Source: a virus
Strand: one strand, 5' to 3'
DNA: 64,000 nucleotides
IMG/VR virus record: IMGVR_UViG_3300008267_005791
Coordinates: 7,159 to 71,158 of that record
In this document: piece after piece, positions 1-64,000 of the stretch
Numbering within the stretch: the stretch's first letter is position 1
Layout: every line of letters starts with the position of its first letter
Position numbers and translations under genes: made by a program
The notes under the pieces: model-generated
Seen by the model: the letters and a program-made list of their open reading frames with translations, nothing else
Databases searched by the model: none
Told to the model about the DNA's origin: nothing

Positions 1-1599
1 ATTAATATAACAGTAATCCCAACAAATGGGTCTGTATTTTTAGGGTGGGGATTTGAACCCACCGGTGAACAGGGGATATTTCTTCCGGTAGGCACAAACA
101 CCTCGGAGTTCACATTCAGAAATGAAACATCTTGGTACGCAGTGTTTGATAAGGATTGTTCATATGAAAGTTCCAATTTTTGTTTTAATATTGATAAAGA
201 TAAATTATGTTCATCATGTGATGAACAAAAAAATGTATATTTTGATAACACTAATAATTTATACAACAATGTTGGTATCACCAATAACACATATTGGTAT
301 GGTAATTCAACATTAGAATCTTTAATAACTTTTTCTGGTGTGTCAACAACACATAGAGTTGGGTGGTCATTTGATATTAGTTCTTCCGAAATCAGTGGAG
401 GGGGGACTTTTAGAGAAAAAACTGAGAGTTCTTATACGGAAGGAAGACTAATTAAATGTGATAGAAACATTGGTACAAAAATTATAGAACTTGAGTGCCG
501 TCCATCAAATATAACAATACCATATATTGTTTTTCTATATAAAAATAATGAAAAATATTTAAGATTTGAGAGAACCGGAAATACCAATATTGAAGTGTTA
601 AATATACAAGGAAACCCTGTTAATAGACCTATTGATGTTTACAAATTAAAATATGTGTCTAAAAATAATCAAATAATAACCTTTAACTTAATTACCAAAA
701 CACAATTTAACAAACAAACTGTCGGAATTGGGTGTAATGGTGGTTATGTGAATTATGACTCAACAGTTAGTGTTAGACCATCATCGTCTGGTATTATAAC
801 CTCAGATGGTTTTTACTCACAATTAAATAATGGTCAATATTCCCCATATTCAGAAATATACGAAGTTAGAAATGGTGTTATTGTAAATAAAACATTTTGT
901 GGTTCAGATATTCTTGAATGTAATAGTCAATATAATACCACCGGTTTAATCAATTCTATAACTATTAGAGGAACTCACTCATGGGGCACATATAATAGAA
1001 CTTGGTCATCTAAAAATTTAGACATTACCCGTTATAATAATGGTGACCCAATACCACTTGTAACCGGAGCAACAGAGTGGGCGAATTTAACTACAGGAGC
1101 TTATTGTTATTATAATAACGATACATCTAATGGTAACACATACGGATTATTATATAATTGGTATGCGGTAAACGATTCAAGAGGGTTAGCCCCTGTCGGT
1201 TGGAGTATTCCAACAAGAGATGACATTATATGGTTAGTGAATAATTTTGAAAATAGTGGAGGTGTTGATTTAGGTTCCGGTGGGAGTCTGAAAGAAGTTG
1301 GATTCTCTCATTGGGATTCACCGAATTCAGGAGCCACTAATGAAAGTGGTTTTACTGCCTTACCCGGAGGTATTAGAATGATAGAAACTTTTAGTTTTGG
1401 TGTTAGACGAAGCGAGAATAAGTTTACTGACTTAAATAGATTTGGTTATTGGTGGACATCAACCGATAGAAATCTTTCAGTTAATGGGAAACCAACAGCT
1501 TATCAATATAATTTAAGTCATTCAAGTAAATTTTTAAGTGATTCAAATTCAACTAATTGGAAAGCAGCTGGATTATCAGTTAGATTAATAAGAAATTAA
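1..1599 (+). CDS. Virion/adhesin-like protein with C-terminal FISUMP (Fib_succ_major) domain; 5'-truncated
   Basis: Frame 1 is open from base 1 (INITVIPTNGSVFLGWG...), so the GTG at 142 is probably internal. The C-terminus has FISUMP motifs WSSKNLDITRYNNGDPIP, YGLLYNWYAV, GFTALPGG, GYWWTST, GLSVRLIR. Confidence 0.8.
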   Translation: MNITVIPTNGSVFLGWGFEPTGEQGIFLPVGTNTSEFTFRNETSWYAVFDKDCSYESSNFCFNIDKDKLCSSCDEQKNVYFDNTNNLYNNVGITNNTYWYGNSTLESLITFSGVSTTHRVGWSFDISSSEISGGGTFREKTESSYTEGRLIKCDRNIGTKIIELECRPSNITIPYIVFLYKNNEKYLRFERTGNTNIEVLNIQGNPVNRPIDVYKLKYVSKNNQIITFNLITKTQFNKQTVGIGCNGGYVNYDSTVSVRPSSSGIITSDGFYSQLNNGQYSPYSEIYEVRNGVIVNKTFCGSDILECNSQYNTTGLINSITIRGTHSWGTYNRTWSSKNLDITRYNNGDPIPLVTGATEWANLTTGAYCYYNNDTSNGNTYGLLYNWYAVNDSRGLAPVGWSIPTRDDIIWLVNNFENSGGVDLGSGGSLKEVGFSHWDSPNSGATNESGFTALPGGIRMIETFSFGVRRSENKFTDLNRFGYWWTSTDRNLSVNGKPTAYQYNLSHSSKFLSDSNSTNWKAAGLSVRLIRN

Positions 1600-1611
1600 T
1601 AAAATATAATT

Positions 1612-4600
1612 ATGTTAGAAAGTTCATCACCAATATACACTTTTACGGAATCAGATTACGATTCATCTTCACCTAAATTTATAACGAATTCTGATTTCCC
1701 TAGAAATCTACGATTTGCAACTAAAGTAATCCCATTAAAACTAAGTAATAAAAATCATGGTGTAGTAACAATTGAGATTCACCCTTCCGATAATATAGAT
1801 TACGGATGCGTGTCTTTTATACATCCTAACGGAGCCTCAACATCAGTGTCTGCAACTAAAGATGGTTTATATGTTCCGTCAGATTCATCGTTAATGAATG
1901 TGAATGTGTTTATGAAAGATGGTCTTAGAGGAAATACAAGGTTTTATATTATAGTAAACTCCGACCAAACCAAAACTTCGGATATATTATTGATTAATAT
2001 TGGTTTGGGTCAAATTAAAGTTAAAGATGAGGTATCTTCAGTTTCAATTTCATACGGGTGTCCGGTTAATGTATACTCTTATAATATGGGTATGCATGTT
2101 TATTCCCCATATGATTCTATATATTCACCTAAATTAAGGACTATACTATATTCTTTTACAGAATTATCTCAATGGACAAATAACACTTTAGTTTATTCCT
2201 CACGATTATTTAATAATCCATCTTTACCATATTATTATGGGTATGGTAATAAAGTATATAAAGTTGGTGGGTCACTTGATAGAGCTTTCGGTACAACTAC
2301 TTATTATAGAACAATTAAAAAAAATGCCTTCTCAAAAGTAAAAACAACAACAATAACAGATGGACCTAGGTCGTATTACGATTCAATTAAAGATGAATCA
2401 CCAGCTTGTGTGGTTCCAAAAATGAGTGATATTGGTAAAATTAAAGAAATAATATTATCGGAAACAATATCACAACCACTTACCTATCGTTATTATTTTG
2501 GGTTTGACAATAAAATTAGAGAAAACTCAAGTAAAAATACTTTTACTTTATATAGTTTTACCAATAAATCTCATTACCCAATCATAGGTTCTGTTCACGC
2601 GTTAATTAAATTAGGTGCGGGATTATTAAATGGTTATGATTATAGTGAATTTGATTGGAGAAAAATAGTAAGTTTCCAAGGAATGTCAGGAATCATGAAT
2701 TGGAAAAGTGGGAATAATTTTGCAGCCGCTGGTGCTGGTGTGGGTGTTGCAAGTTTAGCGTTAAACGCCATAATTGTTGCCGGTACTTGTGTTTGTACAT
2801 ACACAGCCGCATCAACAATTATGGGTCTGAATGTTATCCCCGGTATAGGTACAATAATAGCCATTGGACTTTTGGCGGTTTTTATAGTAATTAAACTTTT
2901 CAAAAAAACAACGATAGTTACTCAAGAAGATTGTAAAATATTCTTACATAGATATTGCTCAACACCATATATAGAAACTAATCGTAAATTGTTTAATAAA
3001 AATGGTTCCAACGCCACCGCTGGATTTTATTGTGACGGTATTTACTATTATTATCAAAATTATGACGGAATAATAACAAGTAAGACCGAATGTTCCGGAA
3101 GTTTTTATAATTATTTCCAAGAAGGGTCTACAAACATAACCTATTCTCAACAATCTTCAATAACACCGGACAATCCAACATTAGTAACACTTTGGGAACA
3201 TTTAATAGTATTACCTTACACATCAGGTAAACCAGAACCAATCTGTAAGGGAACCATTTACTATAGTATATTATATGAAAAGGAAGTACCTAACAATTGT
3301 TGTGGTTTAGAAATATTCACCCCAACAAAAATTACGATTCCGGCTGGTCAAGAGTTTAGTTGTATTAGTCAATTAGATGCAAATAATAAGGCTAAAACAT
3401 TATTAGACACATCGTATGAGTATGCTATAACACATGGAAATTATTCAGAATCAATTCCGGATGAATATTACGGAATTTTAGATTCAAAATTTACAAACGT
3501 ATCGTGGGTAGAATTTGAGCTTTTAAACTCTTCAGTTATTTCAGAATCTGTAAGATTATTTTTTGATAATAGAGATATGTTAGGATTAATAGTTGGTAAA
3601 ACCGTTTATTTTGACCCTTCTGGATGTCAAAAAGCTTTAGAAGGGTATTACACCGGTGCACCATATGGAGGTAGTAATGACGAAAACCCATCAAAAATAC
3701 TTATTAATCAACCGGTAAAAACATATCAAGTAGAGTCCGGTAAAATAAAAACAATCACTAATGAGACAAAAACCATAACCTTCTACCCTTCATATATTAG
3801 TAATTGGTTTTTAACTGATGTATCTATTTCATCATTACTTCAAATTAAACAATTAATGGATGATTCTAGAACTTTTGACCCAACAACACTAGAAAATAAT
3901 GTTAAGTGCTACCAAGGTTTGATTAAAAAAACATCCTCAGATTATTCAGTTGTTCAAGATTTATTACTATTTTCCGGAAATACTTATGTTCCGGCACCTG
4001 AAGGATTTTATTTACCTCTAATAGATTGGATTGAGTACAACCCTTTTTATTATAGTAAACCTGATGAAATAGTGTTAAATATTTCTGAAAATTGTGATAC
4101 TAAAACTATTAAAGGATTTAATATTATTGGTATTAGTAAAACAACAAATAGTAACACTCCGGTTCATAATGAAGTTACAGTTGAGGTTATTGTGAAAAGT
4201 GTTAACAACAAATCTAAAACATATACCGCAACAACATCCTCAACATTAACTAAAACATTAATACCTTACGGCTCTTTCTTTAATTCATCTGATATTATAA
4301 GTGAAATTACAATAACTAAAATTTTAACAAAGTCGCCGTTAAATAATATAACATATTCAATAGGAGGGTCATATCTATGTCCAAATATTAATAACACAAT
4401 AATACCTTGTGGTGGCACATTTTCCCCAAACGCGAATAATTCAAATTTAAGTGTTGGTTATTATGAAATGATAACAAATATTGGTGAATTAACTGGTATC
4501 ACATCAATAGATTTTAACGCCGGAGACACCCCTGATAGATTTCAAATTTACTGGAACGATAAATTAGTTGGGGATTCTTTATTTGTGGGGGATTCTTTAA

Positions 4601-5841
4601 ATAGTTCTAATCGTCAATATTATATTAATGAAATTTTAAAAATAAAATCATTAAATAAATTTGTATTTGAGAATAATGTGTGGAAACAAACAATACCACA
4701 AAAAATTAACACATCGTATTCATTATCTGACATAGCAAGTAATGGCGTTAGACTTTCAGAAAATTCAGTACCTTCACCTCAAGTAGGTGTTGATAGGTAT
4801 TATGGTGCCGATATTTCTGATGGGAACGTAAGATTAAAGTTTAATAAATTAACATCTTTACCATCATACATTAGAATTGTTATAATCTCACCATTAGGTG
4901 GTTCTAATTGGGTTATTGATAAATTAAATTGTAATACCCCACCTAGTATAATACCATTCAAATACAGACTTAATGGTGATGGTACAACATTATCAAAAAC
5001 TAATCAATTTGGTTTTGTTTTTAACGATGCAAAGGATTCCATATCATTTTCAAGATGTAACGAGTTTTCACTTTCAAGTCCATACCTAAAAAGGACAGCG
5101 TCTTTACAAATAAAATCACCAATAGGTGAAATACCAATTACATTAAAAATATATAAAAACGACATATTTTTTTCTAGTGTAACATCAACCACAATTCAAA
5201 ACGAATGGTCTTTAGGTGGTACTTTATTATCCAGTACTATTAACTGTGAAAATGTTAATGATTATTATACATTTAGTATTGATTACACACAACCTATAAC
5301 ATATGTTGCTAGAGTATATATTACAACCTCCTTCAGTTCCTATAATACATTGGGTCAATATTTGGGGGTGGGGAATAATTATAATTACATCGCACAAGAA
5401 ATACCAACATTATTACCAACACCAACACCAACAACTACACCGACACCAACACCCGCACCAGCATATTTTATAGCTACTTTAACGGTGGGTAATATTAGAG
5501 AAATAACATGGGGTTACATGTTTAATAATTTTGGGTCAATCACTAACCAATCTATTAATCTTCCTATTGGGGGGACAAACATTATTCTTAAATCGGTGTT
5601 TTGGACGTTAAATTCCGATGGACTAGGAGGTACCTTTACAATTAGAATATCTAACAATTCGAGTACAATAATCCCAAATTGGACAAGATTTGTTGTTCTA
5701 GGTAATTTGGAAGTTTTCCGAGCATCCATGATTGAGGTGGGGTATAAATCTTCTGGTGAATTTTGGGAGTGGTCTCAACCCGTAGCGAGGTCACCATTTG
5801 GTTTAATTAATGGACAAACGAGAACAATAACTTTAACATAA
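1612..5841 (+). CDS. Large putative structural protein (1409 aa) with hydrophobic segment, DUF5977-like repeat and PT linker
   Basis: Long ORF rich in S/T/N/Y. IPAGQEFSCISQLDANNKA resembles DUF5977; Gly/Ala-rich hydrophobic stretch at about aa 370-430; [13 protein letters not shown] near the C-terminus. Confidence 0.6.
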   Translation: MLESSSPIYTFTESDYDSSSPKFITNSDFPRNLRFATKVIPLKLSNKNHGVVTIEIHPSDNIDYGCVSFIHPNGASTSVSATKDGLYVPSDSSLMNVNVFMKDGLRGNTRFYIIVNSDQTKTSDILLINIGLGQIKVKDEVSSVSISYGCPVNVYSYNMGMHVYSPYDSIYSPKLRTILYSFTELSQWTNNTLVYSSRLFNNPSLPYYYGYGNKVYKVGGSLDRAFGTTTYYRTIKKNAFSKVKTTTITDGPRSYYDSIKDESPACVVPKMSDIGKIKEIILSETISQPLTYRYYFGFDNKIRENSSKNTFTLYSFTNKSHYPIIGSVHALIKLGAGLLNGYDYSEFDWRKIVSFQGMSGIMNWKSGNNFAAAGAGVGVASLALNAIIVAGTCVCTYTAASTIMGLNVIPGIGTIIAIGLLAVFIVIKLFKKTTIVTQEDCKIFLHRYCSTPYIETNRKLFNKNGSNATAGFYCDGIYYYYQNYDGIITSKTECSGSFYNYFQEGSTNITYSQQSSITPDNPTLVTLWEHLIVLPYTSGKPEPICKGTIYYSILYEKEVPNNCCGLEIFTPTKITIPAGQEFSCISQLDANNKAKTLLDTSYEYAITHGNYSESIPDEYYGILDSKFTNVSWVEFELLNSSVISESVRLFFDNRDMLGLIVGKTVYFDPSGCQKALEGYYTGAPYGGSNDENPSKILINQPVKTYQVESGKIKTITNETKTITFYPSYISNWFLTDVSISSLLQIKQLMDDSRTFDPTTLENNVKCYQGLIKKTSSDYSVVQDLLLFSGNTYVPAPEGFYLPLIDWIEYNPFYYSKPDEIVLNISENCDTKTIKGFNIIGISKTTNSNTPVHNEVTVEVIVKSVNNKSKTYTATTSSTLTKTLIPYGSFFNSSDIISEITITKILTKSPLNNITYSIGGSYLCPNINNTIIPCGGTFSPNANNSNLSVGYYEMITNIGELTGITSIDFNAGDTPDRFQIYWNDKLVGDSLFVGDSLNSSNRQYYINEILKIKSLNKFVFENNVWKQTIPQKINTSYSLSDIASNGVRLSENSVPSPQVGVDRYYGADISDGNVRLKFNKLTSLPSYIRIVIISPLGGSNWVIDKLNCNTPPSIIPFKYRLNGDGTTLSKTNQFGFVFNDAKDSISFSRCNEFSLSSPYLKRTASLQIKSPIGEIPITLKIYKNDIFFSSVTSTTIQNEWSLGGTLLSSTINCENVNDYYTFSIDYTQPITYVARVYITTSFSSYNTLGQYLGVGNNYNYIAQEIPTLLPTPTPTTTPTPTPAPAYFIATLTVGNIREITWGYMFNNFGSITNQSINLPIGGTNIILKSVFWTLNSDGLGGTFTIRISNNSSTIIPNWTRFVVLGNLEVFRASMIEVGYKSSGEFWEWSQPVARSPFGLINGQTRTITLT

Positions 5842-5870
5842 TTACATAATAAAAAAAAGAATTAAATAAA

Positions 5871-8800
5871 ATGAAACAATTTGATGTAAGATTAAATCAA
5901 CAAACTAGCGATGGTATCTACTCCATTTATTATAATGTAGGAAATGTAAGAAAACTTTCATATATATATAACCCAATAGGGGTTAGCCAAGATTTGGCAA
6001 CTAATATACCTGAATTGAGTTTAACAACTAACACAGGTGTTAGAGTTGAGGTACCCGATAACGCATCATATATTTCTGTGGTGAAAACTAATTTCTCTGA
6101 TAAAGAATTATTAACTTTTAGTAGATATGATAAGTTACCTTTAAGTTCAGGAACTACGGATGGATTTACATATTCTACCACAAATAGTAGTTTTTCTTTT
6201 AAACCCGGGAATTATTATCTTAGAGAAGTTGAGTTAAGTATTAACATTTGGACAAACGAATCATTTGTATTTAAACTACATTTATTTAAAAATGGTGTTG
6301 AAATTAAAGAATCAACTAAAACGATTAGTTCTGTTAAAGACAATACTAACGTTGTTCCCACTGTAAGACCTATTAGTGATTTTCCGGGAAAAATTTATAG
6401 TAGTGGATACGCCCATTGGTTTCTCCAAACTAACCCCTATAAAGAAGATTTTTATTGGGCGCCAGAAACTTTTGAGTGGGGTAGAGACGTATTAGGTCAA
6501 AATAAAGATACAATTTTTATTAGGTCTAATGTTCCTTATGTGGGAACACCTCCGTCTGGTTACACAGTTAAATCTGTACTTACTCTCCCTGGTTCTGCTA
6601 GAAGACAATCCGGTCACGATTTAATTAATGATAACCCCTCCGTTCTAAGTATTGATAATGTAAATGTTAACACTAACGATGTTTACACTTTTAAAATATC
6701 ATCAACCTCTGATTTTGAGTTTTCAAGTAAATTAACCTTTAAAACGATAAGTTCGGGTAGTACATCTACGGAGTTTCGTAAAGACGTTGGACTTGGCAGT
6801 ACGTATGCTAGAGGCGGTATGTACGATTTGAGAAATACTTTATATAGGGCGGATAACCCTAATAGAACTTTTTTTTCTACAGATATTTTATATACCGAAT
6901 GTCCGTCAAATCAAGAATGGATAGTAACACCAACACCGACAAGAACTCCTACAAGAACCCCTAAACCGACAAGAACTCCTACAAGAACCCCTAAACCAAC
7001 AAGGACACCTACAAGGACTCCTAAACCAACACCAACACCAACAAAAACACAAACATCAACTCCAACACAAACACCAACTCCAACACAAACACCACCAACT
7101 ATTGTACCTTTATGTTCTGTTTTATATAACGATAATGACGATAATGTATATTATTACTCTGTTTCAACAAACACATCAATAAAGTTATCCCTAACAAACG
7201 CAAATAGAGGTGGTAACACTTATAAGGGTGGTCCTGATATTGCTCACACAAAAAATAAACTTTGGTTGATGAATGAATCAGGTTTCTCTGAATATAATAT
7301 AAAATTACCTAGTTTTTATTCAAATTATAATAGATTAATAACCTACTCAGATAATTTCTATCCGGATAATGGACTTACAGCAATTTCAGATACCGTTCTT
7401 TTGGGTGTAAATAGTCTCTTTAATCCAAGAAGGGTGGTTGAGATTAATGTGTCGGGGGCAAAAACAACCATTAAAAATAAATTTGAATTAATTGCTAATA
7501 GATATATCACCGGAGATTTTTATAAAACAACCACCAATAAATTTTTAGCCCTTAATACAGATAGGAATAGCGATATTTGTTACTTGAGTCAATGGAATTA
7601 TTTAACAGGTGAACTAGAAGTTGATACTCCACTATCTTTATCTAATAATAGTTGTGATACATATGGTATTTTTGCGAGTGATGATAATATTTATATAACC
7701 TCAATTAACTCTGGTGGTACATCGACTAATCTATATTTAATTAATAAATTGTATCCATATAACGCTGTATATGTTAATACAATTAATAATCTTGTCTTTG
7801 GTGCATCTCAAATACCTGAATGTGTTACATTAGGTTTAGGGGAATTACCTCCAACACCAACACCAACACCTACAAAAACAATTGGTTTATCCCCAACTCC
7901 AACAACAACACCAACACAAACAATTGGTTTATCCCCAACAACAACACCAACACAAACAAAAACGCCAACACAAACAAAAACGCCAACAAAAACACCAACA
8001 CCAACAAGGACTCAAACTTTAACCCCGACTCCAACAACAACACCAACACAAACAATCGATTTATCTCCAACTACAACGCCAACACAAACAAAAACCCCAA
8101 CAAAAACTCCAACACAAACACCAACACAAACACCAACACAAACACCAACACCAACACCAACACTTAAACCTATTTATTTAACAAACGTAACATTAACATT
8201 TTCCAGTTATAATTGGACAAAACCTCCAACCGGTAAATGGACATTATCCAGCCCAATAAATGGGTCATTTAGAATATCTAATTGGGGTGTATATTCTGAA
8301 GGTAATTCTTCATTAGAGACTAATAGTTTTGGGATAAGTACAATTGGATTAGATAATATAGTTGAATATGATTTACCTATGGTGGGAGGAACTAAAGGGA
8401 GAGTTACCTCAAGTGCGGATTACTATCTTAAACGAGACTACGTTACAATATCTATTTGGGATGGTACTATTTGGGTTGACACAAATTATACAGTTAAGGA
8501 TGTTCCATCACCTAATTTTAAATTAAAAACTTTAAGTGGCGATATAATTGTTGTAACTATTATTATTGATTATGGAACTAAAAATTATTTTACACCAACT
8601 ACTAACGCTCGTCTTGGGAATGTCAAAAAACCTAATAATGAATATTCCGGTGGTAATAAATGGCAAGCAACTAATTTAGATGTTACAACATATAGAGATG
8701 GTACACCTCTTATTGATGCCAGTAATTATACTAATTCACAATGGTCATCGTTAATTGAAGGTGCTTGGTGTTACCCAAATGGTAGAATTAATTATGATTA

Positions 8801-10448
8801 TATTGACACATTTGAAAACATACTTTTAGATGATAATTTTGATTACTCCGCAACAACCAATTTATCGTATCAATCAACTATTGATTATTTAGGGAATCCT
8901 CATCAATGGTTGCCACACACAATAAACGAAGGGATTAACCCAATTAAGGTAGTTCCTACAGGATTAACATTTTCAAATTATAATCAAGTTTTAACAAATA
9001 ATTCAATTTCTTTAAATTACAGTGGAGAAAGTGTGTATAACACATTTAATGGTTTAGGGTCAAATAATATTTATTGTTCATTCCTTATCAAATCTTCAAG
9101 GTTAACAAATAATGGTGGAAAATTCTTTAGTCTAAGGGAAAGTAAAGATGGGGATGAAAGAGGTTTAGTGTCTATAATACCAGTAACAGCATCAACATTT
9201 AGATTTGGGTTGTCATTTGGTTCATCATCAATAGTGACTCAAAGTTCCTCAACATATAATTTTAACCAAATATATCTTGTGGTTGTTAAATATAGTGTAT
9301 CAACATCCATTAATTCATCACCAACAACTAGTCTCTATGTATTTAAGGAATTTGACGATTTAACATTAGAACCTTCCATACCAACTATAGGACCATTAAC
9401 CGGAAGTCAAAGTGGAATAACCCCAAATGTTATTAGTTTTAATCAAGGTATTGGTGTAATATCTTTAATTGACGGACTTAGAGTGTCTAATATTTGGAAT
9501 ATTAAAATAACTATTGGTAATAAACCGGAGTACGGTAAACTTTATAATTCATATGCCGTTAATGATACAGCTCATGGTGGTTTAGCACCTGAAGGGTTTC
9601 GTATTCCGACAAGTGTTGAGTGGAATAATTTAATTGATTCTTTAGGTGGTTATTCCTCCGGTGGTAAAATGTGTGAAACGGGTTCAAAACATTGGATTCA
9701 AAATAAATCTTTTGTAACCACCGATGAAGTTGGATTACGTATTTTACCCGCAGGTGTTAGAGGATTCAATAAAGATACAGGTTTTTTTGAATATGAGGAA
9801 TCTTTTAAATATTTAGCGTCATTTTGGTCGTCAAAAGGTTTATTAAATTATAATCAAACAATAACAATAAATTCTGCCAGTAACAATATTGAAATAGATA
9901 GTTATATAGAAAAAACAAATGGTCTCTCTGTTCGTTGTATTGTTGACGATTTTAGTAATTTACCACCAGAATTACCATCTACTGAACCTAATTTGGTTTG
10001 TGTTGAATATGAACTTGGCTCAAGTTATTATGAAGGTACTAAAGCAATAAAAACAAACGAATCAAGTTCTGTTTGGTTACTTAATAATGGTAGGAAGTAC
10101 GGATTTATATCGTGGAACTCTTGGAAGGTATACGGTTTGGATAATTCACCACCTGGCGGAAATAACTACACAAATTCCAATAATTGGACTATTGTAAGTG
10201 TTGAGGACGCTAATTCTATAACTGACGGAGGTTGGGTTGATGAAAATGGTGTTATTAATAATTATGAAGAGCAAACCCCACCAAGAGGAGGTAATGGATG
10301 TTATTTTTATTACCTTAATTGTGAAAAAGTGTTTGTAAATATTTTTGTTGATGTTGGAACATATAAAACGGTTTTATGTTATCCAAACACAACACCAATT
10401 CTCAGTAATTGTTCAATTGTGACAAACTCGGAAATTAATCGTAAATAG
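5871..10448 (+). CDS. Large Pro-Thr-repeat virion/adhesin protein with interrupted FISUMP domain
   Basis: Two long PT/PK/TR linkers. FISUMP motifs [14 protein letters not shown]...GAWCY and [10 protein letters not shown]...GLSVRCI are separated by a beta-sandwich insert. Confidence 0.7.
6926..7100 (+). repeat. Coding tandem repeat (TPTRTPKP / TPTQ) mucin-like linker
   Basis: Repeated ACAAGAACTCCTACAAGAACCCCTAAACC units and CCAACA units. Confidence 0.9.
7847..8163 (+). repeat. Coding Pro-Thr low-complexity repeat with duplicated TIGLSPT units
   Basis: About 105 codons dominated by CCA/ACA/ACT. Confidence 0.9.
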
Positions 10449-10451
10449 GAT

Positions 10452-10494
10452 AAATAACTTTAACATTATTATAGTGTTAAAGTTATTTTTTTTT
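10452..10494 (+). terminator. Intrinsic terminator-like hairpin after the 1525-aa gene
   Basis: AAATAACTTTAACA...TGTTAAAGTTATTT inverted repeat followed by a T run. Confidence 0.7.
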
Positions 10495-10545
10495 ATATTT
10501 ATTTATTTTTTTAAAATTGTATTTTTTAAATAAATTAAGATAAAT

Positions 10546-11793
10546 ATGAAAATTTTTGTGCAAATCGCGTCCTATCGTGACCCCCAACTTATTCCAACAA
10601 TTAAGTCAATGTTGGAGAATGCAAAAAAACCTAAAAATTTAGTAATTGGAATCTGTCGTCAATATCACCCGGAAGACGGGTTTGATGATTTATCTGAATA
10701 CGCAAAAGATAAAAGATTTAGAGTTGTTGATGTTCTATACACCGAATCTAAAGGTGTTTGTTGGGCTAGAAACCAAGTACAACAATTATATAAAGGTGAG
10801 GAATATACCTTACAAATTGATTCTCATATGAGATTTGAGAAGGATTGGGATGACACCTTAATTAAAATGATTAAACAACTTCAAAAGAAAGGATTTAAGA
10901 AACCTTTATTAACAGGATATGTTTCTTCATTTGACCCTGACAATGACCCTGCAGGTAGAGTCAAAGAACCTTGGAGAATGTCGTTTGATAGATTTATACC
11001 AGAAGGGGCTGTCTTCTTCTTACCTGAAACAATTCCGGGGTGGGAAACTCTTACAGAACCCGTTACCTCAAGATTTTATTCTGCACATATGGCATTTACA
11101 TTGGGTCAATTCAGTGTTGAGGTTCAACACGACCCTGAGTTCTATTTCCACGGTGAGGAAATATCAATCGCTGTTAGAGCGTTCACCCACGGATATGATT
11201 TATTTCACCCACACAAAACCGTTATTTGGCACGAATATACTCGTAAGGGTAGAACCAAACAATGGGATGATGATAAAGAGTGGGGTAAGAAAAATGAATT
11301 GTCTCATTTAAAAAATCGTCAATTATTTGGTATGGATGGTGAAGAGGTTACTATGGATTTTAGTTATTACGGTTTTGGGACTGAAAGAACATTAAAAGAT
11401 TATGAGATTTATTCAGGTCTTAAATTTTCAAATAGAGCTGTACAACAATATACATTAGATAAACATTACGCTCCAAATCCAACAATTTATGAAACTGAAG
11501 AAGAATGGTTGGCAAGTTATGCTAGCATCTTTAAGCATTGTATTGATATTGGATTTACTCAAGTCCCGGAAAAGGATTATGAGTTTTGGGTTGTTGCTTT
11601 TCACGATGAAAATGATGAAACGATAAATAGAAAAGATGCTGACATCAATGAGATTAATAATATGATGAGAGACCCTGACGGGTATTGTAAAGTTTGGAGA
11701 GAATTTCAAACAACTCATAAACCAAAATACTGGGTTGTTTGGCCGTTTAGTAAGTCAAAAGGTTGGTGTGAAAGAATAACGGGGAATTTATAA
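10546..11793 (+). CDS. GT60-like (GlcNAc-transferase family) polypeptide/hydroxyproline alpha-GlcNAc transferase
   Basis: N-terminal IFVQIASYRDP, GVCWAR, LQIDSHMRF..DWD, FHGEEI..AVRAFTHGYD and WHEY motifs typical of the Skp1-HyPro GlcNAc transferase family. Confidence 0.85.
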   Translation: MKIFVQIASYRDPQLIPTIKSMLENAKKPKNLVIGICRQYHPEDGFDDLSEYAKDKRFRVVDVLYTESKGVCWARNQVQQLYKGEEYTLQIDSHMRFEKDWDDTLIKMIKQLQKKGFKKPLLTGYVSSFDPDNDPAGRVKEPWRMSFDRFIPEGAVFFLPETIPGWETLTEPVTSRFYSAHMAFTLGQFSVEVQHDPEFYFHGEEISIAVRAFTHGYDLFHPHKTVIWHEYTRKGRTKQWDDDKEWGKKNELSHLKNRQLFGMDGEEVTMDFSYYGFGTERTLKDYEIYSGLKFSNRAVQQYTLDKHYAPNPTIYETEEEWLASYASIFKHCIDIGFTQVPEKDYEFWVVAFHDENDETINRKDADINEINNMMRDPDGYCKVWREFQTTHKPKYWVVWPFSKSKGWCERITGNL

Positions 11794-11796
11794 TAT

Positions 11797-12564
11797 ATGA
11801 AAATTTGTTTTGCAACTGAAGTTACATATCCTAATTATGTAAAAAGACTTAAGTTATCATCATTAAAAGATTTTTTAGATAAAAAATTATATGATTTTGA
11901 TATATCATATTATATTTCAACAAACCTCCCTAATGAGTTTAGTGAATATGAATCAAATAATTTTATTAAAATTTTTAATATTGAGGATTTACGTAAAAAT
12001 AATCTTAAATCAAAAGAGTTAGAATTATTACCGGAAGACCCTCGAGGGTTATACCCATCAAGATATCCTTGGAATTTAAGACGTTTTATCGTTGAGCAAG
12101 CGGCAATTGATGGTTTTGATTATATTATATATGTTGATGCCGATAATCAATTTCACATACATTTAACAGGTGAGGAAATTTTTAATGAATTAAAATTAAA
12201 ATATGAACCAAATACCGTTAAAACAAATTCAGCAATTTTTAAATATTCAAATAAAACACCTGATGATGTTTTTAATTATCACGATGATTATATTAATCAT
12301 TTTAATTTAAATTTTAATGTTGATGATTACGATACAATAGATGGTCCTTGTCAAGTTTTTATTGGTGATACCAATCAAGATATTATTAGATTTGTTGATA
12401 ATTGGCATAAGTACACAACTTTTGGGTATGAAAAAGAATTTGGTTATGGTTACGGTAATAATAAACACGGAAACTTATCTTTTGTTATTCCAATATCCGG
12501 ATTTAAATTAAAATGGGAATCATTCCCATTTTATCCAAATCATAAAGTAGAAGATAGATATTAA
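11797..12564 (+). CDS. Putative GT-A fold glycosyltransferase
   Basis: FDYIIYVDAD (DxD) preceded by YYISTN; lies inside the GT operon. Confidence 0.6.
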   Translation: MKICFATEVTYPNYVKRLKLSSLKDFLDKKLYDFDISYYISTNLPNEFSEYESNNFIKIFNIEDLRKNNLKSKELELLPEDPRGLYPSRYPWNLRRFIVEQAAIDGFDYIIYVDADNQFHIHLTGEEIFNELKLKYEPNTVKTNSAIFKYSNKTPDDVFNYHDDYINHFNLNFNVDDYDTIDGPCQVFIGDTNQDIIRFVDNWHKYTTFGYEKEFGYGYGNNKHGNLSFVIPISGFKLKWESFPFYPNHKVEDRY

Positions 12565-12566
12565 TT

Positions 12567-14084
12567 ATGTTTAAAATATTAGATTATAAATTAGCGGATA
12601 AGGGGTATTACATTAATTTACCATCATCTACTGATAGAAACCAAAAAATAAAAGAATTAATGTTACAATATAACATTGAGGGTTTAAATAGGTTTGAGGC
12701 ATTAACAGATGAAATGATACAATATTCGTGTACAAAAAGTCATTTAGAGATTTTTAAGCAATCATTAAATGAGGATTTGTCTATAATCTTTGTTGGTGAG
12801 GACGATTTTAATATTGAGGACGAATGTTATTTCCCGTATAATAAAATTAAAAAATTTAGTGATGTTCTTATAGATGTTTACACCGATTTACAAAATGTAG
12901 AATGGGATGTGGTTTTATTAGGTTGTAACCCTAAATCACAAATACGTCCAATAACTAATAATCTTGGTGTTGTAGATAAGAGTACCGGAGCTTGGAGTTA
13001 TTTAATTAAGAAAAGAGCTTATGAATATATTTTAGAAAATTCAAATTATAAAAGAGACTACATTGCTATTGACGATTATCTACCTTTATTAAATAGTAAG
13101 GGGTTTATAACTTTAACTACAATACCTTTATGTATTAATCATGCTGTTGGTTTTGAATCTACTTTACAACCCAGAGGTCCTGTTAATTATAATGGATGGA
13201 TTCAAGGTAGTTATCATAAATTTTTATATGATAGATATCCAAATGGTGTTTTTACAGATTTTAAAATAGAAAAAGAGTTAACTGTTGTTGTTGCTGGTCA
13301 TTTTGTAGAAAATCATCAATACTATTTAAATTATTTATTACATAGTTTACCTAACGAGATATTAAAATGTAAATTCATAATACATTATGATAAATCTGGA
13401 AATGAAGATATTAATAGTGAAATTGTTAAGTTAAATGCATATTTTAGAGATGTTAAGTCAGATTTAAATACGGAGTTATCGTTTAGTTTTGGTGGTTTAA
13501 TATCAACAATTGATAATATTTTACCAAAAATAAAAACACCTTACTTTTTATTTTTAGAACACGATTGGGTTTTTTTAGAAAAAGATAATATTAATTTTAG
13601 CGACTTATTAAAAGCATTTAATAATCATAATTTTATAAATGCTGTTTGGTTTGCAAAAGATGATAACATTATGAGAGGGTTTGAAATTGCTAGAGATGTA
13701 GAAGATAAAACAACACCATTTGAAAAAGAAACTAGAGTAACAGAAATTGATTTAGTTACAACTTGTAGGTGGTCTAATAACCCCGTCATTTTTAGAACTT
13801 TAAAAATGGAAGATTGGTATTATAATATAATAAAAAACCAATATGTTGGTGTTTCTCATCAAAGTTGTCACAATGTTGAAGAAACTATGATACCTCATTA
13901 CAGAAAGATTATTAGTGAAAATAAATGGGTTGATATTAGAGATGATTGGGGTACCTTTTTATATGGTGATATAGGTGAAGGTCCTTATGTTGGACATACA
14001 GATGCGTCAAGACGATATCAAGGACAATCAAAATCACAACCTGAAATAAATGGTGAAAACTATATTAAAAATAATCCTCTGTAA
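12567..14084 (+). CDS. Two-domain glycosyltransferase: GT25-like N-terminus plus GT2-like C-terminus
   Basis: YYINL..STDR, CTKSH, VGEDD and AYLI-like/IDDY motifs (GT25); second domain has TPYFLFLEHDW and WSNNP. Confidence 0.75.
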   Translation: MFKILDYKLADKGYYINLPSSTDRNQKIKELMLQYNIEGLNRFEALTDEMIQYSCTKSHLEIFKQSLNEDLSIIFVGEDDFNIEDECYFPYNKIKKFSDVLIDVYTDLQNVEWDVVLLGCNPKSQIRPITNNLGVVDKSTGAWSYLIKKRAYEYILENSNYKRDYIAIDDYLPLLNSKGFITLTTIPLCINHAVGFESTLQPRGPVNYNGWIQGSYHKFLYDRYPNGVFTDFKIEKELTVVVAGHFVENHQYYLNYLLHSLPNEILKCKFIIHYDKSGNEDINSEIVKLNAYFRDVKSDLNTELSFSFGGLISTIDNILPKIKTPYFLFLEHDWVFLEKDNINFSDLLKAFNNHNFINAVWFAKDDNIMRGFEIARDVEDKTTPFEKETRVTEIDLVTTCRWSNNPVIFRTLKMEDWYYNIIKNQYVGVSHQSCHNVEETMIPHYRKIISENKWVDIRDDWGTFLYGDIGEGPYVGHTDASRRYQGQSKSQPEINGENYIKNNPL

Positions 14085-14086
14085 AT

Positions 14087-14704
14087 ATGAATATAAATTT
14101 ATTTACCGGTTGGTTTTATGAACCAAAAAATACAATTAGAGAAGATGAATTTAATTTTTGTTACGAAAAAAATAAAAAATTAAATTTTGGTCAATATTAT
14201 ATAAATAAAACTAAAAGACCAACATATAATTCATTTTTAAACGAAATGAAAAAATACCCTAACGATATTAATATAATTGCAAACCCCGATAATTTTTTTG
14301 ATGATAAATTTTTAAATGATTTACACGAATTATATTCTAATTATACAAAAAAAGAAAAATTATGTTTAGGTTTAACAAGATGGAATTATTTCAACGAGGA
14401 TGATATTAGATATTTTAACGCTAAAGATTCTCAAGATGTTTTTATATTTTATGGTTCAGTTGATTTAAATAATTATGAAGAAATACCTTTAGGTAGACCT
14501 GGGTGTGATAATAGATTTGCGTCGATATTAATATATGATTTAAATATGGACGTATTTAATCCAAGTAAGGACTTAAAATATTATCATTACCATCCATCAG
14601 ATGATTCAACAAGGACTTATTTAAATGAAAAAGGTGAAAGGATTGAATTTGTTATAGGAGCTCACGAATTTGTTTATTTATGTTCATTAAACGACATTAA
14701 GTAA
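14087..14704 (+). CDS. Putative glycosyltransferase-like protein
   Basis: IIANPDNFFD, SQDVFIF, LGRPGCDNR and YHYH motifs; operon context. Confidence 0.5.
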   Translation: MNINLFTGWFYEPKNTIREDEFNFCYEKNKKLNFGQYYINKTKRPTYNSFLNEMKKYPNDINIIANPDNFFDDKFLNDLHELYSNYTKKEKLCLGLTRWNYFNEDDIRYFNAKDSQDVFIFYGSVDLNNYEEIPLGRPGCDNRFASILIYDLNMDVFNPSKDLKYYHYHPSDDSTRTYLNEKGERIEFVIGAHEFVYLCSLNDIK

Positions 14705-14748
14705 CAAAATTGTAAAAATGAAGAATAAGTTAAATAAAATAATGTTAT

Positions 14749-15300
14749 ATGAAATTATTAAACATAATAACACCTTGCAGTAGACCTCAAAATCTACACC
14801 TAATATCAAAAAGTATTAATATCCCAAGTGAAAATTATAGATGGATTATTGTTTTTGATTCATTAACTTTACCCGATAAAAGTTATATACCGGATAATTG
14901 TGAATATTATTTACATAAAAATAAAGATAGTGTATTCGGTAATAGTCAAAGAAATTTTGCATTAGATTTAGTGAAAATGGGACACATTTATTTTAACGAT
15001 GATGATACATTAATTCATCCTGAATTATGGGATAATGTTAAAGATTGTGATGAAGACTTCATAAGTTTTAAACAATCTTATAATGATGGGGGTGTAAGAT
15101 TAAATGGTAATTTAATTAAATTATGTCATATTGATAGTCATAATTTTATAACATCATATGATTTAGTGGAAGATATTAGATTTGAATTACCTCATTATAA
15201 TTCGGATGGAATATTTGCCGTTAAATGTTATGATAAGACAAAAACAAAAAAATATATAAATAAATCTTTATCAATTTATAATCAATTAAATTACATATAA
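14749..15300 (+). CDS. Glycosyltransferase (GT2/GT43-like)
   Basis: IITPCSRP, WIIVFD, QRNFALD and IYFNDDD motifs. Confidence 0.7.
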   Translation: MKLLNIITPCSRPQNLHLISKSINIPSENYRWIIVFDSLTLPDKSYIPDNCEYYLHKNKDSVFGNSQRNFALDLVKMGHIYFNDDDTLIHPELWDNVKDCDEDFISFKQSYNDGGVRLNGNLIKLCHIDSHNFITSYDLVEDIRFELPHYNSDGIFAVKCYDKTKTKKYINKSLSIYNQLNYI

Positions 15301-15314
15301 TATAGTACAAAAAA

Positions 15315-17657
15315 ATGGGAAACAAATTAAATGAAATAATGAATTTTCATAACAAACAAGTGGATTCATCAATTATTAATCAAGACCAAGTTAAAAAATT
15401 AGTTGAGTATTTGTTAGACGCTATCGAAAATAATATAGATGGTGATGTTGTTGAATTAGGTTGTTATGTTGGTGAATCAAGTAAATACTTAATGAAAACA
15501 TTAGTGGAGACAAATTCTGATAAAAAATTGTATGTATATGATTCATTTGAAGGATTACCTGATTTATCCAAATGGGAGATAAACACCGGTTGGAGACCAA
15601 GAACATTAGTGACAAGTGAAGATGTTTTAACAAGTAATTTTATTGAAAATAATTTACCAACACCAATAATAACTAAAGGGTGGTTTAAAGATATTCCGGA
15701 AGATAAACTACCTGAAAAAATATCGTTTGCATTTCTTGATGGTGATTTTTATGACTCAATATATGATAGTTTAGTTAAAGTTTATGATAGAGTTGTTGAT
15801 GGTGGTTATATATTTTTTCACGATTATAAAAGAAATGATTTACCTGGTGTTGAGGCGGCGATTAAAGATTTCTTTGAATTAAGAGGTATTGAAAATAATG
15901 TTATTGAGGTCGTTACTCAAGTGGGTGGATATAAAAAAAATTCAAAAATAGTTAAAATTGAAAGTATGAGTTATAGTTCTAATAATACAACAACATTAGT
16001 AACCGGTTTATGGGACATAGGTAGAGGAGACCTCCAAGAAGGATGGTCTCGTTCATTTCAACATTATTTAGACAAATTTCAACAACTATTACAAGTTGAT
16101 GTGAATATGATAATTTTTGGTGATGAAGAATTGGAAAAATTTGTATTAAACAATAGACGTAGTGAAAATACACAATTTGTTCGTAGAGATTTATCTTGGT
16201 TTAAAAATAATGATTTTTACGATAAAATTCAAAAAATAAGAACAAACCCTGATTGGTATAATCAAGTTGGGTGGTTAACGGATTCAACTCAATCTAAATT
16301 AGAAATGTATAATCCTTTAGTTATGTCAAAAGTTTATCTTTTACATGACGCAAAGATTTTAGATAAATTTGATTCAGAATATATGTTTTGGATTGATGCC
16401 GGTTTAACTAACACAATTCACCCGGGATACTTCACTCATGATAAAGTTTTAGATAAATTACCCCAATTAGTAAAGAGTTTTCATTTTGTTTGTTTCCCTT
16501 ATGAAACCAATAGCGAAATTCACGGATTCAAATACCAAGAGTTATGTGAATTAGCCGGTAAACCTGTTAATATGGTTGCTAGAGCAGGTTTCTTTGGTGG
16601 AAAAAAAGATGTTATATCGGAAATTAACACCATTTATTACGGATTAATGAATGAAACACTTTCAAATGGGTTAATGGGTACTGAAGAATCGTTATTCACT
16701 ATTATGACATACAAGTACCCAAACTTAATTACTTATTCAGAAATAGAGGGTAATGGGTTAATGGGTAAGTTTTTTGAAGATTTAAAAGATATGACGGTTG
16801 AGGTTAAATCGGAAATATCTAAAAATGTTATTGTAAATAATTTAGACACATCAAAAGTTGGTCTTTATGTTATTACATTTAACTCACCAAAACAATTGGA
16901 AGTTCTTATCCAATCTATGTTGGATTATGATAAAGATTTTATAGAGAAACCAAAAAAATTCTTATTAGATAACTCAACTGATTTATCAACAACACCGAGA
17001 TACATAGAATTGTGTGAACAATATGGTTTTGAACACATTAAAAAAGATAATATTGGTATTGTTGGTGGTAGAGTATTTGTTGCCGAACATTTTGATGAAA
17101 CTGACTTAGATTGTTATTGGTGGTTTGAAGATGATATGGCATTTTACCCTAAAAAGGGTGAGGTTTGTAGAAATGGGTTTCCCCGTTTTGTGGATAACTT
17201 ATATCAGAAATCATTAGATATACTTGCTAAAGAAAATTTTGATTTTCTTAAACTTAATTTTAGTGAATTTTTTGGTGACAATAGTGTACAATGGAGTTGG
17301 TATAATGTACCTCAAGATTTTAGACAAAAGCATTGGCCAAACAATCCCAAATTACCTGTACAAGGTTTAGACCCAAATTCACCAAAAACAAAATTTGATG
17401 AAATTCATATCCACAAAGGTTTACCATATGTTACCGGAGAAGTCTATCTTTCAAATTGGCCAATTGTATTATCAAAAGAAGGTAATTACAAATGTTATTT
17501 AGAAACAAAGTGGGCTCATCCGTTTGAACAGACACTAATGTCTTATAGTTATCAAGAAACCGTTAAAGGAAAAATTTATCCGGGATTGTTGTTACTAACA
17601 CCCACTGAGCACAATCGCTTTGACCATTACGACGGTTCGTTAAGAAAAGAGAGTTAA
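15315..17657 (+). CDS. Three-domain fusion: TylF/MycF/NovP O-methyltransferase + HtrL/WlaTC-like GT + GT2-like domain
   Basis: GDVVELGCYVG, YDSFEGLP, KGWFKD and LDGDFYDS (TylF); TLVTGLWDIGR..RSF..Y and FWIDAG (HtrL); YVITFNSP and WFEDDM (GT-A). Confidence 0.8.
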   Translation: MGNKLNEIMNFHNKQVDSSIINQDQVKKLVEYLLDAIENNIDGDVVELGCYVGESSKYLMKTLVETNSDKKLYVYDSFEGLPDLSKWEINTGWRPRTLVTSEDVLTSNFIENNLPTPIITKGWFKDIPEDKLPEKISFAFLDGDFYDSIYDSLVKVYDRVVDGGYIFFHDYKRNDLPGVEAAIKDFFELRGIENNVIEVVTQVGGYKKNSKIVKIESMSYSSNNTTTLVTGLWDIGRGDLQEGWSRSFQHYLDKFQQLLQVDVNMIIFGDEELEKFVLNNRRSENTQFVRRDLSWFKNNDFYDKIQKIRTNPDWYNQVGWLTDSTQSKLEMYNPLVMSKVYLLHDAKILDKFDSEYMFWIDAGLTNTIHPGYFTHDKVLDKLPQLVKSFHFVCFPYETNSEIHGFKYQELCELAGKPVNMVARAGFFGGKKDVISEINTIYYGLMNETLSNGLMGTEESLFTIMTYKYPNLITYSEIEGNGLMGKFFEDLKDMTVEVKSEISKNVIVNNLDTSKVGLYVITFNSPKQLEVLIQSMLDYDKDFIEKPKKFLLDNSTDLSTTPRYIELCEQYGFEHIKKDNIGIVGGRVFVAEHFDETDLDCYWWFEDDMAFYPKKGEVCRNGFPRFVDNLYQKSLDILAKENFDFLKLNFSEFFGDNSVQWSWYNVPQDFRQKHWPNNPKLPVQGLDPNSPKTKFDEIHIHKGLPYVTGEVYLSNWPIVLSKEGNYKCYLETKWAHPFEQTLMSYSYQETVKGKIYPGLLLLTPTEHNRFDHYDGSLRKES

Positions 17658-17681
17658 ATCATTTATTTTTAAAAATCCAAC

Positions 17682-17689
17682 TATTTATA
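17682..17689 (+). promoter_or_regulatory. TATTTATA putative late promoter
   Basis: Recurrent motif upstream of structural genes (see findings). Confidence 0.45.
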
Positions 17690-17703
17690 ATAAAAAATAA
17701 TAG

Positions 17704-18807
17704 ATGGATTTTTTTATTAAGAAAAACTCGACTTTACCTGTTTTAAAATTCCAAGTCGTAAAAGATGGAAGAAGTGATTACAATAATTTTATGAAAACCA
17801 TAGAGTTATCGTCAATTTTCTTCTCAATGGTAGATGTAGAAACGGGAATACCAAAAATTACTTCAAGACCTGGCGGATTTGTTGAAAAAACCTCAATGGA
17901 CCCCAATTCCGAACCAGAATATTACATATATTATCAATTCACATCCAAAGACACCAATCGTGTTGGTAGATATGAGGGTGAATTTATGTTAAGAAATTCT
18001 GATGGTGTACTTATCTTACCAATTAGAGAAAAACTTAATATTAATGTTCAGGAATCTTTCGTTGCCGATGATTTGGTTTATGATAGTTGTTATGTTTCAG
18101 AATTCCCTTGCTGTGTTAACGAACCAACAGTTTTGGTGGAAAGTATTAATAGAACATATCAATTAGGGAGACAATATGTTCCGGATGAAAGAGACCACAA
18201 ATATTCAATTAATAATCTTTTAAGTGCAACACCTATTAAACTTACCAACAGATATTGGGATGATAATGGATGGTGGGGTAATCAAGGTAATACACCCCAA
18301 TGTGTAGGATATGCTTGGGCTCATTGGTTAGAAGATGGTCCGGTTCCTCAAAGTGGTATCGCTCCAATAATACCCCCAAGAGTTATTTACGAAAACGCTC
18401 AAAAAGTTGATGAATGGGTTGGTGAGAATTATGCCGGAACCTCAGTTAGAGGTGGTGTTAAATATTTAAAAAGTGTTGGTAAAGTTTCTTCTTATTATTG
18501 GGGGTTTAATTTAACATCATTAATTAATTCTGTTTTAAATTTAGGTCCTGTTGTTGTTGGAACTAATTGGTATACCGGAATGTTTTACCCTAATAGAAAT
18601 GGTTTAATTAAAATTAGTGGTCGTATCGCTGGTGGACACGCTTATGTCATCAATGGTGTTAATACGGTAACAAGACTTTTTAGAATTAAAAATAGCTGGG
18701 GACAATCTTGGGGACAATCGGGTCACGCATACATTTCATTCACTGATATGGAAAGATTAATAAGAGAACGAGGTGAAATTTGTTTTGCTATTGAGGTATC
18801 TTCATAA
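17704..18807 (+). CDS. BppU-like N-terminal domain fused to papain-like (C1) cysteine peptidase
   Basis: NQGNTPQCVGYA (Gln oxyanion, catalytic Cys), GGHAY (His), IKNSWG..WG..GHAY (Asn). N-terminal FIKKNSTLP...YQF..DT...GRYEGEF resembles BppU-type Ig domains. Confidence 0.75.
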   Translation: MDFFIKKNSTLPVLKFQVVKDGRSDYNNFMKTIELSSIFFSMVDVETGIPKITSRPGGFVEKTSMDPNSEPEYYIYYQFTSKDTNRVGRYEGEFMLRNSDGVLILPIREKLNINVQESFVADDLVYDSCYVSEFPCCVNEPTVLVESINRTYQLGRQYVPDERDHKYSINNLLSATPIKLTNRYWDDNGWWGNQGNTPQCVGYAWAHWLEDGPVPQSGIAPIIPPRVIYENAQKVDEWVGENYAGTSVRGGVKYLKSVGKVSSYYWGFNLTSLINSVLNLGPVVVGTNWYTGMFYPNRNGLIKISGRIAGGHAYVINGVNTVTRLFRIKNSWGQSWGQSGHAYISFTDMERLIRERGEICFAIEVSS

Positions 18808-18829
18808 TATTATAATTTAAAAAAACAAT

Positions 18830-21800
18830 ATGTTAATAGGTCAAAAATTAGAGGTAGTTAATAATGGTGATGGAAAAATAATTATAAATTTTCAAAATTT
18901 ATCAGATTCTACATGGAGAAGACAAGTAGAGTTAGGACCAAAACAAATAAAAAGTATTTGGTGTATTAAGGGAACTTTTTCTTTCAGTAACGGTACTTCA
19001 GGTTTATTAAAAATTTTATCAGATATTAATTGGCCTCCGGAAGATTTAATTTATGTGAGAATAAAACCAACCCCAACTCCAACCCCAACAAACACCCCAA
19101 CACCAACAAACACCCCAACACCAACTCTCGAGACAATACGAGTTAAAACATATTTAGGGCCGTACACTAATCAAAATCTATCAGGAAATACAGGTAATTT
19201 TTCCGACACTAATCTATGTAATATAAAAGTTGGTTGGTTTGCTTATGGTCCAGAAGTTATAAATCTACCAATTACATCTATTGATTGTGTTAAAGGTGAT
19301 ATAACAATTGATGGTTACTTTATTGAGGACACTGAGTATGTGTTTTCCGAAAATGAATTCTTAAGTAACCCTTTAATTATATCCGCAGTAGATGATAGTG
19401 TCCCATATTTTTTAACAAATAATGTAGAAATTCCAATGTCTGGTGAAACATTATTGGTAAATTATAGTTTAAATTTAGCGGAAAATAGTTCTGATAATAT
19501 TTCAGATAGTGGTGGAATATATTTTAACAATATTGATTATAATGGTATTAATCAATCCAATTATTTTGATTCTATGGTTGGTAAGAATTTTTTACTAACA
19601 ATTAATCAAAATGAATCCGCAGCTGTGTTTAGTGGTGGGTCGGATTCAGTACAAATACTTAATGATGAAAGCGGTTATTTTATAGACACTGTTTCCGAAG
19701 CGGGGATAACATTATTAAATAAAACAATTACCGATTTCATTTTTGATGAAGTCGTATATGTTGACCTCACAATAATTTCTCCTATTAATATCTCAACAGA
19801 AACACCAACTCCAACTCCAACTTCTACTCCAACGATAACTCCAACGATAACTCCAACGATAACAATAACTCCAACACCAGGATTACCTCCTACTCCAACA
19901 CCTACATCAGGATTATTAGTAACTTTAACACCAACTCCAACACCCACATCAGAATTATCAATAACTTTAACACCAACACCTACTCAAACCCAAACAAAAA
20001 CCCCAACACCCACACCAATATTAAATGATTTAGACTTTATATCAATATGGAGGGTATCTTCTCCATCAAATAGTGTCACATTACCTTATGGACCATCCGG
20101 AACATATAGTGGTACGATAGATTGGGGGGATGGAACTACTTCTGTAAATAGATACGCAAATAGAAAACATGTTTATTCAAGTCCCGGAGATTATACAATA
20201 ACAATAAGTGGTGTATTAGTAAGATGGTCATTTAGTAATGGGGTGGATAGATTTAAAATATTATCAATTCTTAATTGGGGATGTTTAAATTTAGGGAGTA
20301 GTATTAATTGTTTTTATGGTTGTGGTAATTTAACATTAAATAATGTTAAGGACACTTTAAATTTAACTAACACAACTAATTTATCTAATTTATTTGTAAA
20401 TTGCGATAGTTTAACGACGATTAATAATGTGAATTTATGGGATGTTAGTAATGTAACTAATATGAATTTCATGTTTAGAAACACAAATTTTAATGACGAT
20501 ATCTCAAATTGGGATGTTAGTAATGTCACCACAATGCGTGCTATGTTTTGGGATTCCCCATTTGACCAACCAATAGGTGATTGGAATGTTGGGAGTGTAA
20601 CTAACATGGGTTTCATGTTTTATTCATCGTTATTTAATCAAGATATATCAAATTGGAATACCGTTAATGTGACCGACATGATTTATATGTTTGGTCTATC
20701 ACCTTTTAACCATCCTATTGGTGATTGGGATGTTAGTAATGTGACCGATATGTCTTATATGTTTTATAACACTCAATTTAACCAATCAATTGGTGATTGG
20801 AGTGTTGGGAATGTGACCACTATGAGAACTATGTTTCGTAATTCACCATTTAACCAACCAATTGGTGATTGGGATGTTAGTAATGTTACCAGTATGCGTA
20901 GTATGTTTTGGGATTCCCCATTTGACCATCCAATAGGTGATTGGAATGTTGGGAATGTAACTAATATGGAATATATGTTCTACAAATCATTATTTAATCA
21001 AGACATTTCAAATTGGAATGTTGGGAATGTAACTAATATGGAATATATGTTCTATGGGACACCATTTAACCAACCAATAGGTGGTTGGGATGTTGGTAAT
21101 GTAACCGATATGAATCAAATGTTTTATGACACCCCATTTAACCAACCAATAGGTGATTGGAATGTTGGTAATGTAATTGATATGAGAGGTATGTTTCGTT
21201 TTTCGTTTTTCAACGAAAGTATTGAGTATTGGAATGTTAGTAATGTTACAACAATGCGTAGTATGTTTTGGGGTTGTCCGTTTAATCAACCAATTAATAG
21301 TTGGAATGTTGGTAATGTAACTGATATGTGGGCAATGTTTTACAACGCATCATTTAACCAACCAATTGGTGATTGGAATGTTGGTAATGTAACTGATATG
21401 TCTTATATGTTTTACAACTCACCATTTAATCAACCAATAGGTGATTGGAATGTTGGTAATGTAACTGATATGAGTCGAATGTTTCATGAGACATCATTTA
21501 ACCAACCAATAGGTGGTTGGAATGTTGGTAATGTAACAGATATGCGTAGTATGTTTTTTAATAGTCAATTTAACCAACCAATTGGTGATTGGGATGTTAG
21601 TAATGTTACCAGTATGTGGGGTATGTTTTATTCAACAGCATTCAATCAAGATATATCAAATTGGGATATTGGTAAGGTTAGAAATATGGAATATATGCTT
21701 AACGGGACTTATATGAGTGTGATAAATTATGATAGTTTATTATTAAAATGGTCGTTATTACCTGTAAAACAATATAATGTTTTGTTAGGTGTGTCAGGAT

Positions 21801-24733
21801 TAAAATATACCCCAACAGAAGCCGACCCAAGAAGTGTACTTAGAAATGATTTTGGTTGGGCGATAATTGGAGATTCAATATCTAATATCTTAACACCAAC
21901 CCCAACACCAGATTTAACAAAAACCCCAACAAAAACGCCTACTCAAACACCGACACAAACAAAGACTCCAACAAAAACTCCAACTCAAACACCTACACCA
22001 ACTAGAACACCAAACATTATTTACGAATCTCCAGTAATCTACCATATACAAAGAGTGTATACAAACGCTTATTTAATTTATTTTACACCAGCAAATAATT
22101 CTCCTTGTAATAGTATTTTACCATACGGGTCGGTGGACAATGTAACATGGTTTAGTGGTACATCTAATAGTTGTGGTTCATACGTCCCAATAACAACCAA
22201 TTTGGATACTTCAGGTACTATATATGTGAAGATTACACAAACCTCAATTTACGGAATAGAGAGTTATTCAAATATCGCTTTATATACAAATGGTTCTTTT
22301 ACAACCTCTTTACCAACACCAACTCCCACACCAACCCCTACAATAACACCAACACAAGGATTACCTTTTCAATATCTTCCCATAATTAATAACATTGTTA
22401 GAACAGGTGGTTCTCAATATAATATATTTGTAACACCAGGAAATTTGGGTACTTGTCAAAATATAATAATATACTATTCTTTTAATAATGTTACTTTTAA
22501 TTATTATGGTGCATATAGTTGCGGTTCTTTATTCTCATTTGATTCATTTAGTTATACAGGGATTGTCTATATTAAAATTGGTCAATCTTATGTTGGTAAT
22601 CAAAACGTTTACTATTCTGACGTATCATTATACTCTAATGGGGTAATAATATCTCCGGTATTGACAACAACATGTCTTTCACCAACAATTACAAGTGTTA
22701 GTAATCCATCAGGTAGTTCATTATTAATTAATTTTACTTTACCATTTCCCTGTAACGGTAATGGAAATAGTGTTCCCGTACAATATTCTTATGATAATAT
22801 TAATTGGCAATATGGTAATATATCTAATGGAGCGACAAATTGTTCATCACCTATTATCTTTAATTCGTTTACAACAACAGGGAATGTCTACGTTAGACTT
22901 TTACAATATTGTTCTGTTAATGCTGCCTTTAGTGCTCCATCAAATGTTGTTATATATACGTTTCCCCAATTAACTCCGACACCAACCTCAACAAAAACCC
23001 CAACTCCAACACTAACATCGACAACCAACCCAATCGTACCAATACCAATTATTACAAACATTACTCAACCAAGTTTATCAAGTTATCAAATTAGTATGGT
23101 AATTAGTAATACGTTAACTTGTAATGTTATGTCTATATATTATTCATTTGACAATATTAGTTGGAGTATGACAAGAAATTTTGCATGTACAACTAATTCC
23201 TCTTTTTTAACATATTTACCAGCGGTGAGTTTTATTTACATAAAAATATATCAACAATATGTGGGTGGAAGTTCAGTATTTTCTGATGTTTATTTATATC
23301 AAAATGGTGAAACGACCATAGTTGTTTCTCCAACACCAACACCAACACCGACTCCAACAATAACTCCAACAATAACCCCAACAAAAACACCGACTCCAAC
23401 GCCAACACCAGCACCAATAATTCAAAATTATGGTAACGATTTTACGTCAACGTGGAGAACATTAGACTCAAACGATACAATAACACTACCCTATATTGCT
23501 GACGGGAACTATAGTGGTACAATAGATTGGGGAGATGGAACTACTTCTGTAAATAGTTACGAAAATAGAGCCCATACTTACTCTAACGCTGGAGACTATA
23601 CAATTAGAGTAACTGGTCAAGTACGTGGTTGGGAATTTAGTAGTGACGCACCTATAGAATATGAAAATGGTAGTGGTTCTGAGTATCCAAATAATTATAA
23701 AATATTATCAATACTTAATTGGGGGAACTTTTCTTTAAGAGGGGGGACAACATCACAATTCGCATATTGTATTAATTTAACGTTAGATTCAGTCAACGGA
23801 GTTTTAAACCTTACAGATTATGATGTAGAAGAAAATATTGGTTATATAACAATTGATGGTTTATTTAGAAATTGTGTTAGTATAACAACAATTAATAATT
23901 TAACATCTTGGAATTTAAGTTATATCACTAGTTTATCCAGCATGTTTTATTACGCAACATTATTTAATCAAGATTTATCGTCTTGGGATGTAAGTAATGT
24001 TACTAATATGTCATATATGTTTGCCGGCACAGATTTCAACAGTTCAATAAGTAATTGGAATGTTGGTAATGTTACAAATATGTCTCAAATGTTTTTTAAC
24101 AACCAATCGTTTAATCAAGACATTTCATTTTGGAATGTGGGTAATGTTACTAATATGTCATATATGTTTGCCGGTTCACAATTTAACAACTTAATAAATA
24201 ATTGGGATGTAAGTAATGTTACTAATATGTCATTTATGTTTCAAAGTTCAAGTTTTAACCAACCAATAAATTCTTGGAATGTTAGTAATGTTACTAATAT
24301 GTCGGGTATGTTTGGATATTCAAATTTTAATCAACTAATAAATTCTTGGAATGTTAGTAATGTTACTAATATGTCAGGTATGTTTGGAATTTCACCTTTT
24401 AACCTACCTCTTAATTCTTGGAATGTCAGTAATGTTACTAATATGGATTATATGTTTGATGGTAACACATTTTTTAATCAAGACATTTCTGATTGGAATA
24501 TAAGTAAGGTTCTATCAATGATTAATATGTTTAGGGACACAACACCAATGAACTCAACAAATTATAATAATTTGTTGATTAAATGGTCACAATTACCTTT
24601 AATTTATAACAATTATACTATGAGATTAGATGTTCCGGGATTTGTATATACATCAATATCCGCCAGTAACGCAAGAAATATTTTAATAAATACATATAAT
24701 TGGAATATAGTTGGAGATACGGGGTCAATATAA
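18830..24733 (+). CDS. BspA/DUF285 repeat surface protein with PKD-like and Fn3-like domains and PT linkers (1967 aa)
   Basis: Many [20 protein letters not shown] repeats; two TIDWGDG PKD-like domains; five PT linkers. Confidence 0.85.
20438..21695 (+). repeat. Tandem ~72-bp (24-aa) DUF285 repeat array 1 (about 17 units)
   Basis: Repeated TTTAACCAACCAAT(A/T)GGTGATTGGAATGTTGGTAATGT motif. Confidence 0.9.
23908..24530 (+). repeat. DUF285 repeat array 2 (about 8 units)
   Basis: Repeated TGGAATGTTAGTAATGTTACTAATATGTC motif. Confidence 0.85.
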
Positions 24734-24739
24734 TTTGAT

Positions 24740-24768
24740 TTGACTTATAATTGTTAAATAATTATATT
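24740..24768 (+). promoter_or_regulatory. Sigma70-type promoter for DNA polymerase
   Basis: TTGACT-N17-TATATT; overlaps a TATTTATA at 24765-24772. Confidence 0.6.
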
Positions 24769-24830
24769 TATAGAAACAAGACAAACCTGAAATTAATCAG
24801 AGCTAATATGTCATTCTAAAAAATATAATT

Positions 24831-27620
24831 ATGGTAACACAAGAAGAGATTAAGGCGTTCCTTGAAGGGAACGACCCGGAAGAACACATCGTTGCTATTG
24901 AGTATGATTACGCATCTGACTCAATCTACAAAATTAAAGAAATCCCTGGTCAGGGAAAAATAATCAAAAAAGACACATTTACGGCATTTGCTTGGGTTGG
25001 TGATTTGAGAGATTTGAATTTTTATTCAAAGTCCAAAGACCAACAAAAAGAAGCAATGAAGAAACACGGTATCATCATTGATAAATTAGAAACCAAAGGT
25101 AATGAGAGATTAGAAAAAGGTCTTAAGTTTATGGTTAAATCAATGAAGGGTTATCGTTCACTTATCCAATTCTTTAGGGATGGTGGTGTTGACCCTTGGG
25201 GTGAAAAAACAAAAGGAAAATTAACGGTACTTCCACCGGTAGAACAATTCCTAATTTCAAGAGAGAAAAGATTATTCAAAGGGTATGAAGAATACAATGA
25301 CATTACCAGACTCGGATTTGACTTGGAGACGACCGCTTTAGAACCTAAAGATGGTCGTATCTTTATGATTGGAATCAAAACAAATAAAGGTTATCAAAAA
25401 GTTATTGAGTGTGCCGATGAAGACCAAGAACGAAAAGGTTTAGTGGAATTCTTTAATATTATTGATGAACTTAAACCATCAATTATTGGTGGATACAATT
25501 CAGCAAACTTTGACTGGTTTTGGATATTTGAGAGATGTAAATCACTTAATTTAGACATTAAGAAGATTGCAAAATCTTTAAATCCATCAAGACCCATCTC
25601 ACAAAAAGATGGTATGTTAAAACTAGCCAACGAAGTTGAGAGATTCTCACAAACTCAATTATGGGGTTACAATGTTATTGATATTATTCACTCTGTTCGT
25701 AGAGCACAAGCAATCAATTCAAGTATTAAATCAGCAGGCCTTAAATACATAACTCAATATATTAAAGCTGAATCTCCCGACCGAGTTTATATTGACCATT
25801 TAGAGATTGGTCCGATGTATGCCAAAAAAGAAGAATATTGGTTAAATGTTGAGAATGGAAAATATAAGAAAGCCGACAATCCGGCATTTGATAATTTAGA
25901 TACAAGATTTCCGGGTAAATATTTAAAGGTGACCGGAGATAATATTGTTGAGAGATATCTTGACGACGATTTAGAGGAGACGTTGACTGTGGATGATGAA
26001 TTCAACCAAGGAACGTTTCTACTCGCATCGATGGTACCAACAACATATGAGAGAGTTTCCACAATGGGAACCGCAACTCTATGGAGAATGATTATGTTGG
26101 CTTGGTCTTATAAGAATAAATTGGCTATCCCCGCTAAAGAAGAGAAGACGGACTTCGTAGGGGGACTTTCAAGGTTACTTAAAGTGGGATACTCTACCAA
26201 TGTATTAAAACTTGACTACTCTTCCCTATACCCATCGATTCAGTTGGTACACGATGTGTTTCCCGAGTGTGATGTAATGGGTGGAATGAAAGGTATGTTA
26301 ACTTATTTCCGTAACGCTCGTATTATGTATAAAAACTTAGCGTCCGAATACAAATCAATTGATTCTAAAAAATCATTATCGTACGATAGAAAACAATTAC
26401 CTTTAAAAATCTTTATTAACTCAATGTTCGGTGGATTGTCCGCTCCCCACGTTTACGAATGGGGTGAAATGAATAGTGGAGAACGAATTACTTGTACCGG
26501 ACGACAATATCTTCGTCAGATGGTAAAATACTTCGTTAAAAGAGGTTATACTCCTTTGGTACTTGACACCGATGGTGTTAACTTTAGTTTACCTGAAGGT
26601 GGTGTTGATGATAGGGTTTATATTGGGAAAGGATTAAATTGGTTGGTTAAAGAGGGTCAAGAATATAGAGGATATTATGCAGACACTGCCGAGTATAACG
26701 ATTTGTTTATGAAAGGTGAGATGGGATTAGATTGTGATGGAACTTGGGATTCGTGTATTAATTTAAGTAGAAAGAATTACGCCACAATGGAATCCAATGG
26801 TAAAATTAAATTAACCGGGAACTCAATTAAATCTAAAAAATTACCATTATATATTGAGGTGTTTTTAGATAAAGGGGTTAAATTGTTATTGGAGGGTAAA
26901 GGACAAGAGTTTATTGAGTGGTATTTTGAATATCACCAAAGAATATTTGACCAACAAATCCCATTAAAACAAATCGCCCAAAGAGCAAGGGTTAAGTTAT
27001 CTATTGATGATTATAAAAAACGATGCACTCAAAAAACAAAGGCGGGCTCTTTAATGAGTCGTATGGCTCACCTTGAACTAGCAATTAAACATGATTTAAA
27101 AGTTTCGTTGGGTGATGTTATTAGTTATGTTAATAATGGAACTAAAGCCTCTCATGGAGATGTTCAAAAAATAACAAAAAACAATTATACTAAAAAAGAG
27201 TTAGATTTGTTTACATCTGTGAATGGTAAAGAACCGGAGGATAAATCAACCTCAACAATACAACTAAATTGTTATCTATTAGACCAAACAGAAATTGAAA
27301 ATAATCCTGATTTAACAGGTGATTATAATGTTCCGAGAGCAATCTCAACATTTAATAAAAAAGTGGAACCATTATTAATTGTTTTTAATAAAGAATTAAG
27401 AGAAAATTTGTTAATCGCTAATCCGGAAGACAGAGGATTTTTTACTAAAACACAATGTGAATTAATTGGAGGTATTCCAAATAAAGAAGAAGACCAAGAC
27501 ACTATTGAGGATTTATTAACTATCACCGATTTAGAATTAAAGTTTTGGGATAGAGTTGGTGTTAGTTCCGATTATATTTATGACTTGGCAGAACCAGGGT
27601 GGGAAGAACATATTAATTAA
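24831..27620 (+). CDS. polB: DNA polymerase family B
   Basis: ExoI FDLETT, ExoII GYNSANFD, ExoIII Y..DD; polymerase motifs DYSSLYPS, K..INSMFG, DTDG and KNYA. Confidence 0.95.
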   Translation: MVTQEEIKAFLEGNDPEEHIVAIEYDYASDSIYKIKEIPGQGKIIKKDTFTAFAWVGDLRDLNFYSKSKDQQKEAMKKHGIIIDKLETKGNERLEKGLKFMVKSMKGYRSLIQFFRDGGVDPWGEKTKGKLTVLPPVEQFLISREKRLFKGYEEYNDITRLGFDLETTALEPKDGRIFMIGIKTNKGYQKVIECADEDQERKGLVEFFNIIDELKPSIIGGYNSANFDWFWIFERCKSLNLDIKKIAKSLNPSRPISQKDGMLKLANEVERFSQTQLWGYNVIDIIHSVRRAQAINSSIKSAGLKYITQYIKAESPDRVYIDHLEIGPMYAKKEEYWLNVENGKYKKADNPAFDNLDTRFPGKYLKVTGDNIVERYLDDDLEETLTVDDEFNQGTFLLASMVPTTYERVSTMGTATLWRMIMLAWSYKNKLAIPAKEEKTDFVGGLSRLLKVGYSTNVLKLDYSSLYPSIQLVHDVFPECDVMGGMKGMLTYFRNARIMYKNLASEYKSIDSKKSLSYDRKQLPLKIFINSMFGGLSAPHVYEWGEMNSGERITCTGRQYLRQMVKYFVKRGYTPLVLDTDGVNFSLPEGGVDDRVYIGKGLNWLVKEGQEYRGYYADTAEYNDLFMKGEMGLDCDGTWDSCINLSRKNYATMESNGKIKLTGNSIKSKKLPLYIEVFLDKGVKLLLEGKGQEFIEWYFEYHQRIFDQQIPLKQIAQRARVKLSIDDYKKRCTQKTKAGSLMSRMAHLELAIKHDLKVSLGDVISYVNNGTKASHGDVQKITKNNYTKKELDLFTSVNGKEPEDKSTSTIQLNCYLLDQTEIENNPDLTGDYNVPRAISTFNKKVEPLLIVFNKELRENLLIANPEDRGFFTKTQCELIGGIPNKEEDQDTIEDLLTITDLELKFWDRVGVSSDYIYDLAEPGWEEHIN

Positions 27621-27623
27621 AAC

Positions 27624-27654
27624 AAAAAAGGTGTCAAATACGACACCTTTTTTT
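27624..27654. terminator. Bidirectional intrinsic terminator between convergent genes
   Basis: AAAAAAGGTGTC-AAATAC-GACACCTTTTTT. Confidence 0.85.
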
Positions 27655-28012
27655 ATTCTAATTTTAACCCATCACTTGAGACTATGTACCAGTTATCTTC
27701 TATTAAATAGAACTCAACACACGCTCCTCGGTCAATAAAAATTTCATCATAGAGTTCATCAATTTTATTTGAGCTTGGTGTTATATAAACTTTTGTTAAC
27801 GCTTTAATTATTATATGTTCCGTTGTTTCTGAATCTAAAACTATTTTACATTCACTAACACCTTTGGCCAATATTAAAACTTCACCTTTAGTATTATAAA
27901 CCTCATCAGTTATAACTTTTTTTATGTTTTCAATATTAGATTCATAAACTTCATTATAAAATCTTTTATCACCGACCACTTTTTTTTCTGTCTGTCTATT
28001 TAAATCTAACAT
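27653..28012 (-). CDS. Hypothetical protein (small beta-rich, possibly structural)
   Basis: 119-aa ORF directly downstream of the neck gene. Confidence 0.6.
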   Translation of the reverse strand: MLDLNRQTEKKVVGDKRFYNEVYESNIENIKKVITDEVYNTKGEVLILAKGVSECKIVLDSETTEHIIIKALTKVYITPSSNKIDELYDEIFIDRGACVEFYLIEDNWYIVSSDGLKLE

Positions 28013-28017
28013 AATAT

Positions 28018-29130
28018 TTAAATTACATAAATTTGTCTTGGCATTGCTCTAAATTTCAAAGACTTATTTAAATTCTCCGCTAATAAAGCTTCTCGTTCCA
28101 TCATTTTATCAGGTCGTAATCTCTCCAATCTTAATTTTAATTCTTCTTCAAGTTTTGATTTTTCATCTGCACCTTCTGTAGCTAATGATGCGTAATCCAT
28201 AGTTAATTCACTATCAGGTGTTTTAACATTTCCACTAAATTTACCCCTAACTCTTGCTAATGTTTGTTTAACATATGCGGTAAACCATCTTCTAACCCAT
28301 TGTTGAGCAGGGTTATTTAAATCAACCCAAGATATTTCCTCAAACGGAACATCAGAAGGAAGTGTAATAATATCAGGGTTCGCCTTTAAACATTTGTCTC
28401 TGTCTGCCGGACCAACATCATAATACCAATACCATACTTTACCTCTAGTCATTGTTGCATTCCCAAAGTCAAATTTACCACCGGGCGTATTCATTATATG
28501 TAAAGCTTTTTTACCTTCAGGGAGTGCGGTAATTCTATATGTTAAATCACCAGCAATAATTCTTCTTTGAATATTAGTTTCTTGCATCCTCAATAATATG
28601 TCAAAGGCCGGCATCATAAAATATGACCCGGACATACCCATTTGTGAGAAACCACCAGACCCACCTAAACCACCGGCACCTAATGTTCCGAAAGTCCAAG
28701 GGTCAAACAATAAATTATTAAGTTCTGCAGGTGTAAACCATAAAACCTCATTAATTTCTCTATTCGCGGGGATTTCATATATTTGTTGATTACGTTCAAG
28801 TTGGATATAGTCTTTCTTAAGTTCCCAATCACCACCGGCTTGAAGTCCTACGATTTTAGAATAAGCGTAGGTATATCTTGTTTCAAAATCCAAACTTTTT
28901 GTTATGAAAGCTTTGGATAATGATTGAGTATCAAGATTAAGATTATATAGTGATGTCCATTGAGATTCTATTAACCAATCTTGAACATATTGGGAATAAT
29001 CACCGATAGATAATTCTAATAGACTATCCATCATTTCGTCTTCAATTTCTATTGAACGAAGTGGTGCTCCAAGTAAATGTTTAATTCTTGTGTATAACGC
29101 GGTTCTTTGAGGTTCTGGAATTACTGACAT
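28018..29130 (-). CDS. Neck/head-tail adaptor protein (T4 gp13-like)
   Basis: IKHLLGAPL..IEI, WVRRW.TA..K..L..VRGKF and EE-rich C-terminus typical of gp13-like proteins. Confidence 0.75.
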   Translation of the reverse strand: MSVIPEPQRTALYTRIKHLLGAPLRSIEIEDEMMDSLLELSIGDYSQYVQDWLIESQWTSLYNLNLDTQSLSKAFITKSLDFETRYTYAYSKIVGLQAGGDWELKKDYIQLERNQQIYEIPANREINEVLWFTPAELNNLLFDPWTFGTLGAGGLGGSGGFSQMGMSGSYFMMPAFDILLRMQETNIQRRIIAGDLTYRITALPEGKKALHIMNTPGGKFDFGNATMTRGKVWYWYYDVGPADRDKCLKANPDIITLPSDVPFEEISWVDLNNPAQQWVRRWFTAYVKQTLARVRGKFSGNVKTPDSELTMDYASLATEGADEKSKLEEELKLRLERLRPDKMMEREALLAENLNKSLKFRAMPRQIYVI

Positions 29131-29151
29131 AGTTCTTTTTATTTATAAATA

Positions 29152-30690
29152 TCAATTTAATGAATAAATTAAATCTCCTTTAGGAAAAACATATTGTCCA
29201 TCAACTATTTTTGAATTTTTATTTCTAAAAATTAAAACCTCTTGATTATTTTTGGTGAAAATTAACCAATCGGTATAATATTTTTTAACAGCCCCTGAAC
29301 CAATAACAGTAATCTCTTCATCATTTGTTTTAATACTTGAAAAAGGTTTTATTTGACTACTTAATTTTCTACCATTTATAATAACTTCACAATCTATACC
29401 ACCAATCATATCCTCTTTACCACCCAATTTACCAATGGCAATAACATTGTCTTTTCCAAATTTTTTCTTTAAAATCTCAATAGTTTTATCTTCACGAGAT
29501 TGTCCCCAAGCATCAGTTTGAGTTAAAACTTTCATAATGTTTTGGAATGTTGCTGAAGTTTGTTTGAATATTCTAAATCTATATTCATATAAGAAAATGA
29601 GTAATTTTTTAGTTTCCTCAATTTGTTCTAGTGGTTTTAAACCAACAATCTTAATTTCAGGTGAGTTTGTAGATTTTAAAAATTTATTTGTGTCGTTAAG
29701 AAGAACACAGAAACAACTATAATTGGTGTTTAATTTATTTAAGACAGAACGACCATCTCTTTCTAAATCATAAACACCTGACATTTCACCTTTAGCATAT
29801 TCCCCATACCCATAATAGTTATCCGGAAAAACTTCTTTAAGGATGTGATTAATACCTTCCATAAAAATTTGTTTAATTTTCGGGTTAATATTAAAAACCA
29901 TACGTATAGCTTCGTTTTCTTCTCTACTACATCTTTCTGATTTACCTTCGGTAAGTACAGATTTAAAATTTAATGATTCATTTAATTTAGTCTCAATTCT
30001 CATTGTATATAGTTTATTAACAAATTCCCAATTAACACATTTCCAAAAATTCTTAACATAGTCATTTTTTTTATTTCTATATTTTAAATAATAAGCGTGT
30101 TCCCATAAATCTAATCCTAATATTGGATAACCTCCGTCGTCTATAATATTCATAAGAGGATTGTCTTGATTTTCTGTGGTTACAATTTTTAAGGTATTTC
30201 GTTTTGTTAAAACTAACCAAATCCACCCTGAACCAAATTTTTCTTGAGCAATTTCCTCAAACTTATTTTTAAACTGGACAAAGGTAGTAAAATCTTTTTT
30301 AATTTGTTTAATAATTTCACCATTTGGTGTTTGTCTTTTTGGGGTTAACATTTTCCAAAACAATGCGTGGTTAAAAGCTCCTCCGGCATTGTTCCTAATT
30401 GTCTTATCAAATCTACTAATTGATTTAATAATTTCTTCTAATTCTAAATCACCGTAATCTTTCTTTTTAAGAGCGGAATTTAATTTATCAACATATCCTT
30501 TGTAGTGTTTGTTGTAATGGTAATCCATTGTTTCAGCATCAATAAATTGTTTTAATGCTGAGTAGGAATAGGGTAATTTATCTATCCCTATTTTTTTCAT
30601 CTCATTAATGAACATTTGTTGATTTTCATAGGTTTCAACTTTTTTTAGTTCTTCAGTTATGAGATTGATTTTTTCTTCAATCTTTTTCAT
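29152..30690 (-). CDS. sod: Fe/Mn superoxide dismutase (Mn-type signature) fused to C-terminal domain
   Basis: LPYSYSAL, HYNKHY, NNAGGAFNHALFW, FGSGWIWL, NQDNP and LDLWEHAYY; about 280 extra C-terminal residues. Confidence 0.9.
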   Translation of the reverse strand: MKKIEEKINLITEELKKVETYENQQMFINEMKKIGIDKLPYSYSALKQFIDAETMDYHYNKHYKGYVDKLNSALKKKDYGDLELEEIIKSISRFDKTIRNNAGGAFNHALFWKMLTPKRQTPNGEIIKQIKKDFTTFVQFKNKFEEIAQEKFGSGWIWLVLTKRNTLKIVTTENQDNPLMNIIDDGGYPILGLDLWEHAYYLKYRNKKNDYVKNFWKCVNWEFVNKLYTMRIETKLNESLNFKSVLTEGKSERCSREENEAIRMVFNINPKIKQIFMEGINHILKEVFPDNYYGYGEYAKGEMSGVYDLERDGRSVLNKLNTNYSCFCVLLNDTNKFLKSTNSPEIKIVGLKPLEQIEETKKLLIFLYEYRFRIFKQTSATFQNIMKVLTQTDAWGQSREDKTIEILKKKFGKDNVIAIGKLGGKEDMIGGIDCEVIINGRKLSSQIKPFSSIKTNDEEITVIGSGAVKKYYTDWLIFTKNNQEVLIFRNKNSKIVDGQYVFPKGDLIYSLN

Positions 30691-30731
30691 TTGGCTTATT
30701 TGTTATTCTTATAAATATCTTAACAACCGAA

Positions 30732-32507
30732 TTAGCCTCGGTTGTTAATTTTATTCATAAGTTCTCCGATGAAATCACCCTTCTCTTCTATGTTATCACC
30801 CATTACGGTGTTAATGTTTTGTTTTTTATGATTCACCATATCATAAATGATTCCCTCTATACTATTATCAAAAATTGGGTAATAAACTGAAACGGAATTT
30901 TTTTGTCCATATCTATAAGCTCTGTCTTCGGCTTGAGCTAAGTCTCCCGGAACAAATGATAAGTCATTAATAATAACGGCTTCTGCTGCGGTTAACGTTA
31001 TTCCCACACCGGCAGCCTTAACATTCCCAACAAACACTTTAATCTTTTCATTATCTTGAAATTGGTCAACAGCATATTGTCGTTGAGGTTTTGATGTAGA
31101 ACCATCTAATCTAACAGCAATTTTTCCAAAATGGTCGGCAATCTGATTTAATGTGTCCGTAAAGTTAGTAAAGATAATAACTTTTTTATCTTGTTCTAAA
31201 ATATTTTCAGCTAATTCTATTGTGTCTTTAACTTTTTCTTCTGCTATCACTTGACGAACTTTCATTAACTTACTAAACTGAACGGTAAGTGATGTTGATT
31301 CATCGGGGTTTTTATTATACCAATCATAATATTCACCCATCAACCCTTCATAAAGTTTTGATTTTAATCTTAAATAAATTGGGGTGATAATTTTTTCAGG
31401 TAAATCTAAAACCTCAGTCTTTAATCTTCTCAATACTTGTCTTGATGTTCTGTCTCTTAATTCTTCTAAATTTGATGCTCCCGAAACATTCCATATTTTT
31501 CTTTTACCCGCCATAAATTGATAACCTTGACAATATCGTATTGCGTAAGCCATCCAATTTTGGGAGACCGGACTCTCAATTAGAGATAATAGGTTAAAGT
31601 AATTCATCGGACGATTTGTCATGGGTGTCCCTGTTAACAACCACACTCTTTCACAATTTTTAGCAAAACTATTAACAAGTTTTGTTCTTGCTGCCTGTCC
31701 ATTACTTACATAGTGAGCCTCATCCAAAATAATTAAATCAAAATTTCCTTGAGTAATTAAGGATTCTGACTTATTTTTAAGGTCGTAAAAGTTTTTAAGA
31801 ATATCGTAATTCACAATCACAAAATCGTGTTCTATTGAGAAATTCTTACCTTCAGAAATATAAACACTTCTATCACTATAATTCTCAATCTCTCTTTGCC
31901 AGTTAATCTTTAGGGATGCCGGACAAACAATTAGTATTTTCTTTGCCCCCGTTTCTAACGCTGCAATAATGGTAGAAGTTGTCTTACCAAGTCCCATATC
32001 GTCAGCTAAAATGAATCTTTTTGAACCGGCAAGTTTCTCAATTGCAAGTTTTTGATGTTCAAGAGGGGGACGATTAGAATATTTTTTGTAATTAATAACA
32101 ACATCTTTAATTGTGTGAGTTTTAATTAAAGCTCCCTTCGGTAACCAAAATTCATTAATAGTTTCACCGGATAGAACTTTACCCCAAATATGATACGATT
32201 TTTCTTTCTCAACTAATAACTTTTCCACCCATACTTGTTCAGGAATATTTGTTAATAGTTTTTCATCAGCAATTTTTTTGGCGAAGTAGGGGTCTAAATC
32301 AACCCATCTTTTAGCCACCTTTGGGATTACTTCGTGATAATTTAATATGTAGTCAGATTGTGCCCGAGTAGGGAAGAATCTTTTATTAGTTTCCTTTTGT
32401 AATTTTAATTTTAGGATATAGTTATTCGCTCCTTGATAAGTGTCGAGAAGAGATATTGCTCGTTGTTCTACTGTTAAATTAGAATTTTCAGATGTATTGT
32501 TTTCCAA
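30732..32507 (-). CDS. SNF2-family (SMARCAL1/HARP-like) helicase/annealing ATPase
   Basis: ILADDMGLGKT, DEAH, LTGTP, GVGITLT and QAEDRAYRYGQ. Start placed at TTG 32507, downstream of a sigma70-like promoter. Confidence 0.9.
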   Translation of the reverse strand: MENNTSENSNLTVEQRAISLLDTYQGANNYILKLKLQKETNKRFFPTRAQSDYILNYHEVIPKVAKRWVDLDPYFAKKIADEKLLTNIPEQVWVEKLLVEKEKSYHIWGKVLSGETINEFWLPKGALIKTHTIKDVVINYKKYSNRPPLEHQKLAIEKLAGSKRFILADDMGLGKTTSTIIAALETGAKKILIVCPASLKINWQREIENYSDRSVYISEGKNFSIEHDFVIVNYDILKNFYDLKNKSESLITQGNFDLIILDEAHYVSNGQAARTKLVNSFAKNCERVWLLTGTPMTNRPMNYFNLLSLIESPVSQNWMAYAIRYCQGYQFMAGKRKIWNVSGASNLEELRDRTSRQVLRRLKTEVLDLPEKIITPIYLRLKSKLYEGLMGEYYDWYNKNPDESTSLTVQFSKLMKVRQVIAEEKVKDTIELAENILEQDKKVIIFTNFTDTLNQIADHFGKIAVRLDGSTSKPQRQYAVDQFQDNEKIKVFVGNVKAAGVGITLTAAEAVIINDLSFVPGDLAQAEDRAYRYGQKNSVSVYYPIFDNSIEGIIYDMVNHKKQNINTVMGDNIEEKGDFIGELMNKINNRG

Positions 32508-32525
32508 TTTTATTCTTTTAGTAGA

Positions 32526-32554
32526 AATATAACATATTTTATAATATTTATCAA
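32526..32554 (-). promoter_or_regulatory. Sigma70-type promoter for SNF2 helicase
   Basis: Minus strand TTGATA-N17-TATATT with extended -10 TG. Confidence 0.55.
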
Positions 32555-32557
32555 GAT

Positions 32558-32890
32558 ATGGGAATGAAACAAGAGACATTAGAAAAATTAATAGATAAAA
32601 TGATAAAACACGTTAAACCTAATGGTGTGTCTGAACTTATTTATACATTAAAACCTAGTGACGATACTAATGAAGAATATTATATGAAGGTAACATATAT
32701 TGTCCCTGATGATAGTAAATATCTTTATAAAGTGTCATATCAGGGTCGTGAAATTCTTATAGATTACAGAAGTAAATGGAATTATGAAATACAAAAGACC
32801 ATAAAAGATTATTTTGGTATCAATGTTATAATCAATAATTCAGGTACTCGCTCGGAATCAGAATATAAAAGACAAAAACAATATGACTAA
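32558..32890 (+). CDS. Hypothetical protein
   Basis: 110-aa ORF preceded by TATTTAT; overlaps the next gene. Confidence 0.6.
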   Translation: MGMKQETLEKLIDKMIKHVKPNGVSELIYTLKPSDDTNEEYYMKVTYIVPDDSKYLYKVSYQGREILIDYRSKWNYEIQKTIKDYFGINVIINNSGTRSESEYKRQKQYD

Positions 32891-33395
32891 TAAAGTACCA
32901 ATAACAAGAATAGGTAAGTTTTTCGGAGCCGAAGATTTCAAATTAGAACAAGATTTTGGAACTGAATGGTTACACGGAGATATGAACTTTACGTTAGTTC
33001 TATATCGTGTTGATAGATATAAAACCAAGACCGATGATGTCTATGGTGAGACCGTATCTGATGGTGTTAAATTCTTACCCCCGGTTGAGTTCAAAGGATA
33101 TGTTCAAATTTTACCTCCGGAGAATAAATTTGTTGGGACATCAAGAATTGACCAATTTGAACCAGGTAATCTTAAAGTGTCGGTATATCAAAGAGATTTG
33201 GATGAATTGGAAATTGATATTAGTTTTGGTGATTACATCGGATACTATGAAACGGAAGATAAAGTAAGATACTATACGGTGAATAATGATGGAAGGGTGA
33301 CTTCTGATAATAAACACACAATAGGGGGGTATAAACCTTTTTATCGTAGTATTATTGCTTCACCGGTAATGAATAATGAATTTAGAGGTCTATAA
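32883..33395 (+). CDS. Head closure/neck protein (T4 gp14-like)
   Basis: LYRVD...DDVYGE...F..PVE and GDYI motifs; structural context. Confidence 0.6.
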   Translation: MTNKVPITRIGKFFGAEDFKLEQDFGTEWLHGDMNFTLVLYRVDRYKTKTDDVYGETVSDGVKFLPPVEFKGYVQILPPENKFVGTSRIDQFEPGNLKVSVYQRDLDELEIDISFGDYIGYYETEDKVRYYTVNNDGRVTSDNKHTIGGYKPFYRSIIASPVMNNEFRGL

Positions 33396-33784
33396 TGAAA
33401 ATATTAATAACAGAAAATAAATTATATAGAACAATATATAATTATCTTGAAGATACTTTTGATGTAAGTAACATAGATTATTTCCATCCAACCACATGGA
33501 ATGATGATGAATATGATGATGAGGAAAACCCATATATACGAGAGTATTTTTACCATATATATGAAGGTGATTACGACCAAGATGGTGTTGCTTTTGTATA
33601 TATTCAAAAGGAATATTATAGTGATGAACCTTCAAGTAAATCTTTTAGGGAAAAGACACCAATATTAATTGTTAATGATTATGAAAAATTAACCAATATG
33701 TTTGGAAGTTATTGGATAGAACCTATGAAAGAGTGGTTTAAAGATAACTTTGAGCTACCAGTAAAAACAATCGTAGCCGACTAA
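33395..33784 (+). CDS. Hypothetical acidic protein with MKILITE leader (paralog A)
   Basis: TAATG stop/start coupling; paralogous to the next ORF. Confidence 0.75.
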   Translation: MKILITENKLYRTIYNYLEDTFDVSNIDYFHPTTWNDDEYDDEENPYIREYFYHIYEGDYDQDGVAFVYIQKEYYSDEPSSKSFREKTPILIVNDYEKLTNMFGSYWIEPMKEWFKDNFELPVKTIVAD

Positions 33785-34188
33785 TGAAAATATTAATAAC
33801 AGAAAGTAAATTATTTGATTCAATATATAAGTATATTGATGGTTATTTAGACTCAAATGAAATTGATTGGGTTTATGGTTCAATTTACGATTCGAAAAAT
33901 TGGCGGGAAAATCCGGAAGATGAAAACCTTTTACATTTTTATAAAGGTGGTACTTGGGCTGGTGAAGATTATTCTGATATTGTATTTAATCATCTTAATG
34001 TTGATTACTATAGCAATGAACCATCAAGTAAATCATTTAAAGACAGGGCACCGATTGTAGAGGTAATGGGTGAATATGGTGAACATTTAGACACTATGTT
34101 TGGGAGTAATTGGTACGAACCTATGAAAAAATGGGTTCAAGATAAATTTAATTTACCGGTTAAATCGGTATCAGCATATTACGAATAA
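33784..34188 (+). CDS. Hypothetical acidic protein with MKILITE leader (paralog B)
   Basis: Shares YYS.EPSSKSF, MFGS.W.EPMK.W..D.F.LPVK with the preceding ORF. Confidence 0.75.
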   Translation: MKILITESKLFDSIYKYIDGYLDSNEIDWVYGSIYDSKNWRENPEDENLLHFYKGGTWAGEDYSDIVFNHLNVDYYSNEPSSKSFKDRAPIVEVMGEYGEHLDTMFGSNWYEPMKKWVQDKFNLPVKSVSAYYE

Positions 34189-34622
34189 TGAAAATATTAA
34201 TAACAGAATCTCAAGCAAAAAGATTATTTGAAATTTATTCAGATAACGATTATATCGGTAAAAAAGTTATGGTGTATTATAACTTACACAAACACACTTT
34301 TTCGGTAACATACAAGGGTAGATTAATTTCACACTCCGATTATGTTAAATTAGAAGATGTCGAATTTAGAGTTAGACAAGGCGGTAGAGAAAGAGTGGTT
34401 AGAGAAAAAAGTAAAAATGTACATTCATTTGTTATTGGAACTTTAATGGATTATTGTGAGTTCCCTTGTGAGAATTTACCAGAAGAACCTAACAATAATA
34501 TTGTCACCTACAACCCATACAAGTATAATTCTTATGTTATGAAAGACACCGAAGAACCTATATTTCACGCCAATGAAGTGGAGATGATTAATTTAAAAAA
34601 TAAAATTTTTATAACAAAATAA
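34188..34622 (+). CDS. Conserved phage hypothetical protein with MKILITE leader
   Basis: VYYNLHK..FSV, F.V...GRERV.REK.KNVHSFV.G and VTYNPYK, a motif set I recall from phage hypotheticals. Confidence 0.7.
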   Translation: MKILITESQAKRLFEIYSDNDYIGKKVMVYYNLHKHTFSVTYKGRLISHSDYVKLEDVEFRVRQGGRERVVREKSKNVHSFVIGTLMDYCEFPCENLPEEPNNNIVTYNPYKYNSYVMKDTEEPIFHANEVEMINLKNKIFITK

Positions 34623-34624
34623 AG

Positions 34625-35662
34625 ATGCCATTACCAAACAAAATAAAAAAACATATTCCGTTAACATCCTCAAAAACTCTTCTACCAAGAAGAGAAGAAC
34701 TTTTGGATAAAATTAATAAAGACGGAACTTTCCTACCAAAATCAATTTTACATGCGGATTTGGATAGGGGGTTTTTGGATTTTGTTAAAAATGATTTAAA
34801 AACCGTTGTTGAGGGTAAAACTATATCAATGGTTGATATTTTGGTTACAACACAAAATTGGTCACAATTCACAGAAACTTGGAATTTACAAAATATAGAT
34901 AAAAATGTTGAGACCCCATTTATAACCGTGGTTAGAGTACCTGAAGTTAAATATGGTACAAATCCCGCAATAGTTTATAACATACCAAACAGAAAACAAT
35001 TCTTTTATGCTCAAGTACCAACTTGGGACGGACAAAGACACGGGTCAGATGTATATAAAATACCTCAACCAGTCCCTGTTGATATTTCATTTGTTGTAAA
35101 AATAATTTGTAATAGAATGAGGGAATTAAACGAGTTTAATAAAAATGTACTTGAGAAGTTTGCATCAAAACAAGCTTATACCTCAATCAAAGGACATTAC
35201 ATTCCAATCGTTATGGGGAACATAACTGATGAGTCTGTTATGGAACTTGAAAAAAGAAAATACTATATCCAAAGTTATGAATTTACATTACTTGGTTTTT
35301 TAATTGATGAAAATGAATTTGAAGTTTCTCCGGCAATTAATAGAATATTACAAGTCACAGAAATTGATACAAAAACAACAAAAAAACAAAAAAAAATAAA
35401 TTCAAACGCAAGTAATACAACTTTAAATGTTTTATTTACTGAAAATAATAATATTATTTCACAACTTTTTGACTACACTGCAGATTTAAATTTAGGTAAA
35501 TCAATTAACATTGATTCGTTTGATATATTCATTAATAACGAATATTATGGGTCTGATTTATCTCAAATACAAATCAACACAAACGATGTTTTAAAAATTG
35601 TTGTTGTCAAAAAAGACGACACTAAAGAGGGGTCAATTACACTAGAAAACCACTTAATTTAG
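34625..35662 (+). CDS. Tail terminator/sheath stabilizer (T4 gp15-like)
   Basis: PFITVVR and PQPVPVDISF motifs; position immediately upstream of the sheath gene. Confidence 0.6.
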   Translation: MPLPNKIKKHIPLTSSKTLLPRREELLDKINKDGTFLPKSILHADLDRGFLDFVKNDLKTVVEGKTISMVDILVTTQNWSQFTETWNLQNIDKNVETPFITVVRVPEVKYGTNPAIVYNIPNRKQFFYAQVPTWDGQRHGSDVYKIPQPVPVDISFVVKIICNRMRELNEFNKNVLEKFASKQAYTSIKGHYIPIVMGNITDESVMELEKRKYYIQSYEFTLLGFLIDENEFEVSPAINRILQVTEIDTKTTKKQKKINSNASNTTLNVLFTENNNIISQLFDYTADLNLGKSINIDSFDIFINNEYYGSDLSQIQINTNDVLKIVVVKKDDTKEGSITLENHLI

Positions 35663-35823
35663 TGTTCACCATAGATATCCTTTTTCGGTGAACATTTTTC
35701 AACAATTAATCTTTCTAAAAAACGATACATTTTAATACCATTTTTTTCACAATAAGTTTTAAGTATTTCGTGGGTTTCCACGGATATTTTTAAATTTTTA
35801 ATCTTTTTAATGTCTTTATCCAT
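35659..35823 (-). CDS. Small ribbon-helix-helix DNA-binding protein (54 aa)
   Basis: IKNLKISVETHEILKTYCEKNGIKMYRFLERLI fits the RHH pattern. ATG at 35823, with TATTTATA upstream on the minus strand. Confidence 0.7.
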   Translation of the reverse strand: MDKDIKKIKNLKISVETHEILKTYCEKNGIKMYRFLERLIVEKCSPKKDIYGEH

Positions 35824-35948
35824 AGGTAGAAAAAAGGTAGAAAAAAGTCTACCTAAAATATAAATAGTTCGCACAAAGTAAAGTCTTTTGTTTTTTTTCA
35901 GAATATTTATCAATAAAAATAAATTAATAAATAAAAACAACAAAAAAA

Positions 35949-38900
35949 ATGGCATCAAACAGTAAAGTATTCGTATCTCCTGGAGTATATACTTCTGAAG
36001 TTGATTTAAGTTTCGTAGCCCAAAGTGTGGGTGTAACTACATTAGGTATTGTCGGTGAAACCTTAAAAGGTCCAGCCTTTGAACCTATTTTTATACGAAA
36101 TTTTGATGAATTCTCGGCGTATTTTGGAGGAACTTCCCCTGAAAAATTTATAAACACACAAATACCAAAATATGAGGCATCCTATATTGCTAAAGCATAT
36201 TTACAACAATCTAATCAATTATTTGTAACTAGAGTTTTAGGTCTTTCAGGATATGATGCAGGTCCGTCTTGGTCAATCACAACAAAAGGAAATGTTGACC
36301 CAACCACAATAGACTTTTATTGTGAAGTTTCATCAACGGTTGATTGTGTTGATAATTGTGATGTTTATCTAACAACATCATATACATACACTTTTTCAGG
36401 TTGTAATGATGATTTATCTTCTATTAGTGTAATAGATACAGATTTACCTAATTACTTATTAGATAGGCTAGATTTACCTTATGAATTATTTGATGGTAGT
36501 ATATCAACTCTTAGGTCAGATATTAACAATTTAATATTTAATTCTATTAGTGGACAATCAGAAAACGGTATTTCATACTTTGGTACAATACCAACAAATG
36601 TGTACACCGGATTAACCTCTTATTCACCATCAACAAACGTGTTTGGAGTTGATAATGTTAGTTCAGATTTTTCTGATTATGCTGCGGCTCAAAACGACCC
36701 TTGGTATTATTCATTGTTTGATAATATTGGAAATGGTTCTTATACGGGGTCATCTTTTTATAGTATTGTAGATTCGTTAGACCCAACATTTACCTCATCA
36801 ACCTGTTCAACATTTTTTGAATTTAGTGTTGGTGGATATGTATTGTCATTAGACAGCTTATCTTTATCAGGTGGAACGGATTATTCAGCAGGTAGTGGTA
36901 CAACAACAACAGATGGTTATGGTGTTGGATTAACCGTTAATGTAACAGTTAATTCTGGTTCAGTAACAGGGGTTACAATTAACAATCCGGGAACAGGGTA
37001 TCAAGTTGGTGATACAATTACTATAATACAAGGAGGTTCTGAAAATGACGCTCAAATTGTTATTTCGGATATTGATACAACAACAATTGGTAATATAAAT
37101 TATAATACTTATAAGATAGATGTTATTGTTCCGGTTGGAACAGATTTATCAAACATTGTTTGTGGATTTGAAACTTGTGTTCCAGAAGGGAATGTAACAA
37201 TTTCATCAACAATTCAAACAAGTGGTGAAACGGCTAACGATTTCTCTAGCGGATGTTTAGAATATAAAGTACTTTCTCAAGACGAATCAATAGAAACTAC
37301 TTGGACTGTTTGTGTTCAAACAGAAGTACCTTGTAATGTTAATGTTAGTGGAAACATTGGAACACCTAATACTGGAACAACAAAATCTTGTTATTCAGGA
37401 ACGGTTTTTGGTGAAGTATTTGTTTATACAGGAACATCATATACAGATTTTGACGATTTAGTTATTGCAACACTTCGTTCAAGAGGTATCGCAACTTACG
37501 GTAATGATAACGGAGCTGTTTATGAGGTATCAGGTTTAACAGATGTGTCAATGGATTGTACATCAATTTATTCAGGAGTAACTAAAAATCCATTCTCAAC
37601 TTTTGGATTAAATATTACAAATAAAGACGGTGAACAATATTTCTTTGAAACTTCGTTTTCTAATTCTGATTCTAAATATATTAGTAAAGTGTTTGGTTCA
37701 TCTAATTTTTCAAAATCAAGAACAACAGTTCCATTATTTGTAGAAGAAAGATTTCAAACATTATTAACATACGGATATAGAAAAGGTTACATTAGAGGTT
37801 TAAATTGTGAATTAACTGCTTTACCAAACGCAAGACAGGGTGTTGACCCAACATCTATCGCTTGGTACTTAGAAAAATATCAATCACCAACATCCCCATG
37901 GGTTGTGTCTGAATTAAGAGGTAATAAAGTTTATAACTTATTTAAATTCACAACAATTGCTGATGGTGAAACTGCTAATACAGAAGTTAAAATATCTATA
38001 GCAAATATTTCATTTAATAATGGAACATTTGATGTGTTAGTTAGAGATTTTTTCGATTCAGACAGTGCACCTGTTGTTCTTGAAAAATTCACAAATTGTA
38101 ATATGAATCCTAATGATAATTCATTTGTGGCTAAGAAAATTGGTACTATGGATGGAGAATACGAATTGAATTCTAAATATGTTATGTTAGAACTTAATGA
38201 GGATGCTCCAATAGATGCACTTCCTTGTGGATTTTTAGGGTTTAATTCTAGAGATTACTCAGGTGTTAAATCACCATTCCCTATTATAAAAACTAAATAT
38301 GATTACCCTGGTGAGGTTGTTTATAACCCCCCATTTGGATTAGGTTCGGGAGACGATGACGCAACTAGAAGTGGTGGTGATAATGTTAGAAGAACTTATC
38401 TTGGTATATCAGATAGTATTGGTATTGATGCTGATTTCTTCGGTTATAAAGGTAAACAACTTCCTTTAGACGTTTGTAATGATAGTACAGGTGATGAATG
38501 GTCAACTAGAACTAAAGGTTTCCATATGGATAAAGACGCTAATAGTATCTTAATCCCTAATACTTTTGCAACAAGTGGTACACCGGCATTCTATGTTGGG
38601 GACGCAACATTCACAAAAGACCCTGATAACGAATCAAGTCCTTATTATAGACTATTTTCTCGTAAATTCAGTTTCCTTGTTCAAGGAGGTTTTGACGGGT
38701 GGGATATCTATAGAGAACACAGAACAAATGGGGATACATTTATATTAGGTAGAAATGGTTACTTACACGGTTCTTGTCCTTCTATTAAATACCCTACAGC
38801 AACAGGTTGGGGAGCATTTAAACAAATCTCAGTTGGAGACAACACTCAAGATTATGGTAACACTGATTATTACGCATATAAATTAGGTCAACAAACTTTT

Positions 38901-39752
38901 TCTAATCCTGAGGCGGTTAACATCAATCTTTTTGTAACTCCAGGTATTGATTATCTTAACCATTCAGATTTAGTTGAAACGGCTATTGATATGATTGAGA
39001 ACGATAGAGCGGATTCGTTGTATATTACAACAACACCTGATTACAATATGTTTGTACCATCTACCGGAGACCAATTAGATTTAATTTACCCACAAGAAGC
39101 TGTAGATAATTTAGACCAAACAGGCATAGATTCAAACTATACAGCAACTTACTACCCTTGGGTATTAACGAGAGATAGTGTTAATAACACTCAAATCTAC
39201 TTACCGGCAACGGCTGAGGTTACAAGAAATTTAGCGTTAACTGATAACATTGCTTTCCCTTGGTTCGCTGCGGCGGGTTACACAAGAGGTATTGTAAATG
39301 CGATTAAAGCGAGACGTAAACTAACTCAAGAAGATAGAGATACACTTTATCAAGGTCGTATTAACCCAATTGCTACTTTCTCTGATGTTGGTACTGTAAT
39401 TTGGGGTAATAAAACTCTTCAAATAAGACAATCGGCTTTAGATAGAATTAATGTTAGAAGATTATTACTTCAAGCTCGTAAATTGATTTCTGCGGTATCT
39501 GTAAGATTATTGTTTGAACAAAACGATGCTAAAGTAAGACAAGATTTCTTGGACGCTGTTAATCCGATTTTAGATTCTATCAGAAGAGATAGAGGTTTAT
39601 ATGATTTCCGTGTAACAGTATCATCAGATGCTGCTGATTTAGACAGAAATCAAATGACAGGTAAGATTTATATCAAACCAACTAAATCATTAGAATTTAT
39701 AGATATTACATTCTATATTACTCCAACCGGAGCTTCTTTTGAGAATATATAA
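35949..39752 (+). CDS. Contractile tail sheath protein (gp18-like) with large insertions
   Basis: VSPGVYTSEVD, PWFAAAGYTRG, RINPI, WGNKTLQ, DRINVRRLL, FEQND and IKPTKSLEFI motifs. Confidence 0.95.
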   Translation: MASNSKVFVSPGVYTSEVDLSFVAQSVGVTTLGIVGETLKGPAFEPIFIRNFDEFSAYFGGTSPEKFINTQIPKYEASYIAKAYLQQSNQLFVTRVLGLSGYDAGPSWSITTKGNVDPTTIDFYCEVSSTVDCVDNCDVYLTTSYTYTFSGCNDDLSSISVIDTDLPNYLLDRLDLPYELFDGSISTLRSDINNLIFNSISGQSENGISYFGTIPTNVYTGLTSYSPSTNVFGVDNVSSDFSDYAAAQNDPWYYSLFDNIGNGSYTGSSFYSIVDSLDPTFTSSTCSTFFEFSVGGYVLSLDSLSLSGGTDYSAGSGTTTTDGYGVGLTVNVTVNSGSVTGVTINNPGTGYQVGDTITIIQGGSENDAQIVISDIDTTTIGNINYNTYKIDVIVPVGTDLSNIVCGFETCVPEGNVTISSTIQTSGETANDFSSGCLEYKVLSQDESIETTWTVCVQTEVPCNVNVSGNIGTPNTGTTKSCYSGTVFGEVFVYTGTSYTDFDDLVIATLRSRGIATYGNDNGAVYEVSGLTDVSMDCTSIYSGVTKNPFSTFGLNITNKDGEQYFFETSFSNSDSKYISKVFGSSNFSKSRTTVPLFVEERFQTLLTYGYRKGYIRGLNCELTALPNARQGVDPTSIAWYLEKYQSPTSPWVVSELRGNKVYNLFKFTTIADGETANTEVKISIANISFNNGTFDVLVRDFFDSDSAPVVLEKFTNCNMNPNDNSFVAKKIGTMDGEYELNSKYVMLELNEDAPIDALPCGFLGFNSRDYSGVKSPFPIIKTKYDYPGEVVYNPPFGLGSGDDDATRSGGDNVRRTYLGISDSIGIDADFFGYKGKQLPLDVCNDSTGDEWSTRTKGFHMDKDANSILIPNTFATSGTPAFYVGDATFTKDPDNESSPYYRLFSRKFSFLVQGGFDGWDIYREHRTNGDTFILGRNGYLHGSCPSIKYPTATGWGAFKQISVGDNTQDYGNTDYYAYKLGQQTFSNPEAVNINLFVTPGIDYLNHSDLVETAIDMIENDRADSLYITTTPDYNMFVPSTGDQLDLIYPQEAVDNLDQTGIDSNYTATYYPWVLTRDSVNNTQIYLPATAEVTRNLALTDNIAFPWFAAAGYTRGIVNAIKARRKLTQEDRDTLYQGRINPIATFSDVGTVIWGNKTLQIRQSALDRINVRRLLLQARKLISAVSVRLLFEQNDAKVRQDFLDAVNPILDSIRRDRGLYDFRVTVSSDAADLDRNQMTGKIYIKPTKSLEFIDITFYITPTGASFENI

Positions 39753-39765
39753 TTAAAATTGTTAT

Positions 39766-39792
39766 GACTGACCGGTTAATCCCGGTCGGTTG
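39766..39792 (+). terminator. GC-rich hairpin after the sheath gene (terminator or processing site)
   Basis: GACTGACCGG-TTAATC-CCGGTCGGTT; no strong U tract. Confidence 0.4.
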
Positions 39793-39814
39793 TAATATAG
39801 CCATACAAAAACAT

Positions 39815-40636
39815 ATGTTAAAAACTAAAAAATTAATAGAAGGTATTGATGAAACAGGGGCTCCTGATGAAAAATACTACGCATTTGATTGGGATGATAA
39901 TATTGTCTCAATGCCAACAAAAATAATCTTAAAAGATGAAGATGGTGATGAGGTAGGTATGTCAACTGAAGATTTTGCTGAATATAGAGAACAAATAGGT
40001 AAAGAACCATTTGAATATGATGGACATAAAATTGTTGGGTTTGCTAACGAACCATTTAGATTTTTCGGTATAAAAGGTGATAAACAATTTATTGTTGATG
40101 CTATGTTAGCTAAACCAGGACCAGCTTGGCCTGATTTTGTTGAGGCAATTAACAACGGGTCAATTTTCTCAATCGTGACAGCTAGGGGACATACTCCGTC
40201 AGTTCTAAAAGAGGGTTGTTATAACTTTATTGTTTCTAATTTTAATGGGATTGATTCAGAAGAATTAATTAAAAATTTAGAAAAATATAGAGATTTAGCT
40301 GATGAAGAAGAAATCTCTAAAAGTGAGATGATTAAAGAATATTTAAATTTATGTAAATTTTACCCGGTAACTTTTGGTGAGGGTTCTGCTGTCAACCCGG
40401 AAGAAGGTAAAATTAAAGCGTTAAAAGAATTTGTAGAATATGTTAAAAAAGTTTCTAATCATATACAGAAAAAAGCATTTTTAAAAAATAAGATAAGTAA
40501 TTATTTTATACCTAAAGTAGGATTTTCAGATGATGATGTAAAAAATGTTGATGTAGTAAAAAAACATTTTGAAAAAGAACCAGAAAACATAATTAAAACA
40601 TATTCAACAGCAGGAGGAATAAAAAAAGAATATTAA
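39815..40636 (+). CDS. HAD-superfamily phosphatase/nucleotidase-like protein
   Basis: Motif I FDWDDN, motif II VTARG, motif III K, motif IV FSDDD..N. Start moved to ATG 39815, after the hairpin. Confidence 0.7.
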   Translation: MLKTKKLIEGIDETGAPDEKYYAFDWDDNIVSMPTKIILKDEDGDEVGMSTEDFAEYREQIGKEPFEYDGHKIVGFANEPFRFFGIKGDKQFIVDAMLAKPGPAWPDFVEAINNGSIFSIVTARGHTPSVLKEGCYNFIVSNFNGIDSEELIKNLEKYRDLADEEEISKSEMIKEYLNLCKFYPVTFGEGSAVNPEEGKIKALKEFVEYVKKVSNHIQKKAFLKNKISNYFIPKVGFSDDDVKNVDVVKKHFEKEPENIIKTYSTAGGIKKEY

Positions 40637-40776
40637 ATAAAAAAACTAGTAATAAAAATCTAGTTAGTTATGCTTAATTATAATTTTTAAAGTTTTAAAA
40701 GTAAATAGAAAAAATTTTAATTGAGGATATTTATAAGAATAACAATAAAATAAAATAAAACTAAAAACAATTTAAA

Positions 40777-41265
40777 ATGGCTGATTTATTAATGAAAATG
40801 CCCATACCGTATGAACCTAAAAGACAGAATAGGTTTATTGTTCGTTTTCCATCTACTTTGGGAATTAATGAATGGTTTGTTGAAACCGCGGCTAGACCAC
40901 ATATTACAATTAACCCAACAGAAATTCCTTTTCTAAACACTTCAACATATGTTGCGGGTCGTTTTACTTGGGGAACAATTAATGTTAAATTTAGAGACCC
41001 AATTGGACCATCAGCGTCTCAAGCTCTTATGGAGTGGGTTAGATTATGTGCTGAATCTGTAACAGGTAGAATGGGATATGCTGCTGGATATAAGAAAAAC
41101 ATTGACCTTGAGATGTTAGACCCAACAGGTGTTGTTGTGGAAAAATGGATTTTAGAGGGTTCTTTCTTAAGTGATGTTAACTTTGATTCGTTAGGTTATT
41201 CAACTGACGCTCTAGCATCTATTACGGCAACAATTCGTATGGACCGTTGTATATTAGTTTACTAA
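40777..41265 (+). CDS. Tail tube protein (gp19-like)
   Basis: YEPKRQNRF, AGRFTW, YKKNI.LEMLDP.G.VVEKW motifs; 162 aa; downstream of the sheath. Confidence 0.9.
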   Translation: MADLLMKMPIPYEPKRQNRFIVRFPSTLGINEWFVETAARPHITINPTEIPFLNTSTYVAGRFTWGTINVKFRDPIGPSASQALMEWVRLCAESVTGRMGYAAGYKKNIDLEMLDPTGVVVEKWILEGSFLSDVNFDSLGYSTDALASITATIRMDRCILVY

Positions 41266-41295
41266 TTTTCAAAAAATCTATATAATTAAAATATG

Positions 41296-41336
41296 AATCC
41301 ATATGTTGTGTAAATGATGTATGGATTTTATTTTTT
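41296..41336 (+). terminator. Terminator-like hairpin after the tail tube gene
   Basis: AATCCATAT...GTATGGATT followed by a T-rich tract. Confidence 0.55.
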
Positions 41337-41398
41337 AAAATATTTAATGTTTATAAAAAAAAGATATTAACTATAATTATTTATAAACAATAAATTAT

Positions 41399-42154
41399 AT
41401 GGAACAAGATTTAATTAACGCTGCTACTGAAAATTTTTCATTACCGCACGACATAGTAATGCTACCTTCTGGTGGAGTATTTTACAAATCCAAAAAGAAA
41501 TCTATCAAAGTCGGTTATTTAACCGCTAATGATGAGAATTTTTTAATGGGGGCGTCTCAAAATAATAGTAATATTATTATGACCTTATTAAGAAATAAAA
41601 TTTATGAGCACGATTTAAAACCTGAAGAGTTATTGGATGGTGATGTTGAGGCTATTTTAATTTTCTTAAGAAACACTTCATTTGGTCCTGAATATAATGT
41701 AAATTTAGTTGACCCAAAGACATCTAAACAATTCCCGTATACAGTAATTCTTGATGAATTAAATATTAAGAAAACTAGTGTTCAACCAGATGAAAATGGA
41801 TTGTTTACAACAAAACTACCTAAAACAGGTCATACCGTAAAATTAAAACCTTTATCTTACGGAGACATTCTTAATCTCTCAACATTAGAGGAATCTTACC
41901 CGGTGGGTAGAACAGCTCCTGTTGTTACTTGGAGATTAGCTAAACAAATTGTGGAAATTGACGGTAATTCAAATCCGGGAGATATTTCATTATTTGTTGA
42001 GTCATTACCAATTATGGATTCAAAATATGTTCGTAATTTTATTAAAGAAAATCAACCATCATTAGACTTAAAACAAACAGTAAAAGCCCCTTCAGGAGAC
42101 TTGGTAACTTTCGAGATTACCTTTGGGGTGGAGTTTTTTCGGCCTTTCTTCTAA
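41399..42154 (+). CDS. Tail assembly chaperone / baseplate hub assembly protein (gp26-like)
   Basis: LPSGGVFY, LTANDE, D..AILIFLR..SFG..Y motifs and C-terminal EFFRP; lies between tube and tape measure. Confidence 0.75.
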   Translation: MEQDLINAATENFSLPHDIVMLPSGGVFYKSKKKSIKVGYLTANDENFLMGASQNNSNIIMTLLRNKIYEHDLKPEELLDGDVEAILIFLRNTSFGPEYNVNLVDPKTSKQFPYTVILDELNIKKTSVQPDENGLFTTKLPKTGHTVKLKPLSYGDILNLSTLEESYPVGRTAPVVTWRLAKQIVEIDGNSNPGDISLFVESLPIMDSKYVRNFIKENQPSLDLKQTVKAPSGDLVTFEITFGVEFFRPFF

Positions 42155-42299
42155 TTACCGACAACTTCTAGTAGAAGAATATTATTTACTAGCTAAATTT
42201 ATTCGAACATCATATAATGATTTTAATATCATGCCGACCTATATGAGAAAATATTTAATTGATAGAATAATCGAAGACAATACGCCAAAACAAGAATAA
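42138..42299 (+). CDS. gp51/GT-like extension, probably reached by +1 frameshift from the upstream chaperone
   Basis: The +1 frame reads FGLSSNYRQLLVEEYYLLAKFIRTSYNDFNIMPTYMRKYLIDRIIEDNTPKQE* with no ATG until 42231. Absent from the ORF track. Confidence 0.65.
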   Translation, partial: FGLSSNYRQLLVEEYYLLAKFIRTSYNDFNIMPTYMRKYLIDRIIEDNTPKQE

Positions 42300-42341
42300 T
42301 AAAATTGTTGTTGGCGTATTTATATATAAACACAATTTGAT

Positions 42342-44276
42342 ATGGCAAATATAGACGATAAGGATGGTATTATAGGTTCATTCAAGCAAACTATTAAAGA
42401 ACTTGGTGATGCCTTTTATACTAATTTAGACCCAGCAAGTATTAAAGGAATTTTACATGAGGTAGATACCGCGGCATCTGAAGTTATGAGAACTATGGGT
42501 GCTAGTGATAAAAATTTGGTTGCTATAAAAGCGTCGATGGGTGATGCGGCAAATAGTGTTGCTATTTTAGGTGGTAAATTTAATGATATTGTTGATATAC
42601 AAAATAAAGCGGCAACAACTTTAGGTAGAAATTTAATACTTACTTCAGAGTCTTATTCTAAATTATATGCTGCTCAAAAAGTGTCAGGTCAAGGTGTTGA
42701 TAGTATTATATCGGGATTTAAAGATGCCGGATTTTCTATGTATGACGCGTCTTCCCAAATGGAAAAAGTTGTTTTAAAAGCAAATAGTTTAGGGGTTAAT
42801 TCTTTAACGGTTTCTAAACAGGTTGTTGAAAATATGTCATCGCTTAACAAATTTAATTTTGCTAATGGTGTTGATGGTTTGGCAAAAATGGCCGCACAAG
42901 CGACAAGTTTAAGAATTGATATGAGAAGTACTTTAGACATTGCTGATAAATTGTTTGACCCTGAAGAAGCTATTAAAATGGCGGCGTCAATGCAAAGATT
43001 AGGTGTGGCTCAAGGTGATTTATTAGACCCGCTTAGATTAATGGATTTGGCTCAAAATGACCCAGCAGAACTTCAGAATCAAATTGCTAAAATGAGTGAA
43101 CAATTTGTCCGATTGAATAAAGATGGTAATTTTGAAATTATGCCGGGGGCTAAACGTCAAATGAGAGAGATAGAATCCGCGATGGGATTACCGGCGGGAC
43201 AATTGGCTAAAATGGCTTTAGGTAGTGCTGAATTGGCTGAAAAAATGAAATCTATTAAGTTTCCGGGTGGGGATGTAACTGAAGACCAAAAAACTATGAT
43301 TGCCAATATGGCTGAAATGAATAAAGGTACGGGAAAATATGAAGTTAGTTTTACAGGTGAAAAAGGTGAAAAAGTAATAAAAAGTGTTGCTGAATTAAAT
43401 AAAGGTGATATTGAAGCATTGTCTAAACAACCTAAAACACTTGAAGATGTTGCAAAATCACAACTTACTCAACAAGAGGCAATATATGCTTCTCTGGAGA
43501 CTATTAAAAATAGAACGGGACGAGCTATTGCGGGAACAAAAGTTGGTCAAGCATCATTAGACGCTCCAAGAGAATTATATAAACAATTAGAAAAAACTCT
43601 TAGTGCCGAATCTGCGTCTATTAAAACTATGAGGGAAGGAATTGATAAAAATGTTGGGGGAGTTTTAGAAGACTTTAATAAGTTCATTAAAGGAGAATCT
43701 TCATTATCTAAAGTTTTAGAGAGTTTACAATCTGCGAGTAAGAACATTCAACAAGGAGCTAAAACAGCGTTTAATGACACTAGTGATAAGGCTGAAGAAT
43801 CAATGAAAGATTTAACAAAATCTCAAAATATATTTTTAAAAATACTAACTAGTACTGGTGAAGCGTTACAAGAAACACTAAAATCTATGCCTGAATTAAA
43901 AAAATATTTTAAACCCGATGAGGTTAATGCTAACACACAGGCAATTAATATGGGTAATTCTACAACAAATGTGACTAATGTGACTAAAGTTGTTAACACA
44001 ACAAAAATAGATAATCAGATTAAGGATGATTTGAAAAAAGTTGGTATGAATAATAATCAGTTAGCCGAAACAAACACTAAACACACTCTTGATTCAAATG
44101 TTAATTTAAATATCAAGATAGACTCTAATAATCCAAATATTGATACGGCTCAATTAGCGTTGGCGTTTAAAGACCCCCAAATGATTCAGGCGATATATTC
44201 TATTGGTAAATTAGACCCAAACAATAATTTAACAAGTAGTAAAACAGGGTCTCCAACAAAACAAATGTACGCTTAA
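42342..44276 (+). CDS. Tape measure protein-like
   Basis: Ala/Met/Gln/Lys-rich helical protein directly after the tail chaperone. Confidence 0.7.
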   Translation: MANIDDKDGIIGSFKQTIKELGDAFYTNLDPASIKGILHEVDTAASEVMRTMGASDKNLVAIKASMGDAANSVAILGGKFNDIVDIQNKAATTLGRNLILTSESYSKLYAAQKVSGQGVDSIISGFKDAGFSMYDASSQMEKVVLKANSLGVNSLTVSKQVVENMSSLNKFNFANGVDGLAKMAAQATSLRIDMRSTLDIADKLFDPEEAIKMAASMQRLGVAQGDLLDPLRLMDLAQNDPAELQNQIAKMSEQFVRLNKDGNFEIMPGAKRQMREIESAMGLPAGQLAKMALGSAELAEKMKSIKFPGGDVTEDQKTMIANMAEMNKGTGKYEVSFTGEKGEKVIKSVAELNKGDIEALSKQPKTLEDVAKSQLTQQEAIYASLETIKNRTGRAIAGTKVGQASLDAPRELYKQLEKTLSAESASIKTMREGIDKNVGGVLEDFNKFIKGESSLSKVLESLQSASKNIQQGAKTAFNDTSDKAEESMKDLTKSQNIFLKILTSTGEALQETLKSMPELKKYFKPDEVNANTQAINMGNSTTNVTNVTKVVNTTKIDNQIKDDLKKVGMNNNQLAETNTKHTLDSNVNLNIKIDSNNPNIDTAQLALAFKDPQMIQAIYSIGKLDPNNNLTSSKTGSPTKQMYA

Positions 44277-44315
44277 AAATAAATATTTTGTCTATTTATA
44301 ATAAAATAATAAAAA

Positions 44316-47300
44316 ATGTCAGATAGTTCATTATCCTTTACATCATCATCATCATTTAGAAATATGCTTATGGCTAAAAATTTGGCCGCGTATAGTGTTA
44401 TGGGTGTTTATACTCCCACATCATCAGATTTAAATTATGAGGTGACTTTATCTCAATCTCCGGTTATTGATTCCCCTAATGATTTAATTGCTAATGACCC
44501 GTATGCGAAATTATTATACCCATTAAATGCGTATGGTCCGGATGGTGGTTTTAATACGGATATAACTTATAATAGAGTTTCTGTGTCTATAAACTCAAAT
44601 CAGGGTGAATATAATCCAAATGATACGGTATTAGATTTAGTTAATGAATTTTATATTGATGCGGCTTTTATCACAAACTCTTATGGTCCAGAAGGGGGTT
44701 ATAATGATATGCTTATTATTACGGACACACAAAATAATGATAAATTATATTTACCATATTGGGACCCAAGTAGTTTTGTATCATCAACCTATAGTCCGTA
44801 TGATATATTATTTTCAAATAACCCAAATGGTGATAACGGGTCATTATCTCAAGATTCGTATATTGCTAAATTAGGAGCATCTCAATTAAATTATCTTTTC
44901 CAAGAAAGAATTGCGTCTGAACTTATTAAAAATACGGTTGGACAAGTAAATTTACAATCATTACAAGACCCGTTTGAGGTTAGTATGATGGTATCGGGGA
45001 GACAACCTTTAATATATAAAAATTGGAAAATTACGGTTCCGGAAAACCCTGTTATCGCAGCGACAGATTTTGCAACAAGATTGGCGGGGGCATATTGGCC
45101 GGTTTCATTAATTCCTGGTGAATATTTTGAAGAAAATGGTTTTAATAGTAATACTAAACAAACTTCGGTTGCGTTAAATGTAGTTAATCAATTAACGGGA
45201 GGGTTTTTAGGTCCTATCTTAAATTTAAGAAGAAATCCTTCCGAAATATTTTTAAATAATACTGGTAACGGACAAAGGTCGGCATTATTCGCTAATATTG
45301 ATTATAACAGATACCAACCATCGTATGATAAAAATTATGGTGGATTATTAGGAATTGCTCAAGGATTGGTAAATCTTGCCGTTAACCTTATAAACCCTGA
45401 TAATGGTACATTAATTGGTGGTTATTATGTTGGTAGTAAAAATTCTGAACCATCAACAATAACTTCACCCCCAAATAAAGTTCCTGTGAATGCTTTTGGA
45501 CAACAAGAATCGTCTCCGGTTTATGGTCCTTCTGAATTGGGTATATTGTTTGAGGGTAACGAAGGTGTTTTAAAATTTGGTTTAGCCGGAAAATCATCAA
45601 GTGATGGTGGGGGAATTGATGGTCAATTAGTTTGGACATCACCAAAATACAAATCAAACGCCGGATTTCACGCAACGCCTGGTGGAGGAAGTGGAAGTTT
45701 AGATACAGAGTTTAATGAAATTAGTAGTAGTTTTAGTAGTTCTGAATCTACCAATATTAGTTTCAAAGAAACTTCTATATTAGACCAAACACAACGATTA
45801 GTTGATTCTGCGGATAATGTTTCGGGAATTGCTAGATTAAAACATGTTGGTAACGCGATTAATCAAGTTAGTAAGGTATTTCACGATGGTTATAAAGAAA
45901 TTACAAAAGGTTCACAAGTTGTTTCATATACAAATCAAACAACCGGTGAAAAAGCTGGAATTGAGTATTGTCGTGTGTTTACTAAAGATACTCCATATTA
46001 TACTTATGCCGATTTACAAAAAACTGAAGGTATTACAAAGGCAAATAGAGGTTTTAACAATTCAGTTTTAGATAATACATTTAATTTAAATATTGCACCA
46101 CTTTCAAATGGGTCAACGAACATTATACCGGATGTAAGTGGAACGGGGGGTTATGCTAAAAAATATATGTTCTCTATTGAGAATTTAGCTTGGAGAACAT
46201 CAAGTAAACCTGGATTTACTTATGATGAATTACCTGTTTGTGAAAAAGGTCCGAATGGGGGTAGAGTTATGTGGTTTCCACCATATGATTTAAAATTTAG
46301 TGATTCTAGTACTGCTGGTTGGAATAAACAAACTTTTTTGGGGAGACCTGAACCAATCTATACATATAAAGATACAAGTAGAACAGGTAGTTTGAGTTGG
46401 AAAATGATTGTTGACCATCCTTCTATAATGAATACGATAGTTAAAAAACAATTAAAAGATGTTAAAAACAAAGATAGAATTAACTCAATTATTGATTCAT
46501 TTTTTGCCGGATGTGTTAAGTATGACATATACCAGTTAGCGATTAAATTTAACACTATCCCAACTAAAGATTTATATACATATCAAAAAATATTAAGTAA
46601 CCCTAATTTAACAGAAGAAGAACTTAAAGGAATTAAGAAAGAAATTTCGGCTGATAATGCGGGAACAAATGGTGATTTATCAAGTGAACAAAGTAAAATA
46701 ACTCCTGACACATCAATATCGGATTTTGAAAAAAAATATAAAGAATTTGCTTTTTATTTTGATAATGATATTCCCGACCCAAAGACAAGACAAACAACAT
46801 CTTCAGTTAGGTACGATGACACCTATGGTGATTATACGGATACAAAAAATATTCAAGATTATCAAAATTATGCTAATGGTCTTTTTAATGATAGTAATTC
46901 TAATAGAAATGTGACGGAATTCTTTAATAATGTTGTTATTGATAATTTTAATTTTATCACAAAAGGTGATAGTAATTTTATTGTTGATGCTTATAATATT
47001 TTAAAAGAAAAAAAAGGTAAAATAACTATTGATATGGTTGGTTCAGCATCTGCACCGGCAGACCCATCATATAATACTTTATTATCTATTAGACGAAACG
47101 ACTCTGTTGTAAAATTTTTAAAAGAATATAAGGTTGGTGATGCTTGTTTAGGACCTTTTATTGATGATAAAACATTAATTATTAATCCCCCAAAAGGTGT
47201 TGGTGAAACAACATCGGTCCCGTCTACATCATTAGGTACTGGTCAACAGGTTAATTGTACCGAAAATATTAAAGATAAAAATGGGAAAGTAACAAGGGAA

Positions 47301-49307
47301 TCACAAAAATTTTCGGTAAGTGCTATGGCTTGTAGAAGAGTGAAGATTAATAACATTAAAGTAACTCCATCCCCAACTCCGGTACTTGAACCACCTAAAA
47401 AAGAGGTTCCATCAGGGACTGATTATATAAAACCTATTAAACCTGAACCAAATGTTAGGATTGAAGAAAATATTAAAAAAGGTATTAGTAAACAAATTAT
47501 TAGACAATTATTATCAGAATGTGATTATTTTGAGGTAATTGCTGAAAATTCACCAATGATATATGACTCAATAAAAGAGAAAATTAAGTATTTTAACCCA
47601 GCGTTTCACTCTATGACACCTGAAGGGTTAAATTCTCGTTTAACCTTCTTAAATCAATGTGTTAGACCTGGTGAGACTATACCAGTCATTGGGACAGATA
47701 ACAAACCAAGATATAATGATGCCGTTAACACTTCTTTTGGAGCACCTCCGGTTTTAGTTTTAAGAATTGGTGATTTTTACAATAGTAAAATAATTCCAAA
47801 TAGTGTTTCCTTTACTTATGAACCATTACTTTATGATTTAAACCCTGAAGGTATTGGTGTACAACCAATGTTAGCGAATGTGACGATGAGTTTTGATTTT
47901 ATTGGTGGACAAGGATTGGCTAGACCTGTAGAACAATTACAAAACGCCTTATCATTTAGTTATTATGCAAATACTGAAATATATGATGAAAGAGCGACAG
48001 CAACTGAAGATACCTCGGCATTAGATGCTAAAGTTGTAAAAGGAATATTGGATTCTCAACCTGTTGCAACAGTGAAAAATGTTGATAATAGTATTTTAAA
48101 TAATGGTGGAAATACCATTGGAAATATTCTAACAAATATTCCAATAACTGATGGTCAGACAGGACAAACGGAGTATTCTTTAATTATGGATAAAGTTTTA
48201 GATGCCACAAAAGAATATTATACAAACATTCCAAATCAGTGTGAATCTATAATAAAGTCATATAATTATGGAATATGGCAATTAATGACTCAAGATAGAT
48301 TATATAGTTCGGGTCATTTTACTATTGATGGTGGTAATTTAGATGTCCCTATCTATGGTAAACCAGGTGGTGATGGAAATGTAAGTGTTGAAAATAAAAT
48401 TGACACATTATTTGCAACTTTAATATCTGATATTAATTCGGATAACCCGTCTAATAAAAATCCAATAATAAAAGGGTTAGTTGATTTTAAGTTTACCGAT
48501 TCTGTAATACAAAAAGTTAAAACAAATTTAAATAACTATATTAATAGTTATAAGGGAGAGTTTAGTAATGGTATTTTTACTAAAATACAAGAAATTACAA
48601 CTCAAGAAGAAAGTATGGTTCAGTATTTTAGAAAAATTAATTTACTAATAACTAAAACTGATGGTAAAATACTTGAAAATGGTAAACCTAGAGTGTACAA
48701 TATTAAAGGTACAACAGAGGTTAATTCGGGTAGCGCTGGACCACCTCAAACAACATATATTGAATTAAATAATGATTATGGGTTAATTGGTAAAAATTTA
48801 CAAGAATTTGATGAATTTTTGAAAAGTGAGACTGTTAAAATAATAACTTCTGATTATAAAGAACCTGGATTGTTTAGTCCTATATCAACAAGTTTAGTAT
48901 CTATTGAAGATAAACGACAATTTATGGTATTGGCTCAAATATTTGGAAATAAAAATAAGTACAACGAGTTTATTAATAAAATTATAACGGGAGAATTATT
49001 AACAATAAAAAGTCCGTCAAATTTAAAAAATAAATTTGAAAAAATTTGTGATAATTTTAAGAAAAATGTGGATAAAGAATTATTGGAAGAATCGAACAAA
49101 ATTAAAAAGATAAAAGAATCACCTAATTATACCGATTATGTTAATAAATTAGTATATCCAAAAGGTAAATTAAGAAAATTTGAATATACAACAATTCCGG
49201 ACACTACAACAGATGCTCAACAACAAAAAGATATTATGGCATTATATAGTGGTGTAAATTCTGATACTGATAATAAAACCTACGATGGTAAAATCAAATT
49301 TAAATAA
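44316..49307 (+). CDS. Large baseplate/tube-initiator-like protein with OmpA-like peptidoglycan-binding domain
   Basis: FLGRPEPIYTY and APPVLVLRIGDFY tube-initiator-like motifs; FYFDND...GSAS...YN..LS.RR..SV...GE...RRV (OmpA C-like). Confidence 0.65.
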   Translation: MSDSSLSFTSSSSFRNMLMAKNLAAYSVMGVYTPTSSDLNYEVTLSQSPVIDSPNDLIANDPYAKLLYPLNAYGPDGGFNTDITYNRVSVSINSNQGEYNPNDTVLDLVNEFYIDAAFITNSYGPEGGYNDMLIITDTQNNDKLYLPYWDPSSFVSSTYSPYDILFSNNPNGDNGSLSQDSYIAKLGASQLNYLFQERIASELIKNTVGQVNLQSLQDPFEVSMMVSGRQPLIYKNWKITVPENPVIAATDFATRLAGAYWPVSLIPGEYFEENGFNSNTKQTSVALNVVNQLTGGFLGPILNLRRNPSEIFLNNTGNGQRSALFANIDYNRYQPSYDKNYGGLLGIAQGLVNLAVNLINPDNGTLIGGYYVGSKNSEPSTITSPPNKVPVNAFGQQESSPVYGPSELGILFEGNEGVLKFGLAGKSSSDGGGIDGQLVWTSPKYKSNAGFHATPGGGSGSLDTEFNEISSSFSSSESTNISFKETSILDQTQRLVDSADNVSGIARLKHVGNAINQVSKVFHDGYKEITKGSQVVSYTNQTTGEKAGIEYCRVFTKDTPYYTYADLQKTEGITKANRGFNNSVLDNTFNLNIAPLSNGSTNIIPDVSGTGGYAKKYMFSIENLAWRTSSKPGFTYDELPVCEKGPNGGRVMWFPPYDLKFSDSSTAGWNKQTFLGRPEPIYTYKDTSRTGSLSWKMIVDHPSIMNTIVKKQLKDVKNKDRINSIIDSFFAGCVKYDIYQLAIKFNTIPTKDLYTYQKILSNPNLTEEELKGIKKEISADNAGTNGDLSSEQSKITPDTSISDFEKKYKEFAFYFDNDIPDPKTRQTTSSVRYDDTYGDYTDTKNIQDYQNYANGLFNDSNSNRNVTEFFNNVVIDNFNFITKGDSNFIVDAYNILKEKKGKITIDMVGSASAPADPSYNTLLSIRRNDSVVKFLKEYKVGDACLGPFIDDKTLIINPPKGVGETTSVPSTSLGTGQQVNCTENIKDKNGKVTRESQKFSVSAMACRRVKINNIKVTPSPTPVLEPPKKEVPSGTDYIKPIKPEPNVRIEENIKKGISKQIIRQLLSECDYFEVIAENSPMIYDSIKEKIKYFNPAFHSMTPEGLNSRLTFLNQCVRPGETIPVIGTDNKPRYNDAVNTSFGAPPVLVLRIGDFYNSKIIPNSVSFTYEPLLYDLNPEGIGVQPMLANVTMSFDFIGGQGLARPVEQLQNALSFSYYANTEIYDERATATEDTSALDAKVVKGILDSQPVATVKNVDNSILNNGGNTIGNILTNIPITDGQTGQTEYSLIMDKVLDATKEYYTNIPNQCESIIKSYNYGIWQLMTQDRLYSSGHFTIDGGNLDVPIYGKPGGDGNVSVENKIDTLFATLISDINSDNPSNKNPIIKGLVDFKFTDSVIQKVKTNLNNYINSYKGEFSNGIFTKIQEITTQEESMVQYFRKINLLITKTDGKILENGKPRVYNIKGTTEVNSGSAGPPQTTYIELNNDYGLIGKNLQEFDEFLKSETVKIITSDYKEPGLFSPISTSLVSIEDKRQFMVLAQIFGNKNKYNEFINKIITGELLTIKSPSNLKNKFEKICDNFKKNVDKELLEESNKIKKIKESPNYTDYVNKLVYPKGKLRKFEYTTIPDTTTDAQQQKDIMALYSGVNSDTDNKTYDGKIKFK

Positions 49308-49309
49308 AA

Positions 49310-49636
49310 ATGGTAAATAAACAATATTATAATAGATATAATGGGTTTTTAAATAATGGAGAACAAAGTGTTGTTCCCTATGTTACTTTACCATCAAAAA
49401 GTACAGATAAAAGATATATCTATAAAGTTGGACAATCTAGATTAGATAAGTTATCCCAACAATATTATGGTGCGGCGAGTTTTGGTTGGTTGATTTTACA
49501 AGCAAATCCAATCTTCGGTGGTCAAGAATGGAATATTAGTGATGGTTCTATCTTGACAATTCCATTTCCTTTGATAGCTTCTCTACAGGATTATAAAAAC
49601 GAGTTAGAAAATTATTTCTTTTATTATGGTAGATAG
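49310..49636 (+). CDS. LysM-like baseplate wedge protein (gp53-like)
   Basis: RLDKLSQQYYG....WLILQANP...G..LTIP. Confidence 0.75.
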   Translation: MVNKQYYNRYNGFLNNGEQSVVPYVTLPSKSTDKRYIYKVGQSRLDKLSQQYYGAASFGWLILQANPIFGGQEWNISDGSILTIPFPLIASLQDYKNELENYFFYYGR

Positions 49637-52600
49637 TGGTGAAAATATATTAGTAGAGTTTGATTACAATAACATTAGCATTATTGACCCAAATAAGGTT
49701 ATAGATTCTGATGGTAATGTTAGTGAAAGGTTAGTTAAACAAGAAGATTTGGTTGTTTACGCCAACTTAGAATGTAAAGTTATTCCAAGAACTAAACTAG
49801 CGGTTGGTGTTGCAAATAATGACCAAATACAAACAGTATCTGTTGCTGCGATTAATTTTCTAAACCCGGGTAATAAAGGGTTTTTAGATAATAGTTATAC
49901 TGATGAATTAACAGGTAAAGATAGTTTAAAAGGTAATGGTCAAAATCAAGTAAATTTAGAATCGGTAAAAAACCCTAATAAAAGTGATGATACCTATATT
50001 AGGCAAACTTTAAAAGGTGTTACAGATAATGGACTGTTGGGTATTACTCAAATAACTATCAGACAAGGGTTAGATTTCTTACCCCAAATCAATGTTAAAT
50101 TAGAAGATATTAAAGGTAGAGCCTTATTTGAAGGTGGTGATAATTCACCTTATGCAGCATTTTTTAATTTACCATATCCGATGTTTAATTTAACTATTAA
50201 AGGTTATTATGGTAAAGCGGTTAAATTATCTTTAATGTTGCAAAACTTTACATCAAGATACGATACATATTCAAGTAATTTTGTTATTGACTTAGTATTT
50301 TACACTTATAAATACACAATATTGAGTGAAATAACTATGGGTGCGTTGCTTGCGGTTCCCCATATGTATAAATCTAGAGTTAGTGTTCAAAACAAAGTAG
50401 TGACACCATCAACAGGAACTAATAGTGATACGACTAATACTACAGATAGTGTTGTAGAAAGAGGTTTTCAGAAAGTGAAAGAAATGTATAGTGAATATAA
50501 ATCAAAAGGTATGATATCTGATGATTTTCCGGAAATTAGTTTAATGGAATTACAAAATAGACTTGAAAATTTTGTTAAGAATGTTTTAGATTCATTTACT
50601 AAACAAAATTTGGACCCATTAACGGATTTAAATGAGTATTCAAAAATTTTAGGTGAATACGATAAAGATATTTTTGCTGAGAATGGTGAGTCTTGGAGAA
50701 CTAAATATTTAGATATTAATGAATATCTTGTATTGGACAATCCTGAAAAAACTAAAGTGTATTCATTTAAAAAAGAATATACTCCCGCTAAAAAGAAAGA
50801 TGAGGCGATTAATAAATTAAAAGAATATATTACAAGTTATACAGAAAAATTAGCAAATAATAAAACTGTCGGAATACTTGGAAAGTATAAAATTAATAAT
50901 ACTGAAAAGTCAATTAACATTCCAAATAATATAACATACGAGATTTTTCCAAAGACATTACTGGTTGGAGACATAAATATTAACGAAACTTATAGACAAA
51001 GAAAAAAATCGGATGTTGACCCATTACCTCAACAATTAAACGAATTTTTGGCTGAATTAACTAAAGATAGTTTTTTAAATAATTTATTAATTAAGGATGC
51101 GGCGGGAAAAGAAACACCTGTTAATGATTATTTTATTTTTGAGGGTAAAGGTACTTTTGAATTTTTTATAGATAAAATGGGTAAGGATTTAAAAACTTAC
51201 CGGGAACAAATTGAAAATGAATTAACTGAGGCTCTATCGGAATTATTACAAAATAAAGATAATGGTATTGGGTTTGTTCCTAGTATTAGAAATGTTCTTG
51301 CTGTAATATTTGCGAATGGTGAAGCCTTTTTACGATTAATGGATGATGTTCATACTCAAGCGTGGAATGTTAGGGATGATAAAGATAGAAAAAAAGCTAT
51401 ATTAACAGGTGTTAGTTCTGATAATTTGACATCCGGGAATAATAATAAAGAACCAGTATATCCTTGGCCACAAATGATTGTTGAAACAATGACACCTGAT
51501 AAAGAAGAACAATTTGTTATTACTTATCCGGGTGATAGAACAGTTATTAATCAGACTAAAGCGTATTTACCTGAATTATGGCCTGAAGTAGAATTTGTTG
51601 AGGAATTTATAAAAGGGTATGTCCAAAGAAGTGAAAACCCTAAACCATCCACACCTAATTCAAACGAATTGACTGATGTACAAAGAATATCATTATCGGC
51701 GATTGAATTTCCGGTTAGTAATGTTGTTTTTGGTAATAAAGAAGAGATTAAATATATGTATGAAATTTATGAAAGGATATTTTTAACATCTTATTACTCA
51801 AAATTAAGTAGATGTAATAATTTTGTTTCAGAGTCTAGTCAAATTTCAGATATTGTTTCTGAAGGTGAAAGTATAAATATTATTAATAGTCTATCAACGG
51901 ATAACCCTTTTATTACTAAAAAATTAACGGAATATGGTATTAACGCATCTAATTTTGAGATACTTTTAAGACATATTTCAAATGACGGTTCTGGTGTAAG
52001 TTGGCAAAATTTTATACGAGGAATTTTCAACACATCATATATAAAAAATTTAGTTAATAATTCAAATTTTGAATTTATTGATTCTAGTATCTTAAATGAT
52101 TCAATATCACAACCGTTAGTATCGTTATCAAATGAACAAGCCTTAACTGAATATATTTCGGGGTCAACAACCACTAATTCTTTTGATTTTAGTGATATAT
52201 ACCCATTCACTGATTTTGGTTGGTGTACTAGTGAACTAGCGGATGGTGAAACTCTTTTTGATGCCAAAACATCTTTTGATACTAGAAAAGTATTAACATA
52301 TAATGTAAATAAAAAAGTAATTTCTAATTTTTTAGATACAACAAATGATGATACTAAAAGACCATTTACTAATTTTTCTTATAAAAATATACAACAACCA
52401 GTATTAGATAATCCCGATTTAAAAAATTTTTATAATGAAAGAGATTTTACCTCTCAGTTATTAACTGAAGGTAATTTAAACTATATTAACTATAGTGGAT
52501 TGGTATCGTCTTACCAAACAGTTTCTATGTTTAATACTCCGTATTTTATTAACTCAATACAGGAAGGTGTAAAAAATTTTAGAGATGATAGTGTAACTCC

Positions 52601-55600
52601 GTATGTAAGTTCCGCGTATCTTTTTATCAATAGTTTACCCCTATCTACTTTAAAAGAAAAATATAAAACTTACGAGAATAAAACTGAAAAACCTTTAGAT
52701 TATATTTTTGCATCATTAAAGAAATTTGGTGCTATCCATAAAATGCCTTACGCTTGGGTTTTAAAAATTGGTTCTGTTTATCATAGATATAAAAATTATG
52801 TGGAGAATGGTGTTGACATTATTAACACATCTTGGTCCGATTTTAAATACGTTGATAATTATGACCCAACAACTAAAGACCCTACAAAAATATATAGTTT
52901 AACTATTAATAACTCAAACATTGATATTGTGTTAGAGAAAAATACTTCGTTAGGGGTAGAAACTCAAACATTAATCAATACAGGGTTTTATCCTAAATTA
53001 ATTAATGATTTTAATGTTTTTTATCAAGGTTTTGAAATTTACTCAGCATATACAAGTACTGACATCCAAAATGGTTTTAGTTCAGGAGTAACTCTTAACT
53101 ATGTTAAAGACGCAATTATTGATATGGGTAAAGGTTTTGATGAGAAAAATCTTGATAGAAATTTAAGAGTAATTCCTTGGTCGGTTGCTATCAATACTTT
53201 TGATGGTAATTTTACATATCTATTACCATCACAAGGTTCATTAATTAATCAAACCAAAGATGAGTGTATTACATCCGATAATAAATTAAAATTTGAGATT
53301 AGCGGTAATACCTCCATGTATAATGGTTCTACGAGATTATTTTGGACGGCACCTAATTATGGTTATTTTGATAATAGTAAGGTGGTAAAACCAAGTCCTC
53401 TTGAGTATTTAAAACAAGTCTTTTCAGGTCAACTTGAGCAAGAAAATTTCTCAATAAATGGAAAATCAAATGATTATACTAGTATTGATGAGATATTTTC
53501 AGTTTTTGAAAAAAATATATTAGATGGGTTTGAGAATGAGTTTTTAAAATTCTCAAAATCAATGTATGATATGGATGATAATTCATTATCAAATATTTCT
53601 ATTGGTGAATTAGAAAATGGTAGTGATAAATCATTTAAGAATTTTCAGATGTTGATGATTAGTTTAATGAAAACCACAAAACTAACTGGAACAACACCAA
53701 CAGATGTAATTATTAAACAACAACAAGAACAATTAATTACACTATCAAATACTTTAACTAAATTTATTAACACCGATGTTGTTTTCAAATATGGTAATCC
53801 GTCAAATTTTGATAAAAAATTATTTTATACTTTTTCAACATATCAAATTTCCGACCCTTATACTTGGGAAAAATATAGTTTTAAAACACCAAATGCTTTA
53901 CCGTATAGTGGAGGGTCAATTACATTAAATAATTCAAAAACGAGATACCGACAACAATGGAAAACTTTAGAGACTTATGTCGGATTTTCTGATGTTACTA
54001 AATTAAAATATAGTAATAATGGTTCATACATCACTGACTTTTTCATTGATTTAAATATTGCCTTTAATGTTGATAACATTAAAAATTTGGCTCCTATTAT
54101 AAAAATTTACGCAACTCAAAAATTAAATGACCCCACTTTAGATATATCAAAATTCACTATGTTGATGGATGAATATATTACATCCAGTGAGACATTTAAA
54201 GGTAAGGTTATTAATAATTTAATGCCAAAATTACAAACAAAATTACCAAAGATTGTAACATCATCTCAAAAAACTATTGATATGGTTTTAGAAGGACCCG
54301 CAACTAAAGTTGAGTTATGGGAATCATTCAAAGCAATTAATGATAAATGGATTTCAGGAAATGATTTTAAAACAAAAACATTATTTGAAGACATTATGTT
54401 AATTGATAGGGCAAGTCGTGATGTTGGGGATAAAATATTGGTGGACGTTATTAAATTAAAGGATGATATTGCAACTATTAAACCAACAATGTCAATGTTG
54501 GTTTTTGTTCAAACTATATTAGTTGAGAATAATTTTGTTGTAATGAATTTACCATCATATGTTAATTTTTATAATGTGCAAGACGCGGTTAAAAATCCTA
54601 AACCAAGAGCGGAAGGTTCGTTAGAATTTGCCAATACAATGTTTGGAACATTTTTAAATGTTGATTATAGAAACTCTTCACCAAAATTAGTTTGTTTTTA
54701 TGGTGGTAAACCAAGTGAACAATTAGATTTAAAAGATAATATTGATTATAGGTTTAGAAATGACTCTTTTGATTTAAGACGAGCGAGTGATAATCCATTA
54801 GTTGAGAGTCAAATTGGTAAAAAAGATTGGGCAATATCAAATAAAGTTGTCGGATTTAATGTTGATATTGGAACTCAAAATCAATCAATATTCCACGGGT
54901 TTCAAGTTGACCAAAGAGGTAGTACCGCAACGGCAGAATCGTTAGAACTTTTAAATCAAATGGCTAATTCATCTGGAAATAGAAAATCGTCAACACAAAG
55001 TGTGTCGTTATTTAATTTATATAAAAATAGAAGTTATAATTGTACCGTAAATATGATGGGTAACGCAATGATTCAACCCACAATGTATTTTAATTTACGA
55101 TATGTACCGATGTTTAGTGGTCCTTATATGATTACAAGTGTTAATCATGTGATAAGTCCCGGTTCATTTGAAACGATTTTGGAGGGGGTTAGACAACCAA
55201 TGGCATCATTACCTAAAGTAACAGCTTACATACAATCATTAAAAACAACTTTATTAGCAACAATAGTAGACAAAACTAAAGAAGATAAAGTTCCTAAAAA
55301 ATCTGATACTAAAGTTAATAAAGGTGATATTATTAATCAAAGAAATGACGCTTTAAATAAAGGTTTAGATAATGACGCGACTATTGTGTCAGAACAACAG
55401 AGTTGTTCGGCATCAACAGAATATAACACATATAAAGCGGGTACTCCGAATAAAACCCTTATCAGTTATAAAAACATTATTCAAATAATAAATGATATTA
55501 CTAGTGACCCTAAATTAAGATACATCGTATTTGCAACAATGTATCTACAATCAGATAATTCTCAAGGGTTGGAATCGTATGAACATAATTACGCTGGTGT

Positions 55601-55937
55601 TGATATTAGTAAATATTGGGGTGAAGGTAATTCAGGGTTCTTTAGTAGTAAGAAATTTTATTATTGTTCACCTAAACAAATACCGTATGTTTACTTTGAT
55701 AATGCGACTAATCATGTTAAAATGTTAGTTGATAGGTTTAAAAATAAATTTAGTGTTTTTGGTAACTCAACACCGGAAGACATAGCTAAATTCTATATTT
55801 TATATTTTAATGCTAATAGTAATGCTCAAAATGTTTACGATTCTATAAAAAAGACAGATTCTGTAGGATTAAAAAATATTGAATCTGAGATAGGTAAATC
55901 TATTTCACTTTATAATGCGATTACTAATAAAAGATAA
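49626..55937 (+). CDS. Very large baseplate hub protein (gp27-like; 2103 aa)
   Basis: MGNAMIQPTMYF.L..VPMFSGPYMITSV.H.I....FET hub motif; follows the LysM wedge gene. Confidence 0.65.
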   Translation: MVDSGENILVEFDYNNISIIDPNKVIDSDGNVSERLVKQEDLVVYANLECKVIPRTKLAVGVANNDQIQTVSVAAINFLNPGNKGFLDNSYTDELTGKDSLKGNGQNQVNLESVKNPNKSDDTYIRQTLKGVTDNGLLGITQITIRQGLDFLPQINVKLEDIKGRALFEGGDNSPYAAFFNLPYPMFNLTIKGYYGKAVKLSLMLQNFTSRYDTYSSNFVIDLVFYTYKYTILSEITMGALLAVPHMYKSRVSVQNKVVTPSTGTNSDTTNTTDSVVERGFQKVKEMYSEYKSKGMISDDFPEISLMELQNRLENFVKNVLDSFTKQNLDPLTDLNEYSKILGEYDKDIFAENGESWRTKYLDINEYLVLDNPEKTKVYSFKKEYTPAKKKDEAINKLKEYITSYTEKLANNKTVGILGKYKINNTEKSINIPNNITYEIFPKTLLVGDININETYRQRKKSDVDPLPQQLNEFLAELTKDSFLNNLLIKDAAGKETPVNDYFIFEGKGTFEFFIDKMGKDLKTYREQIENELTEALSELLQNKDNGIGFVPSIRNVLAVIFANGEAFLRLMDDVHTQAWNVRDDKDRKKAILTGVSSDNLTSGNNNKEPVYPWPQMIVETMTPDKEEQFVITYPGDRTVINQTKAYLPELWPEVEFVEEFIKGYVQRSENPKPSTPNSNELTDVQRISLSAIEFPVSNVVFGNKEEIKYMYEIYERIFLTSYYSKLSRCNNFVSESSQISDIVSEGESINIINSLSTDNPFITKKLTEYGINASNFEILLRHISNDGSGVSWQNFIRGIFNTSYIKNLVNNSNFEFIDSSILNDSISQPLVSLSNEQALTEYISGSTTTNSFDFSDIYPFTDFGWCTSELADGETLFDAKTSFDTRKVLTYNVNKKVISNFLDTTNDDTKRPFTNFSYKNIQQPVLDNPDLKNFYNERDFTSQLLTEGNLNYINYSGLVSSYQTVSMFNTPYFINSIQEGVKNFRDDSVTPYVSSAYLFINSLPLSTLKEKYKTYENKTEKPLDYIFASLKKFGAIHKMPYAWVLKIGSVYHRYKNYVENGVDIINTSWSDFKYVDNYDPTTKDPTKIYSLTINNSNIDIVLEKNTSLGVETQTLINTGFYPKLINDFNVFYQGFEIYSAYTSTDIQNGFSSGVTLNYVKDAIIDMGKGFDEKNLDRNLRVIPWSVAINTFDGNFTYLLPSQGSLINQTKDECITSDNKLKFEISGNTSMYNGSTRLFWTAPNYGYFDNSKVVKPSPLEYLKQVFSGQLEQENFSINGKSNDYTSIDEIFSVFEKNILDGFENEFLKFSKSMYDMDDNSLSNISIGELENGSDKSFKNFQMLMISLMKTTKLTGTTPTDVIIKQQQEQLITLSNTLTKFINTDVVFKYGNPSNFDKKLFYTFSTYQISDPYTWEKYSFKTPNALPYSGGSITLNNSKTRYRQQWKTLETYVGFSDVTKLKYSNNGSYITDFFIDLNIAFNVDNIKNLAPIIKIYATQKLNDPTLDISKFTMLMDEYITSSETFKGKVINNLMPKLQTKLPKIVTSSQKTIDMVLEGPATKVELWESFKAINDKWISGNDFKTKTLFEDIMLIDRASRDVGDKILVDVIKLKDDIATIKPTMSMLVFVQTILVENNFVVMNLPSYVNFYNVQDAVKNPKPRAEGSLEFANTMFGTFLNVDYRNSSPKLVCFYGGKPSEQLDLKDNIDYRFRNDSFDLRRASDNPLVESQIGKKDWAISNKVVGFNVDIGTQNQSIFHGFQVDQRGSTATAESLELLNQMANSSGNRKSSTQSVSLFNLYKNRSYNCTVNMMGNAMIQPTMYFNLRYVPMFSGPYMITSVNHVISPGSFETILEGVRQPMASLPKVTAYIQSLKTTLLATIVDKTKEDKVPKKSDTKVNKGDIINQRNDALNKGLDNDATIVSEQQSCSASTEYNTYKAGTPNKTLISYKNIIQIINDITSDPKLRYIVFATMYLQSDNSQGLESYEHNYAGVDISKYWGEGNSGFFSSKKFYYCSPKQIPYVYFDNATNHVKMLVDRFKNKFSVFGNSTPEDIAKFYILYFNANSNAQNVYDSIKKTDSVGLKNIESEIGKSISLYNAITNKR

Positions 55938-55983
55938 AAGATTAAATTTTTCACAATTAAACGATATTTATAAATAAAAGATT

Positions 55984-56208
55984 ATGGAAACAAAATTAAT
56001 ATTAGACAACTATTTAGGTAGAAAAACTAGAAGTACCGAAAAAGATATGGGAAATGGTTCTAAACAAGTTTGTGATTTAGATACAGGTGATTGTTATACA
56101 ATTAGAATGAAAGATGGTCTAATTGAAAGAGTAGATAATACAATGACAACAAATAAAAAAATTCAGGTTGAAACATTGACCGGTGTAAAACAATTATTAA
56201 ACGGATAA
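55984..56208 (+). CDS. Hypothetical protein
   Basis: 74-aa ORF with VCDLDTGDC, preceded by GATATTTATA. Confidence 0.65.
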   Translation: METKLILDNYLGRKTRSTEKDMGNGSKQVCDLDTGDCYTIRMKDGLIERVDNTMTTNKKIQVETLTGVKQLLNG

Positions 56209-56212
56209 TAAA

Positions 56213-56890
56213 ATGAAAAAAATAGATAATCAAATATTAGAAGAATTAGCTAGATATAACTCAATTAATAATTATATTACGGAACAAGAGGCAGTTTTAC
56301 CTCCACCACCAGGAACAGACCCAAATGCTCCGGTTGAAGACCCAAACGCTCTTCCTCCCGCTGACCCAAATGCTTTACCACCTGCAGATTTAAATGCTCC
56401 ACCAGCTCCTGAAGCTCCGGTTGGACCACAACCTGTTGATGTTGCGGCTGACCCTGATGTTGAAAAAGTTGGAGAAGAAGAAAGTAATACTAAAGAAATT
56501 GATATTACTGATTTAGTCAAGTCTCAAAAAAATACTGAACAAAAACAAGAAGAATATTTCAACAATTTATTCACTCACTTAACAGATTTAGAAAGTAAAC
56601 TTGGTGAAATGGATGGTATTATGAATAAATTAAATGACTTGGAGTCTAAAGTTGAAAAATATAGAGAAAAAACACCACAAGAAAAATTAGAATTAAGAAG
56701 CCTAGACTCGGGACCTTTTAATCAGAAATTAACAGATTTTTTTGTTGATAAAGAAGAAGAAATGGACAAATCGGGAAAAAATGAATATATTTTAACTCAA
56801 GACGAGGTAGAAGATTATTCACCAAATGAAATTAAAAAAACATTTAGGAATTTTGAAGATGAGGCAACATCTTTTAAAGAGATTAGATAA
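56213..56890 (+). CDS. Acidic Pro-rich coiled-coil protein (possible core/scaffold-like)
   Basis: DPNALPPA repeats and heptad coiled coil. Confidence 0.6.
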   Translation: MKKIDNQILEELARYNSINNYITEQEAVLPPPPGTDPNAPVEDPNALPPADPNALPPADLNAPPAPEAPVGPQPVDVAADPDVEKVGEEESNTKEIDITDLVKSQKNTEQKQEEYFNNLFTHLTDLESKLGEMDGIMNKLNDLESKVEKYREKTPQEKLELRSLDSGPFNQKLTDFFVDKEEEMDKSGKNEYILTQDEVEDYSPNEIKKTFRNFEDEATSFKEIR

Positions 56891-56895
56891 TTAAA

Positions 56896-56920
56896 GTGGT
56901 CTTCGGACCATTTTTTTTTT
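56896..56920 (+). terminator. Intrinsic terminator with C(UUCG)G tetraloop
   Basis: GTGGTC-TTCG-GACCAT followed by a T run. Confidence 0.9.
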
Positions 56921-56930
56921 ACAAAACAAT

Positions 56931-56959
56931 TTGACAAACCACTCGTAGACACTTATACT
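56931..56959 (+). promoter_or_regulatory. Sigma70-consensus promoter for the replication operon
   Basis: TTGACA-N17-TATACT. Confidence 0.75.
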
Positions 56960-56988
56960 TTTATAAACTTTAAAACATTTTAAACACT

Positions 56989-57852
56989 ATGGCGACAAAC
57001 AACAATTCATTAGACGCAGTTTTGGCTCAATATGAGCAATCAAAACAAGGAGGTTCTTCTTCTACCTCAAAATTTACACAAGAAGAAAGAATGAAAAAAT
57101 ACTTCGCGGCAATCCTTCAAGATAAGGAAACTCAAGGGCAGCGAAGATTAAGGATTTTACCAACCAAAGATGGTTCTTCACCATTCAAAGTTGTTTGGTA
57201 TCACGAAATCCAAGTTGATGGAAAATTCCAAAAATTTTATGACCCAGGAAAAAACGATAATGAACGTTCACCTTTAAATGAGGTTTACGAAGAATTGCGT
57301 TCAACAGGTAGAGATTCTGATAAAGAATTAGCTAAACAGTACTTATCTCGTAAATTTTACATCGTAAAAGTTATTGATAGAGATAATGAGGCTGATGGTG
57401 TTAAATTTTGGAGGTTTAAAGATAACTACAAAAATGAAGGTATTTTAGATAAAATTATCCCTATCTACAGAAACAAAGGTGATATCGCCGACCCTGAAAA
57501 AGGTAGAGATATTATTTTGGAATTAACTAAAGCGAAAACACCAAAAGGAGCTTTTTACACTGTAATCCAAACTGTTATGTATGACGACCCATCTGCAATT
57601 CATGAGAATAAAGCTATTGGTGATGAATGGGTTAATGATGAATTAACTTGGGAAGATGTTTATTCTAAAAAACCTGTTGAGTATTTAGAAGCTCTTGCAA
57701 GAGGTGAAAGTCCTAAATGGAGTACCGAAAAAGGTGGTTATGTTTATGGAAACGATGAAGATAGTGAATCTTCATTTGGAGGTAGTGGTAAACCATCTGC
57801 ACCTGTTGACCCACAAGCGAATGACGATGCGGATGATGAAATGCCGTTCTAA
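56989..57852 (+). CDS. Single-stranded DNA-binding protein (T4 gp32-like)
   Basis: RLRILP, YH, VIDRD...GVKFW, DPEKGRDI motifs and acidic tail DDADDEMPF. Confidence 0.85.
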   Translation: MATNNNSLDAVLAQYEQSKQGGSSSTSKFTQEERMKKYFAAILQDKETQGQRRLRILPTKDGSSPFKVVWYHEIQVDGKFQKFYDPGKNDNERSPLNEVYEELRSTGRDSDKELAKQYLSRKFYIVKVIDRDNEADGVKFWRFKDNYKNEGILDKIIPIYRNKGDIADPEKGRDIILELTKAKTPKGAFYTVIQTVMYDDPSAIHENKAIGDEWVNDELTWEDVYSKKPVEYLEALARGESPKWSTEKGGYVYGNDEDSESSFGGSGKPSAPVDPQANDDADDEMPF

Positions 57853-57947
57853 TCAAACAAAACTTATTAGACATATAACTTGGGCACCGGGATTACTCGG
57901 TGCTCAACTTGTCTAAATAAACTAAAAAATTAAATTAACATAGACAT

Positions 57948-58952
57948 ATGGCGATTAAAAAACACGATTTTAAATCGATTAAAGATAAATTCTCAACATC
58001 AGCAAAATATAAACCACAAAGGTTTTTTGATTTAGGTCCTGACTTTTTGGACGCTGTTGGTATTCCTGGTCCGGCGATAGGACATTTAAATATGTTTTTG
58101 GGTCACTCTGATACAGGTAAAACAACTGCATTGGTGAAATGTGCGGTTGATGCTCAGAAAAAACAAATATTACCAGTATTCATCATTACTGAACAAAAAT
58201 GGTCATTTGAACATGCGAAACTCATGGGGTTTGATTGTGAAGAAATGGTTGACGAAGAAACCGGTGAATTAGAATGGGACGGATTTTACATCTTCAATAA
58301 TAACTTTGATTATATTGAACAAATTACTGATTACATTAATTCATTATTAGATGCTCAAGAGAAAGGTGAATTAGATTATAGTTTACTATTCTTATGGGAT
58401 TCTGTTGGTTCTGTTCCTTGTAAAATGACTTATGAGGGTAAAGGTGGAAAACAACATAATGCTGCGGCATTGGCTGACAAAATTGGTATGGGTATTAATC
58501 AAAGAATTTCGGGAAGTCGTAAAGCGGATTCTAAATACGAAAACACTTTAGTTATTGTTAACCAACCTTGGGTTGAACTTCCGGATAATCCTTTTGGACA
58601 ACCTAAAATTAAAGCTAAAGGTGGTGAGGCAATTTGGTTAAACTCTTCATTAGTTTTCCGTTTTGGGAATGAGAAAGGTGCGGGAACAACAAAGATTACT
58701 GCGACTAAAGATAAAAGAACTATCAAATTTGCTGTGAGAACTAAAATATCGGTAATGAAAAACCACATCAATGGATTGGGTTATGAAGATGGTAAGATTA
58801 TTGTAACGCCTCACGGGTTCTTGGCAGGTAAAGAAACTACCGAAGAAAAAGCGTCTATTGAGAAGTATAAAAAAGAATACTCTGAATATTGGAAGAATAT
58901 CATCGGAACAGATGGTGATTTTGATTTGAAAGAAGTGGAAGAAAAAGATTAG
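57948..58952 (+). CDS. uvsX: RecA/UvsX-like recombinase
   Basis: Walker A GHSDTGKTT, TEQ, WDSVG, VNQ, KGG and KNHING motifs. Confidence 0.85.
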   Translation: MAIKKHDFKSIKDKFSTSAKYKPQRFFDLGPDFLDAVGIPGPAIGHLNMFLGHSDTGKTTALVKCAVDAQKKQILPVFIITEQKWSFEHAKLMGFDCEEMVDEETGELEWDGFYIFNNNFDYIEQITDYINSLLDAQEKGELDYSLLFLWDSVGSVPCKMTYEGKGGKQHNAAALADKIGMGINQRISGSRKADSKYENTLVIVNQPWVELPDNPFGQPKIKAKGGEAIWLNSSLVFRFGNEKGAGTTKITATKDKRTIKFAVRTKISVMKNHINGLGYEDGKIIVTPHGFLAGKETTEEKASIEKYKKEYSEYWKNIIGTDGDFDLKEVEEKD

Positions 58953-58973
58953 TAACGAATACAAACAAAACCA

Positions 58974-59978
58974 GTGGTTAAAACCCTATTAGTGGATGGT
59001 AACAATTTAACAAAAATTGGATTCCACGGAGTAAAAGATTATTATCATAACGGAAAACATATAGGTGCCCTATGGCACTTCATTAATACCATCAGGCGTT
59101 TCATAGACGAACAAAACTTTGATAAGGTTGTTGTTATGTGGGATGGTGATGATAATTCGTCTACTCGAAAACTTATTTATCCCCAATATAAAGAAAATCG
59201 TAGAGACAGAGAAAACGAGTATAAGTTAGATTCTTTCACTGAGCAGAAAGAAAGAATCAAACAATACTTGGAGGATTGTTATATAAGACAAATCAACATT
59301 GATAATAATGAAGCGGATGATTTGATTGCTTATTACTGCCAAATCTCGGAAAACGAACAAAAGACCATCTATTCGGGGGATAAAGACCTTACCCAACTTA
59401 TATCGGACAAGGTATCGGTGTTTTATCCGAGAACCAAACAAACTTATCATTTAGGAAGTAAAATCAAATGTGATTTTTACGAGTTTCCCCACGAAAACAT
59501 TAAAACTTATAAAATATTGTCGGGGGATAAATCGGACAACATTGATGGTATTTCAGGGTTGGGTGAAAAGACACTTATAAAGTTTTTTCCTGAGCTACTT
59601 GAAAAACCGGTTTCTATTACCGATATTTTAGAAAAGGCTGATAACCTATTAAAGGAGAACAAAGGGAATAAGACATTACAAAATCTTTTGTCGGGTAAAA
59701 CAAAGAGTGGAATTTATGGTGAAGAATTTTTTGTTATTAACGAAAAAATCATAAATTTGTCTTCTCCATTAATAACTGATGACGCTAAAGAGCTTGTTGA
59801 GTTATATTATAAAGAAACTTTAGACCCTGATGGTAGGGGTCATAAGGGATTAATTAAAATGATGATGGAAGACGGGTTTTTTAAGTATCTACCAAAAGGT
59901 GATGATGCGTGGGTGAATTTTGTTAGACCCTTTATGAAATTAACAAGAAAAGAAAAACGAAATTATAAAAACAATTAA
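58974..59978 (+). CDS. 5'-3' exonuclease / flap endonuclease (T4 RNase H-like)
   Basis: LLVDGN, YKENR, EADDLIA, SGDKDLTQL and GDKSDNIDGISGLGEKT motifs. Confidence 0.9.
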   Translation: MVKTLLVDGNNLTKIGFHGVKDYYHNGKHIGALWHFINTIRRFIDEQNFDKVVVMWDGDDNSSTRKLIYPQYKENRRDRENEYKLDSFTEQKERIKQYLEDCYIRQINIDNNEADDLIAYYCQISENEQKTIYSGDKDLTQLISDKVSVFYPRTKQTYHLGSKIKCDFYEFPHENIKTYKILSGDKSDNIDGISGLGEKTLIKFFPELLEKPVSITDILEKADNLLKENKGNKTLQNLLSGKTKSGIYGEEFFVINEKIINLSSPLITDDAKELVELYYKETLDPDGRGHKGLIKMMMEDGFFKYLPKGDDAWVNFVRPFMKLTRKEKRNYKNN

Positions 59979-59986
59979 TTAAAATT

Positions 59987-60439
59987 ATGAAAGACCAAGA
60001 ATCGGTAAAATTAGAATTCTTAATGATGGTAAATGATAACATCATTGTACAGAGATTTTTTAACGTAAGAGAATTTAACGAAAAAGCAAAAAATTCAGTA
60101 GAATTATATGACTTAATTCGTGAGTTTAAGGACGATATCCAAACTCAATTATCATTGAAAACTGTTACATATATGACGGATAATATGTACGAAATTATTA
60201 ACAATCCGGCTATTTTAGAAACATCATATATTGATGGTCCGGAGTACTTTAATATTTTTATTAAACAAAATGACGTGACAATTTGTCATAGACAAGTGGA
60301 TGCTAAAATATACCCTCCGAAGGTAAGATACACTGTGGATGTACGACCACACCTAAAAAACTTACTTATGTCACTGACTGACATTTTTTCTGACAAAAAT
60401 TTAACATATGACTATCTAGATGTTAGTCTAAGTGTGTAG
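59987..60439 (+). CDS. Hypothetical protein
   Basis: 150-aa ORF inside the replication operon. Confidence 0.7.
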   Translation: MKDQESVKLEFLMMVNDNIIVQRFFNVREFNEKAKNSVELYDLIREFKDDIQTQLSLKTVTYMTDNMYEIINNPAILETSYIDGPEYFNIFIKQNDVTICHRQVDAKIYPPKVRYTVDVRPHLKNLLMSLTDIFSDKNLTYDYLDVSLSV

Positions 60440-60468
60440 TATTTATCTAATACACTAAAAGAAAATAT

Positions 60469-61851
60469 ATGACTTCAAACAAAAATTTTGATTACTTAGG
60501 TAGCACATTTCAGCTACAATTATTAAACCAAATCGTCATTGATAAAGACTTCTCTAGGTCAATTATTGATGTGATTGAAACAAGTTATTTTGAGAATAAA
60601 TATTTCAAAATCATCATTCAGATGATTAAAGAATATTACTCAAAATACGAACATACACCAACATTTGATACGTTGGAACAAATTACTAAATCTGAATTAC
60701 AACAGGCTACAGCGTCAAAAATTGTTATTGATACACTTAACAAAGTGAAAGAGGTCCCAACAGAAGGAGGGGAGTTTGTACAAGAAAAATCTATGAAATT
60801 CTGTAAACAACAAGAGTTACAGAAAGTAATGGTTAAGGCACAAAAAATCATCGATGGTGGTGAATTTGAAAATTATGACACTTTAGAACAATTGGTTAGT
60901 AAAGCCCTTCAAGTGGGTGAGTTAGACAAGGGTACTGAAGATGTTTTCCACAACTTGGATGATGTTTTAAATGAAGATTATCGTCATCCGATACCAATGG
61001 GTATTCCGGGTATAGATAGACTCTTAAAAGGTGGTTTAGCGAAGGGTGAGATTGGGGTTGTTTTGGCACCAACAGGTGTTGGAAAATCAACATTATTAAC
61101 GAAAATATCAAATCACGCTTTTAATTTGGGATACAATGTATTACAAATATTTTTTGAAGATAATCCAAAAATTATTCAAAGAAAACATATTACATTGTGG
61201 ACAAAAATTCACCCGGATGAATTATCAAAAAGAAAAGATGAGGTAATTATTAAAGTAAATGAGGTTAAAAACTCAATGACTAATAAACTTATCTTGAAAA
61301 AACTTCCATCTGACACAATGACAATGATGCAAATTAAAAACCAAATCAGAAAAATGGTTTCAGAAGGTGTTAAAATTGATATGGTTCTATTGGATTATAT
61401 TGATTGTGTCGTTCCGGATAAAAACTTGGGGGATGAATGGAAATCTGAGGGTTCTGTTATGAGAGCGTTTGAATCAATGTGTCATGAATTGGACATGGTT
61501 GGATGGACGGCAACTCAAGGTAATAGAAGTTCAATTTCATCAGATGTTGTAACTACTGACCAAATGGGTGGGTCTATTAAGAAAGCTCAGGTTGGACACG
61601 TAATTATCTCAGTGGCAAAATCGTTACAACAAAAAGAAATGAAACTAGCAACTATTGCAATTACTAAATCCCGTATTGGTGATGATGGGGTTGTATTTGA
61701 GAATTGTAAATTTGATAACAGTATGTTAGAAATTGATACAGAAAGTTCTGTGACCTTTTTAGGTTTGGAGGAACAAACGGAAGAAAGAAATAGACAAAGA
61801 ATTAAAGATTTATTAGATAAACGAAGACAAAAAGAACAACAAAAAAATTAA
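60469..61851 (+). CDS. Replicative DnaB-like helicase (gp41-like)
   Basis: [29 protein letters not shown] and KSR motifs. Confidence 0.9.
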
Positions 61852-61856
61852 AAAAA

Positions 61857-62807
61857 ATGAAAGAAAAAATTTTAGAACCAAATAATGACCGATTTGTCAT
61901 TTTCCCGATAGAACATAACGATATATGGGAGTATTATAAACAACATCAAGCGGCGTTTTGGACGGCAGAAGAGGTGGATTTATCTAACGATATTAGAGAT
62001 TGGGAGAACCTATCTGATAATGAAAAATATTTTCTTAAGAATGTATTGGCATTCTTTGCCGCGTCTGATGGTATTGTAAATGAAAACTTAGCTGAGAATT
62101 TCTTAAAAGAGGTTCAATATGCTGAGGCAAAATTCTTCTACGGATTTCAAATTATGATGGAGAACATTCACTCATTAATGTATTCATTATTAATTGATAC
62201 ATATGTGTCTGATGATAAAGAGAAAGACGAATGTTTTCACGCGATTGATAGATTACCTGCGGTTCAAAAGAAGGCGAAATGGGCTCTTGATTGGATTGAG
62301 AACGCTTCCTTCCAAGAAAGATTAGTCGCGTTCGCGGCGGTTGAAGGTATCTTCTTCTCAGGTTCATTCTGTTCTATTTTTTGGATGAAATCAAGAGGAA
62401 TTATGCAAGGATTATGTAATGCAAATAGTCTTATTTTTAAAGATGAGAATTTACATTGTGATTTCGCAATTCACTTAATCAATAATCATGTTGAAAATAA
62501 ACCAACGGAAAAAAGAATTAAAGAGATATTATTATCGGCTTTAGAAATTGAGAAAGAGTTTATTACTGAATCATTACCAGTATCTTTAATTGGTATGAAT
62601 TCAAACTTAATGAAACAATATCTTGAGTTTGTTACTGATGGGTTATTAGTTAAATTTGGGTGTAAAAAACATTTTAATGTTGAACAACCATTCAAATTTA
62701 TGGAACAAATTGCTGTTGAGACAAAGGGTAACTTTTTTGAATCAAGAACTATGGAATACCAAAAGGCTAAGTTAGGTGAATCATTAACGTTTACCGAAGA
62801 TTTCTAA
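61857..62807 (+). CDS. nrdB: Ribonucleotide reductase class Ia beta subunit
   Basis: [38 protein letters not shown] and NFFESR motifs. Confidence 0.95.
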
Positions 62808-62818
62808 TTAAATAAAAT

Positions 62819-64000
62819 ATGATGTCATTAAAAATTAAAAAAAGAGGGGGAGAAGAGGTTTCCTTTAACCCCCAAAAAATATATAATAGAGTTAAACGAG
62901 CTTCAAGAGGGTTAAATGTTAATTCAGATGAAATTTTTATTAAGGTAATAACTTCGGTCCCAACTGAAGGGTTTATCACTACAAAAGAATTAGATAAATT
63001 GGTTTATGAGATTGCCGCGTCTTATACCGGTAGTCATCATGATTACTCAAGATTAGCATCCTCAGTAGCAATTTCATCATATCATAAAGAGACTGATAAT
63101 AGTTTTTGTAATACAATGCATACTTTACATGTTGATAGAATTATTAACGATGTGTTGATGAAAACTATTGAAGAATATGGAACAGAAAATATTGATTCTG
63201 TAATTAATCACGATAATGATTACAATTTTGATTATTTTGCGTGGAAATCATTACAAGAAATGTATTTGTTGAAAACTCCTGAAGGTAAGGTAATTGAAAG
63301 ACCTCAACATATGTACATGAGAGTTGCTCTATGGGTTACTAATTCATATGAGGAGGCTGTTGAATACTATAATTCATTATCTAATCAACTTATTTCTCCG
63401 GCAACACCAATTATGATTAATGCTGGTACTAAAACACCTCAATTGGCTTCTTGTGTGTTACATTATAATAACGGGGATTCAAGACAGGGATTGTTAGATA
63501 CATTAAATGACATCTCAACATATTCTTCAGATGCTGCGGGAATTGGGTTATGTATGTCTAATATTCGTAGTAAAGAGAGTCGTATTAATTCATCAGGTGG
63601 ATTTGCTGGTGGATTATTAAAATATCTTAAAATTGTGAATGAGTCTCTTCGTTTCTTTAATCAACAAGGTAGAAGACCGGGTAGTGCTGCTATCTACATT
63701 GAACCTTGGCATAAAGACATAATTGACTTACTTGAAATCAAAAAGAATACGGGTGCTGAAGAGTTGAGAGCGAAAGATTTATTTACCTCAATTTGGTTAC
63801 CGGACAACTTTATGAATGCGGTTAAGAACAATAGTGATTGGTATTTGTTTTGTCCTAACGATATTATCAAAGCAGGTATTAAACCATTACAAGAAACTTA
63901 TGGTGATGAGTATGAATCAAATTATAACAAAGCTGTTGAACTTGGTTTAGGTAAGAAAGTTAAGGCTCAAACAATTTGGAATAAGATTATTGAATCTCAG
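62819..64000 (+). CDS. nrdA: Ribonucleotide reductase class Ia alpha subunit (3'-truncated)
   Basis: Not in the ORF track because it runs off the window. Reads MMSLKIKKRGG (ATP cone), ERPQHMYMRVA, SPATP..NAG, QLASC, QQGRRPGS and EPWHKD. Confidence 0.95.
   Translation, partial: MMSLKIKKRGGEEVSFNPQKIYNRVKRASRGLNVNSDEIFIKVITSVPTEGFITTKELDKLVYEIAASYTGSHHDYSRLASSVAISSYHKETDNSFCNTMHTLHVDRIINDVLMKTIEEYGTENIDSVINHDNDYNFDYFAWKSLQEMYLLKTPEGKVIERPQHMYMRVALWVTNSYEEAVEYYNSLSNQLISPATPIMINAGTKTPQLASCVLHYNNGDSRQGLLDTLNDISTYSSDAAGIGLCMSNIRSKESRINSSGGFAGGLLKYLKIVNESLRFFNQQGRRPGSAAIYIEPWHKDIIDLLEIKKNTGAEELRAKDLFTSIWLPDNFMNAVKNNSDWYLFCPNDIIKAGIKPLQETYGDEYESNYNKAVELGLGKKVKAQTIWNKIIESQ

Follow-up and report, generated by a model that had tools for sequence, protein, structure and literature searches.

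The characterised glycosyltransferases of family GT60 initiate mucin-type glycans on Ser/Thr-rich domains, acting as polypeptide alpha-GlcNAc-transferases (PMC8724618, PMC7185993, PMC3769586). Their DxH motif, described for the family in PMC7185993, is common to GT27 and GT60 (PMC8724618, PMC7185993). On the phage side, two or more glycoproteins were found in XacN1 virions and attributed to ORF328/ORF334, the bands being unspecified (PMC5852040). In the literature, we found no publication describing the theme of GT60 combined with Pro-Thr (PT) linkers in phages.

Much as a GT60-family enzyme starts mucin-type sugar chains in protists, the phage gene block described here opens with an enzyme of the same family. 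The stretch analysed (64,000 nucleotides, hereafter the window) comes from an uncultured giant phage, whose 71-kb record is rated 24% complete by CheckV; complete genomes of relatives measure 318-322 kb. The earlier note had called it a T4-like jumbo phage. "Jumbo" is supported by these sizes, but the analysis gave no support for "T4-like"; the nearest cultured polB matches, 23-30% identical, come from phages of Salinibacter and Nostoc. The tight six-gene operon is real: six ORFs run in one direction on the + strand at 10546-17657, with intergenic gaps of 2-44 nt and no terminator-like site within 10300-19000, where shuffled sequences average 2.4. Giant ORFs of 1409, 1525, and 1967 aa flank the block:

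1612..5841, + strand: 1409-aa modular protein with one PT linker, aa 1265-1284 (ORF call, PT-run scan)
5871..10448, + strand: 1525-aa adhesin-like protein directly upstream of GT60 (Fib_succ_major PF09603, E 8e-18)
10546..11793, + strand: GT60 / PF11397 glycosyltransferase, soluble, block opener (PF11397 E 3.2e-69, DxH motif)
11797..12564, + strand: 255-aa cassette gene, candidate GT-A enzyme, GT8 / nucleotide-diphospho-sugar transferase-like (Atlas language-model leads, 0.94-0.95)
12567..14084, + strand: 505-aa cassette gene, N-terminal half GT25-like (below-cut-off GT25 match, homologue L071)
14087..14704, + strand: 205-aa cassette gene, weak GT7C/GT2-like lead (language model only)
14749..15300, + strand: 183-aa cassette gene, probably a small GT-A (GT2-like) enzyme (weak homologue in L065)
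15315..17657, + strand: 780-aa three-part enzyme, TylF-type O-methyltransferase, HtrL_YibB, and GT2-like (domain search, homologues)
17704..18807, + strand: 367-aa protein, conserved 140-aa N-terminal beta-sandwich and papain-like peptidase (domain search, homologues, fold comparison)
18830..24733, + strand: 1967-aa protein, DUF285/BspA-type repeats, PKD domain, and six PT linker zones (domain search, PT-run scan)

The GT60 assignment was confirmed by a PF11397 match of 234.5 bits (cut-off 21) and by the DxH motif, D92-S93-H94, which is invariant in our GT60 alignment (A2). The protein is 76-98% identical over 80 IMG/VR loci and ~70% identical to Saprospiraceae genes, and we predict that it is an initiating polypeptide HexNAc-transferase. 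At the other end of the block, the 780-aa enzyme consists of a TylF domain (aa 18-200, E 9.9e-28), an HtrL_YibB domain (225-477, E 1.3e-19), and a GT2-like part (~515-780) with an invariant E605-D606-D607, assigned via a 62%-identical bacterial homologue. The TylF domain on which the earlier note based a methyl cap is thus present, but it is optional in relatives (13/32 aligned homologues), so any capping by TylF is specific to the window's copy. The conserved core is the GT60 enzyme and the HtrL-GT2 fusion; the operon as a whole is not conserved, and the genes in between are hypervariable.

These in-between genes cannot all be counted as glycosyltransferases. About eight such domains had been proposed, whereas direct matches are limited to GT60 and HtrL, the others being sub-threshold, assigned via homologues, or language-model leads. 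The 505-aa gene scores 20.8 bits for GT25, below the cut-off of 24, and its 52%-identical homologue in L071 passes with 30.1 bits; its C-terminal half gave no domain match. The 183-aa gene is 27% identical to the GT2_4-matching part of a 492-aa protein in L065 and reaches GT43 at E 0.18 only. No Pfam or PHROG match was found for the 255-aa gene, which has homologues in only 3 of the 80 loci, and the 205-aa gene has a homologue in none of them. Across the 71 bounded loci among these 80, the cassette comprises 108 clusters in 40 gene orders, including GT2, GT25, GT10, GT11, GT34, GT7C, GT31, a PLOD GT domain, and RXYLT1, together with FkbM/CmcI methyltransferases, carbamoyl- and acetyltransferases, a sugar aminotransferase, an epimerase, and a nucleotidyltransferase.

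The PT runs of the giant ORFs (1, 7, and 9 in the 1409-, 1525-, and 1967-aa proteins) merge into nine zones identified by PT-run scan, two of them, both long, in the adhesin-like protein:

5404..5463, + strand: PT linker zone 1
6924..7103, + strand: PT linker zone 2, 60 aa, [12 protein letters not shown] repeats
7842..8171, + strand: PT linker zone 3, 110 aa
19061..19129, + strand: PT linker zone 4
19793..20017, + strand: PT linker zone 5
21923..22012, + strand: PT linker zone 6
22301..22357, + strand: PT linker zone 7
22973..23011, + strand: PT linker zone 8
23324..23419, + strand: PT linker zone 9

All nine Pro-Thr linkers of the earlier note fall within these zones, which total 382 residues (Thr 44%, Pro 29%, Ser 3%). 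The strict (Thr-Pro)4 codon pattern has three matches in the window and none in 100 shuffles, and a single extra ORF of the 71-kb contig, just upstream of the window, has PT runs. The description of the giant proteins as secreted-looking does not hold. An N-terminal hydrophobic segment was found in none of the four flanking proteins and in none of the six operon enzymes; the 1409-aa protein, which has a weak DUF5977 match and homologues of 60-70% identity in two related loci (L015 and L044), has two internal hydrophobic segments (aa 370-418) and nothing signal-like. PHROGs placed the window's PT proteins in families of unknown function only.

The pairing of GT60 with PT linkers, the co-occurrence that had been suggested as a check, recurs in four separate phage groups and several bacterial clades. 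In the 80 related IMG/VR loci, which form one lineage and whose counts are phylogenetically non-independent, the order is always PT protein(s), GT60, cassette, HtrL gene (70/80), and the gene corresponding to 17704..18807, here termed the anchor-domain gene. At least 20 PT-run residues occur in GT60's upstream neighbour in 69 of 80 loci (43 of 53 when each distinct gene is counted once), in the anchor-domain gene in 36 of 71, and in 72 of 883 other ORFs. In most relatives, the anchor domain (79-95% conserved) leads directly into poly-Thr/PT mucin-like tracts. Flanking PT zones are present, as originally noted, but PT proteins are spread genome-wide in relatives; because the complete relative G001 has 13 of them scattered across 322 kb, adjacency alone is weak evidence.

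PT-run residues number 1076 in G001, 487 in G006, and 1014 in XacN1, all with GT60, versus 41 in RsoM2USA and no PT-type residue (20 poly-Ser residues) in XbC2, both without it. Jumbo phages with GT60 have 13-22 PT-run proteins each, and their GT60-less relatives almost none. Among 50,697 phage records, just four have a GT60 match (XacN1, Xoo-sp13, CM1, and RAS14); the strict (TP)4 pattern occurs in all four versus none of six GT60-less jumbo phages, the four being one clade and thus not independent. XacN1 carries the same GT60 ... HtrL-GT2 bracket, and its PT proteins adjoin baseplate, tail-sheath, and head-completion genes. Elsewhere, L120/L122 have a solitary GT60 whose immediate upstream neighbour encodes a 402-aa protein with three (PT)n linkers, and muzzle-type tail proteins with PT linkers flank GT60 in crAss-like regions (crAss_MUZ_C, 60.5 bits).

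Bacteria, among them Bacteroidota and Gemmatimonadota, also have the GT60 and HtrL-GT2 pair, the two genes being neighbours in 24 of 48 loci. A Pro/Thr/Ser-rich protein lies beside or near the pair in Saprospiraceae, Lewinellaceae, Cytophagales, Gemmatimonadaceae, and a Verrucomicrobia MAG, and in two loci (L214 and L217) it bears a T9SS sorting domain. PT-rich genes make up 6 of 77 GT60-adjacent bacterial genes versus 12 of 412 others (Fisher p = 0.048, not corrected for relatedness; four loci in which no GT60 ORF was called are left out). Adjacent PT-rich genes are absent from all Burkholderiales-type loci, and most Burkholderiales homologues are without a PT partner. With the Saprospiraceae pair, the window's GT60 shares ~70% identity and its HtrL-GT2 62%. 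Bacteroidota hosts are the probable source of the module.

We propose, with a probability of roughly 0.6, that the block encodes a mucin-type O-glycosylation system, carried by the phage and working in the cytoplasm, which acts on the linkers of the phage's own fibre or adhesin-like proteins. The basis for this reading is which families the bracket enzymes belong to, how the locus is organised, and the statistics on co-occurrence. The soluble GT60 would attach the chain's first HexNAc, donated by a UDP-sugar, to Thr within the Thr/Pro linkers of the modular fibre/adhesin-like proteins while these are still in the host cytoplasm, a location suggested by the lack of signal or membrane segments in operon enzymes and PT proteins alike. 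The HtrL-GT2 enzyme would then build a conserved inner part of the chain, and the genes between the brackets would add lineage-specific sugars and caps, here through the four small GT-like genes and the TylF domain fused to the HtrL gene. The outcome would be a variable glycan "serotype" on linkers that, we infer, end up on the particle. The mucin-type reading of the earlier note is thus favoured by the GT60 family, the PT co-occurrence, and the topology, with the conserved core narrowed to the bracket pair and the TylF cap confined to this copy. The 140-aa N-terminal domain at 17704..18807 is possibly a BppU-N-like baseplate anchor, with a fold match of Z 7.6 on a model of pLDDT ~70, where unrelated Ig domains reach Z 6-7.

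It is unlikely that the cassette's target is instead a glycan of the host surface (LPS, capsule, or O-antigen), remodelled during infection, for instance to block superinfection, with the PT proteins as unrelated neighbours. Iyer et al. 2021 read the polymorphic GT clusters of jumbo cyanophages in this way (PMC7824862), the names GT25 and HtrL_YibB derive from LPS loci, HtrL_YibB features in papers on Acinetobacter outer-core loci, and the cassette is hypervariable like O-antigen loci. However, an initiating phosphoglycosyltransferase, flippase, polymerase, and ligase are all absent; no Wzx/Wzy/ligase-like protein was found, the three multi-TM ORFs of G001 being DUF445, a glycine transporter, and one without assignment. 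Even one hydrophobic stretch is seen in just 2 of 108 cassette representatives (106 have none) and in none of the six operon proteins. The lead enzyme's characterised relatives act on polypeptides, the bracket is orthologous to a bacterial pair beside a PT/ST-rich protein, and the PT-linker load follows GT60 across jumbo phages.

That bacterial neighbourhood, with its exported PT/ST-rich T9SS proteins, and the 62-70% identity to Saprospiraceae would also fit glycosylation of Pro/Thr-rich host surface proteins (e.g. T9SS adhesins, possible receptors), altering the infected-cell surface. We regard this as improbable, since the GT60 jumbo phages themselves encode abundant PT-run proteins, GT60 has a PT-rich phage gene as its neighbour in most loci, and XacN1 virions are reported to contain glycoproteins (PMC5852040). 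Phage and host targets could coexist.

The window's reading as a system for phage linkers must also be weighed against coincidence of origin. Many proteins have PT linkers without glycosylation, so that common ancestry or the type of host might account for the co-occurrence, the GT60 acceptor being unrelated to the linkers. Adhesin domains of Bacteroidota type (SprB, Fib_succ_major, BspA-LRR) commonly contain PT linkers as flexible spacers, and exceptions to the pairing exist: the Burkholderiales loci; G022, a complete 61-kb record with a GT60 homologue and a single 10-residue PT run; and the XacN1-type set, where a PT-run protein lies within 10 kb of GT60 in 9 of 18 loci and the strict pattern occurs in 9 of 18 records. 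We nevertheless give this explanation little credence, because XacN1 and XbC2, which share a host genus, are opposite in both GT60 and PT linkers, and because the pairing recurs in at least three bacterial phyla and in four phage groups that fall, in a quick GT60 tree, in different starred clades beside different bacteria. Finally, hypermodification of phage DNA with glycans, as by GT clusters acting on 5-hydroxymethylpyrimidines, is very improbable even though phage GT clusters that glycosylate 5hmC have been reported by Pyle et al. next to polymerases and structural genes (bioRxiv 10.1101/2023.12.21.572611): that preprint names GT60, GT25, and HtrL nowhere, Tet_JBP was found in none of five related genomes (a search without positive control), the relatives' ThyA-family gene is separated from the block by >100 kb in the two cases with both positions known and keeps, in its ...HLYSNH... 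motif, what we take to be the Asn of dUMP-specific enzymes, and the bacterial orthologues sit in protein-export rather than DNA contexts. The block does adjoin the DNA polymerase gene in the window and lies a few kb from it in XacN1, a closeness common to both jumbo lineages.

The 71,158-base IMG/VR record is rated 24% complete by CheckV, and the window, with a GC content of about 31%, encodes a family-B DNA polymerase (PolB), helicases, a 1267-aa tail sheath, a tail tube, baseplate hub and wedge proteins, SSB, a UvsX-like recombinase, DnaB, and ribonucleotide reductase. Based on this gene content and on close relatives of up to 318-322 kb that are rated complete, we consider the window to be a fragment of an uncultured jumbo myophage. 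The "T4-like" label of the earlier note was not borne out: Salinibacter and Nostoc phages, the best cultured PolB matches, share 23-30% identity with the window protein. No near-identical DNA was found in cultured phages. In the tail sheath ORF (35949-39752), sheath profiles cover residues 958-1265 only, and the approximately 950 N-terminal residues are without assignment.

The tight six-gene block on the + strand at 10546-17657 was confirmed, with intergenic gaps of 2-44 nt and no terminator-like site found in 10300-19000. It sits between two giant ORFs upstream and, past a 367-aa ORF, a third giant ORF downstream:

1612-5841, giant ORF of 1409 aa
5871-10448, giant ORF of 1525 aa
10546-11793, + strand, GT60 (415 aa), first gene of the block
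11797-12564, + strand, second gene of the block
12567-14084, + strand, third gene of the block
14087-14704, + strand, fourth gene of the block
14749-15300, + strand, fifth gene of the block
15315-17657, + strand, 780-aa enzyme, last gene of the block
17704-18807, 367-aa ORF
18830-24733, giant ORF of 1967 aa

The earlier note had placed Pro-Thr (PT) linkers at nine positions, and all nine lie inside nine merged PT zones that together comprise 382 residues (44% Thr, 29% Pro, and 3% Ser). By a sliding-window rule, Thr/Pro runs are confined to four ORFs of the contig, the three giant ORFs and one just upstream of the window, and a strict (Thr-Pro)4 codon pattern matches 3 times in the window and 0 times in 100 shuffles. 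The giant proteins had also been described as secreted-looking. This was not borne out for Sec-type secretion, because an N-terminal hydrophobic segment is absent from all of them. The 1409-aa PT-linker protein carries two adjacent, strongly hydrophobic Gly/Ala-rich segments mid-protein (aa 370-418, window 2719-2865), unusual for a fibre-like protein, which might be a membrane insertion or fusion-like element.

The assignment of the putative initiator to GT60 stands: PF11397 matches with an E value of 3.2e-69 and 234.5 bits (cut-off 21), covering model positions 2-43 and 95-350 of 352. It is the sole Pfam match of the 415-aa protein, which has no C-terminal ricin-type lectin domain, a feature whose absence separates GT60 from GT27 in the available part of PMC8724618. 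The DxH motif (D92-S93-H94) is invariant in 10/10 aligned phage sequences; DxH replaces DxD in GT60 and GT27 alike, according to the available part of PMC7185993. Two further domains match directly in the 780-aa enzyme, TylF (PF05711) at aa 18-200 (E 9.9e-28, 97.5 bits, cut-off 23) and HtrL_YibB (PF09612) at aa 225-477 (E 1.3e-19, 71.3 bits, cut-off 24.1), while the GT2-like assignment of its last third comes only by way of a bacterial homolog (62% identical) that matches PF00535. Of the roughly eight glycosyltransferase-like domains counted earlier, GT60 and HtrL match directly, and the count of eight was not reproduced. GT25 (PF01755) scores 20.8 bits in the window protein, below the cut-off of 24, and 30.1 bits in a 52%-identical homolog from a related locus (L071). 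ORF 14749-15300 is GT2-like through a weak homolog only, nothing matched the second half of the ORF 12567-14084 product, and ORFs 11797-12564 and 14087-14704 have no Pfam match at E values up to 10. These last two fall in unnamed viral clusters with weak named leads in Atlas, which are language-model leads only. Neither sequence nor profile searches found solved-structure relatives of the GT60 or the HtrL protein.

IMG/VR contains 432 GT60 relatives, and the layout described here is that of the best 80 of the 432 (76-98% identical). At least one variable PT-linker protein comes first, then GT60 and 1-8 cassette genes; next are the HtrL gene (70/80 loci), a gene with 79-95% conservation over its first 140 residues, and usually polB. 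The HtrL_YibB domain and the C-terminal GT2-like domains are kept in 32/32 aligned homologs of the 780-aa protein (HtrL-GT2), whereas an N-terminal methyltransferase domain is found in 13/32, with TylF swapped for an FkbM-type domain or missing in relatives. The genes in between are highly variable: 369 cassette ORFs form 108 clusters at 30% identity, with 40 gene orders in 71 bounded loci. According to Pfam, they encode glycosyltransferases (GT2, GT25, GT10, GT11, GT34/DUF273, GT7C, GT31, the PLOD GT domain, RXYLT1, and extra HtrL copies), modifying enzymes (FkbM- and CmcI-type methyltransferases, carbamoyltransferases, and GNAT and hexapeptide acetyltransferases), and sugar-nucleotide enzymes (DegT aminotransferases, an epimerase, and a HAD-nucleotidyltransferase). 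This difference between conserved domains and variable cassette points to GT60 and HtrL-GT2 as conserved brackets around a shuffled glycan toolbox. Several cassette families across these loci (L003-L082), namely, the GT10/GT11 fucosyltransferases, the PLOD collagen GT domain, RXYLT1, and the GT7/GT31 galactosyltransferases, are known chiefly from protein or glycan pathways of eukaryotes.

In 69/80 loci (43/53 distinct genes), the immediate upstream neighbor of GT60 has 20 or more residues in PT runs, compared with 72/883 for all other ORFs of the same 80 loci; for the gene after the cassette, the count is 36/71 loci. In most relatives, the conserved N-domain of this post-cassette gene is followed by poly-Thr, Cys/Pro, and long Thr/Pro tracts, with a small variable domain at the end. 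In the window, the 367-aa ORF has a papain-like peptidase in place of that Thr/Pro linker, and a homolog of this peptidase also terminates 946-1167-aa PT proteins in other loci. The N-domain was modeled as a beta-sandwich (pLDDT ~70; whole-model mean pLDDT 49). The best fold matches for aa 1-120 were the TP901-1 baseplate (4v96_AA, Z 7.6 over 102 aa) and the BppU N-domain (3uh8_A, Z 6.9), followed by other phage baseplate chains at Z 6.5-6.9, with unrelated plexin and filamin Ig domains at Z 6-7. A BFVD search returned BppU, tail-fibre, and baseplate proteins at E ~1e-4. Pfam gave no match to PF10651 in this ORF, and Foldseek against the PDB with the ORF model returned cathepsins only, from the papain-like half. 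Judging from the model, this family is plausibly a baseplate-anchored, head-swapping fibre protein. Throughout L003-L082, what follows the 140-aa N-domain is interchangeable: it can be a papain-like peptidase, LRR-like repeats, or poly-Thr/PT linkers that carry small end domains. The peptidase also caps other PT proteins upstream of GT60 elsewhere, and the Xanthomonas jumbo phage XacN1 encodes a papain-family protease too (ORF382).

In the complete relative G001, 13 PT-linker proteins are dispersed through the genome; they are of the Fib_succ_major, SprB-repeat, and DUF285/BspA-LRR types, one has a tail-fibre-connector match, and the exception is a short run in PhoH. Among 50,697 phage records, GT60 was detectable in 4, all XacN1-type jumbo phages. 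The test for co-occurrence of GT60 and PT linkers that the earlier note suggested came out in its favor: the strict (TP)4 pattern is present in 4/4 GT60 jumbo phages (XacN1, Xoo-sp13, CM1, and RAS14) and in 0/6 GT60-less PolB-related ones, although counts inside one lineage are inherited and not independent. The strict DNA pattern proved too narrow, since the complete related virus genome G006 scored 0 despite 16 proteins with TPTVTPT-type linkers, and a residue-window rule was used instead (see table).

Table. Thr/Pro runs in jumbo phage genomes with and without GT60
Genome; GT60; proteins with runs; residues in runs
XacN1; yes; 22 proteins (16 with true PT linkers); 1014
G006 (related virus genome); yes; 16 proteins; 487
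G001 (complete relative); yes; 13 proteins; 1076
RsoM2USA; no; 4 short runs; 41
XbC2 (Xanthomonas phage); no; no PT-type runs; 20, poly-Ser only

The PT proteins of XacN1, which include ORF325, ORF350, ORF369, ORF370, ORF372, and ORF384, adjoin baseplate wedge, tail-sheath stabiliser, and head-completion genes, and its operon has the same brackets, with ORF334 as GT60 and ORF330 as HtrL-GT2, the latter 38% identical over 560 aa to a Saprospiraceae gene. In a small-genome phage group (L120/L122), a lone GT60 is preceded by a 402-aa protein of the "beads-on-a-string" type, which contains three (PT)n linkers, and in three crAss-like regions (L227, L232, and L246), the surroundings of GT60 include muzzle-type tail proteins that bear PT linkers. 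There are counter-cases: G022, a complete 61-kb phage, has a distant GT60 homolog and essentially no PT tract. A PT protein lies within 10 kb of GT60 in only 9/18 XacN1-type loci, and the strict pattern occurs in only 9/18 XacN1-type records, most of which are short fragments.

The crAss-like region (L227, 672-15867, in a 3-Mb Saprospiraceae contig; also L232 and L246) lies inside or is binned with bacterial genomes. Weak matches to an SU10 adaptor and to a muzzle N-terminus (the latter in a 1845-aa protein with PT linkers) occur in it. Its other genes encode a 673-aa protein of which 41% is PT run, GT60, a double GT32-like enzyme of 1087 aa, and a protein that combines a muzzle C-terminal domain with a PT linker.

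We propose, with a probability of roughly 0.6, that the block adds O-glycans, step by step and in the cytoplasm, to Thr residues of the phage's own PT linkers. GT60 would start the chain on linker Thr, HtrL-GT2 would lengthen it, and the cassette enzymes would vary and cap the glycan. Such a pathway fits the chemistry of the GT60 family (available parts of PMC8724618 and PMC7185993), the invariant DxH motif, and the soluble topology of the enzymes. It is unlikely that the cassette instead remodels a host surface polysaccharide. Similar jumbo cyanophage clusters have been interpreted in this way in the available part of PMC7824862, but the membrane machinery is absent here: no initiating phosphoglycosyltransferase, flippase, polymerase, or ligase was found by Pfam among the 108 cassette representatives, hydrophobic segments occur in 0/6 operon proteins and as a single stretch in 2/108 cassette representatives, and the multi-TM ORFs of G001 are unrelated to a lipid-carrier pathway. 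Modification of PT-rich surface proteins of the host is quite unlikely, and could occur alongside glycosylation of the phage linkers. Glycan hypermodification of DNA, described for phage GT clusters in the available part of bioRxiv 10.1101/2023.12.21.572611, is very improbable, as its base-hydroxymethylating partners were not found as far as tested: no window ORF matched a 5-methylpyrimidine dioxygenase or hydroxymethylating ThyA homolog, Tet_JBP was found in 0/5 relatives in a search without positive control, and the ThyA-like gene of 4/5 relatives keeps the Asn signature and lies far from the block where positions are known.

In G001, the thymidylate-synthase-family gene (C1:5332-7607) is matched in three separate pieces, while it is continuous in three other relatives (413-429 aa frames), which suggests an intron, an intein, or a broken gene. 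A Skp1-like linkage through Hyp was also considered for this lineage and rejected as unlikely, because the PF13640 prolyl hydroxylase was found in 0/5 GT60 jumbo genomes, with the control matched in 2.

The closest enzymatic parallels are the protist GT60 polypeptide alpha-GlcNAc-transferases of Dictyostelium and Trypanosoma cruzi and the Skp1 enzyme Gnt1. The window enzyme shares with them PF11397, DxH rather than DxD, and the lack of a ricin-type lectin domain, and Thr/Pro-rich candidate acceptors are present in the window as well. It is predicted to be soluble and cytoplasmic, as is Gnt1. In contrast to the protist enzymes, it is encoded by phages or bacteria, involves no Golgi, and is accompanied by an HtrL-GT2 fusion and a hypervariable cassette. 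Mycobacteriophages probably glycosylate their own structural proteins in the host cytoplasm using phage-encoded soluble glycosyltransferases, which act on C-terminal extensions of capsid and tail-tube proteins and not on fibre PT linkers. Their system differs from that of the window in its GT families and is not known to involve GT60 or a bracketed hypervariable cassette. Giant viruses such as chlorovirus PBCV-1 also encode their own cytoplasmic glycosylation, where A064R is a multi-domain GT-GT-methyltransferase. The 780-aa ORF similarly fuses two glycosyltransferase domains to a methyltransferase, a likeness of architecture only, whereas PBCV-1 is a eukaryotic virus with atypical N-linked glycans on its capsid protein. 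The general O-glycosylation system of Bacteroidota likewise modifies proteins, in the probable host phylum. It proceeds by assembly on a lipid carrier and periplasmic en bloc transfer at a D(S/T)(A/I/L/V/M/T) motif, while the window enzymes are soluble, predicted to act stepwise, and paired with PT tracts.

Among phages, the clusters of jumbo cyanophages described in the available part of PMC7824862 are likewise sporadic, polymorphic, and multi-GT, with sugar-nucleotide enzymes and carbamoyltransferases. The window cluster differs in being led by a polypeptide-type GT60, in lacking membrane components, and in tracking PT-linker proteins. Another close system is that of XacN1 (ORF334 and ORF333 to ORF330), which has a 48%-identical GT60, the GT60 to HtrL-GT2 bracket, and many PT proteins near structural genes. 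It belongs to another phage lineage, infects another host phylum, and has a carbamoyltransferase in its cassette. Virion glycoproteins have been reported for XacN1, and its authors suggest that phage glycosyltransferases make them; the available part of that paper does not link a glycosyltransferase to PT linkers, GT60, or HtrL (PMC5852040).

The two brackets also occur in bacterial genomes, where GT60 adjoins HtrL-GT2 in 24/48 loci. A Pro/Thr/Ser-rich protein lies beside or near the pair in Saprospiraceae, Lewinellaceae, Cytophagales (including the isolate Jiulongibacter sediminis), Gemmatimonadaceae, and one Verrucomicrobia MAG, and it carries a T9SS sorting domain in two loci (L214 and L217). 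The Jiulongibacter locus encodes GT60, a carbamoyltransferase, and a 780-aa FkbM-HtrL-GT2 protein with the same architecture as the last ORF of the block, and a 262-aa PT-rich protein lies adjacent. PT-rich genes account for 6/77 of the bacterial genes adjoining GT60 and for 12/412 others (Fisher p = 0.048, with relatedness ignored and four bacterial loci without a called GT60 ORF omitted). No PT-rich gene is next to GT60 in the Burkholderiales group. In a quick GT60 tree, in which each placement is star-supported and two rows are long branches, the window lineage groups with Saprospiraceae/Lewinellaceae. The crAss-like copies join Cytophagales, and those of the XacN1 type join Burkholderiales-type genes.

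It is possible, though somewhat short of even odds, that GT60 and HtrL-GT2 form the core of an undescribed stepwise, cytoplasmic mucin-type pathway in several bacterial phyla and at least four phage groups, which would be the two jumbo lineages, the small-genome group, and the crAss-like phages. In Bacteroidota, Gemmatimonadota, Verrucomicrobiota, and others, exported Pro/Thr/Ser-rich proteins would be modified before export. In jumbo phages, a bracketed, fast-shuffled "glycan serotype island" would dress the PT linkers of particle fibres, which would imply an arms race over phage surface glycans. If so, mucin-type protein glycosylation would not be limited to eukaryotes, and a family regarded as a protist trait would be at work in bacteria and in phages. 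The fibres of large environmental phages would then have variable sugar coats, with bearing on host recognition, protease resistance, sticking to polysaccharide matrices, and immune recognition of therapeutic phages. Such a pathway would also offer a concrete explanation for the unexplained XacN1 glycoprotein bands and give a role to HtrL_YibB, a family without known function, and a defined Pro-Thr peptide would allow its compact, soluble two-enzyme core to be assayed in E. coli. Mycobacteriophage self-glycosylation, giant-virus glycosylation, and protist GT60 chemistry were already known; the window adds the bracketed hypervariable cassette, the HtrL-GT2 partner, the orthologous bacterial locus, and the census of GT60-plus and GT60-minus genomes. 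We found no literature tying GT60/PF11397 or HtrL to phage proteins, PT linkers, or bacterial loci, and the sole mention of GT60 found in a phage context is a viral CAZy gene list in a sponge-virome preprint.

GT60 homologs of Burkholderiales, Oxalobacteraceae, and Neisseriaceae nest within the XacN1-type phage sequences in the quick tree; having neither an HtrL-GT2 partner nor adjacent PT proteins, they may be a transferred, repurposed branch. Two bacterial loci, L223 (J. sediminis, 7942-15145) and L214 (Saprospiraceae MAG, 6349-13092), have a divergent layout. One arm holds a PT/ST-rich protein flanked by a second, short GT60 paralog (L223) or a sulfotransferase (L214), and the other holds GT60 and the HtrL-GT2 gene, which in L223 includes an FkbM methyltransferase domain; L223 alone also has a carbamoyltransferase in this arm. 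Inspected by eye, PT proteins of the bacterial loci show an RRxxLK-like N-terminal motif, for which NCBIfam gave no Tat-signal match; Tat export would be an unusual route for T9SS cargo already glycosylated in the cytoplasm. In a Gemmatimonadaceae MAG (L231, 9230-9955), GT60 is preceded by a gene in which a weakly matched PqqD-like (peptide-chaperone) domain is fused to a tail rich in Thr, Pro, and Ser with QTPMITPSVS repeats, a fusion that hints at a RiPP-like recognition element for a glycosylated tail.
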